This document shows, in pieces, positions 1 to 64,000 of a stretch of 64,000 nucleotides of DNA (positions are counted from its first letter, which is position 1; each line of letters starts with the position of its first letter). Both the position numbers and the translations under genes were made by a program. The notes below the pieces were generated by a model. It was not told where the DNA came from, did not search any database, and worked only from the letters and a program-made list of their open reading frames with translations. Source of the stretch: Lytechinus pictus (lineage: Eukaryota); the NCBI RefSeq assembly GCF_037042905.1, contig NC_087258.1, forward strand, positions 16,678,001 to 16,742,000, read 5' to 3'.

Positions 1-1011
1 GAGGGCATTCACCTAGCTCAATCAAAGGCAGGTTGTTACCCCTCCCCTCGCCCCGCCCCGCCCTCCCCTCTCAGTTACAAAGCTATTGATTTGCTTTCCT
101 TGAGCCAATCCCTCGTAGTAGCATCACATAAAGGCTTTATTGAACCATCTTAATGATTGTATTGATTACATCATTGAAAAGCTCTGGTGGAGCGTACAAG
201 TACCGGTTTTTGGACACTTGAAAAACACAGGCTCATGGAACATTTGAAAAATATATGAATGTTTCACCAAAAACCTAATTGATCACGTTGATTGCATAAT
301 GGTACATGTATAGACTTAATTAAGAGCAATGCAATTCAACTGAATAGAGACCCTATTTCTGACTGTTCAGAAAAAACACCTGTATCATTTTGGCAGGGAC
401 ATTAAACCACACACCTACATGTAGTGAATATGTAGGCCTATAAATTGAAAGGTAAAACTATTTATGATAAAGTGACACATGCACTTGGTCTCTAACATTA
501 TGACAGCTTGGTTTCATTGTTTGTTAGTTTGTTTTTTCTTTATTCTTTCAATATACTATATCTGATTTTCATTAAAGATATGCTTTATTACCCAAAGATC
601 AACACATTGGCTACGGTACTACATGTATAATAGGCCTACATTGCCACAGTTCACATATAGAATTGAGAATCACCTGGTTTCTAAAACACACTGGTATTTG
701 GTAAGTAAACTTTTTTTCAAAAAGCCCATCAAAAAGCTAAATATCTGGGAGATTTCAGACCCCATTCGAAACCCAATTTGAGAAACAAAACCAAGCAAGT
801 TTCTATATCTGCAAGATTTGAAACTCATTCAAAAACCCAACTTATAAAACAAAAAGTTCAGTAAGTGACTACATGTAGGCTATATCGTAAATAGTATCTT
901 CTTATTGATTATTTACAAGCATTGAAACTGATTAGCTCAACTTAGAAAAGGAAAACAGTAAATAGATGGTTACCACTAAGGCCATGCTGACTGATTGAAC
1001 CTTCTGATCAA

Positions 1012-1449
1012 TAAGCCTGTTCACGGTTGTAAACTGCGCACGAGCAGTAAAGGGTCATTTGAGATAAACCATGAAGGTGGCTTTCAAATTCACTGACATA
1101 GGCATTTGTGATTTGATGATTATTCATGTATTCCTTTCAAAATATTCATTTTATCACATCCAAGCTGAAGAGTAATAAATAGAGCCTTCATAATCACTGG
1201 TATTTGACAGTAGCCTAAACAATAGTCAAATGTGCCGAAGGCAGACAATAAAACAGATTTCCAAACTTTATCCCTGATGTACTATTCTAGTCACCTGGTC
1301 TATACAATGCCTTTTGTTCTTAGAATTTGAATACTCTACGGTAAAGGTTACCTAACATCTACATTTGAAAATGATAGTGCTTATCCTAATGAAAAATCAC
1401 AGAGGTCATTTGAGGAAAGTTGATCATGAGCTAACCGTGAACTGGCTTA
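1012..1449. mobile_element. MITE-like element
   Basis: Inverted termini TAAGCCTGTTCACGGTT / AACCGTGAACTGGCTTA. Confidence 0.6.
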
Positions 1450-2540
1450 TTAATTCAAAAAGGTGACAGGAAAGAAGCAAGCCTATATACCAATTCTCCC
1501 AATACAAGACAAAACACAAATTACACCCTTCATATACTTTTCAAAACCAAGTCTTTGGTTTAAGAATGAAGAGCAATGTTGTTTGTACACTCAATCTAAA
1601 GTCTATTCATAGCTGTACACATATCTATTCCCACACCTCCAAAATGTTGTTGGCACTTGAAAGAAAGAAGGTTGAGGAAATCCCCTGTCTAAAGGACACC
1701 TAGAAGCTAATCTAGGATGAGTCTCCCATTGATCATAGGGAAGTTCTACAAGTAGATCCCTTTCATATCTGGGTCTCTCTGAAAAAGGGGGATTGCCTTT
1801 CACGGCTTAAGAAGGGGGAGATGAATGGGACATTAAAACCCTCTTTTAATCCCTGTACACCTATAGATCTTTGTCCAAGCATGGAACTATTATATAGCGA
1901 GATGGTCAAAGCAAGATGACAGCCAGGATGACCCTTTGACTTTGTAGGGTACTTGTCTGTTCTGAGCATCTCTCACACCTGGTTTCACTTGTACTGTAGA
2001 ATGATAGGCTTGCAGATACCTACTACTAGTTCTTGTAATTCTTCAAGTGTCTTTATTACAATGATTTCACTACACCACATTCAATGCCCCCCCCCCCCTC
2101 CCCTCCCTGCTCATGCTCCATATATCTTTTTTTTTCTCTCTCTCTTTCTCTCAACTCCCTGTCTCCTTCAAAGTTTTATCAATCTCCCCAGCCTCACTTT
2201 ACCCAAGGCAACTCACTTCTTCATGTATATTCCTGTTATTCATTGTGACTAGAGACAGAGTTTTGGATAATTCGCCTCCTAATCTTTTCTTGAATTTTCT
2301 AGGATTTTACTTTTTTTCATTACTTAGACCAAGAAATTCTGTAATGACACTGGTCATGCAAATGGATCAAGAATAATATCTGATTTCATTATCTGTGTGG
2401 AAGTTAATGATAAGATATTATTAATAACATGACAAAGACGTTGTTCTGTGGATATATAATAATAAGCTCAACATTTTATAAAATAATATTATATAACAAG
2501 CCATGCATACATGAGCAAAATTAAAATAATGGAAACTTAC

Positions 2541-2639
2541 CACAGCAGCAGAAGCAAGCAGCCCCTCGAGTAAAATAACAACCAGGCCCACGGTGGCAGC
2601 CTGGCGACCGAGGCGAACCGTAGCTTTCATCGCCCCCAT
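2541..2639 (-). CDS. First coding exon of an unidentified secreted/membrane protein gene (rest lies left of the window or was not recognised)
   Basis: ATG at 2639; MGAMKATVRLGRQAATVGLVVILLEGLLASAAV has a basic n-region and a hydrophobic h-region (signal-peptide-like); ends at a strong donor GTG|GTAAGT (phase 0); GC/CpG-enriched island 2540-3250 relative to flanks. Confidence 0.7.
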
Positions 2640-4876
2640 GTTACCCGGCGTCTGGGTTTGGCCGCGTTCCGGTAGCCAAGATCAACCAGAGAGTTGGATT
2701 AGATTACTGAATATATACCTGTTGCCTCGAAATCTAATATTGTAAGGATTCCAATGGACAAATCAACTTCATCGGTGCTGAATGATCACACGTTCGGTCA
2801 ATCAATGAATTGCTTTTCCTCCTTCGACAACGACAGTGAACTGATCGAATATTTATCTAAATTCTACCTCCACTTTCCTCCAGATTCAACTCCAACAAGG
2901 GTCCAGCGGATCTGAGTGGTCCTTACCATTCGTCGGGTCGAATTCGACAAAATGTCAAATATCTTTGCCGAATGTGGAACTAACTGTTAAATTCGCTAGC
3001 TCCAAGGGGACACAGGAAGAGGAGTAGACGGGCTATTTACTGACAACCATAGAAAGTCGGTAGACTAAATCCCCAAACTCAAATCCCTTTATTTTCGGGA
3101 CGAAATTGGAACATAAAAACACCCAGTTTACTGCCAGTTTAGTCCCGAAGCCAATGCACATGTGAGTCGCATTGAAGATGCAGACAAGTGCACATGCAAT
3201 TTGACTCCACTTGATCGCCGGGTATACGGTCTGGAGTTTGTGCTCTAATCTTGATAAAGTTTGGACTACTCCATTTTTTAATAGGGATTCATGACTCATA
3301 TACAAAGCGGGAAGAAACTATCGCGTCATTTTATTACTTATTATTCATATTTCATCATACAAAAGCTAAGCTAGTTATAATAACATGTGTTTCAAATAAT
3401 TTAATTTCACATCATCAATAATCAATACAAAATTTTACATGTGATGTTCATCTTATCATGTGATGTGTCTTATATGTCCCAAAAGTAGTCCCCCATAAAT
3501 AAATCAACTCTACCTAGGATTCATTGAAGTAAACAAATGACCTTTTTGTTACCCATGTGTGCACAAACGTCAATTTTGTTGTGGATCCCTTGATGTAAAT
3601 ATAACAGAGGTACAAAGTTTAGTGTAGCAGAGTTTACACACACTTGCTATTTCAAGAGGCATATTTATCTCTCATTTATTTTAAAGAAAGATTTAGTCCA
3701 GGCATATAAGTGGCTTACCCCCTATTCTACGTTCACTCTCATTTCAACAACTTACCACCAATCACAATCAACTAATTTCTTACCAGTAATACCACCATCA
3801 CACATCTACTCTCTATCATATTATTGAAGATGTATTCATATTTTTTACTTTAATGTTAACGAATAATGATAATAATAATAATAATAATGCAATTTCAATC
3901 TCCCTTGATCACTCTGTATAGGCCTATGATATAGAATATATATCTTAGGAATATATGATATTCTATGATATAGAATATATATTCTAGATATATAATATAT
4001 ATTATTGAATATTTATTCCATGATATAGAATATATATCATAGAATATTATCATAAAATTTATTTATTTCAACGAGTGGTGATTGTAGGTCATTGCATTAA
4101 AAAAAGGCACTGTATGTCAGTTAAATCAATTAATTACTCCTTTGAACAAGCAAAGCTGATTAATATAAATAATAAACTCCCCCAAAATAAACTGAAATAG
4201 ATAAACGACTTAATTTCTTTCCCATACCAGCTTATCGAAATGTTATCAGTAGATCGGAGTGATTCTTCAAATTCGAATACAGAAATTTATTTTCTTTTTC
4301 TTATCCAGCTTAGTGAGTTCTCTCATTATAAAGTAAATATCCAGATTAATGACATTTACATAATAAAGTCAATGACAATTCTTCACGAAATTCGAAAATA
4401 TTATAAGATTGTTTCATAAGAATAAGTGCGTGGGCTAGATAGTAGATTGGACAAAGTGAAGGACAAACAATGACAAGACCAAATTAAGCGATAACTTCAG
4501 CAAAGTTTGGATGATGAAGGTAAATTTATCAGGTAAGAAAACAAGATATTGGTCAAATCAAACATAAAACCTGCAAAGGGGTGAGTCACTATTGATATAA
4601 GAGGCCTATACTCTAAAAACAATCTATTGAAATTTAGATACTGTCAGAGGGGCACGTAATATAGAATATAAATTGTGCTACAAATATTGGAATAAAACTA
4701 TTTATCAGTGTAAAAATTAATAAACTGCATTCGTTTGTTTGGCAAGATTAAAGCAAGTGTCCATCTCATTAGAGGGGCATTTAATATAAAGTCTTATAAA
4801 TTGTGTTACAAGAATTAGAATTAAATTATGAATGTCAGGATTGATAGAATGTATTCATTTCAATGGCCCCTCTGAT

Positions 4877-5132
4877 CAGGGGCGGATCCAGGATTTTCCA
4901 AAGGGGGGGGGGCATGACAAGCACAAAACAAAAAGTTTTGAACCCAATATTAAGAATATTTCGTCCCCGAAAAAAATTGACACGCAAAAAAAAAGTCTTA
5001 ACTTTCAAAAGGAGGGGCACACCTCTACACTTCTGTTTTGACGGCATTTTTAAATTACAAATTTTAATTTTGCTTCTCAAAAAGGGGGGGCATGGGCCGG
5101 CTGTGCCCCCCCCCCCCCCAGATCCGCCAGTG
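4877..5132. mobile_element. hAT-like MITE
   Basis: TIR CAGGGGCGGATC / GATCCGCCAGTG, subterminal G/C tracts, perfect 8-bp TSD CCTCTGAT. Confidence 0.9.
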
Positions 5133-6099
5133 CCTCTGATGTATTTTATATTCAAAATTGAGTAGCGTGTGTTTTTATAGTGTAGGCCTACATGACAAAA
5201 GTTCGTTTGTTAGTGTACTGGAATGGTTTGAAGATGCAGTTGCATGGAAAATGTAGCTCATCTGTCGCCATATATCATTCCCTTTTTCATATCCATATGA
5301 CCTATAAGTTTCAGAAATACATGATGATTATACAAAAATGAATAAAACAATAATTGACTACGAGAATGGTTCTGACGTGTGTGTTTTTGTTAATGAATTG
5401 TGATTTTCTCTTGATTTTTTATTTAAAAAATACTCTTAAATTGCCTTCATATATAGCTACAGTGCACGACAGGTAGTGGCGTAATGAGCCCCCCCCCCCC
5501 CCCACACACACACATGCATGGGGACGCAATCGTGACTTATGGGGCAAACTTTCTCAATTTCGCCATCTAGCGGAAATAATGGCCATTTAAAATGAAATAT
5601 ATATATTTAATCCTTTTCATTTCCTTTGCTTTATTTTTTGTCCTTGGTCGTAGAACGGTGCCCGCCCCCTTCCATATATGCCAGTGATGGTGGTGTATAA
5701 GTGCTAGACCACACTACATCTCTTCATATTCATACCACAAGACGTTAATACTTTGAAAGAAAGTTTGAGAGTCGTTCCCCTGTTGAATAAAAGATGTATG
5801 AGATCAATTTCCGGTTATTGGGTAACCGAACGGATAGACCCAACAGAACATGACCAACTTCAAAGGAAATTACAACGAAGCGAAGACAAAATCGATAATG
5901 AAGACAAGAATACCACTGTAACCCCCAATTTAGTCCCGGTGTTTCATTGTAGCCTTTAATCGCTTAAGTGATCAACCATGATTAAGTATATTGTCTGGTC
6001 GGGGAAACAATTTATTGATCTTCTTTCGACTCAAAAATTGCGCCTTAAATGCCAATTAATAGGCCTCTGTAATTATTTTCCTATATACGTAATGGAGAA

Positions 6100-6450
6100 G
6101 GTAAACTGCCAATTCGTCTATTCCCAACTCGTCCACTCATCACATGGTCTACTTTCATTTAGTCTAATGTAATTCTGTCCATCAAAATTTCGTATAACAA
6201 TCATTTTGGTCCAATTATCTCTTTGTCTAAACACCAGTTCGTCTATGACCATTTCGTCTCATAACCAGTTGATCTAATGACCATTTCATTTTCATTCATT
6301 TTACAGAGACCCAAATGGAAATGGCATTTGGACCAACTGGTTATTAGACGAAATGTAGAGTGAACGAAATGACAATTAGACCATGTGGATAGAGGACGAA
6401 CTGATGGTAGACCAAATGATAGTAGACGGATTGGCAATTGGCATTAGACC
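6100..6450. repeat. Element built of short repeats in inverted arrays
   Basis: Left half has repeated (T/C)GTCTA/GTCCA; right half has repeated TAGAC(G/C)/TGGAC; termini TGCCAATTCGTCTA / TAGACGGATTGGCA. Confidence 0.7.
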
Positions 6451-6596
6451 AATTTTTATTGAAAATGGAAAACACATTGGAATGAACCCCGAAATACACG
6501 TAAATTCTTGGCTGTACAGATAATTTACAAAAAAATGAAACGGTCGTGGATTTCGCCCCAGCAGGTGCTTAGTGTATAGGGGCGTCGGTAAGTTGT

Positions 6597-6884
6597 GGAG
6601 CGTTGTGGCCCAGTGGAATTGTCTTCGGACTTTGAAACAGAGGGTCGTGGGTTCGAATCCCAGCCATGGCGTAATTTCCTTCGGCAAGAAACTGATCCAC
6701 AATGTGCTGCACTCAACCCAGGTGAGGTAAATGGGTACCGGTAGGAAGTAATTCCTTAAAAAGATGTGTGCGCTATGAACGCCTAGCTTAACCGGGTATT
6801 ATAGGAGCGCCTTGAGCACCTAACAAGGTGCGCAATATAAATATGCGCAATATAAATACCCTATATTATTATTATATTATTATT
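6597..6884 (+). mobile_element. tRNA-derived SINE (family A)
   Basis: A box TGGCCCAGTGG, B box GGTTCGAATCC, central CACTCAACCCAGGTGAGGTAAATGGGTACCGG, AGCGCCTTGAG..GCGC.ATATAAAT + (TAT)n tail; near-identical copy at 12857. Confidence 0.9.
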
Positions 6885-6904
6885 AAGTTTTAGATTGCCG
6901 AAAT

Positions 6905-7140
6905 ATTATAATAATGAATAATAATAACTCTCATCTACCCTGGGTAGAAGCCACTCTCAGCTGTAAGCTATTCTTCCAGCGGGCCCTGCATAACATCATG
7001 TTATTATCACCCTTCTCCATTCTCATTCGTCGACAAGAAGGCAATTTTTAAAAAGTCTTTGGTCTGACTCGAGCGGGGATCGAACCCACGACCTCCCGAT
7101 CATGAGGCGGGCGCTCTACCAATGTGCTACCATGTCCGGT
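6905..7140 (-). mobile_element. tRNA-derived SINE (family B)
   Basis: Reverse strand ACCGGACATGGTAGCACATTGGTAGAGCG...GGTTCGATCCC...GTCAGACCAAAGACT; head shared with 24457. Confidence 0.78.
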
Positions 7141-10100
7141 TCATTCACGAAAAAGAGAGATTTGTCTATTAATGGAGCTAGTTTGGTTAAAAATACAAAA
7201 TAATAATAATAAATGGGGGAAACGGGCCTTTAATTAAGCAAGGCCACCTAGCCAATGGTCTTGGATGGCCTATTGATCGGCATCGACGCCCCTCTTATTG
7301 GCCTTAAAGATTTTGGTGCCCTTTTAAATCTTTCACATAAATTATATGTAGAAATGTGCTTTATACACGCAAAGGAAAGGGGTCTTGTATTAATCTAAAT
7401 CATAGAAATAATCTAGGCAATTGCATGGTATCACCCACCTCTCAATGGCCTTTGATATTCGAAGTCCTTTTAATTTTCTCCATGTGCTATAGGATGTAGA
7501 AATGTACCGTTTAAGGAAATGGGTCTTATCCTATTAAAGTCTGGAAAATGTTTGAACTGCATCACCTGTAGTTAGTGCATTTTTCTCAATATTTTGCATT
7601 AAAAGTGACTCATTTCCTCCTGTCATTATTCAAAATCATGAGCGGATATTTTAAAGGAAGAAGATAAAAACACTTTGAAAGATAAATGAAGTATAGGTTT
7701 GTCTGCTTGCATCTTCGAACAAAAATTATTATCATAACATGTAGGTCACATCCCTAGATGAGCGGCGACAAGGGGATGGGCAAGGAGCGACAACCCCTAT
7801 GATTTTTCAAGAGGTAAAAAAGGGTAAAACGATGGGAAAGAGGGAGTAAGTGGAATAAAGAAGGAAGAAAGTAATAAAAAAGGAGTAGTCTGGTCCGTGT
7901 AACTATAATTATGAGCAAAAGAAATGATGACGTCACACAGGTGATTTCCCCCCCCCCCCACAACACACAAAATATCATCGTGCCGCCTCTGATTATAGAG
8001 AATATATGCCTATAATCATACATGCAATCATTTCCAGTACATACAAATTGTTCCTACATTATATAGACCAGTGATGGATCTAAAATTAAAATTTTGGAAA
8101 AAAATTCAATCATATATAAAATGTTTCTTTAAAAAAAGTCGTTGGACTCCCTATTGTCTAAGGGTGTGAATGGAGTGTGGTTTCTTTTTCACGAAACTGA
8201 ACCCCTCCCCGGTGTTTGTGCACGTACGAATTTTGGGGAAAATACAATTTTAAATGAATTGAAAAAAAAAGAGTCGGTAGAGGGTGTCACGATGAATGGA
8301 ATGGATGAGGTTAACTTTTCACGAAACTGGCACCCCCCCCCCCCCCCGTAGGTCTCCTGGTCGATCCTGTTTGCGCCACTGGTATGATATAAACATGGAG
8401 CTATTATAGCTCCATGATATAGACCTCTATTCTGTTGTAATTTGTAGTATATATATACAGGTGCTCGTCATGGTGGTTTTGAAAGAAACCACAAATCCAT
8501 CTGGAAGATGGCGGGGGATGAACTATGAATAGATTTATCGAATAGAATGACTCATGCACCAGACAAATATTGTTTACAAGTGACGCAAATAATTATATTT
8601 ACAATTTCACAAGTTGTTTTTGCAAAGTGAGATATATCTTCTATCAGCAGTCAAAGACTACACACCCATCTTTTTCCAATGTAAATTATGTACCGTCCTC
8701 CTAAGTACTGGCAGATGCTTATTACATGCGTTTAATGTCATAAAACAAACAGAAGATATTATTCACAGTGTATAAACGGTGTTTGATTTTTTTTCAAACA
8801 ACTCTGCTTGCTACATGAACATAATTATTTCGAATCTTAAACAACAAAGTTTAATTTTTACAATGATTTTTTTTTCAAGCTTGATGATAAAAAAAGAGAA
8901 ATTATTTCACCAGTGTCGCACAACTGGTAGCAATCGAATGGTGTCACATTCCCCCATGGGTGAGAGAGGAAGATCTTTGAAACTCGGAAAAAGGGCCGAC
9001 GATGTGAGGTAAATAAGCATTGGATTGACCCCTAAGCACCTGAAAACAAACGAACTTCAAATCGTAAGCGTAGATCTGAAGCAATAATTTGGATCATCTG
9101 AACAAACCTTCCTTTTTATTTAAAGGTATCGTTGCACTGATTTCATTACTACAAATTTGATCAAATTTCTGTGCTTTTCGACCAATCAACATCAACATGA
9201 TAAAGGAAAGTTGTGAGAAGACAAATTTCGATGAAAAACTCTTCTCTCGCAATTTTGAAGCTGATTCAATATGTCATTTTACAATTTCAGATGATGTTGA
9301 TTCCATACACTGAATAATTTGTTTTGGTATGATTTTATTCATATTTATTCATTTATTTCCACAAAAAAGGCATGTAATTGTCATTTCATTTTCATCAAGT
9401 TTTCACAAAAAAATTATTGTTCCAGCAATTCTCCGAGTCCAGCAACATGGTAAACATTTCTGTTTTGTAAACATCGTTTATTCTCAGTTATGGTAATGAA
9501 TATATGCTTAATTTACATAAATTAGCACAATTGAGAATAAAATACATGTACAAAACATAAATTATGTTCACCATGCTGTCGGGGAATGGCTGGAACAATC
9601 ATTTTGATGAAAAATTTGTTAAAAATGAAATGACATTTATATGATTTTTTTAATGAAATGCATCCAAAACTATTAATAAAATGAATCTTGGTGTATCCTT
9701 TGTTATGAAGCATGCATATAAATTTACTTTGATTCGTGTTGCTTTAAAAAAAAAACTTCTTAGGTTCAATCTTCCAAGTTCAGTGAAGTTATGGTTTCCA
9801 GACTAGATTGATCTTCATCGCAAACGTCGACACCCTCACCAGTTGTCCCTCACCTTGAACATCATCATGAAATGAATGACTTTGGTTGGTTAATGTGTTA
9901 GGTCTCTTGTGGTGATGAGATCAACTCCATTAACCCTCTGAATCCCGCTGGGACTACTTCTCACCGACCCAACAGGTGAATGGAACGACGTCAGAAGATA
10001 GCATCTCCCTCTCTCAGACGTCATCGACTCCCCGACATTCTTGTCATCGTCTCCTTCACAATCATGATAATGTTGGTCTATATGATCATAGTAAAAAAAT

Positions 10101-11336
10101 CCTTTCATATTGAGATGTATTCTCCCTTTTACCCGCCATCCATTGCCCATTTTTTCTTATCTCTATGTTTTACACGGTAAAACTCCACCCGGGAGGGCAT
10201 TTTTGCATTCTCTCTCTTTTTTATAAAAAAAGAAAAACGATATATATCAGCTTTACGATTACAAAGACAGAGGCCACGCCCACCCCACCCCCTTCCCCCC
10301 ATCCCTTCTCTTCTATCCACTGGCGTACAGATGGGGGGGGGGAACTTGGGGCCATGGACCAGTTTGGACCCCTCCCCCCTACAAAAAAACAAAAACAAAT
10401 CACGACTACGAAAAAAAAAAAGATGAAAACAAAGAAAATGAAAGATAAAAGTGTGAAATATGATACTTTTTCTTGAATATTATGTCAAAATCTATTTTTT
10501 TTTCTTTACGCCATGTCTGGCCCCAATTTTTTTTTTCGGGGGCTCATTGCGCTACTGCTTTTATCTATCTCTCTCTCTGTCGTCATCTTTCCTGTTATTC
10601 CTCTTTATTGGCATCGTTTTTAACAATATCTTTCAAGAAAAAATGTAAATATTAAGTAACGTTCTTCATTGATTTCTTTGATTGAATTCGTAAGGGACTG
10701 TTGTTACCCTAAAAGCCTGAAAGAAGCTCTTCATTGATAAAGTCCACTAGCATATATGAAGGGGGGGGGGGGCAGAGTGTCCCTATCAAAGTTTTGTCAG
10801 AAGGCTGAGAAGGATGGTTGGTGTCAGAAATTGCTGGTGACCTTTACCTCTTTTTAGTTGTCCCCCAAAAAACTTGCCTCTTCATCTGACGAGATTTTCC
10901 AGCTACGCCACTGATATGGTTTATCCTGTCCACCGAAATGTCAACAGTTTCACCCGTTCCTGGGACCATGCACTGATGGCGTCAATTTTTAACAACTTTG
11001 TATCAAATTTGATTCCTCATAACTCGACTTTTACTTTAATATTGTCTTTTGGGGGGATTTTCGGGAGCTAAACAAAGGGTCAGTCTGATCTGTCAAGCCT
11101 ACATAGCAGAAGGCTGACTCATCGTGGTCTTTCTTTATAGTCCAGTCCCCCGTCTGATGGTAAGTCTAGGGGCTATTCCTGGAGTCTGGTAAACAAAGTA
11201 ACCCAACTTTTACGATAAACAAGGGAGGGGGTGTAAACAAAGGGAGTGTAATTGAATCATGAGTCAGTAAATGAATGAATGAATGAATGAATGAATGAAT
11301 GGATGGAATGAATGAATGACGTACATGTATGTTTAA

Positions 11337-12108
11337 AGGTCAAGTCCACCCCAGGAAAATGCTGACTTGAATAAATAGAGAAAAATCAAACTAGCATAGT
11401 GCTGAAAATTTCATCAAAATCGGATGTAAAATAAGAAAGTTATGACATTTAAAGTTTTGCTTATTTTTCACTAAACAGTGATATGCACAACTAGGTGAGT
11501 CAGTCGATGATGTCCATCACTCACTATTTCTTTTGTTTTTTATTGTTTGAATGATACAATATTTCATTTTTTATAGATTTGACAATAAGGACCAACTTGA
11601 CTGAACCATATAGTATTAAACAATGCTAATTCCACATGTTCAGGGAGGAATTAATCGTTGTATCACTTGACAATGAGGAGAAAATTAGAATATTTCATAT
11701 TCATATAATAAAATACAAAAGAAATAGTGAGTGGATGACATCACAGTCTCCTCATTTGCATACCAGCCAGGATGTGCATATAACTGTTTTGTGAAATTAA
11801 GACTGGGCGTTGTGGCGTGCGCCTGTAATCCAAGCTATGTGGGGAAGTTACAAATTGATGCAGAGGTTAGAGGTTCGAGCCCCGGTCACGTCTTTCGGAT
11901 GATGACGTTAAAGGTCGGTCCCAGACGTAAATAATCATATCTGATTGATACACGTCTGACAAAACTCAAATACACACACACAAGCGAAACATTAAAATGT
12001 CATAACTTTCTTATTTTACATCCGATTTTGATGAAATTTTCAGTGTTATGCTTGTTGGATTTTTCTCTTTTTATTCAAATCAACTTTTTGTTGGGGTGGA
12101 CTTGTCCT
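11337..12108. mobile_element. Kolobok-like MITE (TTAA TSD, AGG...CCT termini)
   Basis: ttaa|AGGTCAAGTCCACCCCA ... TGGGGTGGACTTGTCCT|ttaa; related copies at ~17845-18240 and ~40640-41252. Confidence 0.85.
11801..11981 (+). mobile_element. Short retroposon (SINE) with a 7SL/Alu-like 5' head, B-box, 3' hairpin and (CA)n tail
   Basis: Starts GACTGGGCGTTGTGGCGTGCGCCTGTAATCCAAGCTA (cf. 7SL GCCGGGCGCGGTGGCGCGTGCCTGTAGTCCCAGCTA); GGTTCGAGCCC; interrupts the host MITE at gtgaaatt-aag-cgaaa, which is contiguous in the paralogous copy at ~41113-41128. Confidence 0.8.
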
Positions 12109-12329
12109 TTAAAAGAACGAACGAATGTATGTGAATGAATGAATTATATATATATATATTTTATTCATTACAAAACGTTAAAAAGGTTAGCCCAATCAGC
12201 AGAAACACTGGTTTTCATTGCGTGTTTCTGCTGATTGGGCTAACCTTTTTAAATATTTGTAATAAAAAAATAAAAAATATATAATTAATTCATTCACATA
12301 AAACATGAACGAAGAAAAGAATGTATTGA

Positions 12330-12605
12330 GAAATGGATGAATGAATGAATTAATGGATGGATGGATGGAAGGATGGATAGACAATTTGACTGAATTTATA
12401 AGTAAATGGATGAATAAATGGATGGATTTTTAGAATAGATAGGTGAAAGGATGAGTAAATTGGTGAACTGATATATATAGATGAATGTGTAGATAGATAG
12501 ATATATAGATGAATGTGTAGATAGATAGATAGATGAATGAACGGCAAATTAAAGAATGAATGAATGTTAGAAGATGGATAGATTAGTATGATAAATGATG
12601 GATGA
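12330..12605. repeat. Compound (GAAT)/(GGAT)/(GATA) microsatellite; also (GAAT)n at 11270-11320
   Basis: Direct inspection. Confidence 0.85.
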
Positions 12606-12856
12606 TTGTCTTAATGACAGTGGTTAGTTATAAACGAGAAGACATTGAGATTATTAAGAATCAAAGGAAATAGAGTTGTGTGGTTGCTAAGCAACTGTTC
12701 GTTGATGACGATGGAAACCAGTAATGGGATTCTTTATGCTGTTTCAGTTGATTTGTACTTGTAAATAAATAAGGATATGAATCGGTCAATCAATAACAAT
12801 GCCCCCCCCCCCTAAAAAAAAGGCAAAAAAGCCTTTATATGGAATCTTTTTCATAT

Positions 12857-13138
12857 GGGTGCGTCGTGGTCTATAGTGGTTCTGACTCTCGCCTTTTAAA
12901 CAGAGGGTCGTGGGTTCGAATCCTAGCCATGGTGTTTTTTCCTTCAGCAAGAAATTTGTCCACACTGTGCTGCACTCGACCCAGGTGAGGTAAATGGGTA
13001 CCGGCAGGAAGTAATTCCTCAAAAAGCTGTGCGCACCAGAATCGGTAGACTAGCTTAGCCGGGGTAATATAGGAGCGTCTTGAGCACCTAGCAAGGTAGA
13101 TACGTGCGCTATACAAATCCTGTATTATTTATTTATTT
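12857..13138 (+). mobile_element. tRNA-derived SINE (family A)
   Basis: Colinear with 6597-6884 over its full length. Confidence 0.9.
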
Positions 13139-14718
13139 TTATAGGCCTAGACCTGAGTAGAATAGAAAATGGACCATCAATTTTTCAGTCAGCAATTGGT
13201 TTTACAGAGTTTTTTTTAAATAACATTGAATTTTAAAAGTTACCCTCAGCCTTTGTCTGCATCTCCCCTACAAAAATAAAAAAAAATTCACAGTCTTTTT
13301 TCTGTAAATAAAGTAGATATTTTTTCGCCCAGATTTTGCCGACCTATTAGCCTCTAATACACCTTCTATAATTAAATTTATTGGTTTGGAAGTGGTTGGC
13401 TAAAATACCGAAGTAAAGCATTTTGGCAGCCCGTATAACGTGCGCACCTGGTGTGCGCAAGAGATTTTCGGATCGAGAGTAATTATTTAAAAAATGGAGA
13501 CCGCTCATATCTCAAGCATGGTTAATTGATATGAAACTAAGTTTGTAGATAAGGAGATGGAAAGATGAGGACATTTATCAGTTCTATTTGACCCCAAATG
13601 TTAGTATTTCCATGATGAAACACACGGGGATCAAAAACATTTATTGGATGAATAAATCATTAGCAGGAATTGAGATAAAGGAAAACGATAAATCTTGCGA
13701 TTTTGAAAGAGGACTTCGTCTAGACGATCGAGACCGCCACGGTTTCTCCTTTTTTCCCCAAAGTGATGAAAAGAAAATAATGGTGATGGATATGAATAAG
13801 AACGTGGGGGGGGGGGGGTCTGGAATATAAACGTAGGGGAATTGGGTTTTAATTTGGCTATAAGCTTTAGCCATATATGTTTTTCTCTATCTTTATATAT
13901 TAAAAAAAAAATATGTACCTCGTCAAATCAACTATTTATAGATAAAAAAGGTAAGTATGATTATTTATTTAGGACTTTTGGCAACAAACGGAATTTACAT
14001 TGGCTTCGTACAGGAACCCTTGTTTTTGAGCAATTAATCCAAATTTTTTTTTCTTCAAATGATCGAAATCGTATATAGGCAAACACAATGTTGTATTCTG
14101 AGGTGGATAGACAATTCCATTACTTGTGGGTGCCCCCCCAAAAAAAATATTGAACATCAATAAGTCCTATATTATAACAACTAAAAATAAATCGAAGGGT
14201 TTATACTTTATACCTTATTGGAAAAAAAATTTCCTCCACACAAGGAGGCACGGTGCCAAATTTCTGCATTCTATCCTCGCCTGATTGTAATGATTTTTTT
14301 TTCTAAATGTGAACAGATGTAAAATGACAGTTAATTGTCAGTTCTCGTGCAAGTTAGAGGACAGAAAAGGGATATGACACTACTTTGTACTTTGGTGGTG
14401 TGAATATTGGTTGTATAGCTTGTTTTATTCAAGAAAATGATTTAAATAATAAACGGAGACGTTGGCAAACCCTTGTAAAACATTTTGTTTTCCGCTTTAC
14501 ACGTTTGTTGTACTTTATGACCCCAGGTTCGGCTTCATATTTTCCGCCGGAATTTGTGTATATACTTTCTATAATTGTATGTACTTTCTTGTTTGGTATT
14601 GTTGACCACAGACTCGATAGCCACATTTAAACTATTTTTAAACCGCTTGCTCTACGTTTTGCCCCGATCTGCTACCCCTAATTTTTTCTGGTAACGATGT
14701 ACAGTATTTACCTTGTTA

Positions 14719-16140
14719 CACTGGCGTAAATCCGTGTTGATGGGTGGGGGGGATGACTGAAATATTTTGGCTTTTTTTGCAATCATGTTTTTAGATATGC
14801 AAGGAATTGTCATTGATATGTCCACAGTGGCGTACCGTGGGTCACGGCATTGGGGGGGGGGGGGGCACCAGCAAAATTTTTGAATGACTGAGTGAGTGAC
14901 CTAATAGAGACATTTTAAGGACAATGTCATTAAACGGATATGTATCTCACTCATCAAATAATGCGAGCGCGAAGCGCGAGCTGAAATTTTTTTATATTCA
15001 CACCTCAAAAGGGACATTATAATCAAATTTGTGTAATCATGATAGGTACCAGTCTCGCTTAACAATGCGAGCGCGAAGCGCGAGCTGAAAACTTAGATAA
15101 TTCAGACCTGAAGTGGGGCATTCTAAGTTTTCTTTGTAGGAATTAACCAGGACCATACGTATTTCATTAACCAAATGATGCGAGTGCGAAGCGCGAGCTG
15201 AAAATTTTTGATATTCAGATCAGAAGAAGGGACATTTTAAGGACTGATTTTAGGAATTCATGAAGAGTAGACATATCTCACCAATCCATGAAAAATGCGA
15301 ACGTAATCACGGACAGGAAATGTTTCATATATACGAAGACCTTAACATGGGGCAATCACTTTTGAGTCATGAAAAAAAAGCATATGTCACTACATAAAAC
15401 AATGATAACTCAAGTGCTAGGAAATATATTTGGTTTATATTGACTTGAAAACGGGATGTTTTGGTACAACAGGATTATATATCTCGTTAAACAGACAATG
15501 CGAGCACCAGGAACAATTGAGACGTAGGCCCTGGGCAAATTATGTTTCATAAAGTTATGATAAAAATGTTTCTTATGTAATGTAACTTAACATAATTATA
15601 ATATAATATAACATTATAATGAATAATATTTCCTTCTTTCCCACTACGTTTCTCTTCCTTTCTCCCTCTTTTCTCCTTTTCCCCCTTTCCCCGTTTTTTT
15701 TTTGGTCAGCCGATGGGTGGGATGTGCCCCCCATGTCCCCCGTAGTTACGCCACTGTATGTCCATATGGCAAATACCCCTCCAATATTATTATCTTTTTT
15801 ACCCAATGATGGTTTAATGGTTTATTAGAGATTACATTCAAAATTTTTTGACATTCCATCTTAATCCCTTCCCAAAGACCCCAACATTGATGAATTGGAA
15901 GTATTTCGTTTGGAAATGGTGAACTGGCTCTTTATTTGAATTTTATGATTCAATAATATTATTTTATTTGTTAAGCGGTATTTTTGGAAGAATGTTCACC
16001 TATAAAACAATTATCTCTTGTGATTTTTTTTTCATTTCTTTCGTAAAAAGTGGGGGGGATGTTTGTACAGGCCATCCCCCCCTCCTCGAAAAGTGGGGGG
16101 GGGTATATCCCCCCCACCCCCCCCGGGATTTACGCCAGTG
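14719..16140. mobile_element. hAT-like MITE (outer element of a nested pair)
   Basis: TIR CACTGGCGTAAATCC / GGATTTACGCCAGTG; 8-bp TSD CCTTGTTA. Confidence 0.9.
14825..15756. mobile_element. hAT-like MITE (inner) with internal ~105-115-bp repeats
   Basis: TIR CAGTGGCGTA / TACGCCACTG; 8-bp TSD TATGTCCA; repeated ATGCGAGCGCGAAGCGCGAGCTGAAA at ~14961, 15065, 15178. Confidence 0.9.
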
Positions 16141-16277
16141 CCTTGTTACATTTAAATCAATATTGGAGTAAGGTTTGTGAGTGGGGTTTCACGACATAAC
16201 CCGTACAATCTCAAGGATAAAATAAGTGAAACTATTTGGAACTTCTTCCAGATTAAAGAGAAAGAAAGAAACATACG

Positions 16278-16474
16278 NNNNNNNNNNNNNNNNNNNNNNN
16301 NNNNNNNNNNNNNNNNNNNNNNNNNNNNNNNNNNNNNNNNNNNNNNNNNNNNNNNNNNNNNNNNNNNNNNNNNNNNNNNNNNNNNNNNNNNNNNNNNNNN
16401 NNNNNNNNNNNNNNNNNNNNNNNNNNNNNNNNNNNNNNNNNNNNNNNNNNNNNNNNNNNNNNNNNNNNNNNNNN
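16278..16474. other. Assembly gap (run of N)
   Basis: Contiguous n characters; adjacency across the gap is not verified. Confidence 0.99.
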
Positions 16475-16539
16475 GGGGGCGCGGTGCATTAAAAAAGTCT
16501 AACAGAAGGGCTATATAGGGGCAAGAACCGCTCTCTCCC

Positions 16540-16751
16540 TAGTCCAGATTGGACCTTGTTGTTTGGAAGTGCCTTTTCCCAAAGCTAACATAGAGGGCAC
16601 ATGTCTCCCAATCTCTAATCAGCGCCAATCCACTCATCTTCCCTCCCCAGAAGATGAGTGGATTGGCGTTGATTAGAGATTGGGAGACATGTGCCCTCTA
16701 TGTTAGCTTTGGGAAAAGGCACTTCCAAACAACAAGGTCCAATCTGGACTA
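16540..16751. mobile_element. Foldback element: ~100-bp near-perfect inverted arms, TAG...CTA termini, 9-bp TSD
   Basis: CTCTCTCCC|TAGTCCAGATTGG ... CCAATCTGGACTA|CTCTCTCCC; ~10-nt loop; one mismatch seen. Confidence 0.88.
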
Positions 16752-17844
16752 CTCTCTCCCCAACGTGGATGATGAATGAACGATGATGGTGGTGATGATG
16801 ATAATGATGAATAAATGATGATGATGGCGATCTTCCTTCCTTTTAATTTCTTTCTTTCTCTCTCCCCCCCTCTTTCTTTCTTTCTCTCTCTCTCCCCCTT
16901 TCTTTCCTTTTCTCTTTCTTTCAAAAGTGGTGAAGATATGGGGGGGGGGGGTGTTTCGAGAGGAATGAATGGACATTGGTTCAATTCACAAACTGAGAAA
17001 GATAGTCTCCTTCTTTGTCTACTACTCCGTGTTAACAGTGCCTGTGTTAGAAATAGGGCCCTTTTTCAGAAAAACTCATGACAAAAACTCAACAAGAACT
17101 GTCAAAAGCATGAAGCGCTGGATTTATGATTGAAATTCTAGACCTGTAATCGACAACACGGTTTTTGAAACAGGAACCTTGATACAATTACTTTACTCAA
17201 TCTCACCTGCGATCTAAAAAGGAAACTCAAAGGGCACGGTGGTTAAATTACTGTTGAGACACAGACATAATGTTAAATAAAGTCAGGAAATATATATTTT
17301 CCAAATACCGTTAATGGATGATTGTTTATCTGCAATGTTTTGACTAGACCGGTAGCCATAGAGGCTGAGGCGGGAGTTGATTTTATTGTGTATATAAAAA
17401 GACTGAAAATAATGTTAAGCACGCACGCTATCGTCATTTCTAAACTAAATTTAAAAGGATGTAATAATTAAAATAGCTAAGTCGGATACGTAGGCGATGT
17501 ATATATAAAAAAATCTGATTAACTTTAAAGGGGGAGTGAACTGTGTGTGGTCTCTCATTGACTGTGTGTTATAAATACATAATCTTAAAATATACGTTTT
17601 AGATATCTACTAATACTACAGAGAATAAATTGACCTATAATTGTATTTGTATAGAGAAACTAAAATGTTTTGAGAGGAAAGGTAATTGTTTTGCTACTTG
17701 GTAACATAATTATTGCGGTATAAATGTATTGAGTAGTTAATTAGCATGTTTTCATTCAAGTGGGTCTATATTACTAGACTACATTAGCATTATGGGTCAG
17801 GAAACTGGCCAGGTACGAGTAGTTGAGGACTTGAGATGGCGCTA

Positions 17845-18245
17845 AAGGGCAAGTCCACCCCCAACAAAAAGTTTATTTGAATAACAAGAGGAAAATCAAA
17901 CAAGCATAACGCTGAAAATTTTATCTTAATCAAAATGAGAAAGTTATGACATCTTTCAAGTTCACTTAGTAATCATAATAAAAAACAGTTATATGCATTT
18001 TGTGGTCTCAGTGCAAACAAGGGAACAATTGACATCACCCACTATTTCTTTTGTATTATATGAAATATAAAATATTTCAATATTTTCCTCTCATTGTCGT
18101 GTGAAACAATGGAAAGGATTTGTATGTTGATGATTTATTAATAAAAACATGAATTAAAAAAAAAATCGAAACATTCTTTAATTCAAACAATAAAAAGCAA
18201 AAGAAATAGTGAGCGACATCATAGACTCTTTCGTTTGAATGTCAC
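17845..18245. mobile_element. Partial Kolobok-like MITE
   Basis: AAAGGGCAAGTCCACCCC...AATCAAACAAGCATAACGCTGAAAATTT matches the left arm of the 11337 family. Confidence 0.7.
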
Positions 18246-19815
18246 TAAAATGCTACCCTCCCCAAATTTCTCTCTTTGTCTCTCTTTCTCTGACAGAACG
18301 ACATCCATTTCAATTTCTCAACTGAGGTCCAACAACCAAAACAAAGGGATAAATCTCACATCATTCATACAACTACTGTATTTTTGTTTATTAAATTACA
18401 GTAGAAAACTCCCGTTGTTATTTTCAAAAATTAACTTTATCATACAATTTGTGTTAGGATTAAATATACATGAATGCATTCATAGACTTGAAGAACAAGC
18501 CCCAAAAATGGTGAAAAGTGAAAGACAAGATTCAGTTACAGCAACTGATGTGGGCCTACAAAATTTTTTGGGAAGGGGGGGGGGGGTGGTCACTAACAAA
18601 ACTTTGTTCTAAATAAGCATTCTGGCATATGATACACACTTTAGGATTGCTTCTAACCATTTCCTATTGGAATAAGATTTCTATACTGAAACTCAAACTT
18701 TGCTTTAACTTACAAAGATCAATGCATGGAGGTATTATGGAAACAGAATCAATGCATCAAATTCAAGTACATTGATTTTGAGAGCAGGAACCTGGGAATC
18801 AAAGGGAATTTCCTCTTACTCTTTCCCGACACATAACAATATGACCTTCTTTATAATATTCTGTAATAATAAAAAGTAAATCGAACATTTAATATCATGC
18901 ACAGGTCAGATCTAGACACTGATCCACACAAATAATAGTTCTTTTTTTATCAGTGTTATTTGTGTGAATTCGTGATAAAGCCCATTTTGCACAAAATAAA
19001 TCTTAGTTCCGGTTATAAAGTAGAATTATGGAATGATGCGTGCTTGAATCACCATCAAGGGATATAGCTGCTTTATGCTTTCAATTCTTTCCTCAATTTC
19101 ATAAATGAACAAAGGAAAAAAATATATTAATGATTGTATTTCCGAACTTCCGCGGCATTGAACAAAACAAAAAGTAAACAGTATTATCCGTTTCATGGTA
19201 CAATATTTTGCATTCGGTGAAAGAGAGAGGTACTCTATTCAATTCGGCTATGCCTTGTTGAATAGTGAGCGCATCTTTCTGTACCATCACACTCACGCCT
19301 AATCACTATTTGTCTACTACACCATTGATTTCTGCATCTCTCTCATCTTGTGAGAGATATTAATTGTTTGTGATTATATTTGTGCATACTTAAATCTTAT
19401 TCTTACTTTATTTATATATTCACCTCATGTAAAAAGGACCCAAAAATATGAATTTGACAAAGTACATATATTCAGGTTATGTTACACATCATACAAATCA
19501 ATATAAGGAGTGGGCCCTGACTTCCATCAGCAATGGCTGCAACACATCATCTAGTATGACCACAATATAAACATCAAATATTCTTTTCAAAGATATATAC
19601 TTGTATAAAAGTATTAGTACTGCATTAATTACCATAATAACATTAATTCTCATACTTTTCCAGTATCATAACTTTTAATGAATGTATACACAATGAGATT
19701 AGTATTACCAAATACAAATCAAATATAATTCATAAAACTATCATTTCATATCACCAAGGAATAACCTTGATGATTGTGGTAACTGTGAAAATTCATGGCT
19801 ACTGAAAGAAAACTG

Positions 19816-20042
19816 GGGGGCGTTTCACAAAGATTTAAGTATGACTTAGAGTCGCACTTAAACGCCTTTTTGCGTGCGTTATAAAAGGCATTACCTCATT
19901 GGTCAGATCATGCAAAGAGGACCCGCACTACTGCCTATTGCATATACTGCTGCGTATCAATTAGATTGCGTGTTTTATTTCAGATACGCGTCAGCATTTA
20001 AGTGTGATTTAAGTCATACTTAAATCTTTGTGAAACACCCCC
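19816..20042. mobile_element. PIF/Harbinger-like MITE
   Basis: ~45-bp TIR GGGGGCGTTTCACAAAGATTTAAGTATGACTTA; 3-bp TSD CTG. Confidence 0.82.
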
Positions 20043-21909
20043 CTGATATGATTTCAATTGCGGCGATAAAATAGTGTATAAAAAATCAATATGATACAAA
20101 GAGTCAAAATATATACTAACAATTATATATATAAAAAATATGCATATTATAAAAAAATATGGGGAGTATTTCATGAAACAAATAGTCTATGAGTCTAACT
20201 ATTGTTATAAGTTACTGAAATCCTTGCACCCGATTGGCTCAGAGCAAATATGTCAGTCAAAATAGCTGACTATTTGTTTAATGAAACACTCCCCCGTTAG
20301 TACTGTGTTCCTGGGAAGAATATGAAGTTAAGGTAATAATACATAACATGTGTGTTTATGGTGTATCATAAAAACAAAATAAAAAAGAAAGCGTCAGGAA
20401 ATAAGTGACCAGCCACCCAAAAACTAACAATAACTCGCCCAAAAAGGATTTTTTTCCGACTTATATTGGGATTGAAATAGCACATCCTAAAGCTTTAAAA
20501 TGATATATAACTTATTAAATTGGTCAACAATAACCCATGCAAGCACTTGTTTGAATGTAGAAAAAAATTAACAGAGAGTTCTGGGCAAAGAATAAAGAGA
20601 AAATGAAGTTTGAGGTTCACTCAAATATGAGATGTGAACATTATACAATCTCAGTGAAACTTCCAAGCAGTGCGGAAAATTATTCATCTTGACAATTTCA
20701 AATTTTGACAGTCTGATTTCTCTTTCAGATAAGCTAATTTCCTACTTCTTACTCTTTAAAGAGTATGTGCCCAGAAGTATGTATTTTTTGTACTTCGTAT
20801 TTATTATTTTGATGTATTTATAGTTTGTGAATGATTATTTTTCTGTATAATGCACTTTTTGTTAAGAAAGGAGTCCGAGGACAATTTTTGTGTTTTTTAT
20901 ACATGACAATAAAATGAATTGAATTAAATTGAATTGAAAATCAAATTAAAATACGGGAGTACGCTTTTATATGGTAAAGTACCAACAAAAAAATAATAAA
21001 TAAATAAATTTTGCAACTTGTGTATGTCCGTGTTTACCAGTATATTGTGATTGTTTTGTGTTACCTTCTGTATTAAAATGGAAATTTGAGTCTCCTTATA
21101 ATCCTTGATCGTGTCTTTTGTAATCCCCCTTAATTTTTATCTTTTGGAAGTAATTAATTTTTTTCCAAAAGAATGTTTTATTTCTTGCCTTCGTTTCTGT
21201 TGAAGACAAAATAGGAATGTGGCCTCGCCGCCGCACCAATGAAATAGGTTTTTCTTTGGCCACGTGGAAAATACAGATGTTTTGCCAAAATACTGACTTT
21301 TAGGTGGAAAAATACTGAAATTGTAAAATAAAACTTGGCAGCTCGAATTTTTGTTTTAGCCGTTTACAGAGAACATTCCCTCCCTGGTTTTGGCCTGGCT
21401 TGCCACATATAAAAACCAAACTTAGTTAAGTATCTGGAATTAACGTTTCAACAGGAAATCTTATCCTCATGACAAGTTGACCAAAGGGAAAGAGAAAAAC
21501 TTAGAGCAGCAGACTGGCTAAAGTTTTGAAATAAATAGTAAAAATAATAAGATAGTTAATATCTTTGTTACAGATAAACTCTGGAACTGGTAACAATTAA
21601 GTTAAAATAAAATGTTCACAGAATTGAACAAAACTTACACCAAATGATAAAAACACTTAATAAATTATATCTGCCAAACAATTTTTCTTGAAAATATATA
21701 ATCACAGAGTAATGAGCAAATGAAGATCAGAAAAATTACCGGAAAATGTCTGTCCATATATTGTGTGGTCCCACATGTTGTTCCCTGTGTTATGTACACA
21801 AGGAAAAGCATGTTGTAATGAAATTAATACAATTTCAAGCAAGCCTAAATTATTTTGATTAAAGTTTGTTATTCTAAATAAGCATTCTGGCAAATGATAA
21901 ACACTTCAG

Positions 21910-22179
21910 GGCCCTGTCTTACAAAGAATTACAATTGATCCAATCAATTATAAGTCTATGGAAATCCAACAGTGTCATAATTTTTGTCCAGGAAATTTGC
22001 AAAAATGTCCTTTGAAAACAAAGGCAAACAGACCAAATCGTCAAGAATTCAATGAATTTATGAAAATACATCATCTAGAATTTTTTTTGGAACAAAGATG
22101 TATCTTTAGATGTGTGTGTTGCTGGCTTTCCATAGTTGAGTTTGATCAGATCAATCGCAACTCTTTGTAAGACGGGGCC
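21910..22179. mobile_element. PIF/Harbinger-like MITE
   Basis: TIR GGCCCTGTCTTACAAAGA / TCTTTGTAAGACGGGGCC; TSD CAG; sister copy at 31807-32066. Confidence 0.85.
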
Positions 22180-22319
22180 CAGGATAACTTCCAACCATTT
22201 TGTATCAAAATTTCATTTTTATACCAGCTTTAAAGTAGTTATCCATTAAAAAAATGTAATCACTGTCTTCTTTTGCCAAATATGAGGGAACAAAATCATA
22301 TTTATACAAGTACTTTGGT

Positions 22320-22474
22320 TTAAATCAGTTTTTCCATTTGCTCCACGTATTTCTGTTTTACTATTTGGGCATCAATTAAAACCTGACGGTAATGAGTCCT
22401 CAGCTCCTCAATGTTTAGAGAGCGGTCAAACAATCCGTAGACATAATCTCGCCTCCTTTTTACTTCTGGCAGCG
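22320..22474 (-). CDS. 2OG oxygenase gene terminal exon 11
   Basis: Pyrimidine tract + aag acceptor in phase 1; TLPEVKRRRDYVYGLFD...QMEKLI-stop. Confidence 0.72.
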
Positions 22475-25400
22475 CTTGATACAGAGAGATGGGGGGAAAA
22501 CACATTAAAAAGTTATTTTATTTATTTTTCAATTCATTCATTCATTTATATACTTACCTGTCTATCTAGATTTGTCAATAAACATCACAGGCTAATTAAA
22601 ATAGCATGAATAGTTTCTTTTAATCAACATTTTAGTTGTAGTGAAAACCTTGTGTTTATTATCTAACACAAGACCTTAACCTGAGTGCACTTTCAACTGA
22701 ATGATTAAACATGAGTATATGGTGCACATTTGAAATAGATTTCAAACACTTCCGAAATAGTATTCAGTTTGGGGAATATTTCATCATCCACATGGTTGAG
22801 CAATTAACCCATTGCCAACTGGAACCAGATGATCCGTGTACAAAGCCTATGTGAATCACAGATTTCAGCAGTCAACGGGTTAACATGCAGAATGACATAG
22901 ACTGCATTTATCCACTCTCTTCTTGAATTAAGGTTTCAAAACAGGTTTCAGCGATTTTGTTGCAGATGGTAAATGCAAGTGAGTTTAGATGATGGGGTTT
23001 GGGGAGTTTCTTTGAATCGGGCAAATTTGTGCCATCCAAAAACACGTTTCTGCCAGAGACACGTTTTTGAAGGAGAGATTTACAGAATAAGATAAATTGC
23101 AGCATTGTACCTAATTTTTTAAGTAAAATTATCAAGTAAAATTCTATAGCCACAACTAGAAATATCACCGAAGGCAATTAATACCCCCATCCCATGTCTT
23201 TATCTCAAGACCAATGCTTGTGCCAATTTCACGATCATTGGTCAAAATCTGAGGAAGTAGTTTAATCCGCCATTAATTTTTCTGGGGTTTTGGACATAAT
23301 ATAATGTTACCATTAATGCAACACAATTTCTTACACATATGAAAAATGTGTCTTGCACATCTTTACCACAATACCAATGTGTGTGCCAAATTTTAGGAGA
23401 ATTACATGTAGTTAGAAAATGAAGTAGTTCGATCCACACATTCGCAAGGACTGTCACCTGACCATAAGCTGATTTCCTACACCCCCCATAAAAAATTGTT
23501 TGGTGTCCCACAAAAAAGGAAACCGAGACTCCTAGTGGTAGATTTCAACATAGAAAAACGACTTATGGTCTATCATTTACATAATAATAGAATTCAGCTT
23601 TACCTCTTACTTTGATACCAAATATGATTTGAATGATTCACGCACAGATTATTTAGGAGAGTTTGAAATTTTATGCTAGAACCAGTTGCAGAAAAATGGG
23701 TTGAGATTTGTTTGTTAAGGTTATGACGCCCTTGCGTAAGAAAGGGATGGCTCATTAGCATATCTTTTTGCATTCTTTTTTAAGTTTCTTTCACTCGTCT
23801 CTATTTTTGGAATCACATCTGAGTTTCTGCGCAAAATGTTTCTGACATGCATCAGTTTTGATTATTTTTACTCCACTATGTATGAACAATTCACAAAGTA
23901 TCAAATCACAGAAGTGATATCTAACTCTAAAGACGGGTTTCGTTTTTTTTGTGGGACGCACTATAGTTAAAATAGAAGCAACGTAATGATGTAAGAAAGT
24001 ATACTCACTTTCTTCATCAAACGTTGGTTCTTCATCATATTCCATTTGCTCATCATTGTCATCTTCCTCATAATGGCCATGATCCTCCTCCTCCTCATCA
24101 TCATCGCTGTCACCATCAGGCCTGAAACGTTGGTTCAGTGCTTGGTTTACTGCTCGTAATTCCCTGGCATTTGCAAGGAGCATTTCTTTAAAATGTTCTT
24201 CATAGTGCTTGTCCTGTCAAAGAAGGGGGAAAAAAAAAATGAAAATGAAAGGGATACTCCAGGCTGAAAATAATATAATTTGAACAGATATAGTAAAATC
24301 GGTAAAAAAAAAATGACACTTAAAACATACATGTAATCAAAATCGGACCAGCAATAACAAAGTTATTGTATTTTACAGCTTAGAATTTTAAAGTTTCGCA
24401 ATATATTGTGTAATGATGCAATGAGCAAGCTAATGATGTCATATCATAACACACGCACCGGTGTGTTGGCTCAGTTGGTAGAGCGTCCGCCTCACAACCA
24501 AGAGGTCGGGGGTTCAAACCCAGGCCGCGTCAGACCAAAAGACGTTAAAAGATGGGAATTGCTGCTACCCTGTTTGGCGTTCAACGATTAAAGGGATAGA
24601 GCCTCGTCGATCTGGCACTGCATAGTGGCTGCCGGGCCCTCGATCAATTGGGCAACGCAAATTTTCAGAATATTTCATTTCATGTCTATTTCGAACAATA
24701 AAATATGGATTTTTTTTAAATATAAAATTATATTTTCATATTTCATAGTTCATATTTTGTCCACCAAGAATGAAAAAAATTGATTGACAACTGATTTAAT
24801 GTATGTATGAAAATATGAAATAATTATGATTTCATGTAATAGCATAATGAATGGGAAAGTGGGGACATGACATCATCAGCACAGCTAATGAATATTCATG
24901 ACAGCCTGCATTTAACTGTTTTCACAGAATATTGTCAAACTTTGAAATTCAATAACCTTGTTATTTTTTTTATCAGATTTTGACGATATGTTCAGCATTT
25001 TTCTCAGTGAATTTTACTCCATTTATTCAGATTTAATAACTTTCAGTCCTGAGCAATAAACTCATCTACTCATTACTGAAAAGACTTCTCAACTCATCTG
25101 AACTTATCTACTCTTTTCAACTCCTCATCTACACATTGCTACCAGTGCCCCATTGCATCAAAATGACTATTACAGTAACTTTGCCTTCCAATGGAATCTT
25201 CCATGGAATCCTTGATATTGATTGGCTGTTGAGTATAGTTACCATGGTAGATACCATTGGATGGTAAAGTAACCATAATAGTAAGATTAACGCAACTGGA
25301 GCCGGGACTTCTCATCTTTCATGCAACAAGTGATCTTTCAGAATTCTTTCAATGGACTCTCCCTGCTCTTTCAGTGATCTTTCAATGATCTCTCATGAGT

Positions 25401-28400
25401 CTTACAGTGATCTTTGCAAAAATTTTGAGAGACTGTCGAAAGATCATGGAAAGACTAATTAAGAACGTTGAAAGTTCATTGAAAGACTGCTGAAAGACCA
25501 CCAAAAGACAATTTTCTTGAAAGACCGCTGAAAGACTGTTTTCAACCGTTTCAAAAAGTTTTGGGATTCACAAGGACTACGAAGACTACTGAAAGATCCA
25601 TCAGGAATTGTGAAAGACCATGGAGATCTTTGAAAGTTGATTGAAAGACCTTTGAAATATCAAGCAAGTTTCATGGTCTTACAGCAGTCTTTCAGAGGTC
25701 TTGCTCTCTGTGGAATGGGGGTAGCCTGTTTACAGTCCTTTAATATATCACCATAGATACTTATCACTCCTTTACTTTCTCGCCTTTCAATTTTCATCTC
25801 TATCCCTTCACCATCCTACAGTCCTTTTAGGAACAACCATATGGTTAACATAAGCCTCCTTAATGTTAAGACAAATAAAGTTGAATTTGAACTCACATGA
25901 TAGCTCTTGAAGTGTTGAAGGCACATCTGGTGGCTACCCTCTTCGTAAGCAAACTCTGTCTTCAGTGATTTGACCCTAGCAGCTCTCTCATTGATAGAAA
26001 GCTTAGCAACAAACGTCAACCTACATCAAAATTGGATTAAAATACAAATGGTAACATTCATAACCAAATTCATCTGAAATAAATTGGTATTATCAGTGTA
26101 AAAGTTTTGCAACTATTCATGGCTGAGAATAAGTAATGGTATGTGATTCGTCCAAGACTACAATGGTCCATTGTTGCTGGGTCAGGTGTAGGCAAGGTTC
26201 GAGCCATGTAGGCAGAAAGCTAGAAGCTCTGCGAAGGAAATGACGTGAGTGGTAAGGCTAACAGGATTTCTTTTAGCTCAGAAGTTTATATTTATCTGTC
26301 AGAGCTGTTAGAACCAAGCTACTGCAGGAAGGACCATGCCAAAGCTGCTCTGCAGTCTTTATAGACAATCTAACCTCAAGATGAACTCTCACTCTTGGGT
26401 GAGCCTGCAACACAATGCTGCCATTTGCTGGAACTGGTACTCTGAATGCTCAAGGCCGACTTTGAAGGACAATCTCTTCGGCTCTGAGTGCGAATCAGCT
26501 CAACAATGCACTACCCTGATGACGACAAAGACCGCGATCAGCTGAGTGTGGAATATATGAAAGACAAGAAAGACAGCATCCCATCAACCTATAGATGTAA
26601 ACCGAACCCCAACTAACTGTTATCCTGTATGTATCAGTTGTCATAGCAAATGTGAAACTCCATTACTTGTTATGTTTTTATTTTGAGGGAGAGTAACAAA
26701 CAACAAAAAAGTCATACAAGCTGTTATCTTCATGAAAATGAAACATAATTTGAATGAGAATTTGACCTTCCATAACTTGGACAGGATAAGATTTTTGAAG
26801 GAACGCTCCAAAGACTTACCAAGACTGACCGCGATATTTCACCTATCAGTATCAAAAGGTACCTTACCCCATGATTGGGTCAGTCAAACATCACTTATCT
26901 ACAAAAAGGGAAAATTCACCGCGCCGAAAACTATAGACTAGTCTCGCTTACATGTGCAGTCTCTGAGCTGCTTGAACACATCACTTGTAAGCATTTGATG
27001 GACCACCTAGAGTCAAACAACATTCCTGCATCTCTACACCATGGGTTTAGATCTGGTCAATCAACCGTATCTCAACTCTTCATGACTGTTCATGATCTTG
27101 TATGAGTATGACAAAAGAAGGCAAACTGATGTGGTCATTCTTGATTTTTTAAAGGCCTGTGACAGGGTCCCTTGCAACAAGTTAATGCACAAACTTGCCA
27201 GCTACAGGATTAAAGGTACTCTAAATGCAAAAATTTCTCACCATTAGGGACGGACATCAATCTAAAACAGTATTCGTCACATCCGGCATGCCACAGGGCT
27301 TCATGCTAGGCCCATTGCTCTTCCTATACCATATAAATTACCTTTCAACCTGTGTAAAATCACAAGTACGCTTATATGCAGATGACTGCCAACTTTACAG
27401 GCAGATAAGATTACAGAGAGATCACCAGATACTCTAGGATGACCTCAGCAAACTAGAAACATGAGACATGACATTTAACACAAGTAATTTTAAATTAGGA
27501 CTTCTTAGAAGTTTTTTTTTCAAAGTGGCATGGAGGATGTTCAGTTCATGAGTCTTTCTTACAGCAGGTCCTGCATTTGGTGCTAATCGATTTTTTCTCA
27601 TTCTTTATTTTATTTTTGACACTCTATTTGTGTTCTGTGCTTACCCCCCCCCCCCCAAAAAAAAAGAACCCTCTAGTTTTCTGTGTTTTTTCCCCCTAAA
27701 GGATCCCGTCTACTCTTCAATGGAAGTGACCTCCCTCATGGCACTGGGATGCTGAGTATGTTATACACATAAGGCAGAGCCCCCTGCAAATCAGTTCTGA
27801 CCGCACAGAAATGTTGTTAGTGCTAACAATGCGCGAACAGAAGCCCTGTTACAACCGGTAATGTGGCAGCAATGTCTAATGTTACAACAATGCATTACTT
27901 ATACACATTGCAATAAATGTTTTGACTTCACAATCCGAAATATGTGACTGGGCTTACTGTTAGCGCTCTATTAGGCTGGCACTGTTACTGTGCGGCCGGC
28001 ACATGTTGGTATGCTTAAATCTAGAAATTCAACCATAATGACCTTTATTTTGTAGCAAAAACTTTTTTTCTTGTCAATTTTTTTGTTAAACCAACAAACC
28101 CTCTTCATAAATTGTTTCCAGGGCCCTTCTCTCCGGGTTTCATACATACCTTGAATCTCTGTAGATGGGACTAGGCGGGCGAGCTGAATGAGGAATGATA
28201 CCTTCAAAGATTACAACCCTTCCAAATCTAGGTAGGACACCTACAAGTAAACAGAAAAAAGTGATTGGAAACAACAATATAATAATACTATATTGACAAT
28301 TTAAAGCCGACAGCAAATAACTCTATACAATTACCATGTAAGACACTTTATTATGTAGAGTGTTCCCAGGGGCAGACATGTTGGAGGGCAAACAATAAAC

Positions 28401-31400
28401 ACCTGTGCTTCCATCTGTGATAAATCATTGTTCTATGATTTGATGCACAGGTTTTCCATTTGATGCCTTCAATGTGATATCATCTTAAACTACTCTATAA
28501 GCAATAGTTGATGCTTTATTTGTTTACATATTAATGGCAAGAGTATTGCAGCAATATGGGTTAGTTTACTATATGGGTAATCTGCAGTAATGAGGGTCAG
28601 TCACACAAGGGTATATCACTCACTGATCACTGGTTCGGAGCTGTGGCCATTGAAGTGCAAGAATGTTGTTTCTCCATACTTATCCTCACTCCAGTCATCG
28701 GTGAGGTACACCAGAAATGTCCACTCCTTCTCTCTGATCTCACAGTCCTCGTGGATCCTGGTGTGATCGTAGGTCCTCAGGAGGTTGCAAGAGACATCAT
28801 AGGGATACCACTGGTCGGTACCTGATAAAAGATAGCAAGATCAAAGATTTTAGGTTTAGGAAACATGAAAGACATCTAACTATTCAACAGTACTTGTGGA
28901 TTCTGGATTATTTGAAAGATCTTACAGTCCTTGTGGATCTTGGTGTTGATTGTAGGTTCTCAGCAGATTGCAAGAGACATCATTGGGATATCACTGGTTG
29001 GTACCTGAAAATTTGATGGGTCAAATATTTTATGTCTGGGAAACATGCAAGACAACCACTTGTAATAATGCACCAGTGCTCAGGAATCAAGTATCATTAA
29101 TAAGGTAAAAGAGACATCATAGGGAAACCATTGGTAGGTACCAGATGAAAGATAGTAAGATAAAAGACTTTAGATCTACGAAACATGAAAGGCAACCTCC
29201 TGTCATTTACAGCCCTTGTGGATCTTGGTGTGATCATAGGTTCTTGGCAGAATGCAAGACACACCATAGGGAAAAAATTGGTTGGTACTCAATACTGAAA
29301 AATAATAATAAGACAAAAGATTTTAGATCTAAGAAACATGAAACATCCGCCTATTCTAAGTCTTCATGGATCTTGGATTATAATAATCTAAATCAAAGTC
29401 CTTGTGGATCTTGGTGTGATCATAGGTAATCAGCTGGTTGTGCAAGACATCATAGAGATACCACTGGTTGGTACCTGATACAAGATTGTAAGATAAAAGA
29501 TTTTAGGTCAATGAAATATGAAAGACATCCACCTATTCTAAACTTCTCATGGATCTTGGATTATTAGAAAGATATCACAGTCTCCATAGATGCCATACTG
29601 ATAGGTTGTCAGGAGGTTGCAAGAGACATCGTAGGGAAACCACTGGTTGCTACCTGATAAAAACATGAGTCAAGGAAAAATGAAAGACTCCTGCCTATTC
29701 TACAGTCCTCATGGACCTTGGATTATAATAAAGATTTCACAGTCCTTGTGAATACTGGTATGATCCTAGGTCTTCGGGAGGTTGCAAGAGACATCGTAGG
29801 GAAACCACTGGTTGCTACCTGATAAAAAAATGAGTCAAGGAAAAGTGAAAGACTCCTGCCTATTCTACAGTCCTCATGGACCTTGGATTATAATAAAGAT
29901 TTCACAGTCCTTGTGAATACTGGTATGATCCTAGGTCTTCAGGAGGTTGCAAGAGACATCGTAGAGATGCCACTGGTTGCTATCTGATTTTAAAAAAATG
30001 AGTCAAGGAAACATGAAAGACTCCTGCCTATTCTACGGTCCTCAAGGATTTTGGATTTTTTAAATCTTGCATTATGATAAAGATCTCACAGTCCTCGTGA
30101 ATCCTGGTGTGAGGTTGCAAGAGACACAATAGGGATACCACTGGTTGGTATCTAACGAGAGACTGTAAGAAAAGAGATTTAATGTCTAGGAAACATCAAA
30201 CACATCCACTTATTCCCAATGCAACATTTGCATCCTCTGGCAAGGCATTTATCTACATTTGCCACTCTACACACAGGTGTGGTAAATGGGTACCCGGTAG
30301 GAAGGAATTCCTTCAATGCTCAATGCGCCCAATCAGGGTAGCTGTGCTAAAGCCGGGGTAATAGTATGCAGCGCTTAGATACATTCGTATTAAGCGCTAT
30401 ATAAATTTTGCATATTATTATTATTATCATTATTATTATTCTAAAGACCAGAGAATCAAGCTGATATTATAGCCTGAGAACCAGTGAATTAAAAGCAACA
30501 GATATGGTGGTTCATGCAGAATGCTTGACAAATTATATCAAGGACTCATGAAAACTGCAATTCTTGTAACTTTTAGAAATAATAATAATATTCCGCATTT
30601 ATATAGCGCTTAATACATCAGAACGACGTCTCTAAGACGTTACATTACATTACTTTACAGACATATTATTACCCCGGTCATCGGATCCTTGCATGCCCGC
30701 ATACAATGTATGCACCTTTTCCACTCCCTGGGGAGCATTCCAACAAGAGTTCCAAGACTCAATTGCTAGGCATACTACATATAGGCTTTCACATCCTACC
30801 GGGTACCCATTTAACACCTGGGTGGAGAGTGGCAAAGTGTGGATTAACGCCTTGCCAAAGGACGCTAGGCCATGGTGGGATTCGAACACACGACCCTCTG
30901 ATTACAAGGCGAGAGTCAGAACCGCTACACCACGACGCTTCCACACGGTGGAGACCTCACCTGAAATGAATTCAGCCACCTTCTGTGTAGGTGTCCACAT
31001 CTTGCCTTGGACATAGCTTTCAATAGGAAATCCTGCAATCCATTGGACGTTATCACTGTCAAGATCAAGACTGTCATCGTAGTAGAATGTTCCTGATATG
31101 GGAGGAAAGGTAGAAGGTTTTTTGACTGATAATAATAATTTTAAATAAACATACAAATAATAACGTAAATAGCTACATATATATATAGCACTTAATAATT
31201 TGTGTTTCTAAGAGCTTTATATGCAATTATTATCCACTGCTTAATAACACACCTTATGAAATTAAGGATCGGATCCAAACAAGGGAGCAAGATATGCCAC
31301 ACCCCTTTATTTCAAGAATCACCACAGCAATAAGCTAAATCTAAGAAAATTGTCTTTTTGCGCCCCTAGCTCTATATTACAATTTGCTGTTTGTGCCACC

Positions 31401-34400
31401 TCTTTTCCAAAATACTAAATCGATCACTGGTAATTATTCTGCTACTGAGTCAGACCGAGGCACCATTTCACTGCTACTTTGAAGCCTCAGTCACATTTGC
31501 TCTAAGGCAGCTGTACGGCGAGTCAAAAAGAGCCGTTTTATTCATTTTTATTCAAACCACCTATATGTAGCTGGTACAAAAAATGTTAAAACAGCTGTTT
31601 TTGACTCGCCATAGAGCAAATGTGACTGAGGTTTCAGTAGGAATCACCCAATCAAATTATCATTTGTAATCCTCCATTTTCTGCATTTAAGAAAACAATG
31701 GTGTAACAGGAAAATGCTTCATGCGACCAAGCCGATGGCCACAATCAACTTATTAACCCGATGGAGACTGGTCGATTCTGCCAGAACAAAATTTTCTAAA
31801 GATCTGGGCCCCATCTTACAAAGAGTTACGTAACTCTATGGAAATCCATCAGTGTCATGATTTTTTATACAGGAAATTTGCAAAATGTCCTTTGTAAACA
31901 AAGAAGAAGACACCAAATTGTCAAGAAATCAATGAATTTATGGATATATATTCATATCTAGAATTTTTTTTGAACAAACACGCATTTCATTTGTTGACTT
32001 TAAGTTTGCTGGCTTGCTATATTTGCGATTGATTGGATCAATTGCAACACTTTGTAAGATTGGCCCCAGAACCCTCTTTACATGAGCTCAGTCTCCTATG
32101 GGTTAATGATCCTAAGATATTTAACTTGGGCAGGGGGCTACTCTAGGCTAAAAATAATATGATTTGAACAGATTAAGAAAAATCAGAAAAACCAAAAACT
32201 GAAAATTTGATAAAAATCGGACTAGGAATAACAAAGTTATGGCATTTTGAAGGTATGCATTATTCCGGTGAAACAGTTATAATCATGTCTTCATAAATAC
32301 TCAATGAGCAATCTGATATCATATCCCCATTTATTCTTTTGTATTTTATTACATGGACAATTCCATAAAATAGGTACATCCGATCCCATATACATGTATG
32401 TGGGACCTTCATGAAATTTTCTGTCTCTGATTCCTGGTTATTTCGACAGTCTTTAATGCTGTCAAATGACCATGACTTGGTCAGTTTTTAAAGTGAATTA
32501 AAACTTATAAAAGGGGGTCGGATGTACAAAAAGGTTGATTATTTTATGGAATTTCAGATTTGGATTTTTTTGTTCTATCTCTATTCTTATTCCCATCTTT
32601 GACTGCGATATGAATATAGTTACCATGCTTTGGAACAAACTCTCTCAGTTTCATCAAATCATCTGCATCGAAGAGTCCATCAAAAATGTAAAGTCGTTTA
32701 CCTTGGGATGTTGTATAATTCTAGGATTAAAAACAACACAAAAACAAACATAACATTATTATTATTTTTTACAGAAGGTAAGATCACAAAAATCTTGTCT
32801 GTACTAAATAATGATACCCCTCCCTTTGAATATACACTAAAAATGTGAAAGCTCTGCTGCTCATTGCATAAAGAGTTACATCTGTTGCAACTTTGCCATT
32901 ATGGTAACTACCATGGTTACGGGGCTCAGTAGCCAATCACAATCAAGACGATTATCTTTGGAAAATGGCAACTTGTCAATGCTGACAACTTTCATCAAAT
33001 GGTCCCAAATTTTGGTCACAATTACTGAGAACAATAAAAAAGATATAAATCATAACCACCAGGACGGTGCTAGTCGGCTTCTAATTTACATGAAGATATA
33101 TATATATATACACATCACAGAAAAGCAAAAATATAAGTGGAATATGAAATAATAAAAAAAAAGGAATGGGCAAAGTAATTTTAGGTCTGTATGCAAGTAG
33201 ACTGACTAGCTTTTTAAATAGTAATCAAACAGGAGTCTGTTTATAAGAAAATACGAACAACTCTCATGCAACCCAGCCCACTCACCCACCTGCCCCCCCC
33301 CAAAAAAAAAAAAAATATTTTTTTAAATTTTAGTAAAAAGAACTGAATCTCACCTTTGTCAAACAGTTTGCAACATCTTCGATAGATTTAACCTTCGACC
33401 CTTTCATCTCGGAGAAGAGCGTTTCCCGAGCTTTCGCCTTTTCTTCAAAGTGGAGTTGTCTACGCTGCCTCACTTCGCTCTCTTTCGTTGCGTTCATTGT
33501 GAATGACATCTTGAGACTCATCATGCCTTGCTTGAAATCCATGCTTGGAGGTTTCATTATGTAACCTGAATTATATACCAATGTCTTGTCTTTTAAATAC
33601 TATTTTAAAATCTTGTATCATTGCAAAAAACCCTTTTTTCTATTCATGGTGTAGTGAATTTGCAAGGCATTTAAGGGTGAGAGTCACTTTTTTGGAAAAA
33701 ATTGCAAAATTAAACATCGTTGAAATTAGATGTAATTAATATGCATGCAATAACAAATTAACATTTTTCTTTATGGATGTAAGCATTGATGTTCAAATAA
33801 TACAACTGCAAAAGACTAGGGTGATCCAATGTAGCATAAAAGGGAGAAGTCACGTGGGATCATCGCGCGCTTCACTAGCTACGACATTCGTAACCGAATC
33901 TACCAATCTAGGAGGATCTTGAGAGGTCTCGAAGGAGACCCCATCTTCATACAGGAGAGCCTGACTAAGTCCAGATCTACTCTGTTTTGGGAAATCAAGT
34001 CCAAATACAAAAATAAATATAAAAGTATATGGACTCAAGATGGCCGCATTCGCGTCATAACAAACGATGGTCATCGACATACGCTGACAAAGGAAGCCCA
34101 CATTCGAAGATTATAATCTACTGGAAGCATCTACAATAGCATCTCTTCAGGGTTTTGGATACAGTGAACTACATATTGTTCATTATAGGTTGTCGCGGTC
34201 AAACTACTTTATTTTATAGAAGTCGACCCTGATCTCGGATTTACCTTGTTACCATTGAACTTTTCTTTTTAACAATTAAGCTTGTCTGACGTACTATGCA
34301 GGATTATCCTTCACACCCAGGATTATAGTTGATCGCGCGTAAACAATTACTGATTTCAGCTTCTAATCTGATCTTCTCTGAAAGAACACTGACTGTAACG

Positions 34401-37400
34401 TATTTAATACCTTTTGGGTTTGCCTAATGAAGTGATGAAGTGGTGTTGTTCTATGAACTGTTGAGGAACCATTTTGTAATATTCTAAACGTAGCCGTTTG
34501 TTACCACACAGACCTTTGGGTCACTGTTTCGGTTAATTCTTTGGTACTTTTGAACAAACTTTTATGTATATTGTATTTATTTATTCATTTACTTTTTTTA
34601 TTGTTATTGCATATACTTGTTGGGGTAATGGTACAATTTCCTTGTGTTCTTTGTAACAAAAATGTAAATTCAAATCATAAAGCACTTAAATGCACTACGT
34701 GTTGTAAATGGGTACACATATCTTGCGCACGGATTCCAGTTAAGGTGTATAATGATACTTCAATGGTCTTTTTCAACTGGGAGTGTACTATATGTATTTT
34801 CAAGCATCTACCATGTTTTATAGAAGAAAGCATTTAAGCATATAATGAAAATGAAAGTAATACACATCATCGTAAAAAGAAAGATAACGTTTGTTTGAAA
34901 TATGATCAGATGTCTGATAAAGGTATTAAGTTTGTTCACTTGAATGTAGCCAGCCTTCTGAAAAATTACGATGAAATTAAACATATTTTGAATGTAAATG
35001 ACATACACGTTTTTGCTTTAAACGAGACTAGATTGGATAGCTCCATTGTAGATAGTGAAGTTGAAATACCTCATTACTCTATCATTCGTGCGGACCGTGA
35101 TAGGAACGGAGGCGGGGTGGCAGTTTATGTGCACGAATCTTTGCATGTTGAGTTGATTAATCATAATTCTCTTTCTGGGTTAGAGGCAATATGTTTACGG
35201 ATCCACTTAAAAAACACTAAACCGTTATTATTCTTTAATTGGTACAGGCCGCCTAATAGTAGAATTGAGGTATTTCATCAATATGAACAATTTTTAGAAT
35301 TTGCTTGTAGTTTTGATTGTGACATTATTGTCATGGGTGATATTAACTGCGATATTACGAAAAAAACATTTTATGGAAACACCAAGATCTTTGACCAAAT
35401 TAATACTGTTTACTCGCTAAAATTTATAAATGACTCTTCATGTACCAGAGTGACAGATTCGTCTTCTACGCTTGTTGACCACATGTTAACTAATAACATG
35501 GATAAAGTGAAAGCTCACGGTGTGTTATGTAATGGGATGAGTGATCATTACATTAGTTATTTTATATGGAAATTCCAACAAAAATTATCATCTGGTGAAA
35601 CTTGTATAAGGTATAGAAAATCCAAAATCCGTCATCAAAACTGGAGGATAATAAAAGATTTTGATGATATTAATGACGCTGTCAATAAGTGGGAAATAAT
35701 GCTATTAGAAGTTGTTAATAAACATATGCCCTTAAAATCTAAGCGCATTCGTAAAAAATCTTCTCCTTGGATGAATAATGAGATCTTGTCTTTAATGAAA
35801 GAAAGAGATAAAGGTAAAAGAAAGGCCAAAACTAAAAACGATAATGATTTATGGAAATTATATAAAACTCTGAAAAATAAGGTCACTTTTGTCATCCGGA
35901 AATCTAAACGTAAATATTATTGTGACAAATTATCAAATGTAACAAATAGAAATGACTCTTGGAAAATACTAAAATCCGTTATGGGCAAAAACAACAATTC
36001 GTCTAATAGCACTTTTCCCAAAGTAATGTCAGATGAAGTGGCTAATGGTTTTAACAATCACTTTGCTAATGTGGCGTTGGAAATTGCTGATGAGTCAACA
36101 AATGTACACCATGATCATGTAGCGTCCACTCTGCATGAAAACTTTAAATTTTCGCCTGTCTCTGAAAACGATGTCTTGAAAGAGGTTCATAATTTGAAGA
36201 ATACAAAGTCTGTTGGTCTAGATGGTATTTCAGTATATATAATCAAAGAATCAATTCCAGTTTTAATCGAACCTTTTACTTTCTTGATAAATAAATCTTT
36301 ATGTGATGGTGTTGTGCCTGAGAAATGGAAAGTAGCCAAAATTGTTCCTATTCACAAGAAAGGTGATAAGTTTGAATTTAACAACTATAGACCGATATCG
36401 ATTCTACCCTGTGTGTCTAAATTAATGGAAAAAATTGTGCAAAAGCAATTGCTTTGTTATATTCAAACTCATTCTTTACTTTCTGCTTTTCAATCTGGAT
36501 TCCGTCCGAAACACTCTACCATTACTGCTCTTGCTAAGGTAACGGATGACTGGTTTCATTCTATGGACAATGGGCAGTATACAGGGGCTATTTTTATAGA
36601 CCTTCAAAAGGCTTTCGACCTGGTCGATCATGCAATTCTCCTATCCAAACTTAAAAATATTGGTATATCTGGTGATGAATTGCATTGGTTCAAAAGTTAT
36701 TTGACTAATAGAAGAATACGTACATCCATTAATGGAATTTTATCTGAAGAAAGGGTCATTTTTAAGGGAGTACCCCAGGGATCTCTCCTTGGACCCTTAC
36801 TGTTCATGTTATTTATTGATGATATAATTTCTGTATTTAAAGAGTGCACCGTACACCTTTATGCTGACGACACAGTAATATATTTCTCACATAAAGATAT
36901 TAGAGTTATCGAACTCATCCTTAATAAGGAGCTGGAAAGTCTATCTGTCTGGATGAACAGGAATAATTTGAAAATAAACTATGATAAAACTGTAAGCATG
37001 TTGATTGGAACACCTAAAATGCTTAAAAGGTCACAACATTTACAACTAAAAATTGACTGTCATTTACTGACTCAAGTGAATAGCTTTAAGTATCTAGGTG
37101 TCTTTGTGGATGAAAACATGAAGTGGGACTATCACGTAAATTATTTATGTAAAAAACTGGGGAGAATGATTGGTTATATTGCACGGCTAAAGCATTTTGT
37201 AAATTTGTCAGAATTAAAGTTAATATATAAGTCAATAATTTTACCTCATTTTGATTATGGTGACATTATCTATCAATCTGCAAACAAATCTCTGCCTGAC
37301 CAACTTCAAAAAATTCAAAATAGAGCTGGAAGAATAATCTTGAAAATTGACCCCTATTCACACACTTCAACCTCTCAAATTCATTCTATTCTTGGTTGGG

Positions 37401-40400
37401 ACACTATTCAAAAGAGACAGTATACTCACTTGATATTATTCATGTATAAGATTTGTAACAACATGTCCACTGAATATATGAAAAATTTGTTTCATACAAA
37501 AGATACTCCTTTACCCTCTTAGAAATGAAAATAATATATGTTTACCCAGACCTAGAACCAATAGTTGTAAAAGATCTTTCTCTTACCGAGCTGCATCTGA
37601 ATTCAACAGAATCCCTTTGTGCGTGCGTAATGTCATCATTTTCAATTCTTTTAAAAATACATTTTTGAAATATATCTGTGCTAAATGAAATTAAACCACT
37701 GATTTGTACCGGGGGGAGGGGGGTAGGTGTAGGTTATATGATTTTTCTTTGTTTTTAATGATTTCACTTATATGTCTGATGGTCAACTTTCTTTATTTTA
37801 TGGTAATCATAGCATTTTTGTAAGTAAACTGGCTCCATGGAAGACCAGCAGCAATGCATTATTGCAGCTGAATATGGACTACCAGCCGTATAATTTACTT
37901 TATTTTTTTACCTTTTATTATTGTATCTTAATATTGACCTCATCATATCATGTTATATGTATTTGTATGTACTTTGTATCTGTTATTTTATATACGGAAA
38001 TAAAACAAACAAACAAACAAATGACATGCGATCAAATATCTTCCATAACTTTCAATGGAAAGAGGACACATCGAGTAGAGGCCACACAGGAGATATACCC
38101 CATTTGTTCTTTATTCTAGTACTTAAAAATGTCACCACTTTCCTGATTTACATCATATTTTGGTGATATTTTCAGACAGTGACATGCATATTTCATTATT
38201 CTACATTTATTCATATATGGGCTTGTTGTTGGGGATGGTAGCGAACTGTAAGTTCCTTTTTTTTTGGTGCAAAGTATTTTGGGGGGATCATATATTAGCA
38301 CTTCATATGGCAGTGGGTCGTAAAGTCATGCGTTACTTTATGAACAGCATTACAAAGCACTTCTTGTTAAACATAAATAATCCTCTTTGTGTTCAGAGTA
38401 CTACCAATGAATTCAAGTCTTTTCTTTTAAGTTCTCTTTATCACTCTAGCGGGTAAAATGGGCATATTTAAACAACATCATATTATTTACATAAGCTTAG
38501 TTTTTATAGTTTTCACTTCATATTTCACCTTTCTATAATTTGTGTCAGCAATCTGCATCTTCGTAGATGTCATTTATCAAAGTTGTTTTTTTATGGAATT
38601 TTTGTAATGTATATAATCATTAGCGTTTGTCCTATCTTACAGAATGTTATAGTATACAAATAATGAATGTTTATGAGTGCAATGGACACTGGACAGAATA
38701 TTTCACGAGGTTAAAAAAAAAATCAATTCCACGAGGCATAGCAGAGTTGAATGGATCACTTTTACTGAATGAAGTAGTCTGTTCATTGCACGAATGAAAA
38801 AACATTCATTATTTGTTTTATAAGACACCTAAAAAAAAATCCTTTTCATTTTGGATTGAATTTGGTTTGATTTGGAGAAGATTTTGCTATGCAAGCATGG
38901 TCTCTGTTGATTGTCACATACATACTGTAGGTTTCACGGGCCTAATTACAACTGGCAGGCAAAAGATATTCATTCGAGCCAACCCATTCTCAATTTTTAA
39001 ATTTGATATTGCTGATTGACAAAAATGAATGAATATGATTGACAATCTAACACTGGGAGGGAACCTACTGAACTTCCTTTTTTCCAAATTGGAAAGATAT
39101 ATCACTACTTTGGAACTATTTTTTTACTGGCGGAAGAATTAGGGCCATTTTACTCTCTCAAGTGATGAATTCGATCCTGTCAGGTGTAGTCTTCATAAAT
39201 GCCGATTTATTCTTAAAATTAGCCTGTCGAGGTACCCTTTTCTGGTCAGGTATGGAATGTCAGACATATATCCTGTCCACTGGTAGTAAACATTCAACCC
39301 TCGAATTTCCTCCTTATTTTTTAAGAATTTTTTTTTAAGTGCCACTTTAACACACAAATCTATGGGAAATTAATTAGGCATGTGATACCTGCAACACGCT
39401 GCAACACCAGTGTGGTGCAAGTGGTCCTGGTGAGCATGCAATGGAAAAATCGTATGGATCCAAAATTACGTCATTGTACGTCATTGTAGAATGATCGATA
39501 TCAAACTACCCATAAAATGACAAGGATCTATCTAGGTGAGTATATTTTGTGAGAAATTAAAATAAACCAAACTGAAACTCTTACCAACTGAGCTATCCCA
39601 CACCACTGCTCTGTTATACTTGGGACTAAGAGCCACGAAAGTATCGTTGTTATCTTCGTAAAAGAGAAGTTCACCATAATCATTCTTGCGCCAATAGTGA
39701 TTGAAATAAAGCACCACGGAATACTCCTTTTCTTCACCCGTATTATCCCTGGTCAATTTAATGTGGTCACCTCTGAAAAAAAATAGAATGCAAAGACAAA
39801 CAAATTCATGTATTACGTTCAAGACCTTGCTACTCTCATTTCAGTGTTATCGTCAAATGGCTCCATCTTATCTGTCTGAGTAACTTGTAAATATGAACCT
39901 GTTCGATATAGAAGATCATTTTCATAAGGATTTATATAATTGTTAAGGCAAAGTTTTAAAGGAACTCTGGAATAGCGTCCCGCACAATTTAAGGCAAGTT
40001 TATACAATTGCAGTATTCAAATCTGCATATAAAAAGTACTTATTTAAGTGATAATATCATCATAGCATTTCTGGGGAATAAATAGTGATTAACTTTTAAT
40101 AATTTAACAACATATATTGGTTATATCGCTTTACCCCGATACATTAACATAATCATAAACAAATTATGAAATACTCAGTATTTTGTCGATAGGGCCTATA
40201 GCAGAATTTCGACAATGTCGATCGATAATATTGAAATATCAACCAACACCAAACTTGAAGTTGAAACAGCATTTTCCTGGTTTAAGTCACCAGTCCATTC
40301 ACTGTCGTTTATTACGTCAGCACTGGTGACTTCTTTCCATTCCCATTGACTTTGTACACAACGAGTGCACACACACGAGAAAGAGGTGACTAATTTCACG

Positions 40401-42283
40401 ATAAGGCCATTGAAACCACCATTGCAGTGTCAGCTTACCATACCTTCTAAATACATTAATGGAGATGCTGAAGATCTTAAGAGTCGTTCTATCAACGCCC
40501 ATTGTAGATGAGACTAATCCTTTCATGACTGAGATGAAGAGAGAGTTCTCAAATGGTCCAGGATCCAAAGATGCAGACCAAGGACTAGGACCATCTCTGC
40601 TGTTGAACCTGAATGTATGTTCAAAGAATTGTTTTAGTTTTAAAAAAAATGTTAATTTAATAATTTTAATGAATAGAGAAAAATCAAACAAGCATAACAC
40701 TGAAAATTTCATCAAAATTGGATGTAAAATAAGAAAGTTACAACAGTTTAAAGTTTTGCTTATTTTTCACAAAACAGTTATATATGCATAACTCAGAGAC
40801 ATGTAAATGAGAGAGTCGATGATGTCACTCACTATTTCTTTTGTTTTTTATTGTTTGAATTATACAATATTTCAATTTTTGCAGATTTGACAATAAGGAC
40901 CAACTTGACAGAACCATCAAATGTTAAAACAATGGTAAATACCACATGTTCCTGAAGGGAGAAATAAAACTTTGTTTCATCAGACAACAGGGAGAAAATT
41001 TGAATATTTCATAGTTCATATAATAAAATACAAAGAAATAGTGAGTGAGTGATGTCATCACACATCAGTCCCCTCATTTGCATACCGACCAGGAAGTGAA
41101 TATAACTGTTTTGTGAAATTAAGCGAAAATTTGAAATGTCATAACTTTCTTATTTTACATCTGATTAATTGATGAAATTTTCAGCGTTATGCTTGTTGGA
41201 TTTTTCTCCTAATTTTATTAAAGTCAACTTTTGGTTGGGGTGGACTTGTCCTTTAAATGAACCGAAAGTCTGAACTCTATTTACATGTTTCTTGAACAAA
41301 GAATGGCATATAATGTTACTTATGTAAATATAAAAAATCTACTACAACTTTCAATAACACCACAGAACTACATGTAGGGGAGATCGGGGTTAGTTGGAAC
41401 GCGGGGTAAGTTGAAACACTGTAATTTTCTTTAACGCCTATCAAATAAATTTATGCAATACTGCCCTCAATTTATTGCTATTATACAACGGTGTTGTATT
41501 ATTAATAGCAATTAATAAATTGAGGGCAGTATTTATTGCTATTAATAATACAACAGTGTTGTATAATAGCAATAAATTGAGGGCAGTATTGCATAAATTT
41601 ATTTTACAGGCGTTAAAGAAAATTACAATGTTTCAACTTACTCCGCATCCCAACTAACCCCGATCTCCCCTACCTGTGCAAGATGAGGGAGAAATTAGAC
41701 AGGAATAACTGTCTTTTATTATACTAGGGATTTATTCAGCAACTTCTGACATTACTGATATCAAACGTAGGTCGTAGTTTAGCAGAACAGCTGACGGTAC
41801 AGAGACAGATAAGATACATACATGTATATTATATTTCATCCTAACATTTTTAGGATTCTTCTAATTATATGCTTTCACCAAACGCTTGCTGGTTCTACTT
41901 CAAGTTGATCATGAAACAGATTATTTGGTCAGTACGTGTCTCAGTGAAAATATAAATTGGCATACTCACTCCCATTCTGCAACCAAGTTTGAATAATCCT
42001 GCAATGTTGTCATCAACCGAAAATCCAAAACATCGTCAAAAATTTCGACGGGGCGCCCGTCTAAGGTTTGGTAAGATTTCCTATTTCTCCATTCTCGACA
42101 CCCAGACGGTCCTGCTAAATTTTTGATCAAACATGACGACGTCTGATCATCTGAAAGAATGACAGGTTCAAATGTAGGTAGAAATCTTTCTGAGTGTATT
42201 AGTGAGTCCTGCTCAGATAGGCCACATAACATACAAATTACTGCTGTCAAACTTTCCAACATTCTTAGAAGATTTGCCATCAT
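22320..42283 (-). CDS. Tandem 2OG-Fe(II) oxygenase (prolyl-4-hydroxylase-like, 2OG-FeII_Oxy_3-type) domain protein, 11 exons, ~626 aa
   Basis: Exons 42283-41970, 40608-40444, 39772-39585, 33565-33354, 32720-32624, 31092-30961, 28821-28624, 28240-28150, 26020-25897, 24213-24009, 22474-22320. All introns GT-AG with matching phases; total 1881 nt, open. Domain 2: DHTRIHED...TFLVYL...W....GET.F...VLPRFGRVVIFEGIIPHSARPP...RLTF. Domain 1 aligns to it but lacks the metal ligands. Confidence 0.88.
24009..24213 (-). CDS. 2OG oxygenase gene exon 10 (acidic tract)
   Basis: DKHYEEHFKEMLL...DGDSDDDEEEEDHGHYEEDDNDEQMEYDEEPTFDEE; gacag acceptor, GTGAGT donor. Confidence 0.85.
24457..24750 (+). mobile_element. 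tRNA-derived SINE (family B) inserted in a Kolobok-like MITE (~24248-25050)
   Basis: TGGCTCAGTTGGTAGAGCG, GGTTCAAACCC, GTCAGACCAAAAGACGTTAAAAGATGG; (TTTCA)-rich tail; flanks resemble the 50126 MITE family. Confidence 0.82.
25897..26020 (-). CDS. 2OG oxygenase gene exon 9 (RxT 2OG-binding motif)
   Basis: RLTFVAKLSINERAARVKSLK...FKSYH; GTGAGT donor. Confidence 0.85.
26775..27480 (+). mobile_element. Decayed CR1/Jockey-like RT fragment in intron 8 of the 2OG gene
   Basis: Frameshifted pieces: LKE...LPHDW..LIYKKG, AENYRLVSLTC, HHGFRSG.ST, VTSGMPQGFMLGPLLF, RLYADDC. Confidence 0.88.
28150..28240 (-). CDS. 2OG oxygenase gene exon 8 (distal His)
   Basis: SVLPRFGRVVIFEGIIPHSARPPSPIYRDS; ttgtag acceptor, AAG|GTATGT donor. 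Confidence 0.9.
28624..28821 (-). CDS. 2OG oxygenase gene exon 7 (HxD motif)
   Basis: GTDQWYPYDVSCNLLRTYDHTRIHEDCEIREKEWTFLVYLTDDWSEDKYGETTFLHFNGHSSEPVI; 198 nt, phase 1-1. Confidence 0.9.
28830..30215 (-). repeat. Tandem array (~8 units of ~150-190 bp) derived from the acceptor and 5' half of exon 7
   Basis: Recurring (+ strand) CAGTCC..GTGGATC.TGGTGTGAT..TAGG...GGTTGCAAGAGACATC.TAGGGA.ACCACTGGTTG.TACCTGAT, identical in design to 28741-28826. Confidence 0.9.
30225..30440 (+). mobile_element. 5'-truncated SINE (family A-related)
   Basis: CCTCTGGCAAGGCATT...GTAAATGGGTACCCGGTAGGAAGG...AGCGCTATATAAAT + (TAT)n. Confidence 0.8.
30580..30943 (-). mobile_element. tRNA-derived SINE (family A-related), ending ~18 nt from the exon 6 donor
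   Basis: Reverse strand GGAAGCGTCGTGGTGTAGCGG...GTTCGAATCC...CTCTCCACCCAGGTGTTAAATGGGTACCCGG...AGCGCTATATAAAT(TAT)n. Confidence 0.88.
30961..31092 (-). CDS. 2OG oxygenase gene exon 6
   Basis: GTFYYDDSLDLDSDNVQWIAGFPIESYVQGKMWTPTQKVAEFIS; CAG|GTGAG donor; 132 nt, phase 1-1. Confidence 0.87.
31484..31634. mobile_element. Small TIR element; sister copy at 59536-59683
   Basis: CCTCAGTCACATTTGCTCTA ... TAGAGCAAATGTGACTGAGG; colinear with 59536-59683. Confidence 0.8.
31757..32102. mobile_element. piggyBac-like mini-MITE containing a nested Harbinger-like MITE (31807-32066)
   Basis: ttaa|CCCGATGGAGACTG ... CAGTCTCCTATGGG|ttaa; a similar empty-size element lies at 22808-22879. Confidence 0.75.
32624..32720 (-). 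CDS. 2OG oxygenase gene exon 5 (start of domain 2)
   Basis: NYTTSQGKRLYIFDGLFDADDLMKLREFVPKH, paralogous to the exon-1 GRPVEIFDDVLD segment; not in the ORF track. Confidence 0.85.
33354..33565 (-). CDS. 2OG oxygenase gene exon 4
   Basis: GYIMKPPSMDFKQGMMSLKMSF...CLTK; ttcag acceptor, AAG|GTGAGA donor. Confidence 0.85.
33853..34116 (+). pseudogene. LINE ORF1 C-terminal fragment
   Basis: RGIIARFTSYDIRNRIYQSRRIL...IFIQESLTKSR...IWTQDGRIRV: typical L1-like ORF1 RRM/CTD signature found in CR1/L2 elements. Confidence 0.8.
34628..37688 (+). pseudogene. LINE ORF2: PHD finger + AP endonuclease + reverse transcriptase, with two lesions
   Basis: PHD (CVLC...CTTCCKWVHISC...WECTIC) in frame with ORF 34895..37522 across one TAA (34835-34837); APE motifs LNETRL, MGDIN, SDH; RT motifs QSGFRP, DLQKAFD, GVPQGSLLGPLLF, YADDT, KYLGV; +1 frameshift near 37511, after which YPLRNE...LPRPRTNSCKRSFSYR continues to TGA at 37688. 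Confidence 0.92.
39585..39772 (-). CDS. 2OG oxygenase gene exon 3 (degenerate domain 1 core)
   Basis: GDHIKLTRD...YSVVLYFNHYWRKNDYGELLFYE...LSPKYNRAVVWDSSV; tttttcag acceptor, GTAAGA donor. Confidence 0.88.
40444..40608 (-). CDS. 2OG oxygenase gene exon 2
   Basis: cattcag|G TTC AAC...; FNSRDGPSPWSASLDPGPFENSLF...SINVFR; 165 nt, phase 2-2. Confidence 0.8.
40640..41252. mobile_element. Kolobok-like MITE copy with eroded left end
   Basis: Colinear with 11337-12108 minus the 7SL-like insert; ends TGGGGTGGACTTGTCCT|ttaa. Confidence 0.82.
41374..41673. mobile_element. Palindromic MITE in intron 1 of the 2OG gene
   Basis: GTAGGGGAGATCGGGGTTAGTTGG ... CCAACTAACCCCGATCTCCCCTAC; arms >110 bp; internal repeat of AATAAATTGAGGGCAGTATT. 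Confidence 0.82.
41970..42283 (-). CDS. 2OG oxygenase gene exon 1 (possible signal peptide, start of domain 1)
   Basis: MMANLLRMLESLTAVICMLCGLSEQ...GRPVEIFDDVLD...AEW; donor GA|GTGAGT. Confidence 0.8.
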
Positions 42284-43067
42284 GAACTGCAAGCACTTTT
42301 GCTTCTCTTGCCTGACCATGAACTGCCAAATATTAACTTCCTGTGTACTCGGGCGCTAGGCACGGGTAGCTTTCCGCCGCTCTCTAAGCATGCTCTCGCT
42401 CAAAGCTCTCGCTGCATTGATATCTTGCATCCAGCGCGCGCGGGGAATTCCCTTATACCAGTCGATCGATGTTGGGCTAGGGTTAACATGCAACAGGTGG
42501 TAGCCTATATGTTACCAGACGTACGTGTACGTTGGGATGTACGTCGTAAGTGTGGTTGTAGTACTACTAGCCTGGGAGTGGTTGTGCACAGGACAGAAAG
42601 AGAGAAAGGTTCTCGCAGAAGATTGACTGATATCTCAGCATCATTCTTGGCCTGTTCCAGTTGTATAAAAGGTTGATTTGATCATTGTGAAGTCTTCAAC
42701 TGATCTGAGCTGAACGAGCCGATGCTAATGACGTGTCTTTGAATTTTGATGATGAGTGCTATTAATTATGTTTATGTATTGTTATTGTAGGGCATTTCAG
42801 CTGACTTTGTGTCAGATCAGGGCAGGGGTGTTCCCCGTTTTTTCTTTAGTTCTTAAACAGTACTAACAAGTAACAACTGTCTGGTCTGTGATTAGACCAA
42901 AAGCTTCGGTCTCTGTTATGTTGGTTGTTCAGCTGAACTCCGTTGGCTTCACTCACCAAATACAGAGACCGAAGTTCTAGCGCGATCTGTACAGGGGACT
43001 CAATGGCCATATGTTTATGTACTTAAGATCGGATAAAACGGGGAAGTGAATTTGCGCGACAGCCGAG
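42284..43067. promoter_or_regulatory. Putative bidirectional promoter between the 2OG and JmjC genes
   Basis: <800 bp between the minus-strand ATG (42283) and the plus-strand first donor (43067); locally CpG-rich; GGGAATTCCC (42443-42452), TGACGTGT (~42729), GGAAGTG (~43042). Confidence 0.6.
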
Positions 43068-43744
43068 GTAAGTCACTGTTTTTGTTCCTTTTAACTTGAT
43101 TTTTCTCCGTTTTTGGGCAATTAATGCCAAGAGGGAATATTAATTTGCATTTTGGTCGTGTTAATTTTCAAAATTTTTATTCATTAAAGACAAAAATTGA
43201 AGAGCCCCGACGGGGGGATTTCGCATTGCAAGTCCCCTAATGGTGGCTGCACGCTAGCGAGCCGTCTGTGTACGAGGAGAATTTAAAAAAAAAAAATGTT
43301 AAAAAACTCCTCGAAACAGACGGCTGCCAGCTGTCTAGTCTGTGATATGACTGGGGTCATGTTATTTCCTCAATTCTGAAAATTTAGGTATTGATTAACA
43401 GATATTATTACTTAGTTTAATAGCTCTATGGTTTAATACTATAGTTAGGCCTAGTATAATATTAAATATATTTAGTTTTCCATTCCATGTCCAGGCAGTC
43501 CAGCCTTAAAATAGTGAAGTGCCCACTATTATTCCAATTTTTGATGACTAGTTAATGAAAATGCGAATTTTACAATTTTTCATAATTAGTGCTCTTGATC
43601 TGTTGCTCTGCAATTATTATTCATGCACTTATAACAATAAAAATGACCCTTCAAACGTGTCTTACAAATTCAATATTTTATTTGAGGCTAAATCTGTATT
43701 TTACTATCACAGAAAGACATCGACATCAATTCAGGCTTGGAAAG

Positions 43745-44492
43745 ATGATTCTACTTACAGTCCTCCTTCAGCTAATCGCAGTCATCCATGGAGCAGAAGA
43801 TCTTCCCCAGGGTCACCTCCAGCCGTTTGGTCATCATCGACCACCAGACGTGGTCATTGATGAACTCTATGACTTGCCAGACCCACAGACCTTCTGGGAT
43901 GAGTACGTGTCTATCGAGAAAGCTGCAATTTTCCGGGGAGCTGCCACTCGCAGTCCCGGCTTCATCCTGTGGACCGAGGAATATCTAAGCAAAGCCTATG
44001 GAGACGTTGAGGTTCGACTGGAAGGCAAGCGTGAGAGAAAAAGCGGTATCCCCGTTGGAGAGAAAGGTCTGGGTCGGGATACTGTACGCAACTTCCTCCA
44101 GACATTCCGCGAGAAGGACACCTACATTGTCTCACAGCTGCCGGAGCCAATGTACCAAGACTTCTATATCCCACCGAGCATCTCCTGCGGGAACATGCGT
44201 AACCGCATCATCGAGATCGACCTATGGATGAGTTCCGGAAACACACATAGTATCATCCACAAAGATGCATTCAACGCCATAAACTGCTTGATGAAGGGCA
44301 CCAAGTATTGGAAGCTCATTGAGTTCAAGTATGAGAAGTGGCTCTACAAGACGTGGGAACCAAAGAGAGAGCTTGGAGGCAACTCACAGGTTGATGCCCA
44401 CAGCATTGATCTTCTGAAGTATCCTGACATTGCCAAAGTCAGGTGGTCCAACATCACTATCAATGCAGGAGACTGCTTGTTCTTACCTAAAT
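43745..44492 (+). CDS. JmjC gene coding exon 1 (signal peptide + most of the JmjC domain)
   Basis: Within ORF 43589..44533; true start at Met53; HKD at 44258-44266. Confidence 0.92.
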
Positions 44493-47400
44493 GTAATTAC
44501 TTTTACATCTTTTTTCTTGTTATGCCTTGTTGAGTCAATATTATCATGGTATAATTCCTATTTATGTTTAAAGGTTGGGCTAGGTTATGATAAATCTTAT
44601 TCTTTTTTGTTCGGGTTGAATCAAGTATTCTGTATTTTTGATGGCGCATGTAGCAAGATAAATTTTCCAGAGGTACACATGTTTATGCCTGCAAGGGATA
44701 AAATGATCCATTTGCTGTAGCAATCATTTATTAATACATTTCAAAGAAAAACATTCTACCAGGTGGAATATGCAAGAGAGCGACATCTTTCATTTATATT
44801 TTCAGAATCAGAGGTTAGGTTTTTTTCTCAAACAGTTTCCTAATGAGTTGTAATATATATCGTGAACCTTCTACCCGTGGTGCAAGCAGTGTGTAATTCA
44901 CTGATAAGTATTAGCTATGGTTATGACAAGAAGGAGAGGCTTTAGGATAACTGGCATAAAACCAAATGAATTTGGTGTCATATTAACTACCGGTAAATGA
45001 AATGAAAACATGCCTGCGAGACATCAGTTAATATCTATTCCTTGAAACACAGAGCGCATATCAGCTGCTCTGCTAATATCATGTTGAGTTTTTGTAGAGC
45101 ACTAAAGAGAATCTTGAAAAATTGATAATTTTCTTAATGAATTATCAAAATTTCCATTCAGTTATATTTTCTTGAAAGAGTGTGAGATAGTAGAAAGCTT
45201 TGAGCACCAAAATCAATACCCTATTTTTAGCCAGGGTAATGTAGGAGTGCCTTGATCACCCAACAATGTCAGTGGATGTGTGCTATGTAAATACTGTATT
45301 TTCATAAGAAATTGTTATTCTTTTGTTGTCTAATTCATCCAGCGTATTATCATCAGGTGTCATCGACGGGCGACCCCAATATGGCCGTCTCTGTACTCTT
45401 TTCTAGGCTTACCCAGTTTGACGATACAGGATGTGACCAGACTCCTATTGGTTTTACTCCATTGAGTGAGGTTGATGTTCTCTGGAGCTGGCCGGGACAT
45501 GGAATCATGAGTATGGGTAATTTGGATGTCTGGATGTTAAAGTAAGTTTTCATTTTAAAAGTTTAATCTGTTAAGAAAAAAATTCTTTCCACGTTGTTAT
45601 ATAAATATGTGCCTTAATACTAGTGCATTTAACACTAGCTCGATGGAAAAATATATAGGCTTAAATCAAATGGTGTTGTTTTTTATTTTCATTTCATCTG
45701 TATAATGAAAATCTCCATTCATAGATATTTTCCTTCAAAGAATAACAGATCATTGTAAAAAAGTTAATTATTGCTAATTTCAGTACATGTCAGAAAGTTG
45801 GAATAATGTATAAAATCATACATAATTATTACCATCATATCATGTTTCTGTGTTTTTTTTGTGTGTGTAGAGCCAATTACATGGAGTTTGCCGAGGAGTA
45901 TGGTGAAATGACTGAAGAGGTTATGAGAAATGATGTAATGACAACTTTCCCAGAACTAGAGGAGGAAGAAGTCAGGAGAACTGTGCATGAGGTATGTCTA
46001 ATATACATATTCAAAATATTGTAGGCCTTAATTGTTTCCTGAAAGCTCAGAGATGCCACTTTTCTGCCTATAGTTTGAACTTTACATCTGGTATACTATG
46101 TGCATTCCCTTTCTCTGTTTTATAACTTTGCCTGACTTGTTTTGAGGATGTTTTTAACAAGAGATATATTTACAGTACAATTAATTGATAACATCTCATT
46201 CATAGACCTACTTTTAATGGGATTGCCCCCCCCCCTTCCATCCAGTGCTTATATGTATGTTGGCACAAAAGGATGACTTTTTGTGAAATTAAACTGTGAA
46301 ACACTCCATGTCATGAGTCATGCATAACTCACCAATAGCTTTACGAAACATTCCCCTGGATGGAGAGTGGCAAATGTAAGTCTGTACCTGTCATATTCTC
46401 CTTCCTATCTCACCTCTTTCAGGCATGGAATGTTATCGACAAGTCGGGCAAGGGTTTCTTGACGACAGACGATATCGATGATCTTGACGTTGATACATGG
46501 AGAGAACATTGCATACGTATGACGGGACACGATCCTTCTAATACAGAGGAGTTTGAATTCTACTACATTGATGTTGGATTTATTGAGTAAGTTCATTTAG
46601 GCCTCGGTTCAGTACATGAAATTGTGCTGGCCATCTTCGAAGCTTTTCACTTAGTCTGTTGTCATTAAATTTACCTTCCTTGAAATCTTGATTCAGACAA
46701 ATACTGCAATTTCTACCATTTGTTTTCAAGCGGAATATTATCAATGTTATTATAATTATTTGTTTCTCTAGTGGCACAAATCAATTAAATAAAAAATAAA
46801 ATTGTGTAGTAATACATGCAGCTGGATTAGACAATAGTTTTGATGGGCCGACTATTATATGACCCCTGGAACGGTATTGGGACTAGATCCGCCAATTAAT
46901 ACATCTACCTAATGTTCTCAAACGATGTCTTATGTCAAAAGCATTATTGTTTCCATGATTTATCTTTCCATGATTTAGGGAGCTTTTGGATGGGCTAATG
47001 GATACTTACCCAGAGAAGATTACAAGGTCCATGTTTGTCAAGAAATACATTGGTGCTCTCGGAGGGACAGAAAAATATGCAGATGATGTAAGTCAAAACC
47101 TCCCATCTCATTTCCCTGAAAAATAGGGTTGGGTTTGCCCACAAATTTCAATTTCCAAAGGAGAGTGTAAAGGCCCTGTCACGTCGTTCCATGCAAGCCT
47201 CGCGGCAATCACCTGCAACTCGCCCGTTTTGAAGGCATAGTGCTTAATATCGACCGTTCCCTCTTTTTTTTAGACACCCTGTAAACCGTTGGGACAGTTA
47301 TAACAACTATAATCCTTCTACATATTTCCTTTGGTTTGTTTTTAATATTTTCACAGATATTTGATGGGCTAGCTGGAGAATCGAGTGCTTCAGCCACCCC

Positions 47401-47530
47401 TGAACAGGTCAGAGCCAATATGGACATGGCGTTGAAGAAATGGAAAGAGAATGCCCCTATTGATTCAACTCCAGAGATTGATGACTCCTTTGAAATGAGT
47501 GATGTTCATTTGTTAAAAGAAGAACTCTAA
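43745..47530 (+). CDS. ER-luminal JmjC (cupin_8; FIH/JMJD5/JMJD7/TYW5-like hydroxylase fold) protein with EF-hand-like region and KEEL, 6 coding exons, ~504 aa
   Basis: Exons 43745-44492, 45343-45541, 45871-45991, 46423-46586, 46979-47087, 47357-47530 (GT-AG, phases match, 1515 nt). Signal peptide MILLTVLLQLIAVIHG; IHKD...N.NC..KGTK.W; GDCLFLPKSYYHQV; loop DKSGKGFLTTDD; ends KEEL*. Upstream non-coding exon with donor GAG|GTAAGT at 43067/43068 and acceptor at 43712. Confidence 0.92.
45343..45541 (+). CDS. JmjC gene coding exon 2 (distal His, YYHQV)
   Basis: catccag acceptor, AA|GTAAGT donor. Confidence 0.9.
45871..45991 (+). CDS. JmjC gene coding exon 3
   Basis: ANYMEFAEEYGEMTEEVM...TVHE; GAG|GTATGT donor. 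Confidence 0.85.
46423..46586 (+). CDS. JmjC gene coding exon 4 (EF-hand-like loop)
   Basis: AWNVIDKSGKGFLTTDDIDDL...; ctttcag acceptor, GTAAGT donor. Confidence 0.88.
46979..47087 (+). CDS. JmjC gene coding exon 5
   Basis: ELLDGLMDTYPEKITRSMFVKKYIGALGGTEKYADD; tttag acceptor, GTAAGT donor; not in the ORF track. Confidence 0.85.
47357..47530 (+). CDS. JmjC gene terminal exon (KEEL)
   Basis: IFDGLAGE...DVHLLKEEL-stop; tcacag acceptor. Confidence 0.88.
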   Translation: MFDGLAGESSASATPEQVRANMDMALKKWKENAPIDSTPEIDDSFEMSDVHLLKEEL

Positions 47531-50027
47531 AGGGAATCCGGGGCCCATGACACGAAGCTTAGCAGTCATTGTAGAATTTTCTTAACGATTAATTGCATTG
47601 ACTACAATGTACATTTAATCGTTAAAATCAAGCGAACGATTAATCGCTAACCTTTGTGTTATGGGACCCAGGACTCTTTCTTGTTTGTTAGGTCATTATT
47701 TTATCGGTAAATGTATTCTTTTATTCAATTTTTTATTTAAGTTTCTTAAACCTATATTTTGTGTCTGTAGTATGTAAATTTCTGTATGTGTATTTTGGTA
47801 AGAAATATTGAACATCATACATGTATATGGGTACTTTGTTAATTTTTTTTAAATTTTTTTAATACATATATGTTTCATATGTAACATTTTTCTATGATTC
47901 ATTTCTTTTGAGTACATGTTCTAATCTGTAACTTAACTTCTGGGGATGAAACCTTTTTTCTCTCTTTATTTCACATGAATTTTCATGCATCATTTACATG
48001 TTAACCCCTTGCCTGATTTGCAAACCAACATTGATTTTATGCCATTGAGTGCGGTGGATGTTCTGTGGAGCCGAGTGAGCTGTTCTGTTCTGGCTACCAA
48101 CATTTCCCGCAACTCGTCCACAAGGCTTGCATGGAACAATATGAATTTAATTATAAAATTATTTGCTACTTGGCTTTGTCTTTGTCATGAATATGATAAC
48201 TGGCATTCTTTAAAAATGTGGTATACATATATCTATGCAAAAAGATAAATAGGTAAAGGTAACTCTGCCTAAGTTGAATCCTTTGGGATCACAGAAATAT
48301 GTTTGACTTGGGAGAAATATGACTTAAAGGTCTTTAACACATGTTTTGCATAAAATAGTATAAAATTGCTTTGTCTTTAAAGTTTACCTGTGTGTACATG
48401 CATGTTTGAACTCTGAACTGTCGCAATTATCAGGATTGATCGTATATCATGAGGTCAATTTTAATAAGCAGCGTTTTGATTTTCTTATTTTACATATTGA
48501 CATAACATTGCGACCATTTGAATACTTCAATAGGTGTCTGCATTATCTGTGAGATGCAACTTTTTTTACCTTGTGCATGAAATTACCACAATGTAATGGT
48601 AATAATAATAATGGTGATGTCTTATTGATCACACACACCGTCCAAAGACACTCATGGCGCTAGCCCGGCAACAGTTCCTTTTAATATATATTTAAAAAAT
48701 ACAAATGCAAATGTAAACGTAGTCAACAAAGAGATCTTAAGTTACTAGTACTCCAGGTACAAAGGGTACATAATTTACAAAAAAAGGAGAAAAAGTTCAG
48801 TTTTGTATCACCTGCTGGAATTCCTAATGAAACTACTGGGTAATTATTAGTCTTATATTGTGTTATTTGTTTGTGAATTTTATAGTCAATTGGTTCATAG
48901 AACAAATGTTTATATATATATGGTGCTTTCATATTTGTTAATATTTTTTATCAGTACTTCCTAATAATCCAGATAATTATCATTTTGTCTTTCTCTTGTT
49001 TAATGTTTGGATATAGAGGATTGTTTAAGTACAATTGGCATAATCTGTAAGTGTTGTCTTCTTTCTTTTTCTTTAGAAGGGGGTTTATGGTATTCTTGCA
49101 TATTTATACCAGGAAATGATTATGAATGATTGATTTTCTATAAGAAGTTTATTATAAATTATTGTATGAGCAGTTTCCATTTCAAATGACAGCTCCTTCC
49201 CAAGAAACGCTTTCCGTCTATCGCAACTCACAATGGATAGTGCGATCAATCACTAGTGGTAATAGATCATTTCTTTCTAAAAATTCAACCAATTGACCTA
49301 CCACTTTTTTCTAATTTGATAAAAACAATTGCTGGTTTGAATCTAATTTCTATTCTTTTTTGTTTTGATACGATGACCAAGTTTTTATTTTGTTTCTCTT
49401 CATATTACAAAGAAAATTTATTTATTTAGAAGTTTGATTATAATAACATGTTAACATATATTTTGATTTTACATTATTCTACGTAGGCACCAGCCAATGT
49501 GGAGAACCTCTGGACAGAATTTTTAAATTCTTTTAGGTGATCCCCAGCATTGGCTGGTGCTCAATTTATATTTCTCTTGTAATGTTTATATTGAATCTGT
49601 TATGTTTGTTATTATCTTTCCTGGAAATACAATAAATAAATGAATATGTCTGAATGCTCATTTATCGCGATCTTAAACACATAGGAGTTATGCTGAAAAT
49701 TTGTTTACAAACTTAGTTTTCAAATCAATCAATTACAAAACATGCAACTATAAGTTTTGTGTAATATATTGGTTATCAGTACTACAGTTTGGGTATGTAA
49801 GGTTCGAAGTTTGTAATTTGAATAAAACATTCTTTTATTCTTTTTTTTTTCAACGTTCTTGATTGTTTTTCTGTGTTGTCGTTGTCTTGTGTGTTCCATA
49901 AACAATATGTTGGAGTAGTTAATGCAACTGCTTATTTGTGATGAAATGAGAGAATCTAAATATTATTTATATTCTATTATTAATTTCCTCTACAGTTGAT
50001 CTTACATACGAGTTGACTTTCACAAGT

Positions 50028-50070
<43 letters not shown>

Positions 50071-50125
50071 TTAAAGACTGGGGAGTGTTTCACAAAGATT
50101 TAGTGTGAATTAATTTCGCACTTAA

Positions 50126-50387
50126 AGGGATGGTCCATGCTGGAGATATTTATATTTCAATAGAGTAATATTCACAAAGCAAAATGCTGAAAATTTCATC
50201 AAAATCGGATAACAAATAACGAAGTTATTGAATTTTAAAGATTTGCATTATTCCGGTGAAACAGTTCGAGGCATGTCTTTATGAATATTCATTAGATGGG
50301 CTGATGATGTCACATCAAATTTTTGGCATTTTGCTCTGTGAATTTTACTCTATTGAAAGAGAAATATATCCAGCCTGGACCATCCCT
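50126..50387. mobile_element. Kolobok-like MITE nested in a Harbinger-like MITE (~50081-50546)
   Basis: ttaa|AGGGATGGTCCATGCTGGA ... TCCAGCCTGGACCATCCCT|ttaa; host termini GGGAGTGTTTCACAAAGA / TCTTTGTGAAATACCCC match the 19816 family. Confidence 0.85.
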
Positions 50388-50595
50388 TTAAGGTCACTTA
50401 AATTCAAAGTTGCCTGTGATTTGAAAGGCATGGTGCTAAGATGACACACACTACTGCGTATTAATAAGATTGCTCATTACATAACATTTGTGAGCAAGCA
50501 TTTAAGCACGACTCAAAGTCCCACTAAATTCTTTGTGAAATACCCCTAGATTGTGCAAAATGCATTATTTAGCTTTGATGTAGCATAGAAACCAG

Positions 50596-51343
50596 GGGTG
50601 GTATTCTGAAAATTGTCTTAACTTTTCTTGAAACTCAGCAAGATAACAGCTCGCTAATATTCTCTTAAATCTGTATTCTGAAAATTGTCTTATCTCTGTA
50701 AGGACGTCCCCTATTTCATCTCTGACACGCCTAATATTTTATCATCAACCAATCATTAAACTTTTTATGTTTCGGTCAACCAATAGAAGCGTCCCTTCTA
50801 AAAAATAATGAAGCACATTGTTGACATGCAGCGTAATTTCTTTTGCGCTACCGACGCTTGTGCTTGTACACTACTGTGCTAAGATACACGTGGCTTTTCT
50901 CAGAGTCATATTTTCTCTGACAAGATTCTTCATCTCGAATGCCAATTTTCAACTGCCGAAAAGTCTACCAATCCGTCGTTATAACGTCTTTGATATGTCT
51001 CCTTTTGTAAAACATGATGTTCTTGCGGGATGCAACAAGAAATTATTATTGTTGACCGAGAAATATCGCATTCAACATTAAGTTACAACAGCCCCCTACC
51101 TCTTGTAAATTTTCTTGTATTTTGCAAGGAAGTAATTTTCAGAATACCTTTTATCTCGATATGTTATCTTGCGCACAGAGATATATGCGCCATTTTAAAA
51201 CTTTACGCATCATTGTAACTCTGACGTCATAAGCGCTTTTTATAGTTACAAGAAAATTTACAAGAGTTTTCAGAATACGGATTTTATTGTAACTCTAAAG
51301 ATACAAGAATATTTCTCTTAAGACAATTTTCAGAATACGGCCC
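50596..51343. mobile_element. PIF/Harbinger-like non-autonomous element
   Basis: TIR GGGTGGTATTCTGAAAATTGTCTTAA / TTAAGACAATTTTCAGAATACGGCCC; TSD CAG; GTATTCTGAAAA motif repeated subterminally. Confidence 0.82.
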
Positions 51344-51465
51344 CAGATTTAGACATGTTCAGTTTCCACACTGTACTTTCACTGTTATTTTGCTTCCATT
51401 TGCTCATTCACTGCATTCCTACATCGAAGAGCTTCAGCAATGTCTGTATCATTTCCATTCAAATA

Positions 51466-52048
51466 CAGTCGAGGCCAAAAGTTTACATACACCCATGGAA
51501 TTCAGTGAAATTTGTTCGCTTGCCAAACATCGTAAAATTTACTTTATCTTCAGAAATCTAAATACTACCAAGACAAATTAGGTATCAAATGAAAGAGCGT
51601 ATGAAGCTCTTTCACATGATTGGGATGCCGTTGGGATTAAAGTATATTTCGGGTGGAATATTCTTTGAAGAAAAAAAGTAATATTTGTGCCAATTGTATT
51701 CTATTGTTCGTCATTATATTTTCTAACATCGTTTCATAGAAATATATAATTGTCAAATGTATGATATATATTACATTTTCTACCATGATATGTCACCACT
51801 GAACAAATAAGTGTAATCTGAAAAGTTTGTGTTGAGAAGTAACTAGCATAAATATGAAGACTTTTTTTGGGGAAAACACCTAAATATTTTTCAGCTCCTG
51901 ATGACAAAGCAATGTTATGAAGGGGCATTGTTTGATATAAAATTTGTCATGATGCACAAATATCTTATAAGACACATGTTATGATACTTGACAAGTATCA
52001 AGTTTTCTTTGAATTTCTTGGGTGTATGTAAACTTCTGGCCTCAATTG
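51466..52048. mobile_element. Non-autonomous Tc1-like element
   Basis: ta|CAGTCGAGGCCAAAAGTTTACATACACC ... GGTGTATGTAAACTTCTGGCCTCAATTG; ends resemble Tc1/Sleeping-Beauty-type CAGTTGAAGTCGGAAGTTTACATACAC. Confidence 0.82.
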
Positions 52049-55000
52049 CATCTCTTAAGCTGTGTTGAGAAAAAGATTGGCATAACTGATTGCTTAGAAT
52101 ACCAAAGTAGCCACACACTATGAAATATACACTGGACCACACACTTTATTTGTTGTGCAATTATCTTTTCTTTTTAATTTCTCCTGACATGTACACGACT
52201 TCTCAGTCCCATCATCATTAGGTACCAAATGTAATAAATATGCATGGTGTTAATCATCTCTCATGCCTTTCACATTATAAGGAATGAATTAAATTAGTAA
52301 TAAACACATTACATATGAAAAAAAATATTGGATACTTCTAAATTTACTATCTTAATCTAATGTTTTGCTAATATCTAATTTTTGTTCAAGATTAAGTTCT
52401 TCATAGACCTTAAGCATATGACGTCATGACCTCAAGTGCGCCCTCCCTCAGAGGATATTGGAATACATGTAAATGGAGTTGTCAGAGATGCGCCAGCTAC
52501 AGATCATCAACGCATGGGAGGCAATAGCTTCAGCCTCTTCCATTTATTAATTTGCTTCTTTTATTATCAAACATGTTTTAAGGGCTCAATGTGGTCAACT
52601 GTACTGCCGCGCTCTAGGTTGAAGTATAAATTGTAGGATCGTAATAGAACCTTAAAGCATAAGGTCTATTACTTTATCGTCAAGTCATTATAACAAATAC
52701 CCTGCATGTTTTCTGTTAGTACACATTATTCATGCTACAAAGAGAGAGAGTGCAATGTTGGGTATCGGTAACTTTTTTCATGGTCGTTACTTTTCAATAA
52801 TTCCAACATCACTCTATCTTACCAATATTGAAATGAAATAAGAAGTGACAGTTTACAAATTGATTATTTTTGCCTTTCTAATGAATCCAGTCTTAAAAAG
52901 ATATTTGCATTACATAATTCTAGCACTAATAAATAACTTACAATTTTATACCAGATGTATTATTGTAATGAAAATATTGAGATTCTATCCAGTTAGCTGT
53001 GCATTGGAGAAAAGTCTCTCTTCTTAGTGATTTTTCAGTTTTAAGTAGCCAAAAAGCAATGAAATATATCATAATCATTTCCATCCTCAGTACAATTTAA
53101 AGTGAATAGCAATTGCTACATTCAAACATGCTTCATGACACTACAGTGAGCATGCCCACATATCACATAAATTAGAAATCGATTGTAAGGCTATTTTTAC
53201 GATTGATTGCATTGACAGTTATGCATAATCGAACACACAAATCAGCTGTACAATCAATAGCTAATCTTTGTGTAACAGGGTCCAGAAATACTAAGTGGTA
53301 GTCCCGGTAAGATTGATGTGATGATTTGATCCAGCTTATGTGATGATTGAAAAGTGAGAACAAAGAATGATTTCTTAGAATATAGCCAATAAAACACAAT
53401 ACCACAAGATAGTTGAAACAATTTCACAACTGGACGGAAATCAAATCAAATGCTATCATCAAATAGCAAGCCAAGGTTCAATAGGAAATATAATTACTGA
53501 AAGCTATCATGTGTGATTTTATCTATCTCATGAAGGGACAGCTATTATGGGTAGCCATGATGGCCCTGTTTCACAAGACTTGTTATAATAAAAGCCGCAA
53601 ATCTGTGACCAATTCGCTTTCAACCAGTCAACTTCCTAAATTTCAGAAGGTTTTACCTCAGAACTTATGATAAACAAAAAGTTTGTTAAACAAGGCCAAC
53701 ATCTATGCAACTCGAATCTCTAATTAGTCAATGAATTCAAGAACTAAATTTATTGTGAAACAGTTTCTTAGGTTTCTTTTACATAAAGGTTAAACATATT
53801 TTAATAAGAGACATGTAAAGTGGAAGCCAAGGGGATATTCATTTTCTCTCTTTAGACAGGTGGCTTTTATTCAGGTGCTTGTAGATTGTATACTTAGATA
53901 CTCTACCAAACATAAATGAACATTGCATGTAATTTATTTTCACTTTAAGATGCTACGTTCCCCTACACTTGAATCCACGTTAATCGAATCCTCAGAAACT
54001 GTTACTTCACGGAATACCCAAACCATGACATGACTACCTATACAATATCACACAGCCAAGACAGAATCATTTACAACCCGGTAGCCTGCTACAGCAGCAA
54101 ATTTCAGCTCAAAAAAGGCACAAAATATTTCTCTTCATTTGTTTTCACCATTACCCTTCAAACTTTCTTCGTCGTTAAAGCATTTTAAGTTTTCTAAAAA
54201 GCTGGCATCATGTATCTATTTCTTTACAATATTAGATGAGACCACGAACATAGTGCTAAGGTACAGAATTAGATACGAGTCATGTCAGCAGCTACAGACA
54301 CATTTCACACTATTGTACCAACAAGTAGAATCACTGAGCAGTGGTGTGTGCAGTCCCACGTGTAGAAAAATAATGTAGTGTTCTCAACAAGTACCTGTAC
54401 TCTAAGATACACCTAATTTCTGTATACAAGGTTTTATACTATACTTAGTATATAAAGCCCTTCCTATCAGATTCCATGCTCATAAGGAAGCCATGTCTCT
54501 GGCAATGTGTCAATTACTTTCTTATAACTATATTACTGCTACATAGTTGTACAGTGAAACCAATATCTGTTGGTATTAACCATATATACTATACCCAACA
54601 ACTCTCGACAGAATTCATTGAAACGCTTGAGGTATGTTTGTTTCAAAATAACCACCTTTTCATGTATCTGATCATTACCGATTTTGCATCATGATCAACT
54701 TTCGGTGAATCTCACATGGAAATCAACATAATATACAATGAAAGAGAACCACTTCTTAGCACAGCTAAACATGACAAACAATCTACATACAAATCTACAA
54801 GTGTTAGATAAATCTCCAGACAAGTACAATGATACAATTTTTCAACAACAACAAAATAAAATAACTACACCTTAATGGAATAATTAGATGAGGCATTATA
54901 AAAAAAGCACCTAAAGTATGACCAAAATATACACATTACGGAATACACATATATTGAACACTGTCGACAACAATGCATAACAGCATCGGTGCATATAAAA

Positions 55001-55395
55001 AAAAAGCACAAATGACTAGAAATAGAGAGTAGTTGATACACGTTGACCTAACTACATTCAGCACACTTCAGTAGATCACTACCGTAGTGTATTTATTTTT
55101 GATACTGCACATATGAAGATTTTGTGCTCAACATTTCCATTCTTCCACCAGCACCACCCCCCTTTCAGATTGATGTTGAGAACTATCAAGAGTTGTGTGC
55201 ATTACTTCTTACACTCAACGAGAACTTCATTTTTTGTTTGAATGTAATGGCAAAAATACTTTCTTACACGATGGAGATGCATCTCATTCATTTATAGACT
55301 ATGGAGTCTTTTTTTATACAAGTTTCACACAAATGGTCATAGTTTAATTTTACATGCTACAATGTACATTTTACACCAAAAAATGGTTGAATAAC

Positions 55396-62884
<7,489 letters not shown>

Positions 62885-63049
62885 TTAATAAATGAATGAA
62901 TGTAGTGTAGAGCTTCTACGAGCAAGGGAATGGTGAATTATGAGTTTCACAGAAGATCATAACCAATGTGCCATTATCTCTGGCTATTTCTCCATAGTTT
63001 TTTAGTTTCCAACATTACTGAAACCCCCCCACCTTTGAATATTTATTCA

Positions 63050-63527
63050 CCTTTATGACACCTAGATAGATCCTAGTGATTTGATTGGTTGTTTGATATC
63101 AATCATTAGGCCCATCTTACAGTGACATCAACCATGCAATTTTGGATCCATTCATCATGCAATTTTGGATCGATACGATTTTGTCCATTGCACGCGCGCA
63201 CTAAGCTAGACTGCTGCAGGCACTACTCGTGTTTGCAGTGCGCATGTTGTAATGACGTAACAATCAACAGACCAAATTTGCACTGAATGAGCATGTTTTG
63301 AATCGAAATTCATGAATTTCATATGAAAAAAATATATCACATTTTAGGTGTCATATAAACCAAATAATGATTTTTTTTTCATTCGTGCAATAGACAGAAC
63401 ACTTCATTCGGTGAAAGATGAAATGATCCATTCAACGAGGCTATGCCTCGTTGAATGGATCATTTCATCTTTCACCTCATGAAGTATTCTGTCCATTGCA
63501 CTCATAAACATTCATAATTTGTATATT
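63050..63527. repeat. Dispersed repeat; inverted partial copy at 38652-38835
   Basis: TGTCCATTGCACTCATAAACATTCAT.ATTTGTATA is the reverse complement of the 38654-38690 segment; internal perfect hairpin at ~63423-63463. Confidence 0.75.
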
Positions 63528-64000
63528 AACCAAATGACCAATAAGCCTATATCTCTATATTTTTTTTTGTTCATTTTGTAGTTTACCTGTTTCAACTTTA
63601 TGTTAATGAAATAAAAACACCCCTTTTGTTGTCTAATTCTTTAATAATAAACTTTTAGTTACATATATAGACAAGACTGTTAATTGCAACTTATTTTTTT
63701 TTGCCTCTGTTTTAAGCTTGATATTTCAGTACTTCAACTTTTTTAAATTGGATTAGGTCTGTAATCATAAAGCAAGATCTTCAAAACAGAGTTGTCACAT
63801 TAGTCTTCCATAATTTAATCAAAGATTTAAACCCTAATTATCTAGGGGGCTTTGCAAAATACTTGCAATCAACTGCAAGTCAATTCCATGCCTTGAAATT
63901 AATCAGAAGTCTTGCATTCGATGTCAAATTCACCATCATTTGCCAGTCAGCTTCTTGGATTAGAAAGTACAATATGCTACAGGGAGAACGGATCTATCAT

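What the first reader, a model, noticed from the sequence alone, without database searches (positions are those of the whole stretch)
22320..47530. Head-to-head pair of unrelated 2OG/Fe(II) dioxygenases, both apparently secretory-pathway: candidate ER hydroxylation module
Seen: two genes diverge from <800 bp. One encodes a tandem P4H-like protein (dead + live domain, hydrophobic N-terminus). The other encodes signal peptide-JmjC-EF-hand-like-KEEL. Established: both folds are double-stranded beta-helix enzymes using Fe(II), 2OG and O2; KDEL-like ends give ER retrieval; bidirectional promoters often co-regulate partners. Inference: a co-expressed luminal hydroxylase pair or complex acting on secreted/ECM or biomineral proteins or a metabolite. 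The KEEL-bearing protein might retain the partner, which has no retrieval signal, as PDI does for the collagen P4H alpha subunit. I do not recognise either gene as a named vertebrate gene.
Basis: partly seen in the sequence, partly recalled or inferred. Interest (0 to 1): 0.85.

Follow-up and report, generated by a model that had tools for sequence, protein, structure and literature searches.

The report
Head-to-head ER hydroxylase gene pair
In the sea urchin Lytechinus pictus, two uncharacterised oxygen-dependent hydroxylase genes, both built for the secretory pathway, are transcribed in opposite directions from one shared promoter region; a similar pairing in a sea anemone hints that they may work together, but this is unproven.

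Summary
The window is Lytechinus pictus. On the minus strand, 11 GT-AG exons (42319..22320) translate exactly to LOC129276552. This 638-aa protein has a signal-peptide-like N-terminus and two 2OG-Fe(II) domains. The first domain lacks the distal iron-binding His. The second keeps H/D/H/R in all 42 relatives.

On the plus strand, 6 exons (43745..47530) encode a 504-aa protein: signal peptide, JMJD5-like JmjC domain, degenerate EF-hand-like helical domain, and C-terminal KEEL. All five introns are confirmed by RNA reads. A KDEL-type ending is kept in 33 of 33 relatives.

Stranded RNA-seq shows the 5' ends of the two transcripts abut or overlap. Neither family has any literature, and no vertebrate or protostome member was found.

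Linkage varies between lineages:
- S. purpuratus: neighbours, but in tandem orientation.
- Nematostella: the P4H-like orthologue sits head-to-head (1,068 bp) with a secreted JmjC paralogue.
- Diadema, Amphiura, Patiria, Ptychodera, Dendronephthya: not adjacent.

A secretory location for both proteins is well supported by sequence. Co-regulation is plausible. A physical complex, or retention of one protein by the other, is untested.

The scan's notes s1-329304 and s1-329316 already describe the two genes on this same window.

The parts
22320..42319 (-). Whole coding span of the tandem 2OG-oxygenase gene (L. pictus LOC129276552, 638 aa, 11 coding exons)
   Evidence: The spliced translation equals P0129 exactly. 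tblastn of the S. purpuratus orthologue maps the same exons.
41970..42319 (-). P4H-like exon 1: start codon(s), signal-peptide-like hydrophobic segment, start of domain 1
   Evidence: RNA depth is on the minus-strand RNA orientation. A hydrophobic N-terminus is present in 40 of 42 relatives.
40444..40608 (-). P4H-like exon 2 (domain 1)
39585..39772 (-). P4H-like exon 3: domain 1 core, with LTRD in place of HxD (iron-binding His lost)
   Evidence: Pfam 2OG-FeII_Oxy_4/3.
33354..33565 (-). P4H-like exon 4: end of domain 1 (Tyr in place of the distal His, Lys in place of Arg), conserved N-x-T sequon, inter-domain helix
32624..32720 (-). P4H-like exon 5: start of domain 2
30961..31092 (-). P4H-like exon 6 (DSDNVQWIAGF motif)
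28624..28821 (-). P4H-like exon 7: domain 2 HxD (H405, D407), flanked by two conserved Cys (393, 408)
28150..28240 (-). P4H-like exon 8: domain 2 distal His465 and Arg478
25897..26020 (-). P4H-like exon 9 (helical region after domain 2)
24009..24213 (-). P4H-like exon 10: helix plus acidic low-complexity stretch (modelled with pLDDT below 50)
22320..22474 (-). P4H-like exon 11: C-terminal helix ending in two hydrophobic residues (..EKLI), then the stop; no KDEL-type signal
42173..42700 (.). Shared bidirectional promoter and 5'-overlap zone. The P4H-like 5' UTR reaches at least 42644. The JmjC non-coding exon ends at 42669; an alternative one ends at 42173.
   Evidence: RNA joints 42669/42670->43711 and 42173->43713; contig pieces 41968-42644; depth on both read orientations
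43745..44492 (+). JmjC exon 1 (coding part; acceptor at about 43711): signal peptide, GHLQPFGHHRPP motif, Cupin_8 core with H173-x-D175 and K188
45343..45541 (+). JmjC exon 2: distal His254 (YYHQV), end of the JmjC barrel
45871..45991 (+). JmjC exon 3: start of the C-terminal helical domain
46423..46586 (+). JmjC exon 4: EF-hand-like loop DKSGKGFLTTDD (Lys at ligand position 5)
   Evidence: Pfam EF-hand_6/7 at E about 0.02, below the cut-off. Relatives score higher.
46979..47087 (+). JmjC exon 5
47357..47530 (+). JmjC exon 6: C-terminal KEEL followed by the stop

Best explanation
The locus holds two intact, expressed genes for 2-oxoglutarate/Fe(II) oxygenases that both enter the secretory pathway.

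Gene A (plus strand) encodes a soluble ER-resident protein. It has a JMJD5-like JmjC domain with a complete H-x-D...H/Lys active site, a helical domain derived from an EF-hand pair, and a KDEL-type retrieval signal (KEEL). It most likely hydroxylates a side chain (Arg, Lys or similar) on proteins passing through the ER.

Gene B (minus strand) encodes a secretory protein with two double-stranded beta-helix domains, as in OGFOD1/Tpa1, but in reversed order: the N-terminal domain has lost its iron site and the C-terminal domain is catalytic. It is most likely a prolyl-type hydroxylase of secretory or matrix clients.

In L. pictus the two genes are transcribed divergently from one promoter region, with abutting or overlapping 5' ends, so they are probably co-regulated. 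The pairing looks like a lineage-variable remnant of an old linkage.

Shown: gene structures, active-site conservation, folds, transcription, overlap of the 5' ends, and the synteny pattern.

Inferred: ER location, hydroxylase activity, co-regulation, and any shared pathway. On present evidence the enzymes need not form a physical complex.
For: Gene models and transcription.

JmjC protein:
- Cupin_8 at 79.7-101 bits.
- H210/D212/H291/K225 and four Cys are invariant in 33 sequences; E541/L542 are nearly invariant.
- All 33 C-termini are KDEL-type: KEEL, REEL, RDEL, KDEL, HEEL, HTEL, HDEF and others.
- The AF2 model has pLDDT 87.4. Its best structural matches are JMJD5 (TM 0.82-0.85 normalised by target), then JMJD7, TYW5 and FIH.
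- Alignment to JMJD5 places K225 on the 2OG-binding Lys.

P4H-like protein:
- Two Pfam 2OG-FeII_Oxy stretches.
- H405/D407/H465/R478 are invariant in 42 of 42. The domain 1 position matching the distal His is Tyr in 32 of 42.
- The AF2 model has pLDDT 84.9. Its best matches over both domains are Tpa1, OGFOD1, Ofd1 and Sudestada1, at E 1e-12 to 1e-10.
- Signal-like N-termini occur in nearly all relatives. There is a conserved N-x-T sequon and a Cys pair around the HxD.
- Coral paralogues end in KDEL.

Bidirectional transcription: read orientation is opposite for the two genes. Joints 42669->43711 and 42173->43713 are seen, and a contig reaches 42644.

Linkage elsewhere:
- S. purpuratus: the genes are 5 kb apart on one strand.
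- Nematostella: the orthologue is head-to-head, 1,068 bp ATG to ATG, with a signal-peptide-bearing JmjC paralogue.
Against: - No SignalP or localisation data. The signal-peptide call rests on hydrophobicity and conservation only.
- The long-form P4H-like proteins have no retrieval signal, so they may be secreted rather than ER-resident.
- The EF-hand loop is degenerate in urchins.
- Only two stranded RNA runs were laid, so co-expression is not demonstrated.
- The head-to-head orientation is not kept in S. purpuratus.
- Adjacency is absent in Diadema, Amphiura, Patiria, Ptychodera (13 Mb apart) and Dendronephthya.
- The Nematostella neighbour is a paralogue. It scores only modestly closer to this family (100-116 bits) than to JMJD5 (87 bits).
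Confidence: 0.5

Rival explanations
1. Obligate two-enzyme module. The KEEL-bearing JmjC protein binds the KDEL-less tandem-domain hydroxylase and keeps it in the ER, as PDI does for collagen P4H alpha. The two enzymes then modify the same clients.
For: - The 5' ends are head-to-head and overlapping.
- Adjacency recurs in S. purpuratus and, with a paralogue, in Nematostella.
- Both families were found in the same phyla (echinoderms, hemichordates, amphioxus, tunicates, cnidarians), and neither was found in vertebrates or protostomes.
- Long-form P4H-like proteins never carry KDEL, whereas coral paralogues do.
- Domain 1 is a dead domain that could serve as a docking surface.
Against: - There is no interaction evidence of any kind, and no multimer prediction was possible.
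- The genes are unlinked or far apart in five of the genomes examined.
- Sponge and Trichoplax have the P4H-like gene, but no JmjC-EF-KDEL hit was seen from them. That search was not exhaustive.
- Many gene families show this same phyletic pattern.
Confidence: 0.17
2. Neutral neighbourhood. The two genes are functionally unrelated. Their adjacency in camarodont urchins is an accident of local rearrangement, and the Nematostella pairing with a different JmjC gene is coincidence or inertia of an old linkage group.
For: - Orientation differs between Lytechinus and Strongylocentrotus, in contiguous sequence without gaps.
- There is no adjacency in Diadema (different scaffolds), Amphiura, Patiria, Ptychodera or Dendronephthya.
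- The Nematostella neighbour is not the orthologue.
Against: - For one gene's immediate divergent neighbour to be a secreted JMJD5-like gene in two phyla is improbable by chance. It is roughly 1 in 10,000 per genome for a family of a few members, by my estimate, which was not computed.
- The 5' ends overlap and both genes are expressed in the same samples.
- Same-chromosome or same-scaffold placement in Ptychodera, Patiria (a paralogue) and Dendronephthya fits an ancestral linkage.
Confidence: 0.28
3. The tandem-domain protein is not luminal. Its hydrophobic N-terminus is a signal anchor or a mitochondrial or other targeting sequence, or the protein is cytosolic like OGFOD1.
For: - The closest folds (OGFOD1, Tpa1) are nucleo-cytoplasmic enzymes.
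- The L. pictus model starts 12 residues upstream, giving a long charged n-region.
- One 19-residue window just reaches a transmembrane-like score.
Against: - The hydrophobic core is short (about 11-15 residues) and is followed by polar residues in nearly all 42 relatives.
- There is a conserved sequon and a Cys pair.
- Coral paralogues end in KDEL, which only makes sense in the lumen.
Confidence: 0.05

Closest known systems
JMJD5 / KDM8 (JmjC arginyl C-3 hydroxylase)
   Same: It is the best sequence and structure match for the JmjC domain: phmmer E 3e-13, about 24% identity, TM 0.82-0.85 normalised by target. It has the same H-x-D...H triad and the same 2OG-binding Lys.
   Different: JMJD5 is nuclear/cytosolic with an N-terminal ARM-like domain (this part is from knowledge). 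The protein here has a signal peptide, four invariant Cys, a C-terminal EF-hand-derived helical domain and a KDEL-type end.
JMJD8 (ER-luminal JmjC-only protein)
   Same: It is the precedent for a JmjC protein in the ER lumen, targeted by an N-terminal signal sequence (PMC5684140).
   Different: It is not the closest relative. No JMJD8 appears among the sequence hits or the top 30 Swiss-Prot structural neighbours. The word KDEL does not occur in the JMJD8 paper, and no EF-hand-like domain was seen there.
OGFOD1 / Tpa1 / Ofd1 / Sudestada1 (ribosomal prolyl hydroxylases with tandem DSBH domains)
   Same: These are the only solved or reviewed proteins that align over both domains, at E 1e-12 to 1e-10. 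PF13661 matches. One domain is active and one is metal-free. There is an RLS/T motif after the distal His.
   Different: In OGFOD1 the N-terminal domain is catalytic and the C-terminal one lacks metal (PMC4396695); here the order is reversed. Global TM is only 0.22-0.30, so the domain packing differs. The protein here also has a signal peptide, a sequon and an acidic tail plus a C-terminal helical hairpin. There is no Ofd1_CTDD Pfam hit.
Collagen prolyl 4-hydroxylase alpha2-beta2 (P4HA with PDI)
   Same: An ER-luminal 2OG prolyl hydroxylase whose catalytic subunit lacks a retrieval signal and is retained by a KDEL-bearing partner (from knowledge). PF13640 matches domain 2.
   Different: There is no P4Ha_N or peptide-substrate-binding domain. 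The proposed partner is itself an oxygenase, not a PDI. No interaction has been shown.
P3H1/leprecan and P4H-TM (ER 2OG oxygenases)
   Same: P3H1 is an ER prolyl 3-hydroxylase and appears among the fold hits for single domains. From knowledge, not checked here: P3H1 carries its own KDEL, and P4H-TM combines an EF-hand domain with a 2OG oxygenase domain in the ER lumen.
   Different: The domain architectures differ. These hits cover only one DSBH domain, at E about 1e-6.

Membership tests
JmjC / Cupin_8 2OG oxygenases (JMJD5-like hydroxylase branch) | Cupin_8/JmjC profile match above the curated cut-off | tested here: met
   79.7 bits for exon 1 alone and 101.4 bits for the L. variegatus orthologue, against a cut-off of 27.4
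JmjC / Cupin_8 2OG oxygenases (JMJD5-like hydroxylase branch) | H-x-D/E...H iron triad and a 2OG C5-carboxylate-binding Lys | tested here: met
   H210, D212, H291 and K225 (P0001 numbering; 173/175/254/188 in the window protein) are invariant in 33 sequences and align to the JMJD5 ligands
JmjC / Cupin_8 2OG oxygenases (JMJD5-like hydroxylase branch) | JmjC double-stranded beta-helix fold | tested here: met
   AF2 pLDDT 87.4; TM 0.82-0.85 (normalised by target) to JMJD5 structures
JmjC / Cupin_8 2OG oxygenases (JMJD5-like hydroxylase branch) | 2OG-dependent hydroxylase activity | not testable with these tools
   Needs an enzyme assay
JMJD8 orthologue | JMJD8 is the nearest named relative | tested here: not met
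   No JMJD8 among 55 sequence hits or the top 30 Swiss-Prot fold hits. JMJD5, JMJD7, TYW5, HSPBAP1 and FIH rank there instead.
Soluble ER residents retrieved by the KDEL receptor | C-terminal [KRHQSA]-[DENQ]-E-L-type tetrapeptide | tested here: met
   KEEL in the window. All 33 relatives end in a KDEL-type variant, and E and L are nearly invariant.
Soluble ER residents retrieved by the KDEL receptor | Cleavable N-terminal signal peptide and no other membrane span | tested here: inconclusive
   A short hydrophobic core follows Met1 in nearly all relatives, and there is no internal 19-residue hydrophobic window. No SignalP was available.
OGFOD1/Tpa1-type tandem-DSBH prolyl hydroxylases | Two DSBH domains in one chain, one with and one without a metal site | tested here: met
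   Two Pfam stretches. Domain 2 H/D/H/R is invariant and domain 1 lacks the distal His. The top fold hits span both domains.
OGFOD1/Tpa1-type tandem-DSBH prolyl hydroxylases | Catalytic N-terminal domain with a metal-free C-terminal domain (Ofd1_CTDD) | tested here: not met
   The order is reversed here (against PMC4396695). No Ofd1_CTDD hit. Global TM is 0.22-0.30.
OGFOD1/Tpa1-type tandem-DSBH prolyl hydroxylases | Nucleo-cytoplasmic enzyme acting on ribosomal protein uS12 | not testable with these tools
   The sequence argues for the secretory pathway instead. The substrate is unknown.
Collagen-type P4H alpha subunit | N-terminal assembly domain and peptide-substrate-binding domain, followed by a C-terminal PF13640 catalytic domain | tested here: not met
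   Only 2OG-FeII_Oxy_3/4 are found; there is no P4Ha_N
Bidirectional (head-to-head) gene pair | Opposite-strand transcription starts less than about 1 kb apart | tested here: met
   Stranded reads: the P4H-like transcript reaches at least 42644. The JmjC first exon ends at 42669 or 42173.
Bidirectional (head-to-head) gene pair | Arrangement conserved in related genomes | tested here: inconclusive
   Tandem in S. purpuratus. Head-to-head with a paralogue in Nematostella. Absent in five other genomes.
Bidirectional (head-to-head) gene pair | Correlated expression | tested here: inconclusive
   Both genes are covered in both stranded runs, but with only two runs this is no correlation test

The most novel reading that the evidence does not exclude
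This would be an ancient luminal two-enzyme hydroxylation module that predates the cnidarian-bilaterian split. A KDEL-bearing JMJD5-like JmjC hydroxylase and a secretory, reversed OGFOD1-like tandem-DSBH prolyl hydroxylase would be born head-to-head, co-regulated and physically associated, with the JmjC protein retaining its partner. They would act on the same secreted or matrix clients, and would have been lost together in vertebrates and protostomes.
Probability: 0.17. Interest if true: 0.8.

Novelty: new variant of a known kind. Interest (0 to 1): 0.55.

Why it matters
Known ER protein hydroxylation rests on a small set of enzymes: collagen P4H, P3H, PLOD, ASPH, P4H-TM and, without a known activity, JMJD8.

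This locus points to two further conserved and completely unstudied luminal 2OG-oxygenase families in cnidarians and invertebrate deuterostomes.
- One is a JMJD5-like enzyme with an unmistakable KDEL-type signal. This would bring JmjC Arg/Lys-type hydroxylation chemistry into the ER.
- The other is an OGFOD1-like tandem-domain enzyme with the active and dead domains swapped.

Their recurrent physical linkage gives a concrete, testable hypothesis of a shared pathway. Sea urchin and Nematostella embryos are tractable systems for testing it. No vertebrate member was found in these searches, which would fit with the families never having been noticed.

Tried and rejected
- ESM Atlas look-up of P4H-like exon 1 alone gave only noise. 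Atlas look-up of the full P4H-like protein gave only generic single-domain 2OG clusters.
- Exact-protein locus look-ups failed for P0056, P0045 and P0001, because only the longest isoform is on record. The L. variegatus arrangement and the position of the Patiria JmjC paralogue could therefore not be read.
- blastn of the S. purpuratus locus against the window aligned exons only. The inversion breakpoints and promoter homology could not be traced.
- The homologue search with the Nematostella neighbour returned only anonymous metagenome or Logan proteins, which were no use for synteny.
- Four literature searches returned nothing. They used accession and LOC numbers, JmjC+KDEL+EF-hand, and JmjC+Nematostella+Branchiostoma+signal peptide.
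- I considered that the JmjC gene is a JMJD8 orthologue and rejected it.
- I considered that the S. purpuratus tandem orientation is a scaffolding error. It is unlikely, because the locus has no N runs.
- The identity line printed (37/505) is an artefact of comparing without alignment. tblastn gives about 92-95% identity to L. variegatus.
- The spliced JmjC protein of the window has no reference id. Its L. variegatus orthologue P0001 was used for searches and folding instead.
Full report
**Identity of the window.** A spliced alignment of the minus strand reproduces protein P0129, Lytechinus pictus LOC129276552 (638 aa), residue for residue. It uses 11 exons with GT-AG borders, so the window is L. 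pictus. The plus-strand gene is about 92-95% identical to L. variegatus LOC121427477 (P0001).

**Gene A, plus strand (43745-47530).**
- Six coding exons give an open 504-aa frame ending in KEEL.
- All five coding introns appear as GT..AG joints in two stranded RNA-seq runs and in assembled contigs of two further runs.
- Exon 1 matches Pfam Cupin_8 at 79.7 bits against a cut-off of 27.4.
- The family was recovered from sea urchins, a brittle star, a sea cucumber, a sea star (a more distant paralogue), acorn worms, three amphioxus species, ascidians and many cnidarians. Members are 500-548 aa.
- In an alignment of 33 members, H210, D212, H291 and K225 are invariant, as are four cysteines. The last two residues, E and L, are nearly invariant.
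- Every C-terminus is a KDEL-type variant (KEEL, REEL, RDEL, KDEL, HEEL, HTEL, VDEL, HDEF and others). Nearly every N-terminus has a short hydrophobic core directly after the start.
- The closest solved structures by sequence are JMJD5, at E 3e-13. That alignment puts K225 on the 2OG-binding Lys of JMJD5.
- An AlphaFold2 model (pLDDT 87.4) matches JMJD5 at TM 0.82-0.85 normalised by target. JMJD7, TYW5 and FIH follow.
- JMJD8, the only JmjC protein reported in the ER lumen (PMC5684140), is not among the top 30 reviewed-protein matches. This is therefore a separate branch.
- Residues about 350-516 form a confident all-helical domain. Its EF-hand loop is weak in urchins (E 0.02, with Lys at a ligand position), below the cut-off in amphioxus, and above it only in the Patiria paralogue. 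'EF-hand-like' is the right wording.

**Gene B, minus strand (42319-22320).**
- The exhaustive profile-free search with the domain 1 exon found only 67 proteins. Most are about 600-670 aa and match in two stretches.
- Named members come from echinoderms, hemichordates, amphioxus, ascidians, cnidarians, a sponge, Trichoplax and, more distantly, ctenophores. All are 'uncharacterized'.
- Pfam finds two 2OG-FeII_Oxy_3/4 domains.
- In 42 aligned sequences, domain 2 keeps H405, D407, H465 and R478 without exception.
- In domain 1, the position matching the distal His is Tyr in 32 of 42. The first His survives in only 16 of 42, and urchins have LTRD there. The 'dead plus live' description is correct.
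- The AlphaFold2 model is confident (pLDDT 84.9, pTM 0.81).
- The only proteins that align across both domains are Tpa1, OGFOD1, Ofd1 and Sudestada1, at E 1e-12 to 1e-10. Global TM is low (0.22-0.30), so the domains pack differently.
- In OGFOD1 the N-terminal domain is catalytic and the C-terminal domain has no metal site (PMC4396695). Here the order is reversed.

**Evidence that gene B's product enters the secretory pathway.**
- A short hydrophobic N-terminal core is present in nearly all relatives.
- An N-x-T/S sequon after domain 1 is conserved in the deuterostome long forms.
- A conserved Cys pair brackets the HxD motif.
- Most tellingly, about 546-aa coral paralogues end in KDEL.
- The long-form orthologues never carry such a signal. 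They end in an acidic stretch, a helical hairpin and two hydrophobic residues.

**The junction between the genes.** The start codons are 1.4 kb apart, but the transcripts meet.
- Reads of the orientation that marks minus-strand RNA cover P4H-like exon 1 and continue to at least 42644.
- Reads of the opposite orientation join a non-coding JmjC exon ending at 42669 to the acceptor at 43711.
- A minor JmjC form joins 42173, which lies inside coding exon 1 of the other gene, to 43713.
- This is a true bidirectional arrangement with partly overlapping 5' ends. Those joints also prove that the head-to-head layout is not an assembly error.
- Both genes are covered in both stranded runs. Two runs cannot show correlation.

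**Is the pairing conserved?**
- S. purpuratus: the two genes are neighbours but on the same strand. The P4H-like stop lies about 5 kb upstream of the JmjC start, in sequence without gaps.
- Diadema: the genes lie on different scaffolds.
- Amphiura: no P4H-like gene lies within 10 kb of the JmjC gene.
- Patiria: no JmjC gene lies within 10 kb of the P4H-like gene.
- Ptychodera: both are on one chromosome, 13 Mb apart.
- Dendronephthya (soft coral): they share a 3.5-Mb scaffold but are not within 10 kb.
- B. lanceolatum and Oculina: contig lengths place them on different chromosomes.
- Nematostella: the P4H-like orthologue is head-to-head, 1,068 bp ATG to ATG, with a Cupin_8/JmjC gene whose first exon encodes a signal-peptide-like segment.

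The Nematostella neighbour is not the orthologue of gene A. It is 30% identical (BLASTP E 6e-32) and shares the N-terminal 'KPxGxHRP' motif. It scores 100-116 bits against the family, compared with 87 bits against JMJD5. It is therefore a related secreted JMJD5-like paralogue.

My reading is that an old linkage between the P4H-like gene and a secreted JmjC gene has been kept in some lineages and broken in most. Chance is unlikely to explain two phyla. However, the evidence falls short of a constrained, universally conserved pair.

**Verdict.** The secretory/ER reading of both proteins is well supported by sequence conservation, and co-regulation in L. pictus is plausible. A shared pathway is an attractive hypothesis with mixed synteny support. 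The complex or retention idea is untested. Four searches found no paper on either family. I rate this a new variant of known kinds (JmjC hydroxylases and OGFOD1-like tandem-DSBH hydroxylases) with moderate-to-good interest.

Noticed in passing
window 28937-30149 (minus strand); also L003 15343-16444: The intron upstream of P4H-like exon 7 holds about 8 decayed tandem copies of the 5' half of that exon (SGT.QW.PYDVSCNL...HT.IH.DC), with stops and substitutions. S. purpuratus has 2-3 such copies at the same place, so the array predates the split of the two urchins.
   Followed up: partly
window 34895-37522 (+): An intact 875-aa ORF of a non-LTR retrotransposon (Exo_endo_phos plus RVT_1, E 9e-44) lies in intron 3 of the P4H-like gene, antisense to it. 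More reverse-transcriptase fragments lie at about 26730-27440 (+).
   Followed up: partly
window 42893-43337: A roughly 445-bp multi-copy element sits inside the JmjC 5' intron. It has very high RNA depth on both strands, many variant letters, and loose ends running into unrelated sequence on both sides. The reads therefore come from many genomic copies.
   Followed up: no
window 42173-42283: A minor JmjC transcript form uses a first exon that ends at 42173. This exon overlaps coding exon 1 of the P4H-like gene in antisense (6 reads in X20 and 1 read in X19).
   Followed up: partly
L010 1-888 (-) and 10001-21046 (+): Branchiostoma floridae carries two copies of the JmjC-EF-KDEL gene head-to-head, about 9 kb apart, each called as 524 aa.
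   Followed up: no
P0156, P0160, P0161, P0162, P0165 (coral proteins): A roughly 546-aa paralogous branch of the tandem-domain family in scleractinian corals ends in canonical KDEL. The long-form orthologues in all phyla end instead in two hydrophobic residues (LI, LF, WF, IL, LL).
   Followed up: partly
window 6376-6702, 12786-13116, 24380-24591, 30650-31016: Several copies of a short interspersed repeat recur in both orientations. Their translations share strings such as WLGFEPTTLC and IRTHDPL..RRESEPL. One copy lies next to P4H-like exon 6.
   Followed up: no
window 16278-16474: A run of 197 N (assembly gap or masked stretch); left as is.
   Followed up: no
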